Assembly (NCBI GenBank): GCA_942490825.1
Contig: CALNYG010000013.1
Span: 1 to 53,310 of the forward strand
Reading direction: 5' to 3'
From: Candidatus Moraniibacteriota bacterium
GTDB lineage: Bacteria; Patescibacteriota; Minisyncoccia; Moranbacterales; GCA-2747515
Length of the DNA: 53,310 nt
Below the pieces are notes generated by a model. That model did not search any database. It was not told the origin of the DNA and saw nothing but the letters and a program-made list of their open reading frames with translations. The position numbers and the translations under genes were made by a program. How positions within the stretch are numbered: position 1 is the first letter of the stretch; each line of letters starts with the position of its first letter. Of the stretch, positions 1-53,310 are shown piece after piece.

Positions 1-2
1 AG

Positions 3-107
3 GATCAAACGGAGATGGTGTCGTCTTCGACTGTACCAGTGGCGTATGAGGTTTATAAATGGTATTTTGAGGAAGAAGAAAAAGAAAGGAAAGAGGAGGT
101 CTTATAA
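3..107 (+). CDS. 3' end of a CDS truncated by the window edge; possibly a penicillin-binding protein transpeptidase C-terminus
   Basis: Frame 3 reads DQTEMVSSSTVPVAYEVYKWYFEEEEKERKEEVL* (TAA 105-107). SSTVPVAxEVxKWYF resembles PBP2/FtsI-type C-terminal helices; fragment too short to be sure. Confidence 0.35.
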   Translation, partial: DQTEMVSSSTVPVAYEVYKWYFEEEEKERKEEVL

Positions 108-169
108 TCAATAAGATAATTTTTAATCTTTTATTAAGATTAGGGATATATATTAAAATCCTAATAAAT

Positions 170-844
170 TTGAATATATTAAAATTTATTTTAAAAAGTA
201 TTAATTTGTTTAATGATTTTAAATTGATGACAGTAAAGAAATTAAATAAAAACAATAACATAGGCAAAGGTTGGCAATACACTGTTTATGATTTGGGAAA
301 TGATCGAGTTTATAAAAGCTTTAATTCTTACCAGGACTCTTTTAAGATTATACTTAGAGATTGGTGGTTTGCTTTTTGGAAAGTGTTAATTCTCGTAAAA
401 GAAATGAAAAATAATGCTACTAAATCATTGAATTTTTTAGATCAATTTTTAATTCAACATCCAATGCAGGCAGTATTGTTTGGAAATTTAAAAAGAATTG
501 GTGAGCTTGATATCGAACAAGACAAGGTTATTCCTTTAAAAATTTATTTGAAAAATTGTTCAGCGGAGGAAAGTAAAATTATTATTGATAAATTTGTAGA
601 ATTATGCAGATTATTTTTTAAATATGGTTTTATGGATAAATCTTTGAAAGTGGGAGAAAACTTTGGAATTGATAAAAATGGTCAAATAATTCTGATGGAT
701 ATTGGAGAGATATGGTTCGATGAAAAAAGTGTAGAACGACAAATTAAAAATAGGGTTTGGACAAGTTGGTGGTGGATGCGGTGTATTCCACGTAGTTTAC
801 GAAAATATTATGTTCAGGAGATGGATAAGGTGTTTTTAAAATGA
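170..844 (+). CDS. Hypothetical protein with atypical protein-kinase-like motifs (alternative start ATG 227)
   Basis: Gly-rich loop IGKGWQYTVY followed by VYK; catalytic-loop-like MDKSLKVGEN; DFG-like ILMDIGE. Confidence 0.5.
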   Translation: MNILKFILKSINLFNDFKLMTVKKLNKNNNIGKGWQYTVYDLGNDRVYKSFNSYQDSFKIILRDWWFAFWKVLILVKEMKNNATKSLNFLDQFLIQHPMQAVLFGNLKRIGELDIEQDKVIPLKIYLKNCSAEESKIIIDKFVELCRLFFKYGFMDKSLKVGENFGIDKNGQIILMDIGEIWFDEKSVERQIKNRVWTSWWWMRCIPRSLRKYYVQEMDKVFLK

Positions 845-865
845 GTAGTTAATAAGAAATCAATC

Positions 866-2011
866 ATGAATCAAAACCACACACAACTAAAACAAATAAC
901 CCAAAAAAGTTTACGAGCCTGTTACCTAGACGGAAAAGTAGTCGCATCACTAACACACTTTTCAGATTTTTGGGCACGAGACACATTTTGGGCATTACCC
1001 GGAATGCTAGAAATCGGAGATGTACAAGAAGCAAAAAACTGTTTCGAATACTTTTTATCTTATCAACGCGAAGACGGAAAAATTCCCCGAAAAATATCTT
1101 TAGACTTAAATGCAATAAAATATTTAACAGGAAAAAAGTTTAAACGAAAAAATCCACATCCAACTTATTACGGTTTAGTGCCACCTTTTTACGCTAAAGA
1201 TAGCGAATTACTTTTGATTAATGCGTTTGCTCATTATATTAAAAAAACTCAGGATATTGAATTTCTTGAGAAAAATTTTTCAAAATTACAAAAAGCAATT
1301 GATTGGCATATTAAAACCGAAAAAGGTGGATTGATTAGCGAATACTTTTTAGGCAATTGGATGGATACAGTTTTTAAATTTGGTCCAGTTTTATATACAA
1401 ATGTTTTATATTTTCAAGCGTTGAAACAAATGTCTATTTTATCGAGAACTCTTGGAAATAAGAAAATGGAAATTAAATATTTAGAATTAGCGGTTAAAAC
1501 TCAAGATGTTATTCAAGATAGATTTTGGAATGGAGAATTTTTTGTTGATGAAACCAGAAAAGATAATAATGAGAAAATTTTTGATTTAGCGGGAAATGTA
1601 TTGGCAGTTATTTTTAATCTTGGTGAAGAAGACCAGAAAAAATCAGTTGTGAAAAAATTAAAAAACTATGTTCAAAAATACGGCACTTTTGTTCCAGCTG
1701 TGCCGACAGGTCATCCGTGGTATAAAATTAATCCCGTGGTTAGATTATTGGGAATTGCGGATTATCACACATCAACTAGTTGGTCATGGATTGATGCTTT
1801 TTTAGTTGAGGCTTTTTATGAAAATGGAGAAACTGAATTAGCGGAAAAAATGCTACAGGAATTTGAAAATGTAATTGTTAAAAATCAGGAAATGGGTGAG
1901 ACTTATTTTGTGGGCGGCGGGGTTTATAAAAAACGTTTTTGGGAGAGTGCGAGTCCGTTTGCGTGGAGTAGTGGGGTTTTGTTGAGTGTTTTGAGTGTAA
2001 TAGAAAAGTAG
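866..2011 (+). CDS. (alpha/alpha)6-barrel glycoside hydrolase, amylo-alpha-1,6-glucosidase / glycogen-debranching C-terminal-like
   Basis: FWARDTFWALPG (cf. WGRDT), NWMD, NVLY..AL, YH...W.W and FAWSSG motifs in the expected order. Confidence 0.75.
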   Translation: MNQNHTQLKQITQKSLRACYLDGKVVASLTHFSDFWARDTFWALPGMLEIGDVQEAKNCFEYFLSYQREDGKIPRKISLDLNAIKYLTGKKFKRKNPHPTYYGLVPPFYAKDSELLLINAFAHYIKKTQDIEFLEKNFSKLQKAIDWHIKTEKGGLISEYFLGNWMDTVFKFGPVLYTNVLYFQALKQMSILSRTLGNKKMEIKYLELAVKTQDVIQDRFWNGEFFVDETRKDNNEKIFDLAGNVLAVIFNLGEEDQKKSVVKKLKNYVQKYGTFVPAVPTGHPWYKINPVVRLLGIADYHTSTSWSWIDAFLVEAFYENGETELAEKMLQEFENVIVKNQEMGETYFVGGGVYKKRFWESASPFAWSSGVLLSVLSVIEK

Positions 2012-2054
2012 ACAGTTAGAATAATAGATATTTAAATAATGAAATAATACATTT

Positions 2055-2298
2055 TGTCATTCTGAGCGTAATAAATTTATAAAAAATTTACTTTGCAGGA
2101 ACCAGTTTTACAACTGGTTTCGAAACGTTTTTGTTACGATTCAATTTAAATTTTAAATTTTTTTGTTAAACTTTTTCAGAAACGTATGGAACAGATTGTA
2201 AAATCTATTCCTGCTAAGGCTTTTCTGATACTGAAAGGATATTTAAGGTCTTATCGAGATTGCCACGTCACTCCCTACGGTCATTCCTCGCAATGATG
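2055..2298. repeat. Long imperfect fold-back element with TGTCATT/AATGA ends
   Basis: Left arm gcaggaaccagttttacaactggtttcgaaacgttt versus reverse complement of right arm gcaggaatagattttacaatctgttccatacgttt; starts tgtcattctgagcg, ends cctcgcaatgat. Confidence 0.6.
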
Positions 2299-2331
2299 TG
2301 ATAGATTTGAAAATTTTATTGCAGTTGAAAA

Positions 2332-2348
2332 GCCTGTGCGGCGAGCAC
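2332..2348 (+). repeat. Dispersed 17-nt GC-rich motif, copy 1 (GCCTGTGCGGCGAGCAC)
   Basis: Same motif at 7293, 32963, 40347, 45052, 48044. Confidence 0.9.
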
Positions 2349-2368
2349 AATTTAATTTTTGAAGTCCC

Positions 2369-2396
2369 TTGCAAGAAAAAATAATTCGTGTATACT
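2369..2396 (+). promoter_or_regulatory. Putative sigma70 promoter of rplI
   Basis: TTGCAA-N16-TATACT, 43 nt before the ATG. Confidence 0.55.
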
Positions 2397-2439
2397 ATAA
2401 ATTAGATTATGTAAGATTTGTATTTATATTAGAGACTAT

Positions 2440-2886
2440 ATGAAAGTTATATTAAACGAAGACAATAAGAATTTGGGTAAGAAAAAAGGAGACATTGTTA
2501 ATGTTTCTGATGGTTTTGCTTTTAATAGTTTGATTCCAAGTGGTATGGCTAGTCCTGCGACTAAGGAGACAATGGCTGAATTGGAGCGACAAAAAGCTCA
2601 GGATGAGGCTGTTCAGGCTGATAAAGTAAAAGCTGCCCAAGAAAATGCTAAGAAGCTAGATAAGAAGAAAGTTAATATTATTTCTAAAGCTGAGGGTAAT
2701 AAATTATTTGGTTCTGTGGATAAAAAGCAGATTGCTGAAGCAATTAAGGAACAACACAAAATTGATGTTGATGAGAAGATGATTGTGTTGGCTGAACCGA
2801 TCAAGGAGTTGACTACTTTAGAGATTGTGATTGATTATGGTAACAAGGCTAAAGCTGGTGTTATTCTAACGATTTCTTCAAAATAG
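2440..2886 (+). CDS. rplI: 50S ribosomal protein L9
   Basis: MKVIL..D..NLGKKKGDIVNVSDGFAFN.LIP.G.A N-domain; KLFGSV motif; 148 aa. Confidence 0.95.
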   Translation: MKVILNEDNKNLGKKKGDIVNVSDGFAFNSLIPSGMASPATKETMAELERQKAQDEAVQADKVKAAQENAKKLDKKKVNIISKAEGNKLFGSVDKKQIAEAIKEQHKIDVDEKMIVLAEPIKELTTLEIVIDYGNKAKAGVILTISSK

Positions 2887-2909
2887 ATTTTTAGTTAATT
2901 TAGACTTTA

Positions 2910-2939
2910 AAAGAGGCGCTTTTACTCAAGCGTCTCTTT
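2910..2939 (+). terminator. Intrinsic terminator after rplI
   Basis: aaagaggcgctt / aagcgtctcttt stem. Confidence 0.7.
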
Positions 2940-2988
2940 GACTTTGCAAAAAGGGATTTTGAGTGATTAATTTATTTAAAATAATATA

Positions 2989-3366
2989 ATGAAAGAAACT
3001 TTTGAAAATTTTTATAAGATGTTAAAATTAGATAGGGAAAAATCTTCTTTTTCGAAAAGTCATAGCTTAGAAGATAGATTTACTGAATTAAAATTAGAGA
3101 TTGAGGAAATTGGAAAAGCTCTTGAAAATAATGATACTGAAAATTTAAAAGAAGAATTAGGCGATGGTTTGTGGGATTTGCTTTTTATGATTGTGATTGC
3201 TGAGGAGAAAGGCTTATTTTCGGGAAAAGAGGTTTTTGATGGTGCGATTAAAAAATTAAAGAGAAGAAAGTCTTGGATTTTTGAGGAGGGTGAGATGAAG
3301 ACGAGAGAGGAGGAAATTGAGCTTTGGAATGAAAATAAGAGGAAAGAAAAATTGGGTTTGATTTAG
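2989..3366 (+). CDS. MazG-like nucleotide pyrophosphohydrolase
   Basis: E..EI......NDTENLKEELGD.LW.LLF and KLKRRK.WIF match the MazG all-alpha NTP-PPase pattern. Confidence 0.8.
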   Translation: MKETFENFYKMLKLDREKSSFSKSHSLEDRFTELKLEIEEIGKALENNDTENLKEELGDGLWDLLFMIVIAEEKGLFSGKEVFDGAIKKLKRRKSWIFEEGEMKTREEEIELWNENKRKEKLGLI

Positions 3367-3405
3367 TTTTTAAATAATTTTAAATAATTAATTAATTAAT
3401 TTAAT

Positions 3406-3897
3406 ATGGAAAATATTCAAAATAAAGAAGAATATCAAAGTATAAAACCAAAAGTAAATGGGTTTATATTAGTTTTACAAAGTATTTTTGCGGGTCTATT
3501 TTTCTGGGCTCCATTTGCAGGTTTCGGAGGTTTTTGGTTATATGTTATTTTTGGTCTAGAAAGTTTAATAATTTTACCTATAGTTTTTGTGTTCTTTTTT
3601 CTTATATCTTTGTTATTAACAAAATCAAGTTATGAAGAAATGGAATATAAATTTTATAAAGATAGAGTTGAATATGTTGATGGCTTTTTTGTCAAAAATA
3701 AAAAAGCAATTAAATATGAGAATATAGTTAATATTAGCCAAACAAGAGGGATTTTAATTGATAGAATATTTAATTTAGGTAAAATAAATATTTATACTGC
3801 TGGAGCAAGTTTTAGTACAGGACTGCGTATGGTTTTTATAGAAAATCCAGATTATGTTTACGATTGGATTATAAAAATAACATCTAAAGAAAAATAA
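3406..3897 (+). CDS. Membrane protein with bacterial PH (bPH_2 / YdbS-like) domain
   Basis: Two N-terminal TM segments; GFFVK....I.YENI.NI...RG....RIFNLG.I.I.TAG pattern. Confidence 0.75.
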   Translation: MENIQNKEEYQSIKPKVNGFILVLQSIFAGLFFWAPFAGFGGFWLYVIFGLESLIILPIVFVFFFLISLLLTKSSYEEMEYKFYKDRVEYVDGFFVKNKKAIKYENIVNISQTRGILIDRIFNLGKINIYTAGASFSTGLRMVFIENPDYVYDWIIKITSKEK

Positions 3898-3915
3898 TGT
3901 AATTAACAAAAAAAT

Positions 3916-5559
3916 ATGGCGAAAAAAAATAAGAAATTTATATTCGTAGTTGGAGGAGTAATGAGCGGAGTAGGAAAAGGAATAACCGCATCATCAATCG
4001 GAAGACTAGTCCAATCTCGAGGATTCAACGTAACAGCAATTAAAGTCGATCCTTACATTAACGTAGACGCAGGAACGATGAACCCAACAGAGCACGGAGA
4101 AGTTTTCGTTCTTGAAGACGGTGACGAAACCGATCAAGACATGGGGAATTACGAAAGATTCTTAGGAACAACTTTAACTCGAACAAATTACATGACAACC
4201 GGACGAGTTTACCAGTCCGTAATTGAGCGAGAAAGAAACGGTGAATACAAAGGAAAATGCGTAGAAGTAGTGCCACACATTCCATTAGAAATTATCGATC
4301 GAATTGAGACAGCAGCTGAAAAAGCCGATGCAGATGTTTCAGTAATTGAAATCGGAGGAACAATTGGCGAATATCAAAACATTCTTTTTCTTGAGGCAGC
4401 ACGGATGATGAAAGCAAAATATCCAGATAGCGTAGCGTTTGTTTTAGTAAGTTATGTACCAATACCAAATAAAGTTGGTGAGATGAAAACTAAGCCGACA
4501 CAATACGCTTCTCGAACTTTGAACGGAGCAGGAATTCAGGCAGATATTATTGTGGCTCGTTCTGATATTGAATTAGATGAAAAGCGAAAAGAAAAAATCT
4601 CACTTTCATGTAGTGTTAAAAAAGAAAATGTAATTAGTGCACCAGACGTGGAAAGTATTTATCATGTTCCTGTTAATTTTGAAAAAGATGGCTTGAGTGA
4701 TATTTTACTTAAAGAATTAAACTTGAAATCGAAGACTAAAGATTTAACTGAGTGGACTAAGTTTGCCAATAAAATTACCCGAGCAAAGAAAACTTTAAAA
4801 ATTGGAATTGTTGGAAAATATTTTTCAACCGGAGACTTTGTGCTTTCTGATGCGTACATTAGTGTAATTGAGGCAGTTAAACATGCTTGTTATTATAATG
4901 GTTGTAAACCTGAAATTGATTGGTTAGACAGTAGTGAATATGAGAAAGATCCGAAAAAACTTGAAGATTTGAAAAATTATGCAGGAATTGTAGTTCCTGG
5001 TGGATTTGGTTCTCGTGGGATTGAAGGAAAAATTAAAGTGGCAGAATTTTGTCGAGAAAATAAAGTTCCTTACTTTGGACTTTGTTACGGTATGCAAATT
5101 GCAGTGGTTGAATATGCTCGAAATGTTTTGAAACTTGAAGATGCTCACACGGTGGAGATGAAGGCAACTGCGAAGAATAAAATCATTGATATTATGCCAG
5201 AGCAAAAAAAGAAATTGGAGAATAAGGATTTTGGTGGCTCGATGCGATTAGGTAGTTATCCTGCGATCATTGCGAAGAAGACGATTGCGTTTAAGGCATA
5301 TAAGGACACTGAAGTTTCTGAGCGTCATCGTCATCGGTATGAGGTTAATCCTGAGTTTATTGAGAGACTGGAAGAAGCTGGATTGGTTTTTTCTGGGAAG
5401 TCGCCGAATGGTGAATTGATGGAGATCATGGAATTGCCAGTGAGTGTTCATCCGTTTTATTTAGCAACGCAGTTTCATCCGGAGTTTCAGTCTGCTCCGT
5501 TAGATCCGCATCCTTTGTTTATGGGTTTTGTGAAGGTGGCGAAAAAATTGAGTGAGTAA
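3916..5559 (+). CDS. pyrG: CTP synthase
   Basis: GGVMSGVGKG, DPYINVDAGTMNPTEHGEVFV, GLCYGMQ, ERHRHRYE, QFHPEF. Confidence 0.99.
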   Translation: MAKKNKKFIFVVGGVMSGVGKGITASSIGRLVQSRGFNVTAIKVDPYINVDAGTMNPTEHGEVFVLEDGDETDQDMGNYERFLGTTLTRTNYMTTGRVYQSVIERERNGEYKGKCVEVVPHIPLEIIDRIETAAEKADADVSVIEIGGTIGEYQNILFLEAARMMKAKYPDSVAFVLVSYVPIPNKVGEMKTKPTQYASRTLNGAGIQADIIVARSDIELDEKRKEKISLSCSVKKENVISAPDVESIYHVPVNFEKDGLSDILLKELNLKSKTKDLTEWTKFANKITRAKKTLKIGIVGKYFSTGDFVLSDAYISVIEAVKHACYYNGCKPEIDWLDSSEYEKDPKKLEDLKNYAGIVVPGGFGSRGIEGKIKVAEFCRENKVPYFGLCYGMQIAVVEYARNVLKLEDAHTVEMKATAKNKIIDIMPEQKKKLENKDFGGSMRLGSYPAIIAKKTIAFKAYKDTEVSERHRHRYEVNPEFIERLEEAGLVFSGKSPNGELMEIMELPVSVHPFYLATQFHPEFQSAPLDPHPLFMGFVKVAKKLSE

Positions 5560-5566
5560 TTTTTTG

Positions 5567-5595
5567 AGAGGCGTGCTTTGCGTACGCCTCTTTTT
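5567..5595 (+). terminator. Intrinsic terminator after pyrG
   Basis: agaggcgt / acgcctct stem followed by a T run. Confidence 0.75.
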
Positions 5596-5619
5596 AATTT
5601 GGATATAAAATTATAGAAG

Positions 5620-6480
5620 ATGAGAAAAAAAATATCAAAAGAGCAACTGGAAAAGCTTTATCAAAAAGAAGGAGGGGATTATGTAGTTACTCCGTATGAA
5701 GATGGATCTAAAGTTGCCTTAAGTATATTTAGGAATTATAAAGATGAAGTCAATAGAGATTTTCTAATTCTTATTGTAGTTGCTATTTTAAATGATGGAA
5801 CTGTGCTTGGTAAGGTAAATAAAGTGGTAAAACCACAAGGTAAAAATTCAAACCTTTTTTATTTAGCAGAAGATAAAAAATTTTTAAATTTTAATTTGGA
5901 AAAAAATGATGATATAAAGTTTGGATTTAAAAAAATGAAAATTACGTACAAGAATAAATATCTTAATATAAATGAATTCGTTGATAATTTAGAGCAAAAT
6001 CATTTTAAAGGGGGTAAAAATATTTATGAAAAATTTAAAGTTATATTATTTTTATTATTTTTAAAATTTATTTACAAGTTGGCAGATATAAAATATAATC
6101 CTAAGTATACTTTTATACCAAGAGAAAATCCATTGGAAATAAAATTAAAAAAAGCTTTTAAACCGCCAACATTTAAAACTTATTTTAGAGATTTTAAAAT
6201 ATATAGAAATTTATTTATTACCTCAATTTTTTCTTTGATATTGTTAATTATAATTTCAACAAGATTTAATTTTATTGGAAATTTTACAATTAATATATTT
6301 TTTAGTAACTCATCACCCAAATTAGATAATCCTCTTTCATTACTTTATTTTATATTTATGTTATTAATGTTAGAGAAAATAAGTATTTGGTTAGAAATAA
6401 ATTTTAAAGAAAAAGGTATTTTTTATACTTTGTCGAATAAACATAGGAAAATGCAAACTCAATTTAAATTAAAAATGTAG
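5620..6480 (+). CDS. Hypothetical protein with two C-terminal hydrophobic segments
   Basis: 286-aa very AT-rich ORF, no recognised family motif. Confidence 0.7.
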   Translation: MRKKISKEQLEKLYQKEGGDYVVTPYEDGSKVALSIFRNYKDEVNRDFLILIVVAILNDGTVLGKVNKVVKPQGKNSNLFYLAEDKKFLNFNLEKNDDIKFGFKKMKITYKNKYLNINEFVDNLEQNHFKGGKNIYEKFKVILFLLFLKFIYKLADIKYNPKYTFIPRENPLEIKLKKAFKPPTFKTYFRDFKIYRNLFITSIFSLILLIIISTRFNFIGNFTINIFFSNSSPKLDNPLSLLYFIFMLLMLEKISIWLEINFKEKGIFYTLSNKHRKMQTQFKLKM

Positions 6481-6493
6481 AAACAAAATTATC

Positions 6494-6532
6494 ACACCGT
6501 AGAAACGTTGCATTGCAACGTTTCTACGGTGT
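6494..6532. repeat. REP-type perfect palindrome (GTAG family) upstream of the RAYT
   Basis: acaccgtagaaacgttgca-t-tgcaacgtttctacggtgt, 19-bp perfect arms. Confidence 0.9.
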
Positions 6533-6546
6533 AAGGAATTAAAACA

Positions 6547-7140
6547 ATGCAAATAAATCCAGAAAAATTCAAAAATAAATATCGCACAAAATCAACCCGT
6601 TTACAAAACTGGAATTACGCATCAGCAGGTTGGTATTACATAACAATTTGCACAAAAAACAAAGAAAATTATTTCGGAAAAATAAAAGACCAAAAATTAA
6701 TTTTAAATGAAATAGGAAAAATCGCAGAAAAATTTTGGTCAGAAATTCCAAAACATTTTCAAAACGTACGATTAGACGAATTTATAATTATGCCAAATCA
6801 TATTCATGGAATAATTGTGATTGATGATGTGGAGGATGATGTTGTTGTAGAGACGTTGCAGTGCAACGTCTCTACGATGAAGGAAGGAAAAAATAAATTT
6901 TATTCAAAAATCTCACCAAAACCACGATCATTATCAACAATCATTCGATCATTCAAATCAATCTGCACAAAAACAATAAACAATAATTTTAAAATAAAAA
7001 ATAACAATCAAAAAATAAATTTTGCATGGCAACCAAAATTTTATGATCACATAATTCGCAACGAAGAATCTTTAAACAAAATTCGAGAATATATTTTTCA
7101 AAATCCTTTTAACTGGGAAAAAGATGAAAATTTTAAGTGA
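6547..7140 (+). mobile_element. REP-associated tyrosine transposase (RAYT / TnpAREP, Y1 HUH family)
   Basis: YYITICT, HUH motif MPNHIHGII, SLSTIIRSFKS, WQPKFYDHIIR and YIFQNP; flanked by GTAG palindromes. Confidence 0.9.
6847..6875. repeat. REP palindrome inside the RAYT coding sequence
   Basis: gtagagacgttgca-g-tgcaacgtctctac, translated in frame as VETLQCNVST. Confidence 0.9.
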
Positions 7141-7190
7141 TTTTTAGATTTATGATTTTTTGCAGAAAATTCTTTGTCTTCTTATTTTTA

Positions 7191-7215
7191 AAACGTTGCA
7201 GTGCAACGTTTCTAC
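7191..7215. repeat. REP palindrome downstream of the RAYT, left GTAG degenerate
   Basis: aaacgttgca-g-tgcaacgtttctac. Confidence 0.85.
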
Positions 7216-7245
7216 AAAAAAGAAAATATATTTTCCGGAATGACA
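7209..7245 (+). repeat. Repeat tttctac(A)n gaaaatatattttccggaatgaca, copy 1
   Basis: Identical to 47953-47986 apart from A-run length (6 vs 3). Confidence 0.85.
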
Positions 7246-7292
7246 AATCTAGGAATTTCGTGTTTCTGGAATTTTTACAAATATGTATCATA

Positions 7293-7309
7293 GCCCGTGC
7301 GGCGAGCAC
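7293..7309 (+). repeat. Dispersed 17-nt motif, copy 2
   Basis: GCCCGTGCGGCGAGCAC. Confidence 0.9.
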
Positions 7310-7341
7310 AATTATTTTTATTCTTAATTATTTTTAAAAAC

Positions 7342-7386
7342 TTATCGAGATTGCCACGTCGTCGCTCCGCTCCTCCTCGCAATGAC
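7342..7386 (+). repeat. Palindromic-element right half ttatcgagattgccacgtc...cctcgcaatgac
   Basis: Shares its first 19 nt and its cctcgcaatga end with 2251-2297. Confidence 0.8.
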
Positions 7387-7508
7387 GCGAAAGGTAAAGT
7401 GAAATATTTTCACTTGTCAATGTGTATTATTAATATATACGTAAAAACAAAAAACCAAATTTCCAATTTTTACCAAAAAACTTCTTAAATCATCAACATT
7501 CTCAAAAT

Positions 7509-9305
7509 ATGTCATCAGATGTCGAATTAGTAAAGTCCAGAATTAACATTGTGGATATAATAGGAGAGTACGTAAAATTGATAAAAGCTGGAGGCAGTCT
7601 AAAAGCTAATTGCCCATTTCATCAGGAAAAAACACCATCTTTTGTAGTCAATGAAGACAAACAGATTTATCACTGTTTCGGTTGCAATCAAGGTGGAGAC
7701 GTTTTAACTTTTTTGATGGAGATGGAGAGCATTGGATTTCGTGAAGCATTGCAAATGTTGGCAGAAAGATCAGGGATTGAATTGCAAAATAATTTTACAC
7801 AAAATAAAGAAGAAAAGAAAAAAAATGATTCATTTTATTCTATCTTAGATTTATCAGCTCGATTTTACGCAAAGCAAATTTGGTCAGATGAAAAAAATAA
7901 AATCTTAGAATATTTGCGAGACAGGGGTATGGGTGACGAAATTATCAAAAAATTCAAAATTGGATTTGCACCAGATGGTTGGAATAATTTAGAGAATTTT
8001 TTAGTTAAACAGGATTTTACGAAAGAGGATATTTTTGAATCAGGGCTTTTAGTGAAAAAAAAGTCAGATGGATATTACGATCGTTTTCGCAACAGAATTA
8101 TTTTTCCAATTGCAGATTCTCTAGGGCGAGTGGTTGGATTTACAGCTCGAGTTTTACCAGGTGATGATGAATCTCAGGCAAAATATATCAACACTCCAGA
8201 ATCACCACTTTATCATAAGAGTAGTATTCTTTACGGAATCGATTTAGCAAAGCAGATAATTAAGCAGAAAGATCAGGTGATAATTATGGAGGGGAATATG
8301 GATGTGATAGCAGCTTGGCAGGCGGGCGTGGAAAATGTAGTGGCAGTTTCAGGGACAGCTTTAACAGATGATCATATTAAAATTCTAAAACGGTATACGA
8401 AAAATTTTGTTTTATTTTTTGATTCAGACGATGCTGGGATGAAAGCGGCAGAACGAAGTGCAAAAACTTGTTTGTCAGCAGATGTTAATTTATCAATGGT
8501 TGTTTTAAAAGAAGGAAAAGATGCTGCGGATATTGTCAAAGATAATCCTGAAAAGTTGCAAAAAATTATTGATGAGGTAAAAAATGTTATTGATTCATTT
8601 ATTGATTTAGCAAAAGAGAAATATGACTTGTCAGATCCTCGCGGTAAAAGATTGGCAGTTGATGAAGTTATATCATTCGTTGCTCACATTGATAATTCGA
8701 TAGAACGAGAAGCTTGGGTTTTAAAATGTGCTGATATTTTTAATGTTGATGAGAAAATGATTTATGATGTAGTGACAAAACATCGCGCAGAGGAAAATAA
8801 AACTTTCAAAGGTAATAAAAATGTTCAGGAAAATGAAAAGGTTGAAGTAAGTGATGCAGTTAAGAATTCAAGATTATATCGATTATATAAATCAATCGCT
8901 TTAATAATGCTATCTTATCCACATGTTTGGAAACATATTTATGAAAACAAGGAAAAATTTTCAATCTTAATGGATCATAATTTTTTAGCAATTTTATTTA
9001 AAGAAGGTTTAGATTGTAATTTCGAAGCAGGCAATTTCGTCAGTAAAGATAATAGTCGAGAAAATATTTATAAAGAAGCTTTGAATTTTAAACAAAGATA
9101 TGAAATTGAGCATCAAGATGAGAGTAGTCCGATTGCAGACGTAGAAGATTATTTTAAGAATATTATTCAGGAGAAAAATAAACAAGAAATTACTCAATTA
9201 ACTCAACAATTGAAACAGATGCAAAAGAAGGGTAATTATGAAAAGCAAAAGGAAATTTTAGAAAAAATAACTCAAGCTTCTAAAAATTTAATTAATTATT
9301 CATAA
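7509..9305 (+). CDS. dnaG: DNA primase
   Basis: CPFHQEKTPSF and CFGC zinc finger, YYDRFRNRIIFPI, KYINTPE, EGNMDV and DSDDAG TOPRIM motifs. Confidence 0.98.
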   Translation: MSSDVELVKSRINIVDIIGEYVKLIKAGGSLKANCPFHQEKTPSFVVNEDKQIYHCFGCNQGGDVLTFLMEMESIGFREALQMLAERSGIELQNNFTQNKEEKKKNDSFYSILDLSARFYAKQIWSDEKNKILEYLRDRGMGDEIIKKFKIGFAPDGWNNLENFLVKQDFTKEDIFESGLLVKKKSDGYYDRFRNRIIFPIADSLGRVVGFTARVLPGDDESQAKYINTPESPLYHKSSILYGIDLAKQIIKQKDQVIIMEGNMDVIAAWQAGVENVVAVSGTALTDDHIKILKRYTKNFVLFFDSDDAGMKAAERSAKTCLSADVNLSMVVLKEGKDAADIVKDNPEKLQKIIDEVKNVIDSFIDLAKEKYDLSDPRGKRLAVDEVISFVAHIDNSIEREAWVLKCADIFNVDEKMIYDVVTKHRAEENKTFKGNKNVQENEKVEVSDAVKNSRLYRLYKSIALIMLSYPHVWKHIYENKEKFSILMDHNFLAILFKEGLDCNFEAGNFVSKDNSRENIYKEALNFKQRYEIEHQDESSPIADVEDYFKNIIQEKNKQEITQLTQQLKQMQKKGNYEKQKEILEKITQASKNLINYS

Positions 9306-9345
9306 TTCATTTTTTTTAAAAATAACTAATCTAAATTAATATAAT

Positions 9346-10602
9346 ATGGCAACAAAGAAAACAACCAAGAAAAAAGCTATCAAAAAAGCAACGGATAAAA
9401 CAGTCAAAAAAGTTATAGCAAAGAAACCAAAAAAAGTTGTTGGAAAATTTGTTAAAAAAGTAGCTAAGAAAAAAGTGGTTATCAATAGAAACAACGGCAT
9501 GGATTTAATTCCAATACTCAAGGATCTTTTTGATCGGGGAAGGCAACGTCACTTTATTACAGAAGACGAGATTATGCATGTGATGCCAGATATTGAAAAG
9601 AACTTGGAAGATTTAGAAGATTTTTATGATCAATTAGAAAAAAATAATATTAAAATTGTTCGATCTGAAGAGGTGTTACATGTAGAGTCTCATATTGATG
9701 ACAAAAAAGGTAAAAAAGCTCAGAAAAAAAGTGATGAAATTCTCATCCAAGAAACAGCAGTTACTGAAAGTAATGCAGGTGATTTAGTGCAAATGTATCT
9801 TAAGGAAATTGGTCGAGTTCCATTGTTAAAATCTGAAGAGGAAGTAGCTTTGGCTAAGGCGATTGAGAAAGGTGACGAAGCAGCAAAACAAAAGTTGGCA
9901 GAGGCTAACTTAAGATTAGTAGTTTCAATTGCAAAAAAATATGTTGGTCGTTCCGCTAATCTTTCATTACTTGATTTGATTCAAGAGGGAAATATTGGTT
10001 TGTTTCGAGCTGTGGAAAAGTTTGACTATCATCGAGGGTATAAGTTTTCTACTTATGCAACTTGGTGGATTCGTCAGGCGATTACCCGTGCTTTAGCTGA
10101 TCAATCTAGAACTATTCGTATTCCAGTGCATATGGTTGAAACTATTAATAAATATATGCAGGTAGTTCGAAGATTAGTTCAAGAGTTGGGTCGGGAACCA
10201 TTACCAGAAGAGGTGGCAGCAGAGATGGAATTAGATGTTGATAAAGTACGACACATTCAAAAGATTTCTCAGGAAACGGTCTCATTAGAAACTTCTGTAG
10301 GCGATAGTGATGATCACAGTGTGTTGAGTGACTTTATTGAGGATACAGAAACTATCATGCCAAATAAGGGCGCATCTCGAACTTTATTATCAGAGCATGT
10401 TGCAGAAGTTTTAAGCGAGCTTTCTCCGCGTGAACAAAAAATTATTAAGATTCGTTTTGGTTTGGAAGATGGTGTCACACATACTTTAGAAGAAGTTGGT
10501 CAGGAATTTGGAGTTACTAGAGAGAGAATTCGTCAGATTGAGGCTAAAGCTTTAGAAAAAATTAGAGAACATAAAGTTATTGACAAATTAAAGGATTACT
10601 AA
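9346..10602 (+). CDS. rpoD: Primary sigma factor RpoD with Lys-rich N-terminal extension
   Basis: [54 protein letters not shown]. Confidence 0.98.
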
Positions 10603-10628
10603 TAAAATTGAGTTAATAGGATTATTTT

Positions 10629-10660
10629 AAGTGTCTCGTCTTTTATCTAACGGGACACTT
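10629..10660 (+). terminator. Hairpin after rpoD
   Basis: aagtgtctcgt / acgggacactt stem. Confidence 0.6.
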
Positions 10661-10706
10661 GATTATTATTGAGAATTGATTTATAATTCTATTTATATGT
10701 TGATAT

Positions 10707-10778
10707 TCCGAGATAGCTCAGCGGTAGAGCAGTTGGCTGTTAACCAATTGGTCGTCGGTTCGAATCCGACTCTCGGAG
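10707..10778 (+). tRNA. tRNA-Asn (GTT), CCA not encoded
   Basis: Acceptor TCCGAGA/TCTCGGA, D-arm GCTCAGCGGTAGAGC, anticodon arm GTTGG-CTGTTAA-CCAAT, T-loop GGTTCGAATCC. Confidence 0.97.
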
Positions 10779-10787
10779 CAAAGTAAT

Positions 10788-10816
10788 AAACTGTCCACAA
10801 AGAAAGGGCAGTTTTT
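10788..10816 (+). terminator. Terminator after tRNA-Asn
   Basis: aaactgtcc / gggcagttt stem with T tail. Confidence 0.65.
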
Positions 10817-11269
10817 GTTTTTGTAAAGAAATTATTAAATTCTATTCAAAAATTAATCAAAGAAAACTAAATTTTAATTTTTCCAAAAAACATTTTACGA
10901 TAAATATGATGATGTAATCTTTTTCTCAGTCTATCATCTTTATTCCATCGAACGGTACTCTTAATTCAGGTGAAAATAGATATATTTCTACTGATATGAG
11001 CCTTGCTAATTAGGGTGAGAAAGTTGTCTACATTAAAAATGGTAAGCTATGGCGTGTTAGGATGAAATGATTTTTAAGGTATAAATTTAAAAAAAAGCAT
11101 TGGTCTCAAATGAGGTCAACGTTTGATTTTTTAAATTATTTTTCGCAAAGTTTTTACAATTAATTTAGCTTACACGGCTCTTTAACATCTTTGGGCAAAG
11201 CTAAGTATTGAAATTTGTTAAATTCTATGCTTAAATATTAAGTTATTTTAATAATTTAATATTTTAAAA

Positions 11270-11473
11270 ATGCAAAAAAAAGAGATTAAAAAAATATTCA
11301 ATTTAGAAGGATATATTTTAGATAAATTTGAAGAAAAAAATGATAAAATAATTTTACATTGTCATTTACAAAAGAATTCATTTAAATTAAAAAATGAGGT
11401 AAGTAAAAAAATTAATCAAAAAAGAAATAGAATAATTGCTCATTCTATGTTTGAAAATAAAAAGTTTTTATAG
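11270..11473 (+). pseudogene. ISL3 transposase N-terminal part, truncated by a 1-bp deletion
   Basis: A5 here versus A6 in copy 2 at gaaaat-aaaaa(a)-gttttt; copy 2 reads through to 106 aa. Confidence 0.75.
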
Positions 11474-11642
11474 CTATTACTCAAAGAAGATTTTATTTTT
11501 CTAAACATAAAAAGAAACTTTGGGAATCTTTACCTCAAGTTAAAAAAGGGCAACAAATGAGCACAGCTTTTAAAAAAACTCTGTCATAGAATTAAGAGAA
11601 ACCACATATAGCGGACTAGCTAGATCTAGACAGATAAGCATT

Positions 11643-12464
11643 ATGTCGGCTCTGAGAATGATTGATGAAATGGTAAATACTTCATTAATTTGGGATAAAT
11701 CTATTCAAAGAATTGGAATGGATGGCAAAGGAGTTAGCAAAAGAAAACAAGTTTTTAACATTACTAATTTAATTGATAATGAGGTGATAGGTGTTCTACC
11801 AAATTTATCACAAAAAGAATTGCTGAAAGAATTATTAAAAATTGATTTAAAATTTAGATTAGCAGTTAAAGAAGTATGTATTGATATGGACTCTTTTTTT
11901 CCAGCTATTATTAAAGAATGTTTTCCTAATGCGGTTATTGTGATTGATCATTTTCATATAATTCAGTGGGCTGTCTTTTTATTAAAAGAACAAAAGAAAG
12001 TTTTTCAAGACATCAACAATGAATCTTATAAAATAAATAAATTACTGATGATACCTACACACAAATTAACAATTGAAGAATTTAATAAATTAGAAAAAGT
12101 TTTTGTTAAAGTTCCTAAGTTAAAACAAAGTTGGAAAATAATTCATCAACTCAGAAAAGTATATTGGAAAAATAACAGAAAAGAAGCTCAAAAACAATTA
12201 AAATATGTCATCAGTCTTTGTAAAACTTCAGAATCAAAATATATGAAAGATTTGGCTAATACATTAACAAGATGGTTTGATGAAATATTAAATTATTATT
12301 TATCTAAAACAACTAATGCTTATACTGAAGGAATTCATAATCATTTTGAAAGAATTAAAAGGAATCATTTTGGGATTAGGAATGTTGAACGTTTTTGTAA
12401 AAGATTATTATTTTGTATTCTTCCGATGACAATTTTATTAAATTTAGTTGCCCAAAGATGTTAA
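11643..12464 (+). CDS. ISL3 transposase catalytic part
   Basis: RIGMDG, VCIDMD, VIDHFHIIQ, TNAYTEGIHNHF; stop lies in the right IR. Confidence 0.9.
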   Translation: MSALRMIDEMVNTSLIWDKSIQRIGMDGKGVSKRKQVFNITNLIDNEVIGVLPNLSQKELLKELLKIDLKFRLAVKEVCIDMDSFFPAIIKECFPNAVIVIDHFHIIQWAVFLLKEQKKVFQDINNESYKINKLLMIPTHKLTIEEFNKLEKVFVKVPKLKQSWKIIHQLRKVYWKNNRKEAQKQLKYVISLCKTSESKYMKDLANTLTRWFDEILNYYLSKTTNAYTEGIHNHFERIKRNHFGIRNVERFCKRLLFCILPMTILLNLVAQRC

Positions 12465-12472
12465 AGAGCCAC

Positions 12473-12509
12473 TTACACTTGACAAAAATTGTTACACTTG
12501 ACAAAAATT
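12473..12509 (+). repeat. Tandem duplication ttacacttgacaaaaatt x2 (19-bp period)
   Basis: Copies at 12473-12490 and 12492-12509, directly after the IS right end. Confidence 0.85.
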
Positions 12510-12675
12510 AAAAATTAGATTAGGCACAAGGGGTTTATTAAATGTGATTTTTGTGGTATGCTTTTTTAAATAATATATACATTTAATTTTTCACTTGGAA
12601 TAGAGTGTTTTTTAATTGGATATGAATAACAGATCCGAGAAAGTCTTCCGAATGAAAAGTAAATAAAATACAAAA

Positions 12676-15600
12676 ATGAATACAAAAATAAATACAAAGA
12701 AATTTTTTTTAACTCTAATTACAGTTTTAATATTATTTCTAAGTTTTTTAGAAAGCAATGCCTCATTTACCCAAGATAATAATAATGGATATTTCGATGT
12801 AAATTTTGATAATCAGACAGGTTGGGAAACAGATAGTGTTAATCAAGACTCGCTAGGAAATTATCTTTCAGAAAATACTGAAGTAGTAGGTGATTCTTCA
12901 CTAACTATTATTACAGGGCAATCTTCAGCTAATGTAACTACTCTAAAAATACAACCAGCGTCTTTTAGTGCGTGGGGAGATGTAACTCTAGATATAACTT
13001 ATGCTAATTCAAGCGATGCTTCTGTTTCACTATATGATTGTCAATCTCCTTCAGTTCCAATTTCAGGCTATTTAGAAATGCCATTAAATGGAGGTAAAGT
13101 AGACATTTCTTCTTTGGATAAAACAACTTACCCATGCATTAGAGCTAAAGTTAATTTTAATCAAACTAATACAAATTTACCAAAGCCTGTTTTAAATTCA
13201 ATAAATGTTGATTGGGATTCATTACCAGTTTTCTTAATATCTCACAGTGCTCAAAGTGAAGTTCAAGCGGGGGATGATGTAACTTATGCAATTAATTATT
13301 CTAATTCCTACTCTGATGCACATGATGTGGTGGTTTACGCACCATTACCAACTGTATCTAATAATAGTTATGGTCAATCAGTCAGTCCAACTTTAAGACA
13401 AGCATCTGATGGCGGTTTATTTACTGATACAGAAATAGTGGTTAACGATGTAACTATTCCAGCTAATTCAGTTTATTGGAGTTTAGGAACAGTGCCAGCT
13501 GGATTAACTACAGTTCTTAAATATAATATAACTACAGAAAATGGATTAGAAGACGGAATTAACTATGCATCAAAAGTTGTTATTAATAGTTCAGAGGCGG
13601 AAGCAGAAGGTTCAAATTCAGTAGATACTGTAATAATTTCTACCCCTAAACCAAATGTTGATAAAACTGTTTCGGGTGTTTATAATGTTGGTGGAATAGA
13701 TTATGTGAATACTCAAGGAAATGAATCTCAGGTTATTTATACTATAAATATTAAAAACCTTTATGAATCCAGAGGAAGGGAGACTATTTTTAATCCAGTT
13801 ATAACTGATGATTTAGGTGCTATTTTTGATAAATTAACTAATCAATGTAGTGAATCCAATCCAGAAGATAGAATTAGTGAGATTTCTAATGGAGGGGTTT
13901 TAAATGTGGGCGATCAAAAAATAGTTTGGGATGGTTTTAATCACTTAGGACCAGGAGAAGCGGATAGTGTTAGTTTCAAAGTGGATTATATTAACTGTAA
14001 TTTAGATGAAACTATTAGCAATAGTGCGAGTTTAACAGCTGATAATATGCCTGAACAGTTGGCTAATGTTGATGTAAAGATTGGTTTAGATCTAGAACCA
14101 AATGGATATTTTGCTAAAGGTGATAAAGTGAGGGGGGTTTCATCAATTTTAGCTGGTCGTGATGATAATAGAGATAAAAAACAATTTTACGAAGAAACTT
14201 TTTCTTATTTGATAAAAACAGGAAACAGAGGAATAGTTACTTTAAATGATAACTATATAATTGATAAAGTAGATTCTAGACTGACTTTTATTTCAGCGAG
14301 CATGCCTTCAAATTTAAATGCAATTACTTACTACAATGTAGATGGTGTAAATAATGATCCTAATGATCCTCCAGATTTTGACAATGTTAATGGAGTGTTG
14401 AGTGGTAATTGGACAACTGCAGAACCAAATGATCCAAGCACTATTAATTGGGTAGCTTTTTATATTCCTTGTCTTTCATCAGATCTTTTCCCTTCCTCTT
14501 CAGGAAGCTGTCAAGATGTTCCAAGTAGTGGTATTGCTACTATTCAAGTTAAAGTAAATACTTCTGATAAAGTGTGTAATTTCTACGATATTAGCAATTT
14601 AGGGAATTTCCATACATTTCAAGCTTCTGCTGACATTAGTAATGATGATAGTAATTTAGTATCAGTAAATTTATCATCTTTTGATGAAGAATTGACTCAT
14701 ATAGCTCCAGCTTTAGCGGATCTATCTATTTCTTCTAGTGTAACAGGACCAAAAGAATTGGGAACTACAGAAATTGGCGAATATGTTTTTAGTGTTAAAA
14801 ATAGTGGAAGTGACACTGCACAAAACACTGTTTTAACTTTAGAAATTCCACAGCTGAGCATTAATGGAATAATGCAGCCTATCAATTTAGTAGGGATAAG
14901 TGGAGGTGTAGTTGATTACAGTGGACTTCCTAATCAAGTATCAATTAAATTAGAAAATATTCCTCAAAATGTTACTAAAGAAGTTAGAATTAATTTAAGC
15001 GTTCCTCAAGGTGTGTCAGTTGATGACACTTTTGAATTAACAGCGGAGCTAAAAGCTAAAGATGATCAAGATTGTCAGGAAATTACAACTAATCTTTCTT
15101 ACTTAACTAAAGTTAAATCTTTACCAGAATTAGATGTTAGAAAAACAGTGGATCAGTCAATTATTAAATCAGGAGGTGTATTGAATTATCAACTTCATTT
15201 CCAAAATAGTGGTGATGCTCCAAGTCACCAATCTTTTGTAGTGGATCAGATTCCAGAAAAAACCATCTTTCAAAAAGCTTACACTACTGGAACAGATGAT
15301 AATTTTAATGAATATACTTGCAATAGTAATTGTAAGGTATACTTTGCAAATCAGTCTGCGATAGATTCAGGTGATTTGCCATCCAATTTATCTCCAAGTG
15401 AGCCCTTTTCTGCTTCCGAAATTTTAAGTAATTTTTCCTTAGGGAATGAGGCTGATGGAGAATGGATACCATCTTTTGATTCTGAAGATGTAGTTTATGT
15501 AGCTTATTTAGTTGATACAGTAATAGATGGCAATGGTCAAGCGTTGCTTCCAACAGGTACATCTGGAAAAGTAGGTTTAGAAATTAAAAATGATGAAGAT

Positions 15601-18600
15601 GGAAGTGGATCTCCTCAAGGAGAAATAATTTATAATTATCCAGCTATCTTATCAGCGGAACTTTTACAAGCTATTGGAAACACGGTTAGTTCAATTATTT
15701 TACCTGATCCAGGATTAAGAATTGAAAAAACATCAGACAAAGAAGTTATATACGCTGGGGAAGAATTTAATTGGAATGTTGATTATTTTAATGATGCAGG
15801 CAATGATGATACAGAGGTTGTAATAACAGACACCCTTCCTTTAGGCGTGAGTTTAATTGCAGTTTATCATCAATGGAATGATGCTACTTTAAGCAATGAC
15901 AGCAGCTTATCAGTTGCCGAAGAAGAAATTACACAAAATAGTAATGTTACTATTACGTACAATGTTAATGGGACAACTACTGTAGAAGTTGCAATCTCTC
16001 AAGGATTAAGAGGTGGGAATCTTCAAAATATTGAAGGTGGAAACTTAAGATTCAAAGTAAAAACTGATGAAGATTCGTTAACTTTTTCAACTTTAGTAAA
16101 TGAAGTGGAAGGATTTTTCAAGAATGAAGATCACCAACATACTGTCAGAGATGAAGATGATGTTCGAATAGTTAATCCAGATCTATATTTAATTAAATTG
16201 GTAGATAAGGCGGAATTAATTAATGGTGAGGATATCAACTATTATTTAATTGTTTCTAATGAAGGTCTACACGATTCAGTTAACACTGTTATTGCAGATG
16301 TTTTGCCAGCTGGTCTTTGCTACCAAGGAGGGAGTACACAAGTTTTAACTGCTGACTGGTCAATTGGCGAACCAGATGTTCAAGTGCAGAACGACGATTG
16401 TGAAAATTACCCAACTACTTTAATTTGGTCAATTGCTAATGGTAATGAATTACAAAAATCAGGTTTAGATTCAGCTGTTATTCCAGCTAATAGTGAAAGT
16501 ATTAATATCACTTATCAAGTTAATGTAACTAATGTAGATCAAGGATCAGTTGTAGTTAATAATGCAAGTATTACTAATGACTTGCCAGAAACTCCAGATG
16601 AATATCCAAATAGTGACAACAAGGAAATTAGAGTGCCTTTCCCAGATCCATATATTATTAAACAAGCTGAAAAATCAACAGTGCTTCCAGGAGAGGCTTT
16701 TGATTTTAACCTTATTTATGGAAATAATCAAAGAGAAACTGCTACTGATGTTTATTTTATTGATAAGTTCCCAGATTATGACAATGATGGAACTGCTGAT
16801 TTAACTTTAATTTCAGTTTCACCATCAGTGAAAAATGAAACTATTTATTATACTGATCAAGCTTCAAGTGTAAGTGATTATACTTTTCCAAATTTTGATT
16901 ACAATAACCCAACTGATAATGGCTGGACAGTTGATAAAAGTACTTTGTCTAATCCAGTTACTCACATTGCTTTATCTGTTGGTAATTTAACAGAATTAGA
17001 AGGACCGTATACAGCAACTTTAACTTTTAAAGCGACTGATCCAGATATAGATCAGGATTTAGATGCAGGTTTAATTTTAAATAATCAAACTGAAATATTT
17101 TCATCAACTGTAGATGACGATTTAACCAATAACCAATCAGAGGATGACGTTAGAACTCCTAATATTGATTTGGTGATTAACAAAGATTTAGTTCAAGAAG
17201 GATTTTCTTTTGGGGTAACTCCAGGTGAAGTGTTAACTTATGACATTACTTTTAAAAATCAAGGAGTGGTCAGTGCTTGTGGAGTCAGGGTAACTGAGAC
17301 ATTACCAGATGAATTAGAAGTTGTAGATCCAATTCATAATTTTAATACTCTAGAATTAGTTGGTGGATCTGAAAATTCAGTTAAGCCTAAGGATCCAAAC
17401 GGAATTGATATTGATGAAAATGTTTTTACAACCTTTAGTAACCTGGGAAATAATAAGTATCAATGGTTAATTGGAACAGATATAGGAGATGAAACTGATT
17501 ATACGCAAGTTTGTTTACCGCCAGGTTCACAACAAACTTTTCAAATTTACGCTAGAGTAAAAGATGATGTAGAAGATGAAGCTTCAATCACAAACGTTGT
17601 TAGAATTGATGAAGACACTGATGCTGTTGAAGAAGTGATGGACAATAATGAAGCTTATGACACAACTGTAGTTTATAAAACTGATATCTTAGTTAAAAAA
17701 GAAGGAAAGGGTTGTGGTGAAGATGATATTTGTGGTAATAGAGATGACAATTATTCAGAAGTAAATCCAGGAGATATAGTTGAGTATGAAATTGAATACG
17801 GCAATATAGGAAGTATTGATGCAGAAAATGTGGTTATTGATGAAATTATTCCAGAAGGAACTTGTTATAAATTAGGAACAGTGGAGGCTAGTCAACCATC
17901 TTCAACAATTGTTACTTATTCAAATGATAATGGTGTAACATATAGTTATTCTCCAGTTGATAGTGGTGATGGAACTGATTGTATGATAACTAATTTTAAA
18001 GTTAATTTTAATTCTGCATTGCCTAGTCCTACTAATTTTATTGGAGAAGATGATGTCTTTATTGGAGATGTAAATCAGGTTGCAGTTGGGGATAAAGTTG
18101 AATTGGTTGTTACTGATCAGGAAAATTGGGTGAGGACTTTTGGAGGTGATGCTAATGATATGAGCAATAGTATAGCTGTAGATTCAGCAGGCAACATTTA
18201 CACCACAGGATCTTTTAATGGAAAAGTAAATTTTGATAGCACAGGCGGCACAGATGAACATACTTCAAACGGAGAGAGTGATATTTTCATAACTAAATAT
18301 AACGCCGACGGATCTTACGGCTGGACCAGAGCCTTTGGCGGAACAGGTAAGGGTGTTAGTCATGGAATTTCTATTGATTCATCAGATAACATTTACACCA
18401 CAGGATATTTTAATGGAACAGTAAATTTTGATAGTACAGGCGGCATAGATGAACATACATCTAATTTTGGTACCGATATTTTCATAACTAAACATAACGC
18501 CGACGGATCTTACGGCTGGACCAGAAGCTTCGGTGGAATGAGTATTGATTCTGGCCATAGTATTTCTACCGATTCATCAGGTAGCATTTATATCACAGGA

Positions 18601-21600
18601 TCCTTTGATGAAAGAATGGATTTTGATGGTACTGGTGGAATTGATAGACATACACTTAATGGTAGTATTGAAGTTTTCATAACTAAATATAACGCCGACG
18701 GATCTTACGGTTGGACCAGAACCTTTGATGGAATGAGCATTAATCTTAGTAGAGGAATTTCCACTGATTCATTAGGCAACATTTACACCACAGGATCTTT
18801 TAATGGAAAAGTAAATTTTGATAGTACTGGTGGTATAGATGCGTATACTTCAAACGGAGAGAATGATATTTTCATAACTAAATATAACGCCGACGGATCT
18901 TACGGCTGGACCAAAACCTTTGGTGAAACAAATAGTGATTCTGGTTATGGAATTTCTACTGATTCATCAGGCAACATTTACACCACAGGATCTTTTAATG
19001 GAAAAGTAAATTTTGATAGTACTGGTGGTATAGATGTGTATACTTCAAACGGAGAGAATGATATTTTCATAACTAAATATAACGCCGACGGATCTTACGG
19101 CTGGACCAAAACCTTTGGTGAAACAAATAGTGATTCTGGTTATGGAATTTCTACTGATTCATTAGGCAACATTTACACCACAGGATCTTTTAATGGAAAA
19201 GTAAATTTTGATAGCACAGGCGGCACAGATGAACATACTTCAAACGGAGATAGTGACGTTTTCATAACTAAACATAACGCCGACGGATCTTACGGCTGGA
19301 CCAAAACCTTTGGTGAAACAAATAGTGATTCTGGTTATGGAATTTCTACTGATTCATCAGGCAACATTTACACCACAGGATCTTTTAATGGAAAAGTAAA
19401 TTTTGATAGCACAGGCGGCACAGATGAACATACTTCAAACGGAGATAGTGACGTTTTCATAACTAAATATAACGCCGACGGTTCAAATGTAATAGTTAAT
19501 GAAGGAGGTTATGATTCTTCAGGTTCCTATATTCAATTAATACAACCAGTTAACCCGACAAGTTACAATAAATTACAAGTAAGTCAAAAACTATCCAATC
19601 AAACAAATATCATCTACTCTTTATTGAAGACGAATGGTTCAGGAGTTTGTACAACAACCCCGATTTCAAATTATGAGAATATCTCATTAGAAGAAAAAAA
19701 TTACATAGATATATCAAATATAGATGTAATAACTTATTCAGAAGTTTGTTTAAAAGCTGAATTAGAAACAACCAATTTAAAGGTAACTCCAACTTTAGAG
19801 GCATGGAGAGTAACTTACAATTCCAATGAAAAACCAAGTTTTAATTTTAAAGTTAAAGTGACAGATGAAAATATACACACAAGCACAATTGATAATACGG
19901 TGGTAATTTCAACTACAACTTCAGAAATAGATTATACAAATAATCAAGATGATAATACTTTAGTTGTTTTAAATGCAGATCTAATAATTACCAAAATAAC
20001 TGATTTAGCATCAGGAAATATTGGAGATGAGGTGAATTATGTAATTGAAGTTTGTAATGATGGTCCACAATCAGTGGATGATTTTGAAGTGCAGGATACT
20101 ATTCCAAATAGTTTGGATTTTATCTCGAGTGATCCAGTGTATTCAGCAAATTCTGATCGAATGTTTACATGGAACTTTGATTCTTTGAACTCAGGAGAAT
20201 GTCAAATAATCAATGTTTTAACAGAAGTAAATAATACAGCTTTACCAAATGATAATTTAATTAATTCAGCTTGTGTAAGTTCCTCAACTAATGATCAAGA
20301 TCAATCTAATAACTGCGATATAGCCACAACAATCATCGGAGACTACGCTAACATCTACATTAAAAAAGATGGGCCAAATTCAATTAGTTTAGGAGATGAA
20401 ATGACTTATCAAATAGATTATGGAAACAATGGAAATGTAGATGCAGAAAATGCCTTTATTATTGAAACAATCCCAGAAAATACCTGTTTTCAAACAGATT
20501 CGATTTTAGGAATAGATAATTTATTAAGCTACAATGTCGATTACTCAAATGATGATGGTTCAACATTTAATTACACGCCAGTTGGAGATAATAATAGAAT
20601 AGATTGTAATGTAACTAATTTCCAAATAACTTTCAATTCAGTTTTGAACATAGGATTTTCAGATTTATTTAACTTTAATGTTGTAGTAAATGATGATTAT
20701 AATTTAGTAGTTAATGAAGCAGAAATTTATAATCAAATATCAATAACTACAACAACTCCAGAAACAAACTTAGTAGATAATCAAGATGACCATATTACAC
20801 CAATAGGATTAGGTTTATTATCATCAATCAGTGGATATGTTTTTGAAGATGGCAACAGAAATGTAGAGATGGATGATGGCGAGTATTACATAGAAAATTC
20901 AACTCTGTATTTATCGGGATATGATATATTTGGTAATTTTTACTTACCTCCAGAATCATCTCATTACTATTCAGAAATAGCTCAAAATCTTTTAAATTTA
21001 GCAATTAGTGATGGGAAAATTGTTTCAGGATATACATTGGGAGATTTCTTAGCTAATGAAACAATTATTACTATTAATTCACAAAGCACAGATAATAATG
21101 GATATTATATTTTTTCTGGTTTAAATCCAGGGAATTATCTTGTAGCTCAAGTTCAACCAGAAAATTATCTTTCAACAGGTTCAACATCAATGGATGGACA
21201 GGGAGATCAACAAAATAATAGTTTAACTGAGAACCAAATTTTTGATATTGATTTGCCAGTTAATTATTTTTCTGAAAACAATAATTTTGGTGAAATTTTA
21301 GGAGCAATCGGAAGCCAGTTATTTTATGATAATGATCAGGATGGAGTTTATGAGTCAGATGATGGTGAAACAGGTGTATCAGGCGTGAGAGTGTCTCTAT
21401 ATAAAGATACAAATAACAATGGATTTTTTGATGATGAGGACCAGGTTTATTCAGTTGCAGTTACTGATGAGAATGGAGAATATTACTTTACAGATTTACC
21501 AGTTAATCAAACATATTTTGTAATACCTGACTCAGTTGATGGTTACGAATTTACTTTAGGTGCAGCCGGAGAAGATAATAATTCACAAATTTCAGATGGT

Positions 21601-22551
21601 TATATTGTAACTCTTACAGAAGAAGATTCAACAGATTATACGGCGGATTTTGGTTATTATAATCCTTTTTGCGGAGATGGTTTATTAGAAGAGCCTGAAC
21701 AATGTGATGACGGAAATAATGTTGATAATGACGGTTGTAGTTCAACTTGTACAATAGAAGAAGAATTAACAACTCCAACAACTCCAACAACTCCAACAAC
21801 TCCAACAACTCCAACAACTCCAACAACTCCAACAACTCCAACAACTCCAACAACTCCAACAACTCCAACAACTCCAACAACTCCAACAACTCCAACAACT
21901 CCAACAACTCCAACAGAACCAGAAGAAGAACATGATAGTGATAATAATGATAAAAAAGAAAAATACAAAAAACCAAAAGATATCACAATAGAAGTAATCT
22001 ATGAAACAATCATTACTAAAGGAGGAATAAAAACAACGAAGCCAGATCACGTCTTAATAAATTGGAACGATCAAGCAGAAGACGAATCATCTTACGCAAT
22101 CGATAGGAGAGTGAATGATGAAGAATTCGAAAAATTAGATAACTTAGATAAAAACACAGAATCATATATTGATAGAGATACAGAAGTGGGAAACACATAT
22201 ACCTATCAAGTTTACACTAAATATAAAGGAGAGAGAGGAGAAAGATCGAAAAAAGTTTCAGCCTACATAGGAGAAAGTCAACAAACAACCGTTACAACAA
22301 TAGAAGAGGATAAAGATATAGATAATACAGAAAATAAAGATGAACTATCTTCAACAAAATCTTTTTTGCCAAGTGGAGCTAGTAAATCAAGTAGTAATAC
22401 TTTAAATTCAAATGAAGATTCAATAAATGATCCAGTAGAAAAAGATAGAAAATTCATCTATGTAATTGGAGGATTACTTCTACTAATAATTTTAATAGTA
22501 GTTCTTTGGAGGCTTTGGTATCGCTACAACAACAAAAAAATTTTTGAATAA
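12676..22551 (+). CDS. Giant secreted, C-terminally membrane-anchored adhesin-like protein (many DUF11-type Ig-like domains, 7 SBBP propeller blades, SdrD-B-like domains, DUF4215-like Cys repeat, PTT linker, FN3-like domain)
   Basis: Signal peptide; recurring DL.I.K...GD...Y.I...N.G and DN...N..DD motifs; DSxGNIYTTG repeats; CGDG....EQCDDGN...DGCSSTC; terminal TM IGGLLLLIILIVVLW with basic tail. Confidence 0.9.
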   Translation: MNTKINTKKFFLTLITVLILFLSFLESNASFTQDNNNGYFDVNFDNQTGWETDSVNQDSLGNYLSENTEVVGDSSLTIITGQSSANVTTLKIQPASFSAWGDVTLDITYANSSDASVSLYDCQSPSVPISGYLEMPLNGGKVDISSLDKTTYPCIRAKVNFNQTNTNLPKPVLNSINVDWDSLPVFLISHSAQSEVQAGDDVTYAINYSNSYSDAHDVVVYAPLPTVSNNSYGQSVSPTLRQASDGGLFTDTEIVVNDVTIPANSVYWSLGTVPAGLTTVLKYNITTENGLEDGINYASKVVINSSEAEAEGSNSVDTVIISTPKPNVDKTVSGVYNVGGIDYVNTQGNESQVIYTINIKNLYESRGRETIFNPVITDDLGAIFDKLTNQCSESNPEDRISEISNGGVLNVGDQKIVWDGFNHLGPGEADSVSFKVDYINCNLDETISNSASLTADNMPEQLANVDVKIGLDLEPNGYFAKGDKVRGVSSILAGRDDNRDKKQFYEETFSYLIKTGNRGIVTLNDNYIIDKVDSRLTFISASMPSNLNAITYYNVDGVNNDPNDPPDFDNVNGVLSGNWTTAEPNDPSTINWVAFYIPCLSSDLFPSSSGSCQDVPSSGIATIQVKVNTSDKVCNFYDISNLGNFHTFQASADISNDDSNLVSVNLSSFDEELTHIAPALADLSISSSVTGPKELGTTEIGEYVFSVKNSGSDTAQNTVLTLEIPQLSINGIMQPINLVGISGGVVDYSGLPNQVSIKLENIPQNVTKEVRINLSVPQGVSVDDTFELTAELKAKDDQDCQEITTNLSYLTKVKSLPELDVRKTVDQSIIKSGGVLNYQLHFQNSGDAPSHQSFVVDQIPEKTIFQKAYTTGTDDNFNEYTCNSNCKVYFANQSAIDSGDLPSNLSPSEPFSASEILSNFSLGNEADGEWIPSFDSEDVVYVAYLVDTVIDGNGQALLPTGTSGKVGLEIKNDEDGSGSPQGEIIYNYPAILSAELLQAIGNTVSSIILPDPGLRIEKTSDKEVIYAGEEFNWNVDYFNDAGNDDTEVVITDTLPLGVSLIAVYHQWNDATLSNDSSLSVAEEEITQNSNVTITYNVNGTTTVEVAISQGLRGGNLQNIEGGNLRFKVKTDEDSLTFSTLVNEVEGFFKNEDHQHTVRDEDDVRIVNPDLYLIKLVDKAELINGEDINYYLIVSNEGLHDSVNTVIADVLPAGLCYQGGSTQVLTADWSIGEPDVQVQNDDCENYPTTLIWSIANGNELQKSGLDSAVIPANSESINITYQVNVTNVDQGSVVVNNASITNDLPETPDEYPNSDNKEIRVPFPDPYIIKQAEKSTVLPGEAFDFNLIYGNNQRETATDVYFIDKFPDYDNDGTADLTLISVSPSVKNETIYYTDQASSVSDYTFPNFDYNNPTDNGWTVDKSTLSNPVTHIALSVGNLTELEGPYTATLTFKATDPDIDQDLDAGLILNNQTEIFSSTVDDDLTNNQSEDDVRTPNIDLVINKDLVQEGFSFGVTPGEVLTYDITFKNQGVVSACGVRVTETLPDELEVVDPIHNFNTLELVGGSENSVKPKDPNGIDIDENVFTTFSNLGNNKYQWLIGTDIGDETDYTQVCLPPGSQQTFQIYARVKDDVEDEASITNVVRIDEDTDAVEEVMDNNEAYDTTVVYKTDILVKKEGKGCGEDDICGNRDDNYSEVNPGDIVEYEIEYGNIGSIDAENVVIDEIIPEGTCYKLGTVEASQPSSTIVTYSNDNGVTYSYSPVDSGDGTDCMITNFKVNFNSALPSPTNFIGEDDVFIGDVNQVAVGDKVELVVTDQENWVRTFGGDANDMSNSIAVDSAGNIYTTGSFNGKVNFDSTGGTDEHTSNGESDIFITKYNADGSYGWTRAFGGTGKGVSHGISIDSSDNIYTTGYFNGTVNFDSTGGIDEHTSNFGTDIFITKHNADGSYGWTRSFGGMSIDSGHSISTDSSGSIYITGSFDERMDFDGTGGIDRHTLNGSIEVFITKYNADGSYGWTRTFDGMSINLSRGISTDSLGNIYTTGSFNGKVNFDSTGGIDAYTSNGENDIFITKYNADGSYGWTKTFGETNSDSGYGISTDSSGNIYTTGSFNGKVNFDSTGGIDVYTSNGENDIFITKYNADGSYGWTKTFGETNSDSGYGISTDSLGNIYTTGSFNGKVNFDSTGGTDEHTSNGDSDVFITKHNADGSYGWTKTFGETNSDSGYGISTDSSGNIYTTGSFNGKVNFDSTGGTDEHTSNGDSDVFITKYNADGSNVIVNEGGYDSSGSYIQLIQPVNPTSYNKLQVSQKLSNQTNIIYSLLKTNGSGVCTTTPISNYENISLEEKNYIDISNIDVITYSEVCLKAELETTNLKVTPTLEAWRVTYNSNEKPSFNFKVKVTDENIHTSTIDNTVVISTTTSEIDYTNNQDDNTLVVLNADLIITKITDLASGNIGDEVNYVIEVCNDGPQSVDDFEVQDTIPNSLDFISSDPVYSANSDRMFTWNFDSLNSGECQIINVLTEVNNTALPNDNLINSACVSSSTNDQDQSNNCDIATTIIGDYANIYIKKDGPNSISLGDEMTYQIDYGNNGNVDAENAFIIETIPENTCFQTDSILGIDNLLSYNVDYSNDDGSTFNYTPVGDNNRIDCNVTNFQITFNSVLNIGFSDLFNFNVVVNDDYNLVVNEAEIYNQISITTTTPETNLVDNQDDHITPIGLGLLSSISGYVFEDGNRNVEMDDGEYYIENSTLYLSGYDIFGNFYLPPESSHYYSEIAQNLLNLAISDGKIVSGYTLGDFLANETIITINSQSTDNNGYYIFSGLNPGNYLVAQVQPENYLSTGSTSMDGQGDQQNNSLTENQIFDIDLPVNYFSENNNFGEILGAIGSQLFYDNDQDGVYESDDGETGVSGVRVSLYKDTNNNGFFDDEDQVYSVAVTDENGEYYFTDLPVNQTYFVIPDSVDGYEFTLGAAGEDNNSQISDGYIVTLTEEDSTDYTADFGYYNPFCGDGLLEEPEQCDDGNNVDNDGCSSTCTIEEELTTPTTPTTPTTPTTPTTPTTPTTPTTPTTPTTPTTPTTPTTPTTPTTPTEPEEEHDSDNNDKKEKYKKPKDITIEVIYETIITKGGIKTTKPDHVLINWNDQAEDESSYAIDRRVNDEEFEKLDNLDKNTESYIDRDTEVGNTYTYQVYTKYKGERGERSKKVSAYIGESQQTTVTTIEEDKDIDNTENKDELSSTKSFLPSGASKSSSNTLNSNEDSINDPVEKDRKFIYVIGGLLLLIILIVVLWRLWYRYNNKKIFE
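18190..19482 (+). repeat. Seven tandem 195-bp (65-aa) beta-propeller repeats within the giant gene
   Basis: Unit starts at 18190, 18385, 18580, 18775, 18970, 19165, 19360, an exact 195-bp period. Confidence 0.92.
21772..21915 (+). repeat. 16 perfect copies of ACTCCAACA (Thr-Pro-Thr)
   Basis: 144 bp without a single substitution. Confidence 0.97.
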
Positions 22552-22663
22552 AGAGTCAGTTTTTAGAATTTAAAAGCTATAGAAGAGAATATGATAATTA
22601 GAGCTAAATGACAATTAAATTTAATTATGATAAAATTCTACTATAGATAAATAAAAATAAAAT

Positions 22664-23491
22664 ATGTCTAGGTTCGTAAAAAGAATTGTTATAATAGTGA
22701 TCTATTTACTCATTGCTGGAGCGATTATTTTTTTGATTACTCGAAGGTATGTAGATGATCCAACTTGTTTTGATGAGAAAAAAAATCAAAAGGAGGAGGG
22801 TATTGATTGTGGTGGGCCTTGTGATAAATGTCCAGAAAAAATGATTATTAAAGAAATTAATATTGATGATTATTATGTAGTTTACGGAGGTAATGATTTA
22901 TACGATGTGCTTATCGAGGTTAGTAATCCGAATGAGAGATATGGAGCGTCGGAGTTTGAATATAAGATTGATTTAAAAAATGAATTTGGTGAAATTATAG
23001 CTTCTCGTAAGGGAAATAGTTTTATATTACCGACTGAATCGAAATATTTAATTGAGATTGGTTTGAAAGTGGATGAGAATATTTCTTCAGCAAGTGTTCA
23101 AATTGGGGGAGAAGAGTGGAAAAATTTTGTTAATTTTGAGGTTCCAAAGGTAAAGATTCATAATCAAAAATTTGGATTAGTGGAGGGTGACACTTATTTT
23201 GCACAGGCATTTGGTTTGATGGTTAATGATAGTTCTTTTGACTTTAGAAGAATTGATATTAATATTGTTATAAAAGATTCTAGAGGTGTACCAATTGCAG
23301 TGGGTAAAACAGATAAGCGAACTGTTGATTCGGGAGGAGAATATGAATTTACTTGGAATTGGCCAGATGAATTTCCCGGAGGAAAGAATATGACAACAGT
23401 AGATATGCAGGCAGAGGTAAATGTATTTGATAATCAGAATTTTATGAAAAAGTATTCAGGAGAAAGTAGATTGCATGAATTAGGTCAGTAA
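22664..23491 (+). CDS. Membrane-anchored hypothetical protein with Cys motif TCFD...N..EE.IDCGGPC and Ig-like domains
   Basis: N-terminal TM helix, Cys-rich motif, then beta-rich domains. Confidence 0.8.
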   Translation: MSRFVKRIVIIVIYLLIAGAIIFLITRRYVDDPTCFDEKKNQKEEGIDCGGPCDKCPEKMIIKEINIDDYYVVYGGNDLYDVLIEVSNPNERYGASEFEYKIDLKNEFGEIIASRKGNSFILPTESKYLIEIGLKVDENISSASVQIGGEEWKNFVNFEVPKVKIHNQKFGLVEGDTYFAQAFGLMVNDSSFDFRRIDINIVIKDSRGVPIAVGKTDKRTVDSGGEYEFTWNWPDEFPGGKNMTTVDMQAEVNVFDNQNFMKKYSGESRLHELGQ

Positions 23492-23494
23492 AGT

Positions 23495-23921
23495 ATGATT
23501 ATAAGAAAAGCTGAAATAAAAGATATTGATGAAATTTTTAGTTTAGGAAATTCGGTCAGTGAATTCAAGGTTGATGATGATGTTGTTAATTTTTAGCCTA
23601 AAAATATTCTAGTTAACTCTATTAAAGACAATAATCCATTTTTTGTAGCTGAAAATGAAGGAGGTATTGTTGGGTTTATAATTGCAAATTATAACCTTTC
23701 TTTTAAAAAAGCAATTATTGAAAATATTTTTGTTAAGAATGATTATAGAAATTTAAAAATTGGACAAAAATTATTAAAAACTTTATTGAATGAGTTGATA
23801 GAAATAGGCTGTAAATATGTTTGTTCTTTTGTCGAGCTTGATAATGATAGTTTAATAAATTTTTTATATAGGGAATAAATTTAATAAAGGTATTGAATTT
23901 ATCTGGTTAGATAAAATTTAG
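23495..23921 (+). pseudogene. GNAT acetyltransferase pseudogene
   Basis: MIIRKAEIKDIDEI start; in-frame TAG 23594-23596 at F*P (probably TGG); GNAT core IENIFVKNDYRNLKIGQKLL; extra T in T6 run 23860-23865 before FYIGNKFNKG...WLDKI*. Confidence 0.8.
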
Positions 23922-24029
23922 AAAATGATTTTAAAGAAAGTGAGAGAGATTGATAATTTGTGTAATATCATTATTTTTGATAAAATTTTAGTAGAGATGA
24001 TGAATTAAAATAAAAACTTAAAATAAATT

Positions 24030-24470
24030 ATGAAATTTTATAAAGAGACTATAGAATTCGAAAGTAAGATTCAAGTTGAGTTTGTGGATATAACTAATCA
24101 AGTTATAGAAATAATTGAGAAAAGTAGTATTCGTAATGGTCAAGTAACAATTTTTTCCCAACATACTACGTTAGGATTAATGATCAATCATAATGAAAAG
24201 ATGTTGATGCAAGATTTGACGAATCTTCTTTATAAATTATCTCCAGTTGATCAGAAGTACGCACATGATCTATTTGAAATAAAAAAAGATAATAAAGGAG
24301 ATGGTAGAAGCAACGGACATTCTCACTGTAAGGCAGTTCTATTAGGGTCAAGCGAGACTGTGCCAATTGCAAGAGGAAAAATGATACTTTCAGATGCTCA
24401 GAGTATTTTAGCAGTTGAATTGGATGGCTCTCGACAGCGAGATGTTGTTGTTCATATAATTGGTGAATAG
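24030..24470 (+). CDS. yjbQ: YjbQ / UPF0047 family protein
   Basis: FVDIT, QHTTLGL.IN, Y.HD, NGHSH.K..LLG.S, AQSI..VELDG.R.R. Confidence 0.9.
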   Translation: MKFYKETIEFESKIQVEFVDITNQVIEIIEKSSIRNGQVTIFSQHTTLGLMINHNEKMLMQDLTNLLYKLSPVDQKYAHDLFEIKKDNKGDGRSNGHSHCKAVLLGSSETVPIARGKMILSDAQSILAVELDGSRQRDVVVHIIGE

Positions 24471-24513
24471 AATTTTAATATTTTTTTAAAGAATAATTTA
24501 CTTAAAAAGTAGT

Positions 24514-25515
24514 ATGAAGAAAATTTTTGTAGTTCTGATTTTAATTTTAGTTTCTTTTTCGATTATGCACTATATGATGCGTAGTTCTCGTTCTGCTAAT
24601 GAAATAGAAAAAACTTTTATAATTGAGAAAGGGGATGACTTAGTGACGGTGGGAAAAAAATTAGCTAAAGAAGATTTAGTAAATAGTAAATGGTTTTTTT
24701 ACTATTATGCTTGGAAAGAAAAGTTGCGAGGAAAGATTATTGCAGGCGAATATCATATAATGCCAAATAGTAGTATTGCAGATATTGCATATAAAATTAC
24801 AGAAGGTGAAGTAAAAATTAAACAAAAAGATGGTGTGAAAGTTACTTTTCCAGAAGGTTGGACTATTGAAAAGATAGTAAATAGATTAAATAAAAACAAC
24901 TTACCTGGTGATGAATTTAGGGAGATAGCAAAAAATCCTTCAGCGGAGATTATGAATGAATTTACTTTTATTCCAGAAGGTAAGTCTTTAGAAGGTTTTC
25001 TTTTTCCTGATACTTATATTTTCACTGCTGATGCTACAGCGGAAAATATTATTATTAAAATGCTATCTAATTTCGATAAAAAAGTTTCTAGTGATATGCG
25101 AGATTATTTGGCTGCGGAGGAAAAATCTCTTTATGAAACTTTGATTTTTGCAAGTATTATTGAGGGTGAAGTTCCGAGTAACGCGGATAGAGGAATTGTT
25201 GCTGGAATTTTTAAGAATCGTTTAGATATTAATATGGCTTTGCAAAGTGATGCAACTATTGATTATATTAAAGGTGAGGCGGAAGTTAAGCATAATTTAG
25301 CTGATCTCGAGATTGATTCTCTCTATAATACCTATATGCATCCTGGATTACCACCTGGACCTATTAATAATCCTTCATTAGCTTCGATTAAAGCGGCGAT
25401 TAATCCTGCCGAGACTGACTATATGTATTTTCTGAATAATGCTGAAACTGGCGAGACTGTTTTTTCTAAGACTTTTGATGAGCATATAGGAAGTAAGGGT
25501 GAGAATGGATTGTAA
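24514..25515 (+). CDS. mltG: Endolytic murein transglycosylase
   Basis: VTFPEGWT, LEGFLFPDTY, ASIIEGE, LQSDAT, YNTYMHPGLPPGPINNP. Confidence 0.95.
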   Translation: MKKIFVVLILILVSFSIMHYMMRSSRSANEIEKTFIIEKGDDLVTVGKKLAKEDLVNSKWFFYYYAWKEKLRGKIIAGEYHIMPNSSIADIAYKITEGEVKIKQKDGVKVTFPEGWTIEKIVNRLNKNNLPGDEFREIAKNPSAEIMNEFTFIPEGKSLEGFLFPDTYIFTADATAENIIIKMLSNFDKKVSSDMRDYLAAEEKSLYETLIFASIIEGEVPSNADRGIVAGIFKNRLDINMALQSDATIDYIKGEAEVKHNLADLEIDSLYNTYMHPGLPPGPINNPSLASIKAAINPAETDYMYFLNNAETGETVFSKTFDEHIGSKGENGL

Positions 25516-25539
25516 AAATATTTGTAGATTTTTTAATGT

Positions 25540-25572
25540 AGACAGTGAGTTTTTCTCTCACTGTCTTTTTTT
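25540..25572 (+). terminator. Intrinsic terminator after mltG
   Basis: agacagtgag / ctcactgtct stem with T7 tail. Confidence 0.8.
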
Positions 25573-25746
25573 ATTTAATATTTTTTGATAAGTTTTTTTG
25601 CTAAAATTTGGTGGTTTTTCGTAGTAAATTTAGAGGTTCTTTTCTTAGGAAAAAATAAATACGCTTAGAATTTTATAAATTTAATTTCAGATAACATAGT
25701 TTCTTGAAATGTAATTATTTTTTGATTTTCAAATAATTTTAATTTT

Positions 25747-25755
25747 TGCTATAAT
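25747..25755 (+). promoter_or_regulatory. Extended -10 promoter of gap
   Basis: TGcTATAAT 35 nt before the ATG. Confidence 0.55.
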
Positions 25756-25790
25756 TTAGGTGAGATATTTTAAATAAATAATAAAAATAT

Positions 25791-26807
25791 ATGAAAATAA
25801 AAATTGCAATAAATGGTTTTGGAAGAATTGGGCGAGCAGCTTTTAAGATTTTATCTGAGAAAGAAAATTGTGAAGTGGTGGCGATTAATGATTTAACTGA
25901 TAATAAAACTTTATCTTATTTATTAAAGCATGATAGTGTTTTTAGAACTTATGATAAAGATGTTTCATATTCTGAAAATTCAATTTCTGTCGATGGAAAA
26001 GAATATCCTGTTTTCGCTAATCCTAATCCAGCTGAACTGCCTTGGGGCGAATACGATGTTGATGTAGTTTTGGAGTGTACCGGATTTTTTGTTAAAGATG
26101 GTGCCGCTTATGCACATATTGATGCCGGAGCTAAACGAGTAGTTTTGAGTGCACCGGACAAAGGTGAAAGTGATGTTGAGACATTTGTGTTGGGCGTTCG
26201 AAAGCCAGATGAAAAATCTCCCAAAGTTATTTCAAATGCTTCTTGCACAACTAACTGTATTGCTCCAGTTATGGAAGTTATTAATAATAAATTTGGTGTG
26301 GAAAAATCTTTGATGACGACGATTCATTCATATACTTCAACACAAAAGTTGCAAGATTCTCCTGCGAAGGATTTACGAAAAGGTCGAGCAGCGGCTCAAA
26401 ATATGATTCCAACTACAACTGGTGCGGCAATTGCGACGACTAAAGTTATTCCTGATTTAGTAGGTAAGTTTGATGGGATGTCCGTGCGTGTTCCAACGAT
26501 TGATGTTTCTTTCGCAGATATTACTTTTGTTTTGAAAACGGATGTTACGGTTGAGGAAGTTAATAATTCTTTGATTGAAGCGGCTGCTGGTGATTTTAAG
26601 GGAATTATTGGTGTTACGGATGAGCCGTTGGTTTCTAGTGATTTTATTGGTGATGAGCGTTCTGCGATTGTGGATTTGCCGTTTACTGCTGTGGTGGGTG
26701 GTAATTTGGTGAAGGTGGTGGCTTGGTATGATAATGAATGGGGGTATGCGAATAGGTTGGTTGATATGGGAATCGAGGTTGGGAAGATTGTTGGGTTGGA
26801 GGGGTAA
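25791..26807 (+). CDS. gap: Type I glyceraldehyde-3-phosphate dehydrogenase
   Basis: INGFGRIGR, ISNASCTTNCIAP, VAWYDNEWGY. Confidence 0.99.
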   Translation: MKIKIAINGFGRIGRAAFKILSEKENCEVVAINDLTDNKTLSYLLKHDSVFRTYDKDVSYSENSISVDGKEYPVFANPNPAELPWGEYDVDVVLECTGFFVKDGAAYAHIDAGAKRVVLSAPDKGESDVETFVLGVRKPDEKSPKVISNASCTTNCIAPVMEVINNKFGVEKSLMTTIHSYTSTQKLQDSPAKDLRKGRAAAQNMIPTTTGAAIATTKVIPDLVGKFDGMSVRVPTIDVSFADITFVLKTDVTVEEVNNSLIEAAAGDFKGIIGVTDEPLVSSDFIGDERSAIVDLPFTAVVGGNLVKVVAWYDNEWGYANRLVDMGIEVGKIVGLEG

Positions 26808-26881
26808 TAAAAATTGGTGTTGCTAAAAGATATTTTGTGTGATAGTCTTTTGTGAATGGTTAATTTTTAAAGAATTTACTT

Positions 26882-27643
26882 ATGAAAAAGATATTTTTAG
26901 TTTTGTTTGGAATTTTAGTTTTTAGTGGTTGTGGAAAACCAGATTTAGGATATGACTATGATTATGTCACTAAATTTGATGGCGTTTATTATAAAGAAAT
27001 GAAAATAGATGAGGTAGATTCTGCAACTTTTCAAGCTTTAGGCGGTTTTTATGCAAAAGATAAAAACAATGTATATGATCATGGTCATAAATTGGAAGGA
27101 ATTGATCCTGAAAGTTTTCAAGTTTTAGATGACAATTCTTATTTTAAAGATAAAAATAATGTTTTTTATTATAATGATACACCAGAAGAGCCTGTTAAAT
27201 TAGAAAATGCAGATCCTGAAACATTTGAAGTTTTAGATGGGTATGAATTTTATTCTAGGGATAAGAAACACTGTTATAAGGATGGAGAGATAGTTGATAA
27301 TTCTGAATGTGATGTTGTTAGTTTGTATTATAATATCTACATAAAGGAAATTTTATATGGTGCAGTTTCTTCTAAAGAAGATAAAGATTTATTAGCAATT
27401 AATAATAAATTTGTCACAGATAATTTTATACAGAACTACAATAGTGAATTGTATCATGATCCTATTTTGTGTGCTCAAGATTATCCAAGTGAGTATAAAG
27501 ATGTGAATGTAAAATTTTTAGTTCAGGATGAAAATTCAGCAAAAGTCATCGTTAAAGTTAATGAAAAATGGGCAGATATAAATATTGATTTAATTAAGGC
27601 GGGGCATAGTTGGAAAATTGATAAAATTATTTGTTCTGAATAG
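26882..27643 (+). CDS. Lipoprotein with DKNYY-family repeats and a C-terminal DUF3828/NTF2-like domain
   Basis: Lipobox LVFSGC; repeats YAKDKNNVY, YFKDKNNVFY, YSRDKKHCY; tail DPILCAQD...WKIDKI. Confidence 0.75.
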   Translation: MKKIFLVLFGILVFSGCGKPDLGYDYDYVTKFDGVYYKEMKIDEVDSATFQALGGFYAKDKNNVYDHGHKLEGIDPESFQVLDDNSYFKDKNNVFYYNDTPEEPVKLENADPETFEVLDGYEFYSRDKKHCYKDGEIVDNSECDVVSLYYNIYIKEILYGAVSSKEDKDLLAINNKFVTDNFIQNYNSELYHDPILCAQDYPSEYKDVNVKFLVQDENSAKVIVKVNEKWADINIDLIKAGHSWKIDKIICSE

Positions 27644-27651
27644 AATTAAGT

Positions 27652-27685
27652 AAAAAATCACTTTATTATTTTAGAGTGGTTTTTT
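27652..27685. terminator. Terminator hairpin after the DKNYY gene
   Basis: aaaaaatcacttta / tagagtggtttttt. Confidence 0.65.
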
Positions 27686-27704
27686 ATTTTTCCCAAAAAT
27701 CACT

Positions 27705-27732
27705 TTGCAAAAAAGCATAAGAGTTCTATAAT
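27705..27732 (+). promoter_or_regulatory. Putative sigma70 promoter
   Basis: TTGCAA-N16-TATAAT. Confidence 0.6.
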
Positions 27733-27813
27733 AGATAAGAGAGAAGAAAACTTTTTAGGTTAAAAATTTAGGACAAAAGATTTTTTGTCCCTACAAAAAT
27801 AAAAACAAAAAAT

Positions 27814-29388
27814 ATGCATGACATCATAATAAAAAACGGAACAATAATCGACGGAAGCGGCGAACCGATGTACGAAGCAGATGTCGCAATCAACAACGGA
27901 GTAATAACCGAAATCAATGACTTATCCCAAGATGACGCCAAAGAAATAATCGACGCCAAAGGACTTTACGTTTCACCAGGATTCATCGATATCTCAAACC
28001 GCTCAGACATGTGCTGGCAACTATTCATCGATCCAACAATGGAATGCCTATTACACCAAGGAATCACCACAATCATCGGAGGAAATGTCGGTTCTTCACT
28101 AGCACCAATTTACAATAAAGACATGTTACTTTCCGCACAAAAATGGATAGATGTGCAAAAAATAAATGTAAATTGGCAGTCGATGGAGAATTTTTTAGAT
28201 GTAGTAGAATCTTACAATCTATCAGTTAACTTCGGAACTTTAGTAGGACACAGCACATTACGACGAGGTTTAATTGGAGATGATTATCGTGGGTTGTCCA
28301 AAACAGAAATGCAGTCTTTGAAAAAACACATTACAGAAAGTTTAAAACAAGGAGCTTTAGGAGTGTCTTCAGGATTAGCTTATGTTCACGGACGATCAAT
28401 TTCAGAAGAAGAATTATTAGAAGTTGGAAAATTAGTTAAAAAAAATAATGCTTTGCACATAATTAATACTCGTTACGAAAGAGATAAATTTGTTGAAGCT
28501 GTTAAAGAAATCATTCAAGTCGCTAGTCAATCAGAGGCACGAACACACATCAGTCATTTAAAAGTTATTGATAAAAAAAATTGGGCGAGCATGGCAAAAG
28601 CTTTAGAAATGATTGACATGGTTAATGACAGAGGTATTGATTTATCATTTGATTTTTATCCTTATACATATACAGGTTCAGTTTTGTATAGATTTTTACC
28701 ACTTTGGGCTACAGAAGGAGGAAAAAAAGTAATGTTAAGTCGTTTAAAAAATAAAGAACTCTATCATCAAATTGCCAAAGAAATGGATAAACAAGAAATA
28801 GATCTTTCTTCTGCTAGAGTTTTCAATGAATCTTACGGAATGGAATTTCGTCATAAAACTTTAGGTGATTTAGCTAAGTCTCACGAAAAATCTGTTTCTG
28901 AAATGGTGTTAGATATTCTATTAGCTTATGAAGGGCGATCAATGATTTTATTTAAATGTTTAAGTGAAGAAAATATCATTCGGGCAATGGAAGATGAAAA
29001 TTCAATTATTACTTCAAATGGATCAGCTCATCCAAAGGAAGGTTCTGATTGTAGCCATGTAATTCATCCACGATCATACGGAGCTTTTCCACGAGCATTA
29101 GGTTTATACACCAGAGAAAAAGAAATAATTAATTGGGAACAAACTATTCATAAATCAACTGGTAAGGTGGCAGAAAAATTAAACTTAAAAAAACGTGGTT
29201 TAATTAAGGATGGTTATTTTGCAGATGTGGTTATTTTTAATCCAGAAACTATTATTGATAAGGCAACCATTAATAATCCTATGGTCTATGCAGAAGGGGT
29301 TAAGTATGTTTTTGTTAATGGTGAAATGGTTATTCAAAATGAAAAATTTAGAGAGGTTTATTCAGGAAAAGTTTTGAGAAGAAAATAA
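27814..29388 (+). CDS. N-acyl-D-amino-acid deacylase homologue (amidohydrolase fold) with degenerate metal ligands
   Basis: NGTIIDGSG, VSPGFID, GITT.I.GN, HPRSYGAFPR.L, GLIKDGYFAD.VIFNP, GVKYVFVNG. Confidence 0.88.
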   Translation: MHDIIIKNGTIIDGSGEPMYEADVAINNGVITEINDLSQDDAKEIIDAKGLYVSPGFIDISNRSDMCWQLFIDPTMECLLHQGITTIIGGNVGSSLAPIYNKDMLLSAQKWIDVQKINVNWQSMENFLDVVESYNLSVNFGTLVGHSTLRRGLIGDDYRGLSKTEMQSLKKHITESLKQGALGVSSGLAYVHGRSISEEELLEVGKLVKKNNALHIINTRYERDKFVEAVKEIIQVASQSEARTHISHLKVIDKKNWASMAKALEMIDMVNDRGIDLSFDFYPYTYTGSVLYRFLPLWATEGGKKVMLSRLKNKELYHQIAKEMDKQEIDLSSARVFNESYGMEFRHKTLGDLAKSHEKSVSEMVLDILLAYEGRSMILFKCLSEENIIRAMEDENSIITSNGSAHPKEGSDCSHVIHPRSYGAFPRALGLYTREKEIINWEQTIHKSTGKVAEKLNLKKRGLIKDGYFADVVIFNPETIIDKATINNPMVYAEGVKYVFVNGEMVIQNEKFREVYSGKVLRRK

Positions 29389-29667
29389 TTAATTGAGAGT
29401 TGTAAAATAATTTTTAATTTACAAATCTTAAAATAATACAATTTGTCATTGTGAGGAATGATCATGATAAGCAATGTAGCAACTAAATTTATTTATCGTT
29501 AAGGAGTTATTCAGTCAGTTAATTACAAATTACGAGTCGTAAATTGCTGGTTTGTACTTGCTATATATTATTTTTGTGATTATAATAAATTAGTTAGTGA
29601 TCCTGAATATTTCAGGAACTTTTTTGATGATATTTTTAAATTACTTCTGAATAAATCAATTAATCTT

Positions 29668-31074
29668 ATGGATGTAAAATGGTTTAAAGGAAAAAGAATT
29701 ACAGTCTTTGGAGTAGGGCTATTAGGAGGTGGTATAGGAACCATTCGTTTTTTAGTTGAAAATGGAGCTCGAGTTATTGCTACAGACATAAAAAGCAAAA
29801 AAGAACTGGCGCCTGCCTTAGAACAATTGAAAGATTTAAAAAATGTTGAGTATGTTTTAGGTCAGCACCGAAGAGAAGATTTTACAAAAGTTGATATGAT
29901 TGTTAAAACCCCACCAGTACCTTGGACTAATAAACATATTAAATTAGCTTTAGAGAAAAAAATTCCAGTCGAAGTGGATTCTAGTTTATTTTTTAAATTA
30001 TGTAAAAATCCTATTATTGGTATTACAGGAACTAAAGGTAAGACAACAACTTCGCATCTTATTTATCACATTCTAAAAAAGGCTGGAAAGAATCCGGTTC
30101 AGGTGGGCATTGGTCAGACACCAGTTTTAAATCGATTGAATTTATTAAAAAAGAATTCAGTCGTTGTTTTTGAATTGTCTAGTTGGCGATTATCTGCTTT
30201 AGCAAATGCTAAAATAAGTCCACACATTGCTGTTTTTACAAATCTCTTTCCAGATCATATGAATTACTATAAGACGATGGAGACATATCTAAATGATAAA
30301 AAAAATATTTTAATTCATCAAAAACCAAAAGATTGGTTTGTGTGTAATTGTGATGATAAAGTTATTGGTCATCTTTGTAATGAGGCACTTGGTAATGTTA
30401 TGGCTGTTTCTATGAATGAAAAAACAGAAGGTAGAAGTGTTTTTTGTAGAGATGGTAAAATTTATTTAAATGACGGAATAGATGCTAAAGAATTAATAAA
30501 TGTAAAAGATTTGTCTTTGAGAGGAACTCATAATATTACTAACATTATGTTAGCTGTTGGAGCATGTTTTAATTATGGTGTTAATACTAAAAATATTAAG
30601 TTGGGAATCAAATCTTTTCGTCCAATTTCTCATCGTTTAGAGTTTATAATTAAGAAAGATGGAATTAAATATTATAATGACACAACAGCAACTAATCCAC
30701 AGTCAGCTCTGGCTTCTATTAATGCTTTTGATGAACCGATTATTTTAATTGCGGGCGGGAGTGACAAAAAACTTCCATATAAAGAATTCGCAGAAGCAAT
30801 TTCTGAAAAAGTTAAAGGAGTTGTTTTTATTAAAGGAGGGGCAACAGATAAAATTATAATGCATATTAAAAAATACTTAACAGAGAAAGGTTGTTGTGAT
30901 TGCAAAAAACATTTTGAAGTTGTTGATTCAATGGACAAGGCGGTTGAATTGGCTTCACGGAGCGCTGATGAGGGAGATGTGGTGTTGTTGTCTCCTGGTG
31001 CGGCAAGCTTTGGTGTTTTTTCAAATGAATTTGATCGAGGGAATAAGTTTAAATATGCGGTTAAGAATTTGTAG
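29668..31074 (+). CDS. murD: UDP-N-acetylmuramoyl-L-alanine:D-glutamate ligase
   Basis: ITGTKGKTTT, FELSSW, DHMNYY, HRLE, YYND..ATN, LLSPGAASF..F.NEFDRG. Confidence 0.95.
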   Translation: MDVKWFKGKRITVFGVGLLGGGIGTIRFLVENGARVIATDIKSKKELAPALEQLKDLKNVEYVLGQHRREDFTKVDMIVKTPPVPWTNKHIKLALEKKIPVEVDSSLFFKLCKNPIIGITGTKGKTTTSHLIYHILKKAGKNPVQVGIGQTPVLNRLNLLKKNSVVVFELSSWRLSALANAKISPHIAVFTNLFPDHMNYYKTMETYLNDKKNILIHQKPKDWFVCNCDDKVIGHLCNEALGNVMAVSMNEKTEGRSVFCRDGKIYLNDGIDAKELINVKDLSLRGTHNITNIMLAVGACFNYGVNTKNIKLGIKSFRPISHRLEFIIKKDGIKYYNDTTATNPQSALASINAFDEPIILIAGGSDKKLPYKEFAEAISEKVKGVVFIKGGATDKIIMHIKKYLTEKGCCDCKKHFEVVDSMDKAVELASRSADEGDVVLLSPGAASFGVFSNEFDRGNKFKYAVKNL

Positions 31075-31157
31075 GAAAGTATTTTAGTTTACTTTTTCAA
31101 TTTATGATACCATGTCATTGAATAGAGGGACTTCTAAGGTATCTTAAAATTCTTTTC

Positions 31158-31186
31158 TTGACATAAATCAATTTTTTGATTATTCT
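31158..31186 (+). promoter_or_regulatory. Putative promoter of rpsP
   Basis: TTGACA-N17-TATTCT. Confidence 0.55.
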
Positions 31187-31262
31187 ATAAAGTACATGCA
31201 ATAAATAACTTGACGGAAGCTCATTATCCGTTCGTTTTAATTTATTTTTTTATATAGTTTTT

Positions 31263-31631
31263 ATGTTAGTAATACGTTTCAATCGAGTAGGGCGACACAA
31301 TCGAGCACAATATCGAATCGTTGTTCAAGAAAAATCAAAAGCTCCAGGTGGGCGACATATTGCAATGGTGGGTAGTTATGATCCACATAGTAAAAATGTA
31401 GTTTTGAAAGAAGATCAAATTAAAGATTGGATTTCTAAAGGTGCAAAACCATCTGATTCAGTTCACAATTTATTAGTTTCAAATAAGGTTATTAATGAAG
31501 CTAAAAAAGCAGTAAAATTACCTACAAAAAAAGTTGAAGAAAAAGAAGCTGAAAAGGCTGAAGAAGGTAAAAAAGAAGTAAAAGAAGTAAAAGAAGAAAA
31601 AGCTGAAGGAGAGAATAAAGAAAAAAAATAA
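31263..31631 (+). CDS. rpsP: 30S ribosomal protein S16 with charged C-terminal tail
   Basis: MLVIRFNRVGR....YRIVV......P.GR....VGSYDP; W...GAKPSDSV.NLL. Confidence 0.96.
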   Translation: MLVIRFNRVGRHNRAQYRIVVQEKSKAPGGRHIAMVGSYDPHSKNVVLKEDQIKDWISKGAKPSDSVHNLLVSNKVINEAKKAVKLPTKKVEEKEAEKAEEGKKEVKEVKEEKAEGENKEKK

Positions 31632-31710
31632 ATCTGATTGAATCAGATGAAAAAATTTGACAGTTTATCGGATTTGATATAGAATTTAGAAATTGATAAA
31701 GAAATATTTT

Positions 31711-31810
31711 TCCGCAGAAACGAGGCATTAAATAAGACCTTGTGAGGATCTAAATAAGTCTCGAACTTTTTAAGAGATTCTGCGGTTTAGAAATGAACGC
31801 AGAATTTTTT
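31711..31810 (+). promoter_or_regulatory. L10 leader RNA with overlapping terminator (attenuator)
   Basis: CCGCAGAA-ACGAGG..TTAA..CCTTG-TGAGG matches the L10-leader pattern; terminator attctgcg/cgcagaat plus T run at 31777-31810. Confidence 0.7.
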
Positions 31811-31848
31811 ATTTTCAATAATTTTATTTATAGCCTAAATACAAAGTT

Positions 31849-32367
31849 ATGCTTACAAGACAACAAAAAGAGGAAATCGTTGAAAAATTATCAGAAGAAG
31901 TAAAAAATTCACCTTCTTGTGTTTTTGCTGATTTCAAAGGTTTTGGTGCTAATGACATGGTGACCTTAAAAAGAGAATTAAGAAATGCAGATTCGACTTT
32001 TCAAATTGTTAAGAAGAAATTACTTTCGATTGCATTGAAAAATAATAATATCGATTTAGATCCAAAAAGTATTGAAGGTCAGATTGCAATCAGTGTTTCT
32101 GGAGATGAGGTTACTTCAGCAAAAGTTATTCACGAGACTTCTAAAGGGAATGAAAATATTAAAATTGTTGGTGGAATTTTAGACGGAGAAATTATCAGTA
32201 AAGAGGAGGTTGAGAAACTTGCTAAATTACCATCTACTGATGAGTTGCGAGCTAGATTAGTTGGTCAAATGCAGGCACCAATAAGTGGTTTCGTAAATAC
32301 ATTAGCTGGAGTGCCAAGGTCATTTGTTCAAGTTTTGAAAGCTGTGGCTGATAATAAAGAAGCGTAA
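31849..32367 (+). CDS. rplJ: 50S ribosomal protein L10
   Basis: QQKEEIV..L, DFKG, .LKRELR, VKK.L, LAKLPS.DEL.A.LVG...API. Confidence 0.96.
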   Translation: MLTRQQKEEIVEKLSEEVKNSPSCVFADFKGFGANDMVTLKRELRNADSTFQIVKKKLLSIALKNNNIDLDPKSIEGQIAISVSGDEVTSAKVIHETSKGNENIKIVGGILDGEIISKEEVEKLAKLPSTDELRARLVGQMQAPISGFVNTLAGVPRSFVQVLKAVADNKEA

Positions 32368-32416
32368 ATTTTTTAAGTTATATTTTTTAATAAATAATAA
32401 TTAATTAGTCAATTAT

Positions 32417-32848
32417 ATGACAGAAGAAAAAAAGACAGAGGAAACTACTGAAGAAGACAAAAAAGAAGTAGAAGTTCCTAAAAAATTCAAAAAAATTGTT
32501 GAAGAGATTGAACAAATGAGTGTTCTAGATCTTTCAGAACTTGTTTCTATTCTTGAAGATAAGTTTGGTGTTAGTGCTGCTGCTCCTGTAGCTATGGCTA
32601 TGCCAGGTGCTGTTGGTGAAGAAACTGCTGAGGAAAAATCTAGCTTTGATGTTGAACTTACATCTATAGGTGATTCAAAGATTAATGTAATTAAAGCTGT
32701 TAAAGAAGTTACTGGTCTAGGATTAAAAGAGGCTAAAGATATTGTAGACGGAGCTCCTAAAGTTATTAAAGAGGGAGTTGCTACTACTGAAGCTGAAGAA
32801 TTGAAAGGTAAACTTGAAGAAGCTGGAGCTACTGTTACTCTTAAATAA
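32417..32848 (+). CDS. rplL: 50S ribosomal protein L7/L12
   Basis: [41 protein letters not shown]. Confidence 0.98.
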
Positions 32849-32882
32849 TTTATTTCATAGATTATTTAGTTTGTATGCACAT

Positions 32883-32916
32883 AAAAAGTCGTCTGATTAT
32901 TTCGGACGGCTTTTTT
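32883..32916 (+). terminator. Intrinsic terminator after rplL
   Basis: aaaaagtcgtctga / tcggacggcttttt. Confidence 0.8.
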
Positions 32917-32925
32917 GTTTTATAG

Positions 32926-32964
32926 ATTTTGTAGAAACGTTGCATTGCAACGTTTCTACAAAAT
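32926..32964. repeat. REP-type perfect palindrome, distant copy
   Basis: attttgtagaaacgttgca-t-tgcaacgtttctacaaaat; 14-bp core arms identical to the 6494 copy. Confidence 0.9.
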
Positions 32965-32979
32965 CCGTGCGGCGAGCAC
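32963..32979 (+). repeat. Dispersed 17-nt motif, copy 3, abutting the REP
   Basis: ATCCGTGCGGCGAGCAC. Confidence 0.9.
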
Positions 32980-33064
32980 TTTATTTTCTTTTTGATATCT
33001 TTAAGAAATGTTATAGTATATGTAGTAAACTTAAAATATATTTTTTAAATTTTAAAATAAAATT

Positions 33065-33801
33065 ATGATGAATCTTGAAAATAAAAAAATTATTATCACT
33101 GGTGCAGCAGCGGGGATTGGTAGGGCTACGGCGGTGAAGTGTGTTGAATATGGTGCAACTGTTTTGGCTATTGATATTAATGAAGATGGCCTGAATAAAT
33201 TGCGAGATGAGTTTGGGGATGATAAGATTCAGATTTTTAATTTTGATATTTCAAATTTAGATGAAATTAAGAATTTTTTTGATCAAATTAGAAAAGATAA
33301 TGTTGAGATTTATGGTCTCGTAAATAACGCAGGTATTTATTTGGGGAAATCTGTTTTGGAATATAGTGATGTAGATATTGAAAAAGTAATGGCGGTAAAT
33401 TTGATAGCACCAATTTATTTTTCTAAGGAATTTGCTCGGGAAAAAATAAGTGAAAAAAACAGGGTGTGATTGTAAATATTGCGTCTGTTTCGGGTGAAGC
33501 AGGAACGTCGGAATCGGTTTATGGTGCGACTAAAGCGGGAGTGATTGGTTTGACGAAAAGTAATGCGATTGATTTTTCTCCTTATGTTCGGATTAATGCG
33601 GTTGCTCCGGGAACGACAAAGACTGCTTTGATGGATTGTATGTCAGAGGAGCGAATTAAGATTCATGAAGATAGGGAATTGATTGAGGGTTGTACTCAAC
33701 CTGATGATATTGCGAATGCGGTTTTGTTTTTGCTGTCGGATGATTCGAAACATTGTGCAGGGATGACTTTGGATGTTAATAATGGGTATTATTTGAGGTA
33801 A
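33065..33801 (+). pseudogene. Short-chain dehydrogenase/reductase (FabG-like) split by a -1 frameshift
   Basis: First half TGAAAGIG and NNAGI; second half IVNIAS, YGATK, RINAVAPG; halves join if one A is added to the A7 run 33453-33459. Confidence 0.85.
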
Positions 33802-33805
33802 ATAA

Positions 33806-34305
33806 TTATTCTTCGAATTTCACAAATAAGAAATTATCAATGATCTGATTCGTTTTTGAATAACCAGAATCTTTTCTCATTTCTAGTACACATTCGACAT
33901 AGCTATTTTTAATGTTAATTGGAAGTTTTCCTGAAATTTTAATTTAGGATTACTAGAGTAAATCATTTGTAATTTTATATGTTCGTTTAATTTATTTAAA
34001 ACATTATCACTTGCTCATAGCCACGCCATCGAATAGGCTTCATATATCTTATTTTTATTTGGTTCGTTCGTTGGTTGCCCCTCTATAAATATCATCATCG
34101 CTTTACTTAATTTTTCATAAGCATGTCTTTTTTTCATTAGAATTTGGGACTTGTCAGAAAATTCAGATTTTACCTCTTCAACTTTTTCTGTAATTTTTTC
34201 TATATCTTCTTGAGTTGCTAGATTTTTACCTTTTTCATTAAGATAGCTAATGATATATAAAACAGTTGCATTTATTAGTGTATAGAGTATTATTTCTAAT
34301 AACAT
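33806..34305 (-). pseudogene. Membrane-anchored hypothetical protein (KGKNLAT.EDI motif), interrupted
   Basis: Frame continues past TGA 34015-34017 (AWL*ASDNVL); after a missing A at plus-strand T5 33906-33910 it reads SYVECVLEMRKDSGYSK...FEE* (TAA 33806-33808). Confidence 0.7.
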
Positions 34306-34375
34306 ATTTTTAAAAGTTAATTTATTATAGCTATTTAAATATTAGCATTTAAAAAATATTCAATCAATTTCATCA

Positions 34376-34404
34376 TTGCCACCACTCCAAAAACTGCGTA
34401 TAAT
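34376..34404 (+). promoter_or_regulatory. Putative promoter of the GT4 gene
   Basis: TTGCCA-N17-TATAAT. Confidence 0.55.
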
Positions 34405-34445
34405 ATTAAATAGAATAAAAGAAACATTTTAAAATTATCGCAATT

Positions 34446-35600
34446 ATGAAAATCGGAATAAATGCCAGTTTTTTACGTAAGCCAGCCACAGGAATAGGGC
34501 AAGTTACCACACATTTTTTAAACGAGTTAATTAAACAAATCAAAGAAGAAAAAAAGTACAAGAACTATAAGTTCGTACTTTATTTAGAGGAGGATATAGA
34601 ATTAGATTTACCAAAGAATTTTGAAAAAAAAGTTTTCTTACCGTTTTATAAAAGAGACGATTTATTTCGAAAAATATTATGGGAAAAATTTAGCTTACCT
34701 TACCAAGCACATAAAGACGGATGTAGTATACTTTTCAGTCTATATCAATCAGCAACGATAATAAAATATGTTTGCATGAAACACATCGCTTTAGTGCATG
34801 ATATAATCCCAAGAATATTTCCAGAATACTTAAATAATTTCCGCAAAAGATTTTATCAGTCTCAAGTGGAAAAAGCTATTTATGGTGCTCATATTATTAT
34901 AACAGTTTCGGAATATAGTAAAAAAGATTTGATTGAAAAAATGAATGTTAAACCCGGAAAGATTTTTTCAAATTATATTTCTATAGATTCTTTATATTCA
35001 AAAGAGGTTACTCAAAATGATTCAGAACGAGTGATGAAAAAATATAATTTAGAATCAGGATATATTTATTCAGGTGGAGGATTAGAAGTTAGAAAAAATA
35101 CAGATGGAACTTTGCGGGCTTATAAAAAATTAGTTGATCGAAATATTAGTGTTCCTCCTTTAGTTATTTCAGGAAAATTAATGCCGCAATTAGCACCGTT
35201 AATTGTTGATGTTGAAAAGCTGATTAAAGAGTTGGAACTTGAAGATAAAGTAAAGTTACTCGGTTATGTTGATCAAAAAGATTTACCAGCGTTGTATAAG
35301 AATGCCTCTATGTTTGTGTTTCCTTCACATTATGAAGGATTCGGAATGCCTGTACTTGAAGCAATGCAAATCGGAACTCCAGTAGTAACAGTAAAAACTT
35401 CTAGCTTAGAAGAAGTTGGTGGTGATTCAGTTTTATATTCAGATGATGAATCGGATGAAGATTTAGCAAGTAAAATGGAGGAACTATTAGAAGGTGAGGA
35501 TTTGCGAAATGATTTAGTTATTAAAGCTAAAGAGAAGGCTAATAAATTTTCTTGGGATAAATTTGTAAAAAAGTTTTTCGAAATTGTAGAGGATAAATAA
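34446..35600 (+). CDS. Glycosyltransferase family 4 (GT-B)
   Basis: MKIGINA, TGIG, HDIIP, RKN, FVFPSHYEGFGMPVLEAM, FSWD. Confidence 0.93.
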   Translation: MKIGINASFLRKPATGIGQVTTHFLNELIKQIKEEKKYKNYKFVLYLEEDIELDLPKNFEKKVFLPFYKRDDLFRKILWEKFSLPYQAHKDGCSILFSLYQSATIIKYVCMKHIALVHDIIPRIFPEYLNNFRKRFYQSQVEKAIYGAHIIITVSEYSKKDLIEKMNVKPGKIFSNYISIDSLYSKEVTQNDSERVMKKYNLESGYIYSGGGLEVRKNTDGTLRAYKKLVDRNISVPPLVISGKLMPQLAPLIVDVEKLIKELELEDKVKLLGYVDQKDLPALYKNASMFVFPSHYEGFGMPVLEAMQIGTPVVTVKTSSLEEVGGDSVLYSDDESDEDLASKMEELLEGEDLRNDLVIKAKEKANKFSWDKFVKKFFEIVEDK

Positions 35601-35642
35601 TTTATTTTTAATAATATAATTTTATTAAAAAATTTCAAATAT

Positions 35643-35777
35643 TGTCATCTCGAGCTTAGTGATAGCGAAGTCGAGAGCTGAGGTGAATGTCGTAGACAGG
35701 GAATTTCCCCTGAGGGATCTGAAAACTTTGTAATTTTCTATGAACTTTGATATTTCTCCATTCCAGCTGAAATGACA
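35643..35777. repeat. Palindromic miniature element with TGTCAT...ATGACA ends
   Basis: Starts tgtcatctcgagc, ends gatatttctccattccagctgaaatgaca; internal hairpins. Confidence 0.6.
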
Positions 35778-35840
35778 TAGGGTAGGTTTTTTAAGACGTC
35801 TAATTAAAACTTAAGTAAGTCATTTTTAATTTTAGTAATC

Positions 35841-37424
35841 ATGGAGAAAAAAATTTTAATAATTTCAAATGCTGTATTTATTTTAACTTTGATTATTTTA
35901 TCAAATTTAAATATTTTACCTTTTGAAAACTTTTTGTCTTTTGGATTATTTTCATTTTTGCTTCTCTGTTTAGCTTTTTATCGATTAAGAACAACTTTTT
36001 TATTTTTTATTGGAACTCTTGTTTTGGAAAATATTAATTTAGTTCCAATTGAATTAGGGATAAATATTCGACCATATCAACTTTTAGGAGGAATAATATT
36101 TTCTGTAATTTTATTAAAATTAATTTTTAATAAATTAGAAATTAAATTACCAAAATTTTATTGGAAAGATGGTTTAATTTTAACTTTTATTTTGGCAGGA
36201 TTTTTTAGCTCTATTTTTGCAGAAAATCAAATATTGTCTCTAAAACAATCAATAATTATAGCTTCTTTTGGAATATTATATTTTTTAGTCAGAATTTTTA
36301 TAAAAGATTTTAATGATTTAAAGAAAACAATTCCATTTTTTCTAAGTTCTTCGTTTATAGTTGTGCTGTATGGAATTTGGCAAAATTGGCAATTTATGCG
36401 AGGCGGTAATCATTTCGAAGTGATGGCGGGTCGTTCGAATGCAACTTTTTCTGAGCCAGATTGGTTAGGGATGTTTTTAGTTTTTTTGACTGCCATTTTG
36501 TTAATCACAACTTTTAAAAATAATAAATCCATAAAAAACTTTTTTAAGCAGAAAGAAAGTTTATTTAATTTTTCTTTTTTAATTTCGAATTTCGTTTTGC
36601 TAATTTTAACAGTAGCTAGGAGTGCATGGTTGGGTGCAGGGATTGTTATTGCTAGTTTTTCATTATTAACTTTATTAAATTCGAATAGTGGTTGGAAAAT
36701 ATTATATAAAAATTTAAATTATAAAAAGTTTTTTTCGCAAAGTCTAATTATTTTTTCAGCAGGAATTATTTCAATTGGGTTAGTTTATTTTTTAAATTTA
36801 ACTAATTTTGAATTGGGAAATAGGATTCAAAGTACAAGTTCAGGAAAACAGGAAATTACAATTTCTTGTATTTTAATGTTTAGCATGGAACAAAATGATT
36901 TTTTGAATTCTCCAGTGAAAGAAATTAAAAATGTTGAAGAATTAAAAAAATATAATTGTCGGCATATTAATTTAGAGGAAATTGAAAGGGAAGAATTGAA
37001 GGGAAATTTAGTAACTAGGATTTATCGTAATGATCCGAATGTTGATGCGAGATCGGAAGTTTATAAAAAGTCTTGGACAGAAATTAAAAACAACTGGTTT
37101 TTTGGAATTGGCTGGGGTAATATTGGAGACATTTTGGGAACAGATGAAAGTGGAACACCTTTAAATTCGAGTAATATTTTTCTTGAAGTTTGGTTGGGTT
37201 CTGGTATTTTAGGAATAGTATCTTTTATTACTTTGTTTGTTAATATTCTTTGGCAAGGTTTAATTTATTTTTTAAAAAAAGAAAACTTTAAAAATAAATC
37301 ATGGGGATTATTTTTAATCTTAGGTATTGTGGCAATCTTAATTCCAAATATGTTTAATGCGGGAATCATGTTGGGATTTCTATGGTTATTTTTCGGAGTA
37401 AGTGGATTGAATACAAAGTCTTAA
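35841..37424 (+). CDS. O-antigen ligase-like (Wzy_C) polytopic membrane protein
   Basis: About 12 TM segments; GRSNATFSEPDWLG, LTVARSAWLG, R..VYK......WFFGIGWGN, NIFLEVWLGSGILG. Confidence 0.85.
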   Translation: MEKKILIISNAVFILTLIILSNLNILPFENFLSFGLFSFLLLCLAFYRLRTTFLFFIGTLVLENINLVPIELGINIRPYQLLGGIIFSVILLKLIFNKLEIKLPKFYWKDGLILTFILAGFFSSIFAENQILSLKQSIIIASFGILYFLVRIFIKDFNDLKKTIPFFLSSSFIVVLYGIWQNWQFMRGGNHFEVMAGRSNATFSEPDWLGMFLVFLTAILLITTFKNNKSIKNFFKQKESLFNFSFLISNFVLLILTVARSAWLGAGIVIASFSLLTLLNSNSGWKILYKNLNYKKFFSQSLIIFSAGIISIGLVYFLNLTNFELGNRIQSTSSGKQEITISCILMFSMEQNDFLNSPVKEIKNVEELKKYNCRHINLEEIEREELKGNLVTRIYRNDPNVDARSEVYKKSWTEIKNNWFFGIGWGNIGDILGTDESGTPLNSSNIFLEVWLGSGILGIVSFITLFVNILWQGLIYFLKKENFKNKSWGLFLILGIVAILIPNMFNAGIMLGFLWLFFGVSGLNTKS

Positions 37425-37499
37425 TTTTTGATTTTATTTTATGCAACGTTTTATTTTTTTAAAAATGGTATAATAAAATCATAAAGTTTTAAAAATAAA

Positions 37500-38576
37500 A
37501 TGAATAAAAAATATTTAGTTATAATTTTTTTAATTATTACGATCTTTTCGCTAGGTGGTTTTTTTGTGCATGCATTTATAAATAAAGAAAAGTTAGAGGA
37601 AGTAACGGAAAATCAGGAAACTGAGATTGATGATGAAAACAGCGAAGAACAAACAGTTTACGAAAATCAGTCATCGAATGTTAGAATTGGTGAAATAAGT
37701 GAGTCTGAATATTTGAAAAATATTCAAAGTGAAAAAAAAGATATTACTAAAATAGAAAATACAGAAGATCCTAAAATTGCTAAAAAATATAAACCTTTTG
37801 ATTTTGTAGTAATTGCTGATTCAGAAAGTTATAAAGCTACTGGCGGTCATGAGGAAAAATTTGAAAGTGTGTTAGCGAAGGCAACTTCATATAAACCAGA
37901 CTTCGCTGTTTTTTCAGGAGACATTGTTATACAAAGTGGTCCAGATGTAGCTAGAATTAAGAATATTAAAAATTTAATTGAAAGGCATTTTGAAAAATAC
38001 TATATTGCTTTTGGTAAGCATGATGTTGAATGTGGAGCGTCATGTGTTGATGTTTGGGAGTCTGTATTTTTTAATAAAAAATATAAATTAGGTGAGACAC
38101 GTAAGTTATATCATTCGTTTGATTATGAAAATACACATTTTGTTTTACTTTCTTCAGATTATCCAATTAAACATGCAGTTGATGATGAACAATTAGCATG
38201 GTTAAATACTGATTTAAAAAATAATGATAAATCAAATGTTATTGTTGTTGTGCACGTTCCCCCAGTCACTTTTTTTAAAGAGTCAGCTAAGGAAAATCAT
38301 GATATGACATATAATGTTGTGCAAAGGGATAAGCTACTTGCTATTTTAAATAAATATAAAGTTGATTTGGTTATTTCAGGTCATGAGCATGTTTTTGATC
38401 ATAAAGTTGTGGATGGGATTGATTATGTTTTGGCGGGTGCTGTTGGTAAGAGTAAGAGATATAAAGATTCTATTTGGAAAGATAGTTTTTTGTATATTAC
38501 TGTTTCTGGAAATAGGATTGTTTTAAAATCTTTTGGTTTGGATGGGGAATTGATTCGGGAGATCAGGGTTAAGTAG
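37500..38576 (+). CDS. Membrane-anchored calcineurin-like metallophosphoesterase (GNHD motif changed to GKHD)
   Basis: ADSES, SGDIV, GKHD, HVPP, GHEH after an N-terminal TM helix. Confidence 0.85.
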   Translation: MNKKYLVIIFLIITIFSLGGFFVHAFINKEKLEEVTENQETEIDDENSEEQTVYENQSSNVRIGEISESEYLKNIQSEKKDITKIENTEDPKIAKKYKPFDFVVIADSESYKATGGHEEKFESVLAKATSYKPDFAVFSGDIVIQSGPDVARIKNIKNLIERHFEKYYIAFGKHDVECGASCVDVWESVFFNKKYKLGETRKLYHSFDYENTHFVLLSSDYPIKHAVDDEQLAWLNTDLKNNDKSNVIVVVHVPPVTFFKESAKENHDMTYNVVQRDKLLAILNKYKVDLVISGHEHVFDHKVVDGIDYVLAGAVGKSKRYKDSIWKDSFLYITVSGNRIVLKSFGLDGELIREIRVK

Positions 38577-38835
38577 ATTCTTCTTGATTTTTTATAGCTC
38601 GCATGATAAACTTATTTATCGGGTAAGAATTTGCTCGTAATATTTTTTTAGACATTTGATTGAATATATTAAAAAGAGCTTAAATTATTTTAAAAAAGTA
38701 GTTTTAGTTCTTTTTGAAATAGGCAGTTTATATTTTTCTTTAAAATTAAAGAAATAATATTTTTTAAAAAGAATGTGCTAATTGTAAAAAATTACAAAAA
38801 AGGAGAAGCTATGTCTGATGTAAAAAAGTGGCTCT

Positions 38836-39657
38836 TTAACATCTTTGGGCAACTAAATTTAAGAAAATTGTCATCGGAAGAACACAAAATAATAATCTTT
38901 TACAAAAACGTTCAACATTTCTAATCCCAAAATGATTCCTTTTAATTCTTTCAAAATGATTATGAATTCCTTCAGTATAAGCATTAGTTGTTTTAGATAA
39001 ATAATAATTTAATATTTCATCAAACCATCTTGTTAATGTATTAGCCAAATCTTTCATATATTTTGATTCTGAAGTTTTACAAAGACTGATGACATATTTT
39101 AATTGTTTTTGAGCTTCTTTTCTGTTATTTTTCCAATATACTTTTCTGAGTTGATGAATTATTTTCCAACTTTGTTTTAACTTAGGAACTTTAACAAAAA
39201 CTTTTTCTAATTTATTAAATTCTTCAATTGTTAATTTGTGTGTAGGTATCATCAGTAATTTATTTATTTTATAAGATTCATTGTTGATGTCTTGAAAAAC
39301 TTTCTTTTGTTCTTTTAATAAAAAGACAGCCCACTGAATTATATGAAAATGATCAATCACAATAACCGCATTAGGAAAACATTCTTTAATAATAGCTGGA
39401 AAAAAAGAGTCCATATCAATACATACTTCTTTAACTGCTAATCTAAATTTTAAATCAATTTTTAATAATTCTTTCAGCAATTCTTTTTGTGATAAATTTG
39501 GTAGAACACCTATCACCTCATTATCAATTAAATTAGTAATGTTAAAAACTTGTTTTCTTTTGCTAACTCCTTTGCCATCCATTCCAATTCTTTGAATAGA
39601 TTTATCCCAAATTAATGAAGTATTTACCATTTCATCAATCATTCTCAGAGCCGACAT
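38836..39657 (-). CDS. ISL3 transposase catalytic part
   Basis: Near-identical to 11643-12464; I/V and L/F differences near the C-terminus. Confidence 0.9.
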   Translation of the reverse strand: MSALRMIDEMVNTSLIWDKSIQRIGMDGKGVSKRKQVFNITNLIDNEVIGVLPNLSQKELLKELLKIDLKFRLAVKEVCIDMDSFFPAIIKECFPNAVIVIDHFHIIQWAVFLLKEQKKVFQDINNESYKINKLLMIPTHKLTIEEFNKLEKVFVKVPKLKQSWKIIHQLRKVYWKNNRKEAQKQLKYVISLCKTSESKYMKDLANTLTRWFDEILNYYLSKTTNAYTEGIHNHFERIKRNHFGIRNVERFCKRLLFCVLPMTIFLNLVAQRC

Positions 39658-39710
39658 AATGCTTATCTGTCTAGATCTAGCTAGTCCGCTATATGTGGTT
39701 TCTCTTAATT

Positions 39711-40031
39711 CTATGACAGAGTTTTTTTAAAAGCTGTGCTCATTTGTTGCCCTTTTTTAACTTGAGGTAAAGATTCCCAAAGTTTCTTTTTATGTTTAGA
39801 AAAATAAAATCTTCTTTGAGTAATAGCTATAAAAACTTTTTTATTTTCAAACATAGAATGAGCAATTATTCTATTTCTTTTTTGATTAATTTTTTTACTT
39901 ACCTCATTTTTTAATTTAAATGAATTCTTTTGTAAATGACAATGTAAAATTATTTTATCATTTTTTTCTTCAAATTTATCTAAAATATATCCTTCTAAAT
40001 TGAATATTTTTTTAATCTCTTTTTTTTGCAT
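39711..40031 (-). CDS. ISL3 transposase N-terminal part
   Basis: 106 aa, ends shortly after an A7 run from which the -1 frame leads into the catalytic ORF. Confidence 0.8.
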   Translation of the reverse strand: MQKKEIKKIFNLEGYILDKFEEKNDKIILHCHLQKNSFKLKNEVSKKINQKRNRIIAHSMFENKKVFIAITQRRFYFSKHKKKLWESLPQVKKGQQMSTAFKKTLS

Positions 40032-40346
40032 TTTTAAAATATTAAATTATTAAAATAACTTAATATTTAAGCATAGAATTTAACAAATTTCAATACTTAG
40101 CTTTGCCCAAAGATGTTAAAGAGCCAAAAAAGTGTGCTGAATGTGGGTCTGATGTTCAGAATGATGAGGCACGGGAGGTTGAAGGAAGAATTTTGTGTAT
40201 AAAATGCTGGTGCAAACGTACTGGCTTAAAAGAAAAAGACCTTGAATTGAATGATTAATGAATTTGTTGCGAGGGGGTATTCCATAGGTATTACCTCCCT
40301 AATTTTTTTTAATTCATACTTTTTAAATTTTCTCTAATCTCAAAAA

Positions 40347-40363
40347 GCCCGTGCGGCGAGCAC
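40347..40363 (+). repeat. Dispersed 17-nt motif, copy 4
   Basis: GCCCGTGCGGCGAGCAC. Confidence 0.9.
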
Positions 40364-40401
40364 TTCTTTAACCAAATTAAAAATAGAAAACTTCAAACCT
40401 C

Positions 40402-40429
40402 TTGTAAAACACAGGATTTCAGGTATACT
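40402..40429 (+). promoter_or_regulatory. Putative promoter of lepA
   Basis: TTGTAA-N16-TATACT ending 8 nt before ATG 40438. Confidence 0.55.
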
Positions 40430-40437
40430 TGATAAAT

Positions 40438-42243
40438 ATGAAAAACATTAGAAATTTTTGCATTATTGCACACATTGATCACGGTAAGTCAACTTTGTCT
40501 GACCGTCTTTTGGAAGTTACAGGAACAGTGGAAAAAAGAGATATGAAAGAACAATTACTGGATCAAATGGATTTAGAACGAGAGCGGGGAATTACGATTA
40601 AGCTTCAGCCGGTGCAGATGCATTATAAATTTGAAGATACTGATTATACTTTAAACTTAATTGATACTCCGGGACATGTTGATTTTGCTTATGAGGTATC
40701 TCGTTCCTTAGCTGCAGTTGAGGGAGCAGTACTTTTAGTGGATGCAACTCAAGGAGTTCAGGCACAAACACTTTCAAATCTTTATTTTGCAATTGAGCAG
40801 GGTCTGGAAATTATTCCAGTTTTGAATAAGATTGATTTGCCGAATGCTGATGTCGATAAAGTTAAGCGAGAGGTTATTCATGTTTTAGGCTGCGATGAGA
40901 GTGACATTTTAACTGCTTCAGGAAAAACCGGAGAAGGCGTTCAGGATATTTTAAAAAATGTTATTGAAAAAGTGCCAAGTCCAAAAGGTGATCCAGAAGG
41001 AAAATTGAGAGCTTTGATTTTTGATAGTGTTTATGATTCTTACAAAGGTGTTTTAGCTTACGTTCGAATCTTTGATGGAGAAATTAAAAAGACAGATGAT
41101 ATTCACATGAAGATTACTTTAAAAGATAGTAATGTGGTGGAGCTTGGTCATTTTTTTCCTCAATATGAATCTTGTGATATTTTAAAAGCTGGTGATATCG
41201 GTTATATTGCAACAGGATTTAAAAGTGTTTCGGAATGCCGAGTTGGTGATACAGTTACTATAAAAAATGTTTCCAGTAAACAGACTTACGACGATGTTGA
41301 ATCTTTGCCAGGATATAAAGAAGTTAAGCCAATGGTTTATGCGAGTTTTTATCCTCAGGAGGGAAATGAGTATAATGCAATGCGGGATGCTTTAGATAAA
41401 CTAACTTTGAATGATGGTGCTTTTCGATTTGAGCCAGAAAGTAATAGAGCTTTAGGTAGAGGTTTTCGATGTGGTTTTTTAGGTCTTCTTCATTTAGAAA
41501 TTATTCAAGCTCGATTGGATCGTGAATTTAATTTTTCTCCGACTATAACAACTCCGAGCGTTATCTATAAACTAAAAACAAAAGATGCTGATGAGATGAT
41601 AAATATTTATTCTCCAACGGAGTTACCTGATCCTTCAATTATCGAACATATTGAAGAACCCTACGTTAATTTAGAAATTATTACTCCGGCGGAATATTTA
41701 GGTAGTGTGATGGAATTGATGGGGATGATGCGAGTGGAATATAAAAATACAAATTATATTGATGATGACCGAGTTCAATTGACTTTTGATGCACCGTTGA
41801 TGGATGTGATTGTTGATTTTTATGATCAGTTGAAAAGCGTTTCTTCTGGGTATGCTTCAATGAATTATGAAATTTTTGGTTATAGACAAAGTGATTTGGT
41901 TAAATTGGATATTTTAGTGGCTGGGGATGTGATTGATGCTTTTTCAAGAATAGTTCCTAAGGATAAAGCTTATCATGAAGGTAAGGCTACTGTGGATAAG
42001 TTGAAAGATGTTATTCCTCGGCAGAACTTTGCGGTGGCGATTCAAGCGGCAATTGGGGCTAAAGTTGTTGCTAGGACGACGATTAGTGCTTTTCGGAAGG
42101 ATGTTACGGCTGGTCTTTATGGTGGTGATATTACTCGAAAAAGAAAACTTTTGGAGAAACAAAAAAAAGGTAAGAAAAGAATGGCACAAAGTGGTAAAGT
42201 TGATATTCCGCCCGAGGCTTTTTTGAAGGTTTTAAGGAAGTAG
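40438..42243 (+). CDS. lepA: Translation elongation factor 4
   Basis: MKNIRNFCIIAHIDHGKSTLSDRLL, ERERGITIK, DTPGHVDF, GFRCGFLGLLH, RKLLEKQKKGKKRM. Confidence 0.99.
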   Translation: MKNIRNFCIIAHIDHGKSTLSDRLLEVTGTVEKRDMKEQLLDQMDLERERGITIKLQPVQMHYKFEDTDYTLNLIDTPGHVDFAYEVSRSLAAVEGAVLLVDATQGVQAQTLSNLYFAIEQGLEIIPVLNKIDLPNADVDKVKREVIHVLGCDESDILTASGKTGEGVQDILKNVIEKVPSPKGDPEGKLRALIFDSVYDSYKGVLAYVRIFDGEIKKTDDIHMKITLKDSNVVELGHFFPQYESCDILKAGDIGYIATGFKSVSECRVGDTVTIKNVSSKQTYDDVESLPGYKEVKPMVYASFYPQEGNEYNAMRDALDKLTLNDGAFRFEPESNRALGRGFRCGFLGLLHLEIIQARLDREFNFSPTITTPSVIYKLKTKDADEMINIYSPTELPDPSIIEHIEEPYVNLEIITPAEYLGSVMELMGMMRVEYKNTNYIDDDRVQLTFDAPLMDVIVDFYDQLKSVSSGYASMNYEIFGYRQSDLVKLDILVAGDVIDAFSRIVPKDKAYHEGKATVDKLKDVIPRQNFAVAIQAAIGAKVVARTTISAFRKDVTAGLYGGDITRKRKLLEKQKKGKKRMAQSGKVDIPPEAFLKVLRK

Positions 42244-42280
42244 TTTAATTGAAAGTCATAAAGTTTATAAAGTGTTTTTT

Positions 42281-42316
42281 AAAGTCCAACCTTCGGATGT
42301 CCGAAGGTTGGACTTT
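42281..42316. repeat. Perfect palindrome after lepA (terminator and/or second REP-like family)
   Basis: aaagtccaaccttcgga-tg-tccgaaggttggacttt, 17-bp arms. Confidence 0.8.
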
Positions 42317-42335
42317 TGTATAGTTTGATTTTTTC

Positions 42336-42415
42336 ATAAAAACAAAAAAGTTATCGGTTAAGATAACTTTTTTATTTGCTGTAAAGATTCCAAATTTTTG
42401 GTTTGAAATGTTTAG
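42336..42415 (+). repeat. ~80-bp hairpin-containing repeat, copy 1
   Basis: Matches 44773-44853 closely, apart from the loop. Confidence 0.85.
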
Positions 42416-42465
42416 TTGCTAGTGAAAGACAATAAGTGTGCTAATTGTCTTTTACTAAATTTCAT

Positions 42466-42690
42466 TTAACGCATGAGAGGTAGAGGTCTTTCTTTATGAA
42501 TTTGACCATCTCATTGACTTAGTTTTTGAAAACCTTCACCTCGAGTTAGAAGTTTATCTTTTTGATTTTCGTTGTTAACTAAGGTGTAGTAATCACCATT
42601 TTCTTCACAGGGCAGTTTTGTTACAGTGTAAATAGTTTTGTGGGTTGGTTCTTCCTCAATGATTTGATCGTTCAATGAAAATTGTCCCAT
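42466..42690 (-). CDS. Unannotated small protein, 59 aa to TGA 42511-42513 or 74 aa to TAA
   Basis: MGQFSLNDQIIEEEPTHKTIYTVTKLPCEENGDYYTLVNNENQKDKLLTRGEGFQKLSQ*DGQIHKERPLPLMR*; GAGG RBS; consensus promoter upstream. Confidence 0.6.
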
Positions 42691-42776
42691 TTAATTTTCC
42701 TCGCATAAGAGTTAAGGTTTCACTTTTGTTAAAGAAATTTTTTAAATCAATGATATTTATATCTAAATTGATTTAA

Positions 42777-42804
42777 ATTATATCTTACATCATCATTCTG
42801 TCAA
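42777..42804 (-). promoter_or_regulatory. Consensus sigma70 promoter on the minus strand
   Basis: TTGACA-N16-TATAAT. Confidence 0.75.
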
Positions 42805-42826
42805 GCTTTCAAATCACTCAAAATTT

Positions 42827-42835
42827 TGCTATAAT
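42827..42835 (+). promoter_or_regulatory. Extended -10 promoter, divergent from the previous one
   Basis: TGcTATAAT 29 nt before ATG 42865. Confidence 0.55.
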
Positions 42836-42864
42836 ACCCATAAGATTAAATAAATCAAAAATCT

Positions 42865-42978
42865 ATGTGGTCAAAAAAACGAAGAAAAACAGTATATAAA
42901 TTTTGGTTTGTATTTGCAATATTGATGATTATTGCAATGTTAGGATTTTTAGTATGGCCATTGTTTTATTTAAATTAA
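42865..42978 (+). CDS. 37-aa single-pass membrane peptide
   Basis: MWSKKRRKTVYKFWFVFAILMIIAMLGFLVWPLFYLN*: basic N-terminus plus TM helix. Confidence 0.6.
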   Translation: MWSKKRRKTVYKFWFVFAILMIIAMLGFLVWPLFYLN

Positions 42979-43077
42979 AATGAGTGAAAAAGTATAAGGT
43001 TTATAAAGTCAAAAGTTTCAGTTGGTAAATTGTTTGAATTAATTATGATTCAAAAATAATTCACTGATTTACTAAAT

Positions 43078-43467
43078 ATGAAAAAAAACAAACAAACAAT
43101 AAAAACATTATTTTTTTTGATAGTAGGACTTACTGCTATTTTTGTTACGTTTGTTTTAGTGGCTAAAGAACGCGATAGAGCATCATCCATTCAAAAGGAA
43201 ATTGAAATTTTAACAAAAGAAGCTGGTGAAATAGAGAGAGAAGGAAATGCATTGAAAGAAAAAATTTCATATTTGAGTACAGAGGATTTTTACGAAAGAG
43301 AAGCAAAAGAGAATTTAAATTATCAAAAAGAGGGCGAGGAAGTGATGATTGTTCGTCGTTCAGCTAAAGAGGAAAAGACTGTAGTTGAGGGTGAGGTTGC
43401 AGGTGAAGTGATAGAAAAAGAGCCTCATTATAAAGTCTGGTGGAGATATTTTTTTGGGAAATTTTAG
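43078..43467 (+). CDS. Septum formation initiator (FtsB/DivIC-like)
   Basis: Short TM, coiled coil, then FYEREAKENLNYQKEGEEVMIV. Confidence 0.85.
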   Translation: MKKNKQTIKTLFFLIVGLTAIFVTFVLVAKERDRASSIQKEIEILTKEAGEIEREGNALKEKISYLSTEDFYEREAKENLNYQKEGEEVMIVRRSAKEEKTVVEGEVAGEVIEKEPHYKVWWRYFFGKF

Positions 43468-43623
43468 TAAATAGTTTATAGATAATAATAGGATAAAATG
43501 GCTGGTAAGAATGTAGAGATATTGTAATTTTTTTAGAATGAGATTATTTTTATCCTGAGAAAATGTAAACAACGTCAGGTAATCTTATACTTCATTTTAT
43601 AAAATTTTTTTAAAGTTTAAAAT

Positions 43624-44688
43624 ATGATAAAAAAGTTAAAACAATTTTTTAGTAATAATAAAAAAGCGGTTACAATAGCGACTAGCTTATTTTTGTTTTT
43701 GTTTATTTTATTAATATTTTTTACTTATGTAATGAGTGTTAATAGTCCTTTTATTAATAAAGTACGATCATTTTTTCCAATGCCAGTAGCGGTTGTGGGG
43801 AGTTCTTGGATTACCATTAATGAATGGGAGAATAATGTTGTAGCTACAAAGCATTTTTATGAGAGTCAAAATTTTTCTGAGGTTGGAGTGAGGATTGATT
43901 TTAAAACTGAAGAGGGACAGAAGAGGTTAAATTTGCGTCGTCGGGAAATTTTAAACAAAATGATTCAAGACGAAATTGTTAAAAAGATTGCTAAGGATTA
44001 TGATATTGTTGTTACAAACGAAGAAGTAAAAAGTGATATTAAAAGAATTATTACTGAGGGCGGTGGCACTCTTGAGGGAGCAGAAAAAAGAGCAGGTTTG
44101 TATGGTTGGACATTGGATGAATATGGTGAAAATATTGTTTATGTCGAGTTACTTACTAATAAAGTTGAAAAGAGATTTTTTGAAGAAAATCCTGTGTCTC
44201 AAGATAAGGTGGATATTATAAAAAAAGCAAAAAATGAATTGGATGATGGACGAGATTTTGCAGACGTAGCAAAAAAGTATTCAGAAGGACGTACAAAAGA
44301 TGAAGGTGGTGCATTGGGTTGGTTCGAAGCTAACTCAAATCAGTTGATTATTGAGGTTGATAGGGTGGCTTCAGTATTAGAACTTAATGAATTTAGTGAC
44401 ATTATTGAAAGTCCACTTGGTTTGCATATAGTTAAAGTTACGGATTCTAAAGTGTTGAGTAACGGAAAAAAATTGATTTATGTGAATCAGATTTTTGTTT
44501 CTAGAAAAACATTTGTTGATTTTGTTGAAGAAAAGATGAATGAAACATTTATTGGTATTCCAGTTGGTAATTATTCTTGGGATAAAAATAATTTTAATAC
44601 TGTATTTACTTCGAAAGAAATGCTAGATTTTGAGAAAAAGATCAAAAAAGATTTGGAAGAATTACAAAAAATGGAATTAGAAAAATAG
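43624..44688 (+). CDS. SurA/PrsA-like foldase (parvulin PPIase)
   Basis: N-terminal TM; IL.KMI....V; DFADVAKKYSEG.T...GG.LGW; FS.IIESPLGLHIVKV. Confidence 0.85.
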   Translation: MIKKLKQFFSNNKKAVTIATSLFLFLFILLIFFTYVMSVNSPFINKVRSFFPMPVAVVGSSWITINEWENNVVATKHFYESQNFSEVGVRIDFKTEEGQKRLNLRRREILNKMIQDEIVKKIAKDYDIVVTNEEVKSDIKRIITEGGGTLEGAEKRAGLYGWTLDEYGENIVYVELLTNKVEKRFFEENPVSQDKVDIIKKAKNELDDGRDFADVAKKYSEGRTKDEGGALGWFEANSNQLIIEVDRVASVLELNEFSDIIESPLGLHIVKVTDSKVLSNGKKLIYVNQIFVSRKTFVDFVEEKMNETFIGIPVGNYSWDKNNFNTVFTSKEMLDFEKKIKKDLEELQKMELEK

Positions 44689-44772
44689 TTTTTAACCGTG
44701 TTTGTCGCATGGGAGATAATACATGATAATGCTGTTAGAGATGAGTTTATCTTTTTGTAAATAAATTTTTAT

Positions 44773-44853
44773 ATAAAAACAAAAAAGTTATCTTAATCGA
44801 TAACTTTTTTGTTTGCTATAAAGATTCTAAAATTTTTGGTTTGAAATGCTTAG
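44773..44853 (+). repeat. ~80-bp hairpin-containing repeat, copy 2
   Basis: Matches 42336-42415. Confidence 0.85.
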
Positions 44854-45051
44854 CTATGGTGTCGGAATATATGTGATGTTTTACTCTGTGCTAGACGACT
44901 ACTTTTTAGATGCTCTTGAAAATTGCTGATTAAATTCTATGGGTGGTAGATAGTTTAAGCTTTGATGATATTTTTTAGAAAATTCTTCACTCCACTACGT
45001 TAAGAATGACGCTATATTGAATGATGGGGAATTTGAAAATTATGTATCAAA

Positions 45052-45089
45052 GCCCGTGCGGCGAGCCTGCCTGTTCGGCAGACAGGCAC
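45052..45089 (+). repeat. Dispersed 17-nt motif, copy 5, interrupted by a 21-bp hairpin insert
   Basis: GCCCGTGCGGCGAGC-ctgcctgttcggcagacaggc-AC. Confidence 0.85.
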
Positions 45090-45107
45090 TTTTATTTTTT
45101 TGAATTA

Positions 45108-45116
45108 TGCTATAAT
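45108..45116 (+). promoter_or_regulatory. Extended -10 promoter of clpB
   Basis: TGcTATAAT. Confidence 0.6.
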
Positions 45117-45137
45117 AAAAATATAAAAAATAATCTT

Positions 45138-45167
45138 TTGAACAAGGGATTATAACCTCTTGTTCAA
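45138..45167. promoter_or_regulatory. Inverted repeat in the clpB 5' region
   Basis: TTGAACAAG-N12-CTTGTTCAA between promoter and ATG. Confidence 0.55.
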
Positions 45168-45184
45168 GAATAAGAACAAAAAAT

Positions 45185-47791
45185 ATGGATGTAAATAAAT
45201 TTACTAATAAGTCGCAAGAAGTACTTAGCGAGGCACAAAAAATAGCACAAGAAAAAAACCAACAAGCAATCGATTTGGGACATTTACTTTTAGCATTAAT
45301 TTTGCAAAAAGATTCTATTGTTCCTGTGGTTTTAGCAAAGAGTGAAATTGATGTGGAAGAAGTTTCTAAAATTATTGAATCGGAAATTATCGCAAAATAT
45401 TCCAGCGTTTCTCAAACTAGTGATGAACCACAATTTTTTATTTCGCAAAATTTAGCTAAAGTTTTAGAAAAATCTGAAAAGGAAATGAAAGATATGGGGG
45501 ATAATTTTGTTTCAACAGAACATATTTTTCTAACACTTTTAAATTCTGATAAAATAATTGAGAATATTTTTAAGCCTTTTAATTTAACTTACGATTCTTT
45601 TAAAAATATTTTGAAGGAAGTTCGTGGTTCGCAGAAAGTTGATAGTCAAAATCCAGAGGCAAATATGCAAAGTTTAGAAAAATATACAATCAATTTGACA
45701 ACTCAAGTTCGAGAAGATGAAATGGATCCAATCATTGGGCGGGACAAGGAAATTCGGCGAGTGATGCAAGTTCTTTCTCGACGAACAAAAAATAATCCAG
45801 TTCTTCTTGGCGAACCTGGAACAGGAAAGACGGCGATTGCTGAAGGTTTAGCTCAGAGAATTATAGCGGGTGATGTGCCAGAGTCTTTGAAAAATAAGGA
45901 GATTATTGCTTTGGATTTAGGAGCTCTTTTAGCAGGAGCAAAATTTCGGGGTGATTTTGAAGAGCGTTTGAAAGCGATTTTAAAAGAGATTGAAAGTAGT
46001 GATGGCCAGATTATTTTATTCATTGATGAATTACATACATTAGTTGGTGCAGGGGCGAGTGAGGGCTCTCTAGATGCGTCGAACATGTTAAAACCAGCTT
46101 TGGCTCGGGGAAAAATTCGAACAATTGGAGCAACAACTTTGAAAGAATATCAAAGATATATTGAAAAAGATGCAGCTTTGGAGAGGCGTTTTCAGCCAGT
46201 TTTTGTTGACGAGCCTGATACTGAAGATGCGATTGCAATTTTGCGTGGAATCAAGGAAAAATATGAATTGCATCACGGTGTTAAAATTACAGACAATGCT
46301 TTGATTGCGGCGGTCAATCTTTCTGAACGTTATGTGTCTGATCGTTTTTTGCCAGATAAGGCAATTGATTTAGTGGATGAGGCTGCATCATCTTTGAGGA
46401 TGGAAATTGATTCTATGCCTGTGGAAATTGATCAACTGGAGCGAGATATTAGACGAATGGAAATTGAGAAAAAAGCATTAGAAAATGAAAAGAGAAAAGA
46501 AAATGACGAAAAAATTGTAATTTTAAATAAAGAATTGGCGGAGTTGAAAGAGCAATCTAATAAATTGACTTTGCAATGGAGGACGGAAAAAGAAATCATT
46601 ATGGCGGTTCGAAATCGTCGAGAGGAAATTGATAAAATGAAAACGGAGGCAGAAAACTTAGAACGAGCAGGTGACTTGGAAAAGGTGGCGGAAATTCGTT
46701 ATGGAAAAATTCCGGAGTTACAGGGATTGTTAAAAGAAGAGGAGATTAAATTAAATAAATTGCAAAAAGAAAATCCTATTTTGAAAGAAGAGGTTACAGA
46801 AGAGGATATTGCGGGAGTTGTTTCTCGTTGGACAGGTGTGCCAGTTTCTAAAATGTTAGAAAAGGAAATGCAAAAATTAGCGGTGATGGAAAAAGAATTA
46901 CAAAAAAGATTAGTTGGTCAGGAGCATGCGGTAAAAATTGTTTCGAATGCTATCCGACGATCTCGAGCGGGAATTTCTGATGAAAATCGACCGATTGCTT
47001 CTTTTATTTTTCTTGGTCCAACTGGCGTGGGTAAAACTGAATTGGTTAAAGCTTTAGCGGAATTTCTTTTTGATGATGAGAAATCTTTAGTGCGGATTGA
47101 TATGAGTGAATATATGGAATCGCATGCAGTATCGAAATTAATTGGTTCACCTCCTGGATATGTTGGTCATGAAGAAGGTGGACAATTGACTGAAATCATT
47201 CGGCGAAAACCTTATTCTGTAATTCTTTTTGATGAAATTGAAAAAGCACATCCTGATGTTTTCAATATTTTTCTGCAAATTATGGATGATGGGCGATTGA
47301 CTGATAGCAAAGGAAGAACAGTTGATTTTACTAATTCTGTGATTGTTATGACTTCGAATGTTGGTTCGGAAATTATTCAGAAAATGCAGGAAGAGACAGA
47401 TGGTGAAACTGATGAAGTTAAAATGCGAGAAAAAGTGATGCAAGAGATGAGTCAGCAATTTAAACCTGAATTTTTGAATCGAGTTGATGACATTATTCTT
47501 TTTCATCCACTTTCTAAAAAAGATATTATTCAGATTTTAGATATTCAAATTAAGAATGTTCAAGGGCGTTTACAAAAGAAGGGAATTAGTGTTAATATTT
47601 CAGATAAGGCTAAAGAATTTTTGGCAAATCGAGGTTTTGATCCTGTTTATGGTGCTCGTCCGTTGAAACGAGTTATTCAGAATGATGTTTTGGATCCAAT
47701 TGCGATGAAAGTCATTGAAGGTGAGCTTTTAGATGGTGGAGTGGTTGAAATTGATTTAGTTGATGGAGAATTGGTTGTTAAAAGTGTGTAA
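45185..47791 (+). CDS. clpB: ATP-dependent disaggregase ClpB
   Basis: Clp N-domain, GEPGTGKT and GPTGVGKT Walker A motifs, M-domain coiled coil, [13 protein letters not shown]. Confidence 0.98.
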
Positions 47792-47952
47792 CTTTATAAA
47801 CGGTGTGTTATCCTAAAAAATTACTTTGTAACGAAATGGAAGAATAATTTTTTCAAGATACCAGAATAACAATATACTTTGAATTTTATTTAAATTTAAA
47901 GTGTAGGTTCTGGATAAATTATTTTCTAGTTTTGAAATGCGATAAATCGGCA

Positions 47953-47986
47953 TTTCTACAAAGAAAATATATTTTCCGGAATGACA
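47953..47986 (+). repeat. Repeat tttctacaaagaaaatatattttccggaatgaca, copy 2
   Basis: Matches 7209-7245. Confidence 0.85.
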
Positions 47987-48043
47987 TGTTTGAAAGTTTA
48001 TAATAAATTTTTTAAAATTTCTGATAATAACAAATAGTGAAAA

Positions 48044-48060
48044 GCCCGTGCGGCGAGCAC
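48044..48060 (+). repeat. Dispersed 17-nt motif, copy 6
   Basis: GCCCGTGCGGCGAGCAC. Confidence 0.9.
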
Positions 48061-48116
48061 TATTTAATTTATCGAATAATTTTTATTTAAAATTTGTGAC
48101 AGAGAAATACTAGAAT

Positions 48117-49136
48117 ATGCAGTATCTAAAAAAAACAATCTTAAAGCAAAAAAAATTATTAATAATTCTCAGTTTCTTTATTTTTTTAGTAACTATCTTT
48201 TTATTATGGCAAAAAACAGATGGAGACAGTGAAGATATTGAAATTTTTGACGAACCAAATGAAATAATAAATAATTTAGATAAATTTGAAAACAATAAAG
48301 ATTTTAAGGTGGTCATCATCGGTGATGCTCATTATAAAAATAATAAAGATGAAAAATTCAATAAAATGATTGATTTTATTGAAGAACAAAATGTAGATTT
48401 AGTTTTGACAGTAGGGGATAATCTCGGTAGCTGTAATAATAAGAGTTGTAAGAATAAAATTAAAGATTGGAAAAAGAGTTTAAAATCTTTAAGTTCTAAA
48501 ATTTTTATAACTTTAGGTAATCATGATACAAAAGGTGATAATGAGAAAATATTATCTTATTGGACGGAAAGTTTTAACTTACCAGAAAATGGTCCAAATA
48601 AATATAAAGAATTGGTATATTCTTTTAATTATGGCAATTCACACTTTGTTTTTTTAGAGAGTGATTTAAAAGAACATTTTATTGATGATATACAATTAGA
48701 TTGGCTTGAAAAAGATTTACAAAATAACATAAAATCTAATACTTTTGTTATTTATCACGAGCCAGCATTTCCAATAAAAAGTAAAGTGGATGAGAGTTTG
48801 GATGCTAAAGAAAAACAGAGAGATAAATTGTGGAAAATTATAGACAAATATAATGTAACAGCTGTTTTTTCGGGACATGAACACATACATTCAAGAAGGT
48901 TGATTGATAAAAAAGTTTTTCCAGAGGCGAAAAATAAAGTTTATCAATTTATTGTTGGGAATACTAATTATTTTGATCATGAACATGAGTTACCGGATGA
49001 TATTAGTGATATTGATGGATTAGAATTTGTGAATAATGAAAAAGTTATTTTGTTTTTAGAGGTTAAGGATAAGGAAATATATGTAAATTTATATTCAGTA
49101 GAAGGAAAATTACTGGATATTTTTAAATTAAAATAA
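48117..49136 (+). CDS. Membrane-anchored calcineurin-like metallophosphoesterase
   Basis: GDAH, VGDN, LGNHD, HEPAF, GHEH. Confidence 0.9.
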   Translation: MQYLKKTILKQKKLLIILSFFIFLVTIFLLWQKTDGDSEDIEIFDEPNEIINNLDKFENNKDFKVVIIGDAHYKNNKDEKFNKMIDFIEEQNVDLVLTVGDNLGSCNNKSCKNKIKDWKKSLKSLSSKIFITLGNHDTKGDNEKILSYWTESFNLPENGPNKYKELVYSFNYGNSHFVFLESDLKEHFIDDIQLDWLEKDLQNNIKSNTFVIYHEPAFPIKSKVDESLDAKEKQRDKLWKIIDKYNVTAVFSGHEHIHSRRLIDKKVFPEAKNKVYQFIVGNTNYFDHEHELPDDISDIDGLEFVNNEKVILFLEVKDKEIYVNLYSVEGKLLDIFKLK

Positions 49137-49164
49137 TTAATATTAATTAGATATATCAATTTTT

Positions 49165-49953
49165 ATGGAAGAAAATAATACGATAGTTTTACATTTGAGA
49201 AGTTTAATATACAGTCTAATTTTTTTAGTTGGAGTTGAAATTATAGCGGCGACCTCACTTTCTTTTTTTGATGCTGATCAAACTAGAAGTATAACCGTGG
49301 CAATCGTTTCTTTTATTTTATTTGTATTGTCGATGTATGCAGGTTGGCAAATTGGAAAAAAGAGTATCTTTTCTTTTGTGGCTTGGGGATTGGCGACTTT
49401 CTCTATAATTTTACTTTTACGTTTTATTGATAATCAAATTCAAAAATATATTTTTGCAGCTTTGATCAGCTTTGCATTTTACGCAACACTTTTAAGTGCG
49501 GAAAGATTGCGGCGAAATGTGAGTGATTTAACTGCGAGGAGTATTTTTTCTTCTTCATTTATTGCGATGCTATTTCTTTTTTATGCGGGAATGTATGGTT
49601 TTTATATTAATTTTGATGTTCCACTTTGGTTGTTGATGTTGGTTCACTTGGTGTTTAGTGCGTTTGCGACATTTAGCTCATTGTTAGTCCATTCAAGTGA
49701 TAAAGTTCGAGTATCTTTATATAGTGTGATTATTTCTTTTGCAACGATGCAATTTGTGTGGATGGCAAATTTTTGGCCGTTTGGTTATTTGACGATGGCG
49801 ACGGCTAGCTTGATGTTTTATTATATTTTATGGGACTTGGTGCACATGCTGTTTCTTCAGGAGCTTTCTAAGAAACGGGTGCTCATGAATATTGTGTTGA
49901 CTATTATTTTGCTTTTAGTTGTTTTGGTTACTTCTCGGTGGGTTTTGGTTTAG
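49165..49953 (+). CDS. Hypothetical polytopic membrane protein
   Basis: About 8 hydrophobic segments; no family motif recognised. Confidence 0.8.
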   Translation: MEENNTIVLHLRSLIYSLIFLVGVEIIAATSLSFFDADQTRSITVAIVSFILFVLSMYAGWQIGKKSIFSFVAWGLATFSIILLLRFIDNQIQKYIFAALISFAFYATLLSAERLRRNVSDLTARSIFSSSFIAMLFLFYAGMYGFYINFDVPLWLLMLVHLVFSAFATFSSLLVHSSDKVRVSLYSVIISFATMQFVWMANFWPFGYLTMATASLMFYYILWDLVHMLFLQELSKKRVLMNIVLTIILLLVVLVTSRWVLV

Positions 49954-49993
49954 AAAAGTTATAAAGTCAAAAGAGTTTTTTGAGAATTTTAAA

Positions 49994-50023
49994 AAGGGCG
50001 AACCGCGTTTGCGATTTACCCTT
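49994..50023. terminator. Hairpin between convergent genes
   Basis: aaggg...cgc-gttt-gcg...ccctt. Confidence 0.45.
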
Positions 50024-50100
50024 CTTGCTTTGACAGACTAATTATTAACAACTGAATACAATACCTTCTTTCCAAATAGACAAAGGAGGAGATGTATTTT

Positions 50101-50388
50101 CTAGCATTCTAAATCGCATCCTGTATATAACTTATCAATAATTGTTGATGTTAGCTTTGATTTTTTAAGTATCTCCTTAGTATTGGGTTGATTACTAATT
50201 AAGAAGCAAAAAAGAAGATTTGTGATATTCATGGAAACATCGGTTTGTTGCCATTGAGAATCTTTTTCTGTGAATCCGTAGGCATACACACTGCGTTCAT
50301 CTTCAAATATGATAATCGTGTGCATGTTTTGGTGGGTTAAAAAATCAAGACCTCCCCAATTGAATTCAAAGTTTTCAGACACGGACAT
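50101..50388 (-). CDS. Small hypothetical protein
   Basis: 95 aa with a strong GGAGGGTG RBS before the ATG. Confidence 0.6.
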   Translation of the reverse strand: MSVSENFEFNWGGLDFLTHQNMHTIIIFEDERSVYAYGFTEKDSQWQQTDVSMNITNLLFCFLISNQPNTKEILKKSKLTSTIIDKLYTGCDLEC

Positions 50389-50456
50389 AACTCACCCTCC
50401 TATATATTTTTTTATTGTATTATAACATCAACCCATTATTATATACTATTATTATT

Positions 50457-51188
50457 ATGTCAAATAGCATACAAAAAATATTAAAAGTAAAAATAAATAA
50501 TTTATCACGAAAAGAAATTCTAAAAAAAATAGAATCGTTTTTAGATAGCGAAAAATTTCACCAGATTACGACTACTAATGCAGAATTTATTTTAAAAGCA
50601 CAGAAGGATGGGGAATTTCGAAAGATTATAAATGAATCGGATTTGAGTGTGGCAGATACGATTTCAATTTGGTATGCGTTTATTCGACATTTTAATTTTT
50701 TGAAGTGTCGAATTGCAGGAATTGATTTGATGCAGGAGATTTTAAAAATAGCAGAGAAGAAGAACATTTTAATTTTTTTGGTTGCGAGAAAAGACGGATT
50801 GAGTAGTTGGCGAGAAACACGAGATGCAATTTTAAAACAGTTTCCTGATTTAGGTATTGAAGGTACTGATGTTAATGAAGATTTGTCTGAACAATGGGTC
50901 ATGACCCATTGTTCAAAAAATAAAAAGTGGATTGTTTTTTGTAATTTTGGAGCACCGGAACAGGATAAGTTTATTCACTCTTTGCGACAGTTTAAGGGTA
51001 GAATTTGTTTAGGCGTGGGGGTAGGTGGTAGCTTTGATTTTTTAACAGGTAAAGTCCAACGTGCTCCTAAGTGGATGAGAGTTTTAGGGCTTGAATGGAT
51101 TTATCGTTTTTTTCAGCAACCGAATCGTTGGCAACGGATTTTTAATGCAGTGATTATTTTTCCAATTCGGGTTATTTTAAATAAATAA
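50457..51188 (+). CDS. WecB/TagA/CpsF family glycosyltransferase (GT26); start at ATG 50457 preferred
   Basis: ITTTNAEF, .DLSVAD, GAPEQDKFI, GVGGSFDF, KVQRAPKWM..LGLEW.YR..QQP.R. Confidence 0.92.
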   Translation: MSNSIQKILKVKINNLSRKEILKKIESFLDSEKFHQITTTNAEFILKAQKDGEFRKIINESDLSVADTISIWYAFIRHFNFLKCRIAGIDLMQEILKIAEKKNILIFLVARKDGLSSWRETRDAILKQFPDLGIEGTDVNEDLSEQWVMTHCSKNKKWIVFCNFGAPEQDKFIHSLRQFKGRICLGVGVGGSFDFLTGKVQRAPKWMRVLGLEWIYRFFQQPNRWQRIFNAVIIFPIRVILNK

Positions 51189-51196
51189 TTTTTCTT

Positions 51197-52327
51197 ATGA
51201 CAGATTTGCAAAGAGTTAAAATTTCAATGCTTTTATTTTCTGCACATTTTTGGACAGTGGTTATTATTTTATATTTTTCTTCAAAAGATTTCTCGGATAA
51301 GGAGATATTTTCTTTTATTAGCATTTACTATTTATTTTCTATAATTTTAGAATTTCCGACTGGAGTTATTGGAGATTATTTTTCTCATAAAACTTCGGTC
51401 ATTTCAGGTTATTTTTTTCTTACCATTGGAATTTTTTCTTTTATTTTTATTAATAATTTTTGGCAATTGATTTTAGCTGGTTTTATTTATGCTTTGGGTG
51501 CAACTTTAATTTCCGGGAGTGATACAGCTCTCTTACATTCTTTTTCCAAAGATTTTCAGAAAGATTCAATTCAACTAAAAATATATTCAACAGTAATTTC
51601 AGCTATGGCATTATCATTTGGAGGTTGGATAGCTTCTTACGATTTAGGTTATCCTTTTTATATTCAATCAATATTTTTTATTTTGGCTATGTTTTTTATT
51701 TTTCCAATTAAAAATAAAAAACAAGAAAGAGAATCTGGTAATATATTTTCCACAGCTAAAAAAGGTTTGAAAAATGTTTTTGTTGATAAACATTTATTAA
51801 ACATTACAGTTTTATCTGCATTAATTTTAGGTTTCTTTTTTAATTTAAAATGGTTTTATAATCCTCTTTTTATAGAATTAGATATTAAGGTTAAGTTCTG
51901 GGGAATTATTGGAGGTGTGGCACTATTGTTTATTTTATTAGGATCTATTTTGTACAAAAAGTTTTCGAAAGTTAATATTTATTTTTTATTTTTTGTTTTG
52001 TTAATTTCAATATTTTTAATGGGATTTATATATAATTTATCGGTAGCGTTATTTGGATTATTTTTAGTTCACATAATGAGAGGATATTTTGGGGTTAAAT
52101 TTAATGTAGATACAAATAAAATCGTAAAACCAACAGTGCGAGCAAGTGTTCTATCTTTTCAAAGTTTATTGACTCGTTTAATCTCTATGTTGATAGTTTT
52201 TGTAAGTGGTTTTGTTTTAGAGAGAAATTCTTTTTTTATTTTGATGTGCGTTGTATTGGGGATTTTATTTATTTCTGGAATTTATTCAGTTATTAAAATT
52301 AATAAATTTGAAAAGAAAATTATTTAA
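51197..52327 (+). CDS. MFS transporter
   Basis: About 12 TM segments; EFPTG.IGD.F..K.S, SG.D.ALL, RASVLS. Confidence 0.85.
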   Translation: MTDLQRVKISMLLFSAHFWTVVIILYFSSKDFSDKEIFSFISIYYLFSIILEFPTGVIGDYFSHKTSVISGYFFLTIGIFSFIFINNFWQLILAGFIYALGATLISGSDTALLHSFSKDFQKDSIQLKIYSTVISAMALSFGGWIASYDLGYPFYIQSIFFILAMFFIFPIKNKKQERESGNIFSTAKKGLKNVFVDKHLLNITVLSALILGFFFNLKWFYNPLFIELDIKVKFWGIIGGVALLFILLGSILYKKFSKVNIYFLFFVLLISIFLMGFIYNLSVALFGLFLVHIMRGYFGVKFNVDTNKIVKPTVRASVLSFQSLLTRLISMLIVFVSGFVLERNSFFILMCVVLGILFISGIYSVIKINKFEKKII

Positions 52328-52395
52328 CTTTTTGACTATTATTATTTTTTAAACTAAAATTAAGTTAAATTAAAAATAACTAAAATTAATATAGT

Positions 52396-53310
52396 ATGGA
52401 AATTAATAATGAAAAAAATAGCGAGCAGTTAATTATTGATTACGTTGTTAAAAAAATAAGTGAAGGAACTTCTGGCGATGAAATTAAAAAGCAACTTCAC
52501 GCAGTAGGTTGGTCTGATGATGAGATTGATAGTATTTATGCAACAGGACTTACTCAGTGTGGTGTGCCAGCTCCAGTTAAAGGAGATGACAAAATATTTA
52601 GTAAAAAATCTACAGCAGGGGAAATTGTGGTTAATATATTCTCTTTCGTTGTTTTAGGTTTTATAGCAACTTCTTTAGGTATCTTATTTTATAACGTAAT
52701 TGATTATTTTTTTACAGATGAAATTGTTGGTGCTTATAGAAAAAAAGTTTCTTCAAGTTCAATTCATTATGCAATAGCGGTACTTATAGTTGGTTTTCCG
52801 ATGTATTATTTTTCAATGAAATTTTGGTTTCGTAGATTTAAGCGGGATGAGGGAAAAGTTGAATCACTTTTGACTAAATGGATTACTTACATTATTTTAT
52901 TAATTGGAGTAATCACTGTAGTAGGTGATTTAGTCGCAGTGTTATTTTATTTTTTACAAGGAGAAATTACAGTTAAATTTTTTCTTAAAGCACTTGTAAT
53001 TTTAATTATTTCTGGGGGAATTTTTGGTTTTTACTTTTTTGAAAGAAAGAGAATTCAGTACAAAAAAAATGTGTCTAAACAAGTTTTTTATTCTTTTGCG
53101 ATGGTTACAATATTTTTTATTGTAATAGCTATTATTGCAGGATTTTCAGTGGCGGGCTCTCCAGCGACAGAACGTAGTAGAGCATTCGATAAAACTCGTT
53201 CAAGTAATTTAAATTCCATTGCGAATTGTATTAATAGATATTCAAAAGAATATGAAAGTCTTCCAAAATCTTTAGATTTCATCGAAGATGTGAGTGGATA
53301 TTCTAATTGT
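52396..53310 (+). CDS. DUF5671-like membrane protein, runs off the window end
   Basis: Open from ATG 52396 to the end; GWS..EI N-terminal motif, IA.LIVGFP.Y, KWITY..L......GDL...L..FL.GE.T..F.LK, R.FD..R..NL..I. Confidence 0.8.
   Translation, partial: MEINNEKNSEQLIIDYVVKKISEGTSGDEIKKQLHAVGWSDDEIDSIYATGLTQCGVPAPVKGDDKIFSKKSTAGEIVVNIFSFVVLGFIATSLGILFYNVIDYFFTDEIVGAYRKKVSSSSIHYAIAVLIVGFPMYYFSMKFWFRRFKRDEGKVESLLTKWITYIILLIGVITVVGDLVAVLFYFLQGEITVKFFLKALVILIISGGIFGFYFFERKRIQYKKNVSKQVFYSFAMVTIFFIVIAIIAGFSVAGSPATERSRAFDKTRSSNLNSIANCINRYSKEYESLPKSLDFIEDVSGYSNC

Follow-up and report, generated by a model that had tools for sequence, protein, structure and literature searches.

Mirrored silent-site skew around single-gene slots in a small clade of uncultured Moranbacteria

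The window, i.e. the whole analysed stretch of 53,310 nucleotides, harbors several sites at which a single accessory gene lies between conserved genes ("slots"). The slots, their flanks and further candidate sites are given below, together with the third-position G/T fraction (GT3).

1-107, plus strand: C-terminal fragment of a PBP-like core gene, left flank of slot 1; alignable with PBP C-termini in L086 and L089
170-844, plus: occupant of slot 1, kinase-like accessory gene (weak AceK_kinase match); flat GT3 of 0.60 (baseline)
866-1153, plus: A/C-rich block, start of the glycoside hydrolase (GH) gene (866-2011); GT3 0.23 over 95 codons, from codon 2
2989-3366, plus: MazG gene, left flank of slot 2; moderately G/T-rich end (29 of the last 40 codons)
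3406-3897, plus: occupant of slot 2, bPH_2 membrane protein gene (Pfam bPH_2); baseline composition
3916-4377, plus: A/C-rich block, start of pyrG; GT3 0.29 over 160 codons
5200-5559, plus: G/T-rich end of pyrG, left flank of slot 3; 14-19 of 20 G/T per block
5566-5592: intrinsic terminator after pyrG
5620-6480, plus: occupant of slot 3, 286-aa ORFan without Pfam match; baseline composition
6494-7140, plus: REP-like palindrome (6494-6537) and RAYT/Y1 transposase gene (6547-7140; Y1_Tnp match)
26541-26807, plus: G/T-rich block, end of gap, left flank of slot 4; GT3 0.95 over 75 codons
26882-27643, plus: occupant of slot 4, DKNYY lipoprotein gene (Pfam DKNYY); baseline composition
27814-28080, plus: A/C-rich block, start of the N-acyl-D-amino-acid deacylase-like amidohydrolase gene; GT3 0.14 over 85 codons
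33514-33801, plus: G/T-rich block, end of the SDR gene (adh_short matches), left flank of candidate slot 5; GT3 0.87
33802-34445, no strand: candidate slot 5, non-coding DNA and a minus-strand 96-aa ORF (34015-34305) without Pfam match
34446-34850, plus: A/C-rich block, start of the GT4 glycosyltransferase gene (Glycos_transf_1 match); GT3 0.38 over 135 codons
41782-42126, plus: G/T-rich block in lepA (codons 452-567); GT3 0.83
49516-50534, plus: candidate mirrored site, comprising the end of gene 49165-49953, a minus-strand ORF and the WecG/GT26 start

The silent sites of the conserved genes flanking the slots are rich in G and T on the left and in A and C on the right, and this mirrored skew is real and highly non-random. 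The value reported in the initial annotation for the end of gap, G or T at the third position of 62 of the last 65 codons, was reproduced exactly (P = 7e-12 versus the window mean of 0.58), as were the absence of C-ending codons from the 3' half of the SDR gene (0/111) and the 34 of 40 G/T-ending codons at the end of pyrG. The A/C-rich gene starts also hold: recounting gave 32/40 for GH and 26/40 for GT4 (previously 32/39 and 26/39), 32-33 of 40 for pyrG (33) and slightly less than the former 35/40 for the amidohydrolase (deacylase), namely 33/40 for codons 1-40 and 34/40 for codons 2-41, with 82 A/C-ending codons among the first 100. As described, dnaG, rplJ, rplL and rpoD end at baseline values (21-23/40). 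The 1-107 fragment had been called G/T-rich, but its 22/34 is close to baseline; its orthologues finish at 16-19 of 20. The skew persists when restricted to fourfold sites (T19 G16 A2 C0 at the end of gap; A25 C9 T4 G1 at the amidohydrolase start). In the amidohydrolase block, C3 is 0.39 and G3 0.06.

The variance of 20-codon blocks is 9.1 versus a binomial value of 4.9, and change-point segmentation of third-position G/T yielded 24 segments versus 1.1 in binomial-null simulations. The gradient is monotonic in pyrG (r = 0.37, p = 1e-18), the blocks in the GH and amidohydrolase genes are sharp, with lengths of about 95 and 85 codons, and the skew extends over roughly 0.3-1.5 kb. Accessory genes are flat in composition; the RAYT gene is A/C-rich along its whole length (GT3 0.35). 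At the further candidate sites, the lepA block is followed by an 834-nt spacer and a DivIC/FtsB-like gene at 43078, the first 80 codons of which are mildly A/C-rich (7, 11, 7 and 9 G/T-ending per 20 codons). Gene 49165-49953 has a G/T-rich end (GT3 0.80), and the small minus-strand ORF 50101-50388 separates it from the WecG/GT26 gene (50415-), which starts with a short A/C block (GT3 0.16). Two A/C-rich segments were rejected as part of the phenomenon: positions 21751-22500 represent a low-complexity (AACAACTCC)n Thr-Thr-Pro repeat, and the segment in S16 is a low-complexity Lys/Glu tail.

Judged from sequence comparison, the slots are real, because gene content between conserved flanks differs among relatives, and conservation of the flanks reaches within 15-30 nt of the neighbouring stop or start codons. 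The position of slot 1 is occupied by a Fic gene in L086 and an abhydrolase gene in L089, and both retain the A/C block of GH. Homology among relatives stops 15-25 nt past the stop codon of MazG, and slot 2 contains DKNYY (L086, L088), LysE (L089) or bPH_2 (L174) and is empty in L173. Non-orthologous genes of 313, 198 or 134 aa are found at the position of slot 3; L086 and L089 both keep the palindrome at 6494-6537, with compensatory changes in its stem, and the start of the RAYT gene. Content after gap differs as well, and the position of slot 4 harbors a 38%-identical DKNYY gene (L090), a 93-aa ORF (L091) or a 62-aa ORF (L092), each preceded by the G/T block of gap; the A/C block of the amidohydrolase is kept in L081 and L085. 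The sites between mirrored flanks are thus presence/absence and replacement breakpoints in relatives, as the initial annotation had proposed. Additional mirrored pairs in relatives include PBP/Fic/GH, YqeY/NUDIX/YbeY, EF-G-like/unk384/MreC and DUF1361/unk180/UDG. The mean G/T-to-A/C flip amounts to 0.27 at 21 variable versus 0.02 at 13 conserved junctions (Mann-Whitney p = 0.0018, based on few independent junctions, about eight variable versus six conserved), and the flip is therefore associated with variable neighbours.

Independent assemblies from NCBI, ENA and Logan, covering about six related species, show the skew in the same genes, which excludes the assembler bias that had been considered as an alternative. 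In this clade, GT3 of pyrG is 0.29-0.41 in the first 100 codons and 0.81-0.89 in the last 80, versus 0.54 (54 genes) and 0.48 in outgroups, and the G/T block of gap was not found in 80 other gap genes. The absence of the skew from about 140 other bacterial and CPR loci (80 gap loci, 63 CPR pyrG loci) indicates that the pattern is clade-specific; the G/T difference between the last and first 60 codons is 0.07-0.22 in the clade versus -0.08 to +0.07 elsewhere.

The slots would not be special if long-resident genes gained a gradient from A/C at the 5' to G/T at the 3' end via transcription or translation, which newcomers have not yet acquired; any insertion between two core genes would then appear mirrored. 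In the metagene, G/T indeed rises from 0.48 to 0.66, with a positive slope in 28 of 35 genes and a short dip across the first 20 codons of many, and the flip is still present in L173, where slot 2 is empty and the gap between MazG and pyrG measures 39 nt. However, many conserved genes are flat (dnaG, L9, MazG, mltG, FtsA, FtsZ, L10, L7/L12), conserved core-core junctions show next to no flip, the skew starts anew between MazG and pyrG, in the middle of an operon, and ribosomal-protein genes use 3-6% C-ending codons, thus indicating that A/C endings are not optimal. This explanation is accordingly very improbable. As regards the recombination reading given below, the flip at the empty slot implies that cause and effect could be reversed. 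A transcription-unit gradient, also considered in the initial annotation, is contradicted by the reset inside the operon L9-MazG-slot-pyrG, which recurs in L173, and by the lack of an A/C block in most genes after long intergenic regions.

The skew of the first 60 codons is correlated with that of the 20 non-coding nucleotides preceding them (rho = 0.46, p = 1e-4), and the skew is thus regional rather than codon-specific, which likewise argues against transcription-unit gradients and codon optimality. Slot-adjacent non-coding DNA leans in the right direction, but far more weakly (0.65 and 0.45 versus 0.95 and 0.14 at third positions). Amino-acid composition is shifted at the C-terminus of gap only, where it leans to G/T-rich codons more than in all other of 80 orthologues; pyrG and the amidohydrolase are unshifted. 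The A/C blocks set in at codons 1-2 (GH, GT4), at codon 5 (amidohydrolase) and within the 5-codon resolution (pyrG). Shine-Dalgarno sequences were found in 2 of 33 genes, and the lineage is devoid of them.

Selection on the mRNA of slot-flanking core genes would make the flanks an adaptation to a variable neighbour instead of a by-product of recombination. The A/C-rich, G-poor 5' region could provide an open start, a Rho loading site or insulation from the upstream cassette, and the G/U-rich 3' end could have a related role. The onset of the blocks at most about five codons from the start codon in all four genes, the skewed leader, the hardly affected amino acids and the suppression of substitutions away from the bias fit this idea; open mRNA may matter given the scarcity of Shine-Dalgarno sequences, and minus-strand genes of L173 follow their own sense. 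The A-rich, G-poor gene starts resemble the known codon bias of 5' coding regions toward open mRNA, but the latter is widespread and comprises about 10-20 codons, whereas the blocks of 85-160 codons far exceed any known initiation-region effect, are clade-specific and strongly C-enriched and have a G/T-rich counterpart at the end of the gene before them, for which selection offers no reason. Moreover, the pattern is missing in the roughly 140 other loci, which include SD-poor CPR relatives, and in most genes, including ribosomal-protein genes and those after long intergenic regions. A/C-rich beside G/U-rich RNA increases the pairing potential (-105 kcal/mol for the gap end and deacylase start, from composition alone), and a 7-11 fold rise of A>C is too big for weak selection. 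We hence consider mRNA selection unlikely, although it deserves some weight. Flanking genes are co-oriented in every case seen, and gene-polar (RNA-level) and slot-polar (DNA-level) causes are therefore not separable.

The polarity of the skew is the one expected if a break in the slot left 3' tails, as stated in the initial annotation. The same polarity has been reported around human meiotic break hotspots, where C and A changes on the left and their complements on the right are mirrored about a fixed point over about 1-2 kb, a scale set by 5'-3' resection (PMC7615360); yeast ssDNA hypermutation at breaks is likewise comparable. One conceivable cause is thus repeated double-strand breaks in the slot, with C and A deaminating in the exposed 3' tails and the input of C>T and A>G building the skew. 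Polarity, length scale and the amino-acid shift in gap would fit, but the substitution data do not. In G/T blocks, A>G is just about 1.3 times background, and T>C (0.27x, P = 1e-4) and G>A (0.4x, P = 6e-4), which should be unchanged, are 3-4 times rarer. A/C blocks show A>G at 0.3-0.4 and T>C at just 1.9 times background. The largest rate changes are transversions, which deamination does not make, i.e. T>G (3x) and its right-hand-side counterpart A>C (7-11x). Substitutions against the bias occur 3-5 times less often and those toward it just 1.3-1.9 times more often, and synonymous divergence is not raised near slots. Simple hypermutation is accordingly improbable. Instead of a large deamination excess, the spectrum suggests a biased resolution, in which fixation or strand partition is biased and has a G-ward component. 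Human hotspots exhibit an excess of de novo mutations in pedigrees; in contrast, the bacterial pattern is a standing composition with up to 95% silent-site G/T, suppressed reverse changes and no sign of raised mutation input, and the break is hypothetical.

Forks that stall or uncouple at slots would leave two templates single-stranded for longer: the top strand on the left, where it is the lagging-strand template behind the stall, and the bottom strand on the right, the leading-strand template ahead of it. The normal replication skew would thereby be amplified on the left and inverted on the right. Such forks would also make the slot prone to rearrangement, the same polarity and scale hold, and the flank spectra resemble the background strand asymmetry in amplified form on the left and in mirrored form on the right. 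A>G and T>C rates add up to about 0.15 in each of the three region classes, albeit with small counts, and solely the strand split changes (62:38, 89:11, 25:75). Replication-associated GC/keto skew involves the same classes (G/T versus A/C), but switches once per chromosome arm, whereas many terminus-like switches are present in 53 kb here, decay over a few hundred bases and coincide with variable single-gene junctions. A barrier element common to the slots was not found, the hairpins are ordinary terminators or REPs also present elsewhere, and the GC3 of the flanks (see below) is left unexplained; fork stalling is about as doubtful as deamination. Palindromes had been suggested as cut sites, but these REP-like or ordinary terminator structures occur in many intergenic regions and are not slot-specific. 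Neither a break, nuclease, integrase or att-like site at the slots nor a shared Chi-like word in the arms was detected.

The best reading, with a probability of roughly 45%, is a bias in recombination or repair that is strand-polar and centred on the slots. The slots would be fixed hot spots for the insertion, loss or replacement of one accessory gene via homologous recombination, with the adjacent conserved genes serving as arms. A strand-polar step, most likely end resection, strand exchange or heteroduplex repair at a break or gap, would begin at the slot, proceed outward for a few hundred bases and bias which base survives. The strand with its 3' end toward the slot would turn G- and T-rich on each side, and the top strand would hence become rich in G/T left of the slot and in A/C right of it. 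We infer recombination as the cause, and likewise the polar step, from several observations. The mosaic pyrG distances among these species indicate that recombination occurs between them, an AddA-like helicase-nuclease encoded in L081 indicates the presence of resection machinery, and GC3 is doubled in both flanks (28% versus 13%), as expected at recombination hot spots. Breakpoints, the link to variable junctions and the polarity are thus retained from the initial interpretation, in contrast to hypermutation and the role of palindromes.

The doubled GC3 and the fixation-like substitution pattern are reminiscent of GC-biased gene conversion, which is however strand-symmetric, whereas here G alone rises on one side and C alone on the other, together with T (left) or A (right). 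Conserved core flanks with differing content are shared with replacement flexible genomic islands and HGT hot spots (PMC4033161; PMC11879095), consistent with exchange via flanking homology. In contrast to these islands, the slots comprise a single gene inside operons, 5-30 nt from the next start codon; their compositional footprint is unreported for such islands. A mirrored skew flanking slots is without prior description in bacteria, and the pattern looks like a lasting trace left by recombination or repair acting in a strand-polar manner.

Silent sites in the window are organized in compositional blocks that switch around single accessory genes. The mean fraction of third codon positions being G or T (GT3) is 0.58. 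Change-point segmentation resolved 24 composition segments in 53 kb, compared with about one in simulations, and the block variance was twice the binomial value. The blocks at gene starts span 85-160 codons, at least seven of the G/T-to-A/C switches are sharp, and the silent-site extremes of 95% G/T or 86% A/C decay within a few hundred bases. Two further A/C-rich segments were dropped as unrelated low complexity, namely, the (AACAACTCC)n TTP repeat in a giant ORF and the Lys/Glu-rich tail of S16. The codon counts of the initial annotation were reproduced near-exactly on recount; the 1-107 fragment, which it listed as G/T-rich, proved to lie merely at baseline.

GT3 counts per 20-codon block in genes with marked skew
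gap, end: 18, 20, 19, 18
amidohydrolase (N-acyl-D-amino-acid deacylase-like), start: 4, 3, 3, 4, 4
pyrG, start to end: steady climb from 7, 1, 7, 8, 6, 4 to 15, 15, 19
glycoside hydrolase (GH), start: 4, 4, 5, 5, 7
SDR, 3' half: 15-20, with no C-ending codon

The term "slot" designates a site between two conserved core genes that holds a single accessory gene differing among relatives. At every strong slot the left flank, i.e., the end of the upstream core gene, is G/T-rich on the top strand, and the right flank, the start of the downstream core gene, is A/C-rich. On the left, A3 drops to 5% and G3 reaches 41%; on the right, T3 drops to 12% and C3 reaches 39%. The third-position shift is also present at fourfold-degenerate sites. 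The composition of the 20 nt upstream of start codons correlates with that of the first 60 codons (rho = 0.46, p = 1e-4), and a weak correlation (rho = 0.26) links the 25 nt downstream of stop codons to the last 60; slot-adjacent non-coding DNA shows a weak skew of the expected direction. Amino-acid composition tracks the skew at the C-terminus of gap, where it is the highest among 80 orthologues, and does not track it in pyrG and the amidohydrolase.

The window has 31% G+C with G far above C on the top strand, which carries about 96% of the genes.

Gene order in the window according to Pfam
1: PBP C-terminal fragment, kinase-like, GH, L9, MazG, bPH_2, pyrG, ORFan, RAYT
2: dnaG, rpoD, tRNA-Asn, ISL3, 3291-aa surface protein, UPF0047, MltG/YceG
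3: gap, DKNYY, N-acyl-D-amino-acid deacylase-like amidohydrolase, murD, S16, L10, L7/L12
4: split SDR, GT4, Wzy-like, phosphoesterase, second ISL3, lepA, DivIC-like
5: PpiC/SurA-like, ClpB, phosphoesterase, DUF5656, WecG/GT26, MFS

Individual features in the window
10707-10779: tRNA-Asn(GTT), with one ISL3 copy about 400 nt downstream
11176-12474 (+) and 38826-40125 (-): inverted copies of an ISL3-family insertion sequence
12676-22551: 3291-aa surface-type protein with DUF11, SBBP, SdrD_B and SpaA-like domains
18181-19455: six 195-nt tandem repeats in the surface-protein gene
about 21768-21920: perfect (AACAACTCC)n Thr-Thr-Pro linker in the same gene
23492-24029: 538-nt "intergenic" region with a 93-codon open frame lacking a start codon, maybe a gene remnant
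33065-33801: SDR gene, divided by a frameshift at the A7 run 33453-33459 into two ORFs that overlap

The two ISL3 copies are 99-100% identical, which is indicative of recent transposition. By eye, the sequence of the 93-codon frame resembles a GNAT acetyltransferase. The split SDR may reflect pseudogenization, a sequencing error in the homopolymer or slippage; its 3' half retains the codon-periodic G/T bias.

The gene content of the slots was compared with contigs of related species (L081-L092, L173 and L174). The same core genes flank non-homologous content across the related genomes, which fits the proposal that slots are sites of gene exchange. Homology between relatives ends 15-25 nt past the upstream stop codon and restarts 17-30 nt ahead of the downstream start codon, and the occupants themselves show a flat composition at baseline.

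Occupants of variable sites
Slot upstream of pyrG: bPH_2 (window, L174); DKNYY (L086, L088); LysE (L089); empty (L173)
Slot upstream of GH: kinase-like (window); Fic (L086); abhydrolase (L089)
Slot downstream of gap: DKNYY (window); 38%-identical DKNYY (L090); unrelated small ORFs (L091, L092)
Between murD and S16: 459-aa gene (L081 only)

Further mirrored pairs were found in the relatives, i.e., PBP end/Fic/GH start, YqeY end/NUDIX/YbeY start and EF-G-like end/unk384/MreC, and also among minus-strand genes of L173 (DUF1361 end/unk180/UDG start, followed by unk144/Lactamase_B start). We defined the flip as the GT3 of the last 60 codons of the left gene minus that of the first 60 codons of the right gene and included, by rule, all junctions whose two core genes are also present in another species. 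The flip has a mean of 0.27 over the 21 variable junctions, compared with 0.02 over the 13 conserved adjacencies (p = 0.0018; about 8 versus 6 are independent, as orthologous junctions recur), which bears out the predicted coincidence of switch points with breakpoints of gene content. The empty slot of L173, with a MazG-pyrG distance of 39 nt, keeps its flip, which shows only that the footprint outlasts the occupant. On the same contig, five minus-strand genes diverge from MazG-pyrG (1-3400 versus 3400-7751) and the G/C skew inverts there (left G 0.11, C 0.15; right G 0.19, C 0.10); this could reflect a replication origin, an inversion breakpoint or a skew merely tracking gene orientation.

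Orthologous genes carry the same blocks in independent assemblies (NCBI, ENA, Logan) of about six related species (L081-L087; L088/L091; L089/L090; L085/L173/L174; L092) at 80-96% protein identity to the window, so that the assembler bias considered in the initial annotation is rejected. By its best homologues, the window is assigned to Candidatus Moranbacteria/Moraniibacteriota (Patescibacteria): its pyrG is 95% identical to a copy on a contig of the same sample series, ZHAN22-2, and its amidohydrolase shares 83% identity with a protein from MAG GCA_030630955.1; an exact look-up of the window gap protein gave no match. All five amidohydrolase-bearing contigs (L081-L085) end 90-490 nt upstream of the gene, and the gap-bearing contigs of close relatives are just 2-6 kb long, which fits strain-variable or repeated sequence breaking assemblies at this slot.

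The per-gene difference in GT3 between the last and first 60 codons is 0.17 in the window and 0.07-0.22 in the relatives; it ranges from -0.08 to +0.07 in 80 gap-holding loci across bacteria and has a mean of -0.017 and a maximum of 0.05 in 63 pyrG-holding loci of the CPR. In the clade, GT3 of pyrG rises from 0.29-0.41 (first 100 codons) via 0.57-0.70 (middle) to 0.81-0.89 (last 80 codons), whereas the outgroup values are 0.54, 0.51 and 0.48. The lack of blocks in the 143 control loci and in outgroup pyrG documents that the feature is specific to a narrow clade. A general bacterial or CPR property is thus rejected, and the outgroup pyrG and gap comparisons likewise reject a trait intrinsic to these genes. 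Codon bias at translation starts is general across genes and taxa and concerns roughly the first 10-20 codons; blocks of 85-160 codons that are missing in 143 other loci, and the value of 0.54 for the first 100 codons of outgroup pyrG, are incompatible with this cause.

Other established sources of skew also fail. A switch at an origin or terminus is rejected by the 24 segments and the many sharp switches within 53 kb, over which the cumulative GC skew climbs monotonically. Selection for optimal codons is rejected, since L9, S16, L10 and L7/L12 use 3-6% C-ending codons with a GT3 of 0.42-0.72 and the skew reaches non-coding leaders. The gradient along transcription units that had been offered as an alternative does not hold, because the reset lies within the L9-MazG-[slot]-pyrG operon, which closes at a strong terminator past pyrG; most genes after long intergenic regions start at baseline. 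Terminators were detected after pyrG, mltG and L7/L12 only, and promoter-like matches occurred at chance level in the AT-rich window. Shine-Dalgarno-like sequences are present in 2 of 33 plus-strand genes (25 nt upstream examined) and hence do not discriminate; the leaders of these genes are A/T-rich, and several have AACAAAAAA(T)ATG in common.

The search for sequence signals yielded no nuclease gene or shared site within the slots, no att-like conserved motif at 20 left and right junctions, and no convincing Chi-like oriented word that the left arms share with the reverse-complemented right arms. An integron-type cassette array is rejected by the lack of an integrase in the window, the lack of a conserved junction motif and the dispersed, single-gene slots. 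The gap end and the deacylase start form compositionally complementary arms (pairing -105 kcal/mol), but a specific stem of RNA or ssDNA enclosing the cassette is rejected, as two of three pairs are no better than synonymous-codon permutations (z 0.56, -1.08, -2.86). The palindromes previously suspected as cut sites are not slot-specific: they comprise REP-like elements linked to RAYT, a GC-rich motif and terminators, and are spread over many intergenic regions.

Palindromic and repeated elements in the window
6494-6537, 6842-6885, 7182-7225, 32926-32969: REP-like palindrome GTAGAAACGTTGCAnTGCAACGTTTCTAC, which flanks and lies within the RAYT/Y1 transposase gene
2326-2358, 7287-7319, 32957-32989, 40341-40373, 45027-45066, 48038-48070: GC-rich motif CCCGTGCGGCGAGCAC in six intergenic regions, sometimes adjoining the REP-like palindrome
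42315-42404, 44752-44841: repeated element of about 90 nt with a terminator-like hairpin AAACAAAAAAGTTATC...GATAACTTTTTT, after lepA and the PpiC/SurA-like gene

The REP-like palindrome is also located upstream of the RAYT homologue in L086 and L089, and the compensatory changes in its stem in L089 (GTAGAAACAAGGCAATGCCTTGTTTCTAC) indicate that the hairpin itself is conserved.

The substitution spectrum was obtained from synonymous third-position changes polarized on terminal branches (singletons among three or four species).

Synonymous third-position rates per site and branch
A>G: ordinary 0.097; G/T blocks 0.130 (1.3x, not significant); A/C blocks 0.037 (0.38x, P = 6e-4)
T>C: ordinary 0.060; G/T blocks 0.016 (0.27x, P = 1e-4); A/C blocks 0.113 (1.9x, P = 0.035)
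G>A: ordinary 0.154; G/T blocks 0.062 (0.40x, P = 6e-4); A/C blocks too few sites
C>T: ordinary 0.186; G/T blocks no C sites; A/C blocks 0.143 (unchanged)
T>G: G/T blocks about 3x the ordinary-region baseline
A>C: A/C blocks 7-11x the ordinary-region baseline (P < 1e-8)

The spectrum stands when regions are preset from the window and changes are counted solely in other lineages; the strain-level comparison of L081-L084 comprises only three differences and hence provides no polymorphism spectrum. Synonymous divergence near slots is not raised. The initial annotation had proposed repeated resection of double-strand breaks with C>T and A>G hypermutation of the 3' tails. Its predicted polarity, with G/T gained left of the break and A/C right of it, agrees with every strong slot. 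Under a pure excess of deamination mutations, however, rates toward the bias should rise strongly and reverse rates should stay as they are; the observed emphasis is the opposite, as toward-bias transitions are merely 1.3-1.9x background and reverse transitions are suppressed to 0.27-0.4x (P <= 6e-4). Mutagenesis of break-flanking ssDNA thus shares the mirrored polarity with the slots but not the rates. GC-biased gene conversion would explain the raised GC3 (28% in both block types versus 13% elsewhere), but its gain of G and C should be strand-symmetric, whereas left flanks have 28-41% G and 0-1% C, and right flanks 20-39% C and 1-6% G. The modest counts are an indication rather than proof of a fixation-type bias, either biased conversion or selection, with a scaled strength of about 1.5-2.5. 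They may equally indicate a single strand-specific process repartitioned between strands, a model suggested by the sum of A>G and T>C, which is steady at about 0.15 in all three region classes. Both models require an additional component of G-ward transversions on the strand turning G/T-rich.

The best-supported reading is that the slots are gene-replacement hot spots operating via flanking core genes, combined with a slot-centered strand-polar step of recombination or repair. The shared flanks and non-homologous content correspond to core-flanked replacement islands. Replacement would use the flanking core genes, and the polar step would bias composition outward over 0.3-1.5 kb; if the resident chromosome were opened within the slot and 3'-ending strands were preserved or favored, the observed polarity would result. 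In an alignment of pyrG from the window, L086, L089 and L088, the distance of L086 from L088 at codons 151-200 (0.07) is smaller than that from the window (0.15), and elsewhere the window and L086 are nearest. This mosaic is indicative of recombination between these species, and together with an AddA-like helicase-nuclease gene in the lineage it fits the recombination reading. The skew may instead be shaped by RNA-level selection on the flanking genes, which is inseparable from recombination as all flanking genes observed share the orientation of their slot, or by stalling of replication forks at slots. We hold it as tentative, with a probability of about 0.35, that single-gene slots are fixed recombination-initiation sites and that the strand polarity of the intermediate is permanently written in the silent sites of neighboring core genes.

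Strand skews of bacteria are usually interpreted as traces that replication or, to a lesser degree, transcription leaves at the scale of the chromosome. The slot skews, in contrast, are local mirror images at junctions whose gene content varies among related species. Literature searches turned up replication and transcription skews, GC-biased gene conversion, core-flanked replacement islands and meiotic-hotspot asymmetry, and the full-text searches yielded no account of local skews in mirror image around gene slots in bacteria. The polarity of the slot flanks matches the mirrored mutation asymmetry reported for hotspots of meiotic breaks in humans (PMC7615360). We rate the slot skews as a novel variant among the known strand-asymmetry phenomena, possibly the footprint of strand-asymmetric conversion at sites where recombination initiates. 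Analyses of codon usage, horizontal gene transfer and selection would mistake such blocks for foreign DNA or selection. If the reading is true, exchange hot spots and the direction and reach of strand processing would be readable from one genome, and the slots would represent the first case in bacteria of a recombination-initiated strand asymmetry that has left an evolutionary footprint, possibly by way of strand-asymmetric biased gene conversion. Should recombination be causal, sequence data would suffice to locate gene-flux hot spots in uncultured bacteria, one could measure the polarity and tract length of the DNA transaction behind the skew, and biased repair could strongly shape codon usage locally.

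Follow-up and report, generated by a model that had tools for sequence, protein, structure and literature searches.

A strand-polarised 17-nt intergenic hairpin motif in Moranbacteria with likeness to REP/BIME repeats

What kind of element is a 17-nt, GC-rich sequence that recurs, always in the same orientation, between the genes of an AT-rich genome? The window analysed here is a 53,310-nt stretch of DNA from a member of the Moranbacteria, within the candidate phyla radiation (CPR). The host genome has a GC content of ~30%, in agreement with the AT-rich composition given in the initial annotation, and a strong positive GC skew.

Copies in the window

With zero to two mismatches, the motif matches the window six times, at 2332, 7293, 32963, 40347, 45052 and 48044, at a density of about one copy per 9 kb. 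All six copies are on the + strand, and the − strand contains none at three or fewer mismatches. The expected count in the shuffled window is 0.01, and no shuffle contained six copies. Thus, the six co-oriented copies that the initial annotation had proposed are confirmed, as are the lack of reverse-strand copies and the invariant core, GTGCGGCGAGC, which is exact in all six. Each copy is intergenic, as had been claimed; an 84-aa TTG ORF spanning copy 3 was rejected as unsupported. One additional match to the core, with a single mismatch, at 30998, lies inside a coding sequence and is unrelated to the repeat.

The genes that follow the copies also proved to be those originally named. Copy 1, GCCTGTGCGGCGAGCAC (2332–2348, +), is located 91 nt before the start of rplI (L9). 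Copy 2, a perfect 17-mer (7293–7309, +), lies 153 nt after a RAYT-like gene and 199 nt before dnaG. Copy 3, ATCCGTGCGGCGAGCAC (32963–32979, +), is separated by 3 nt from a 29-nt GTAG palindrome on its 5′ side and by 85 nt from the SDR gene that follows; the canonical terminator of rplL (32883–32915) is located upstream of it. Copy 4, again perfect (40347–40363, +), is 74 nt from the lepA ATG at 40438, with a promoter-like TTGTAA-16-TATACT between them at 40402–40429. Copy 6, a third perfect 17-mer (48044–48060, +), lies 56 nt before a metallophosphoesterase gene. Copy 5, upstream of clpB (45052–45089, +), proved not to be a variant with two mismatches. It is a perfect motif split by a hairpin, i.e., GCCCGTGCGGCGAG (45052–45065), a 21-nt insert CCTGCCTGTTCGGCAGACAGG (45066–45086) and CAC (45087–45089); the orthologous copy in a relative (L062:2419) is uninterrupted. 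The upstream sequence tatgtatca is common to copies 2 and 5, as had been observed.

Hairpin conservation and orthologous sites

The related metagenome-assembled genome JAGLWU01, with ~85–90% DNA identity to the window in aligned stretches, contains at least another 57 distinct copies, spread over 43 loci, and most of these are perfect. At five or fewer mismatches there are 77 matches: 49 perfect, 11 with one, 8 with two, 5 with three and 4 with five mismatches, the last group probably due to chance. The motif is also present in Elusimicrobia (Elusimicrobium L012) and at an Oscillospiraceae locus (L061).

The conserved core of the motif is a 13-nt hairpin, GTGC-GGCGA-GCAC, with a 4-bp stem and a 5-nt loop. 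The mini-hairpin had been noted from the window; covariation now substantiates it. Pairing on the motif strand is retained in 98.8% of cells, and the complementary strand reaches 92.5%. Compensatory changes include G7–C15 to A–T (Elusimicrobium L012) and to C–G (L074), and C8–G14 to T–A; the covariation score was reached by 1 of 500 shuffles. Wobble (G–U) variants keep the pairing on the motif strand and break the dyad symmetry, although an excess of C-to-T wobble variants could reflect a mutational strand bias. For an alternative 5-bp hairpin we found no compensatory changes on either strand, and its reverse form pairs in 83%. The DNA energy of the 4-bp hairpin, −3.2 kcal/mol (z = −0.2), and its RNA energy, about −4.3 kcal/mol, make it thermodynamically unremarkable, and a partner would therefore be required for it to matter.

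The comparison of orthologous sites points to the same 13 positions. In four of four orthologous pairs the 13-mer is identical (no changes in 52 positions), and across the same pairs the GCCC flank has 4 changes in 16 positions. The 3′ flanks of these copies are colinear, with ~84–92% identity, and the 5′ flanks are unalignable in all four pairs. At copy 1, for example, the 3′ flank of the orthologue in the relative (L037) is ~92% conserved and the 5′ flank cannot be aligned. At the copy 6 site, the metagenome-assembled genome also has the motif (L048), as does a third relative (L080:5666), whose copy has one extra nucleotide in the loop. Since the same orthologous sites are occupied in three species, the copies are not simply recent transposon ends. 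Their positional conservation and perfect 13-mers are explained as well by host-level selection as by concerted evolution. Two copies in the relative carry inserts of 36–37 nt at the same position as the insert in copy 5.

Gain or loss of the motif was observed at an orthologous spacer, and one in-frame intragenic copy, the sole coding copy seen in the relative, was found. The third relative has just two degenerate copies and no associated modules in 21 kb, and the clpB loci of more distant CPR contain no copies. These are typical behaviors of a repeat family.

Polarity, neighboring repeats and the RAYT-like gene

The motif marks the gene-side edge of repeat-filled spacers. Its 3′ neighbor is either the next gene, with its conserved promoter or start, or a convergent gene, whose stop codon is 5–20 nt away. 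REP-type GTAG palindromes and MITE-like hairpins occupy its 5′ side, in stacks that change rapidly. The flanks themselves are A-rich on the 5′ side and T-rich on the 3′ side, as the initial annotation had stated and as 61–63 copies pooled with the relative now confirm: the 4 nt before the motif are A in 49–61 of 61 copies, and the 12 nt after it are ~70% T, with T directly after the stem in only about half of the copies. The median distance of sense copies from the upstream stop codon is roughly 250 nt, and other terminators lie in this interval.

The proposed link to REP-like palindromes holds as well. A GC hairpin ends within 14 nt of the 5′ side of the motif in 21 of 60 copies (35%), compared with 41 of 2000 random positions (2%); on the 3′ side the count is 3 of 60. 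The GTAG palindromes differ in sequence between two species and keep the same spacing to the motif, CTAC-AAA-GCCC. Other modules occur on the strand of the motif rather than the opposite strand in ratios of 15:0, 11:2 and 7:1. Ahead of the 17-mer, head modules A/B are combined with middle hairpins C–F, and the order is constant, i.e., hairpin, A3–6 and 17-mer on the same side, as in BIME mosaics. Within the window, the end of a MITE-like module, GAAAATATATTTTCCGGAATGACA, lies 5′ of copy 2 (7221–7245, +) and again 5′ of copy 6 (about 47962–47986), and is the segment that these two copies had been said to share. A module CTTATCGAGATTGCCACGTC...CTCGCAATGAC is found on the 3′ side of copy 2 (7341–7390, +), a rare case, and its second copy is 5′ of copy 1 (about 2250–2300).

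The strand polarity that had been claimed for this intergenic repeat extends beyond the window. The motif is on the locally G-rich strand in 58 of 62 copies, and it follows gene direction too. There are no close inverted pairs (REPINs); copies on opposite strands are separated by >1 kb and enclose housekeeping genes.

The RAYT-like gene (6547–7140, +) encodes a Y1 (HUH) transposase with the HUH motif MPNHIHG and WQPKFYDHIIRN. The protein matches Pfam Y1_Tnp (E = 3.7e-8), NCBIfam REP_Tyr_transpos (E = 1.9e-19; 70 bits, under the 80-bit cut-off) and TnpA-REP (PDB entry 4ER8, E = 0.0034), and JGI names its homologues RayT. The gene is flanked by, and contains, 29-nt palindromes of the form GTAGA(A/G)ACGTTGCA. 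Just upstream is a REP palindrome of family D5 (6494–6537) with the core GTAGAAACGTTGCATTGCAACGTTTCTAC at 6499–6527, and just downstream is a partial palindrome of the same family (7182–7225); the in-frame copy at 6847–6875 encodes the peptide VETLQCNVST. The palindrome that adjoins copy 3 (32931–32959), recognized as a REP palindrome from the outset, is also GTAGAAACGTTGCATTGCAACGTTTCTAC, with the spacer AAA. The 17-mer occurs on one side of the gene only, downstream.

We therefore rejected the 17-mer as the cognate REP of this RAYT, which is flanked by a different palindrome. At three loci of RAYT homologues (L161–L163) the GTAG palindrome is kept and the 17-mer is absent. In ~350 kb of sequence from JAGLWU01, the relative with the most copies, there was no RAYT, and a protein search returned no close RAYT orthologue for it. 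At these loci, the co-occurrence with RAYT genes that the initial annotation had suggested checking was not seen. Its suggestion of an element end, possibly mobilized by a RAYT, fares unevenly: a Y1 RAYT-like gene is indeed near copy 2, but the motif is not the REP of that RAYT, the homologue loci are without it, and copies persist at orthologous sites in three species. Its other suggestion, a chromosome-architecture or insulator site, may hold; orientation tracks both the G-rich strand and gene direction, which the available DNA does not cleanly separate.

Competing readings and the nature of the motif

Could the motif be a host-selected insulator or mini-terminator? In such a reading, an A-tract, a short GC hairpin with a stable pentaloop and a T-tract would block sense read-through or divergent antisense transcription at the upstream edges of promoter regions and after convergent genes. 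The flanks fit, as do the convergent gene ends close to the motif, and promoters, many with an extended −10, are found 0–75 nt 3′ of the motif. G–U pairs are tolerated in the motif-strand hairpin, the inserts in copy 5 and L027 convert it into a long, canonical hairpin with the same T-tract behind it, and a terminator scanner picks out three copies as terminator-like, copy 1 in the + direction and copies 4 and 6 in reverse. A 4-bp hairpin would also be constrained at every position, and GCCC is not constrained. However, the stem is only 4 bp long (about −4.3 kcal/mol as RNA), T follows it directly in only about half of the copies, terminators do not need an invariant loop, and copies 3 and 4 already have canonical terminators separating them from the upstream gene. 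With only 13–45 nt from several sense copies to the next ATG, and 27 nt from one antisense copy, a promoter has no room there, and the motif is absent at the same loci in other CPR. We consider this reading rather unlikely. A double-stranded operator of a global transcription factor, upstream of ~100 promoters, is very improbable. Promoter proximity and the dyad symmetry of GTGC/GCAC would suit it, and a few copies, those of Elusimicrobium L012 and Oscillospiraceae L061 among them, are followed by a TTGACA −35 either immediately or after 1 nt. Yet the spacing to promoters ranges from 0 to >100 nt without helical phasing, 11 copies face the end of a convergent gene where there is no promoter, the site is invariant rather than degenerate, inserts of 21–37 nt are tolerated within it, and wobble variants sacrifice symmetry and keep pairing.

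The bias toward the G-rich strand raises the possibility of a replication-polar chromosome signal, i.e., a lagging-strand-template hairpin at ~1 per 6–9 kb read by the replication, repair or segregation machinery of the host, as are the polar Chi, KOPS and Ter. Contigs of tens of kb show a single orientation throughout; in L004 and L035 the motif stays aligned with the replichore although both flanking genes are on the other strand, conflict cases favor replichore over gene direction by about 5:2, and the motif is Chi-like in density and strictly conserved. Against this are clear exceptions (L039:2601, L027:5288), the confounding of gene direction with skew, and the one-sided pile-up of other repeats, which is left unexplained. 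Because one close relative has only a degenerate form of the motif and other CPR lack it, it is not essential; known polar signals are 5–8 nt and tolerated in genes. On balance we regard this signal as quite unlikely. There is a slim chance that the hairpin is a strand-specific single-stranded DNA signal used by the host on the lagging-strand template, marking boundaries of transcription units every ~6–9 kb, recognized by a factor of replication, repair or segregation or by a domesticated HUH enzyme, and common to Moranbacteria and Elusimicrobia through horizontal transfer. Natural competence is common in CPR bacteria, and an exact, over-represented, mostly extragenic sequence that is shared by close relatives and decays in another lineage recalls a DNA uptake sequence. 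Known uptake sequences, however, are found in either orientation, roughly once per kb, and also in genes; the motif has a strong one-strand bias, a low density of 1 per 6–9 kb, hairpin covariation, a polar association with other repeats and a presence in Elusimicrobia, making this the most remote of the readings.

The motif resembles the REP/BIME repeats of E. coli and fits no described family. Rfam returned only a tRNA at the gathering threshold and chance-level matches (E up to 10) around the copies. Like enterobacterial REP/BIME elements, it is high-copy, extragenic, hairpin-based, lineage-specific, uniform within a genome and part of mosaics with a fixed module order, with GTAG palindromes adjoining it and a RAYT-like gene in the same genome. 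Unlike them, it is 17 nt long with a 4-bp stem, rather than an imperfect palindrome of ~20–40 nt; the foot of its hairpin is GCCC, its least conserved part, rather than GTAG; it forms no REPINs and is almost always on one strand; and it is neither symmetric around the RAYT gene nor beside RAYT homologues elsewhere. It behaves more as a BIME linker or end motif than as a REP. The BOX elements of Streptococcus pneumoniae (boxA-boxB-boxC) are likewise modular, intergenic and near gene starts, with a variable middle, a conserved terminal module and no encoded transposase, but they have no sequence similarity to the motif and consist of 45–59-nt modules with two conserved ends, whereas here there is one very short conserved end, also found alone. 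The ends of IS200/IS605 elements, whose orientation depends on the lagging-strand template, and of the corresponding MITEs (PATEs) share the small subterminal hairpin, the reading of one strand and a Y1 HUH enzyme in the genome; here, however, there is no left/right end pair, defined target tetranucleotide or element body, and the copies persist at orthologous positions in different species. Intrinsic (bidirectional) terminators share the tract-hairpin-tract layout between genes, with some copies directly after stop codons, and differ in the stem, loop and placement discussed above. Chi, KOPS/SRS and Ter share the >90% co-orientation with the G-rich strand and the regular density, but the motif is longer, confined to spacers, hairpin-forming and attractive to repeats.

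We thus tentatively favor, with a probability of roughly 40%, a new lineage-restricted REP/BIME-like family of dispersed intergenic hairpins whose working part is the single-stranded 13-nt hairpin. Besides the missing GTAG and inverted pairs and the separate REP of the RAYT, it counts against this reading that no mobilization event with defined ends was caught. In a REP/BIME-like family, the motif strand would form the hairpin when single-stranded, either as lagging-strand template DNA or as sense read-through RNA. Within the mosaic repeat clusters, the motif is the constant module nearest the gene: GTAG palindromes, long MITE-like hairpins, an IS and even whole genes come and go on its A-tract side, and on its 3′ side the neighboring gene always contributes a conserved promoter or its stop codon. 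A single-strand DNA pathway, with an HUH/Y1 enzyme such as the RAYT-like protein beside copy 2 or gene conversion as candidate agents, may spread the copies and keep them uniform, and the same pathway may dock REP hairpins beside the motif, which would explain why they share its strand polarity. Together, the A-tract, small GC hairpin and T-tract could incidentally serve as a weak transcript-end or insulator signal before promoters.

Copies of the motif in the window and beyond

Searching both strands of the whole window for the 17-nt intergenic pattern GCCCGTGCGGCGAGCAC at up to three mismatches returned six matches, at 2332, 7293, 32963, 40347, 45052 and 48044 (copies 1–6), all on the + strand, as the initial annotation had it. 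The chance expectation is 0.01, and none of 100 shuffles reaches six. All six copies have an exact 11-nt core; the single other near-match to the core in the window, at 30998 with one mismatch, is coding and unrelated. The window has ~30% GC and a strong positive GC skew, its + strand carries nearly all genes, and those 3' of copies 1–6 encode L9, DnaG, an SDR, LepA, ClpB and a metallophosphoesterase. Start codons inspected by eye (e.g., 2440, 33065, 40438 and 45185) have A/T-rich leaders without a Shine-Dalgarno-like GGAGG.

Our scan for the motif covered one genome per species. At least 43 low-GC loci contain it, and all but one of them belong to a single MAG, 'Candidatus Moraniibacteriota RS_12_31' (JAGLWU01; 42 loci). 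The remaining locus, L057, is probably a mis-binned contig: although labelled Methylococcales, it matches the JAGLWU01 loci in composition and modules. The window shares syntenic stretches with the low-GC loci at 77–92% DNA identity and thus derives from a related CPR (Patescibacteria) bacterium. The motif is an abundant, at least genus-wide repeat. Pooling the window and these low-GC loci gives at least 63 distinct exact-core copies; their consensus reads AAAA-GCCCGTGCGGCGAGCAC, and about 12 T-rich bases follow it. When matches were not conditioned on the core, at least 77 were obtained at up to five mismatches: 49 with none, 11 with one, 8 with two, 5 with three, 0 with four, and 4 with five, the last probably chance.

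The same 17-mer is present in Elusimicrobia (L009, L012 twice, L016, L022 twice and L026), often preceded by the hairpin AGAGGTyCwAGGCCTC; one Melainabacteria locus has two copies and locus L074 a tandem pair. By our rough estimate the scan pattern should yield ~20 chance or coding matches. Isolated matches in GC-rich genomes, many of them coding or chance, were therefore discounted; we accept only those in Elusimicrobia, L019 and L074, which have second local copies. Matches in viral contigs other than L074 were likewise rejected as coding (peptide CPCGEH) or GC-rich chance. In three non-CPR loci, long opposite-strand ORFs end exactly at the motif edge (L019:7175, 1061 aa; L021:4555, 421 aa; L026:2462, 487 aa): read as its reverse complement (forward ...GCACTA), the motif begins with the G of their TAG stop.

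Rfam holds no match for the motif, and literature searches with the 17-mer and the 11-mer core, on either strand, found neither in a relevant context. Literature searches also returned no description of REP/BIME-type repeats in CPR genomes, and we know of none. The sole CPR repeat system matched in the literature, TIGR-Tas arrays, was rejected, since such arrays adjoin tas genes and contain box C/D motifs, which are missing here. Four further ideas prompted by the sequence alone, a micro-ORF (MPVRRAL), a sigma-54 promoter, similarity to a CRISPR repeat and a collapsed group II intron (a hairpin followed by GUGCG...AC), were dropped as mere resemblance. The repeat is real and not previously described, and it is akin to known REP/BIME-like dispersed hairpin repeats.

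A constrained hairpin at a sharp boundary

The motif consists of a GCCC flank (positions 1–4) and a 13-nt hairpin, GTGC-GGCGA-GCAC (positions 5–17). Three candidate structures were compared on an alignment of 20 distinct sequence variants. The stem 5–8/14–17 is paired in 98.8% of cells on the motif strand and in 92.5% on the complementary strand, with compensatory changes and a covariation score reached in 1 of 500 shuffles in each case. A 5-bp alternative, GCCCG/CGAGC (1–5/11–15), was dropped because it shows no compensatory change and is paired in 69% and 83% of cells on the two strands. Pair 7–15 occurs as G-C, G-U, A-U (in Elusimicrobium L012, where a canonical copy lies 97 nt away) and C-G (in L074, as a tandem neighbour), and pair 8–14 as C-G, U-G and U-A; the wobble variants involve C-to-T substitution on the G-rich strand, a change likewise favoured by mutational bias. 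Taken alone, the hairpin is not unusually stable (-3.2 kcal/mol as DNA, z = -0.2).

Constraint on the hairpin is also apparent between the window and JAGLWU01, where copies 1, 3, 5 and 6 have orthologues: across these four pairs, 0 of 52 hairpin positions and 4 of 16 GCCC positions have changed. The hairpin is constrained and strand-specific. In all four pairs the DNA between the motif and the next gene aligns colinearly and is well conserved, and that on the 5' (A-tract) side is unalignable and built of different modules. The motif marks a sharp transition from conserved DNA on the gene side to fast-changing repeat DNA. The loci compared contained no lepA orthologue.

In the window spacer 43476–43620, the motif present in the orthologous JAGLWU01 spacer is missing. 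A third relative, L080 (Logan SRR31654895), has copies at two shared sites, upstream of clpB and of the phosphoesterase gene, both damaged (GCCCGTGTGGCG, truncated, and GCCCGTGCGGGGCGAGCAC), and none of the other modules in its 21 kb. A ClpB-anchored metagenome scan returned only more distant relatives (at most 65% identity), whose low-GC clpB loci lack the motif. The motif decays in one relative and is absent further out. One JAGLWU01 copy falls, in frame, within the coding sequence of an O-antigen ligase (Wzy_C; L048:2638–3984, - strand; motif at ~L048:3305), where it encodes the basic loop KKPVRRAL in place of the AKNKKER-like sequence of homologues. Relative to the nearest homologue, 62% identical, the net gain is ~4 residues, and exact ends of an inserted unit could not be drawn from this comparison.

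Copy 5, correcting its earlier description, is a perfect motif split by a 21-nt hairpin at 45066–45086. Two further copies hold such inserts, of 36 and 37 nt (L027, ~7744–7779; L039, ~4659–4695). All three have the sequence CCTGYCTGTT...CAGACARR, which has no further occurrence in about 400 kb, and each interrupts the motif precisely between G14 and C15; they are either small insertions specific to the motif or a loop that can expand.

Upstream modules and the RAYT-like gene

The motif is polarly associated with REP-like and MITE-like modules. A GC hairpin ends within 14 nt of the 5' side in 35% of copies, compared with 2% of random positions; on the 3' side the figure is 5%. The upstream modules combine freely and include long AT-rich 'head' hairpins ending ...GAATGACA and 'middle' hairpins (AACAAGGGGTCATGACCCCTTGTT, GTAGGGGTTTGCCAGTGGCAAACCCCTAC and GTAGGGGTTTAAAATTTTAAACCC), and asymmetric ones lie on the motif strand at ratios of 15:0, 11:2 and 7:1. 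Features that the initial annotation had placed next to particular copies also hold: a palindrome adjoins copy 3, a common segment precedes copies 2 and 6, and tatgtatca lies ahead of copies 2 and 5.

Beside copy 2, the + strand ORF 6547–7140 encodes a RAYT-like Y1 transposase (Pfam Y1_Tnp, E = 3.7e-8). It matches the NCBIfam REP-associated tyrosine transposase family at E = 1.9e-19, below the curated cut-off, and the E. coli TnpA-REP structure 4ER8 at E = 0.0034, with the HUH and catalytic-tyrosine motifs covered. The palindrome GTAGAAACGTTGCATTGCAACGTTTCTAC flanks the gene (6494–6537 and 7182–7225) and recurs in frame within it (6847–6875, peptide VETLQCNVST). Because this in-frame palindrome is kept in homologues from unrelated bacteria (L161, GC 45%; L163, GC 26%), the REP sequence is embedded in the RAYT-like gene and travels with it; in L163 the same REP lies just downstream.

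The 17-mer itself is found neither in the RAYT homologue genes nor in their 6–20-kb surroundings, and no RAYT was found in the sampled JAGLWU01 loci; it is therefore not the REP of this RAYT. A search with the RAYT-like protein gave no match above 62% identity. The proposal of a non-autonomous element, possibly RAYT-linked, accordingly survives in its REP association and in the presence of a RAYT, but not in casting the motif as that enzyme's REP. REPs of species-specific sequence do share a position, CTAC-AAA-(G/A)(C/T)CCG, which suggests that REP-type hairpins land beside the motif. An IS200 probe (tblastn) recovered only a truncated, frameshifted IS200-like TnpA pseudogene (L080:11410–11680, DHVHLLI...GGRFWTSGYYINTVG) with ends unrelated to the motif; its host locus is the one with degenerate 17-mers and none of the other modules.

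Other repeats and split genes occur in the window. A 90-nt direct repeat (42315–42404 and 44752–44841, 78% identity) in two spacers contains a terminator-like hairpin, AAAAAAGTTATC...GATAACTTTTTT, and belongs to another family. Modules of the types CTTATCGAGATTGCCACGTC...CTCGCAATGAC (~2250–2300 and 7341–7390) and ...CCGGAATGACA, similar to a ...cgggaatgacg module in Elusimicrobiaceae locus L022, resemble short repeats that are found in many phyla and are frequently misread as coding for small proteins. On the 5' side of copy 4 lies an ISL3-family IS (38836–40126), whose transposase is split into two - strand ORFs (38836–39657 and 39711–40031) and is thus probably disrupted; its inverted-repeat-like end ...TTTGCCCAAAGATGTTAAAGAGCCA (40086–40126) has a solitary 80%-identical copy at 12431–12471. 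The SDR gene after copy 3 comprises overlapping ORFs (33065–33469 and 33466–33801) for the N- and C-terminal halves of adh_short, which form a single frame in the relative (L020); the frameshift this indicates is either a pseudogene or a sequencing error. A giant 3291-aa ORF (12676–22551), probably a surface protein, holds six 195-nt tandem repeats (18181–19455) and ~17 units of the 9-nt repeat AACAACTCC (TTP/TPT-rich, ~21768–21920).

Orientation and possible roles of the repeat

The locally G-rich strand carries 58 of 62 copies. Both flanking genes share the motif's orientation at 34 copies, only the downstream gene at 8, only the upstream gene at 6 and neither at 5. Co-oriented 3' neighbours typically start 55–120 nt from the motif, with promoter-like sites (often TGnTATAAT) 0–75 nt 3' of it, and convergent ones usually have their stop codon 5–20 nt away; the 5' side is long (median ~250 nt). 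Where contig-wide and gene direction conflict, the motif follows the contig ~5:2, and with two clear exceptions to contig-wide orientation the two are not separable here. Opposed copies bracket genes for a flippase, RuvC, a DEAD-box helicase, RecR and thymidylate kinase; transposon bracketing was rejected, as these are housekeeping genes and include no transposases.

Our main reading, held tentatively at a probability of about 0.4, is that the motif is a BIME-type accessory or end module. Its copies would be spread or homogenised via a single-strand DNA route, and the motif would act as a landmark beside which REP hairpins accumulate. A weak terminator or insulator role, which we consider unlikely, would suit the A-tract, hairpin and T-tract layout, the location upstream of promoters or beyond the ends of convergent genes, and the inserts, which extend the hairpin and leave the T-tract behind it unchanged; a stem of just 4 bp, co-occurring canonical terminators and copies just 13–45 nt from the next start codon argue against efficient termination. 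A replication-polar host signal, which we consider quite improbable, fits the strand skew but not the narrow distribution. Operator and uptake-sequence readings fit poorly.

These results show that a genome regarded as streamlined harbours a dense, modular and strand-polarised repeat system, whose most conserved piece is a clearly constrained 13-nt hairpin. The 17-mer in Elusimicrobia, with its compensatory stem changes, suggests that either the element or its reader has moved horizontally. In practice, the motif gives a sharp indication of spacer boundaries and of DNA prone to rearrangement in these MAGs. The repeat system is also a tractable setting in which to study the spread and uniformity of tiny hairpin repeats, the possible docking of REPs by a RAYT-type enzyme at a landmark sequence, and the possible insulation of promoters by such landmarks where genes are co-directional.
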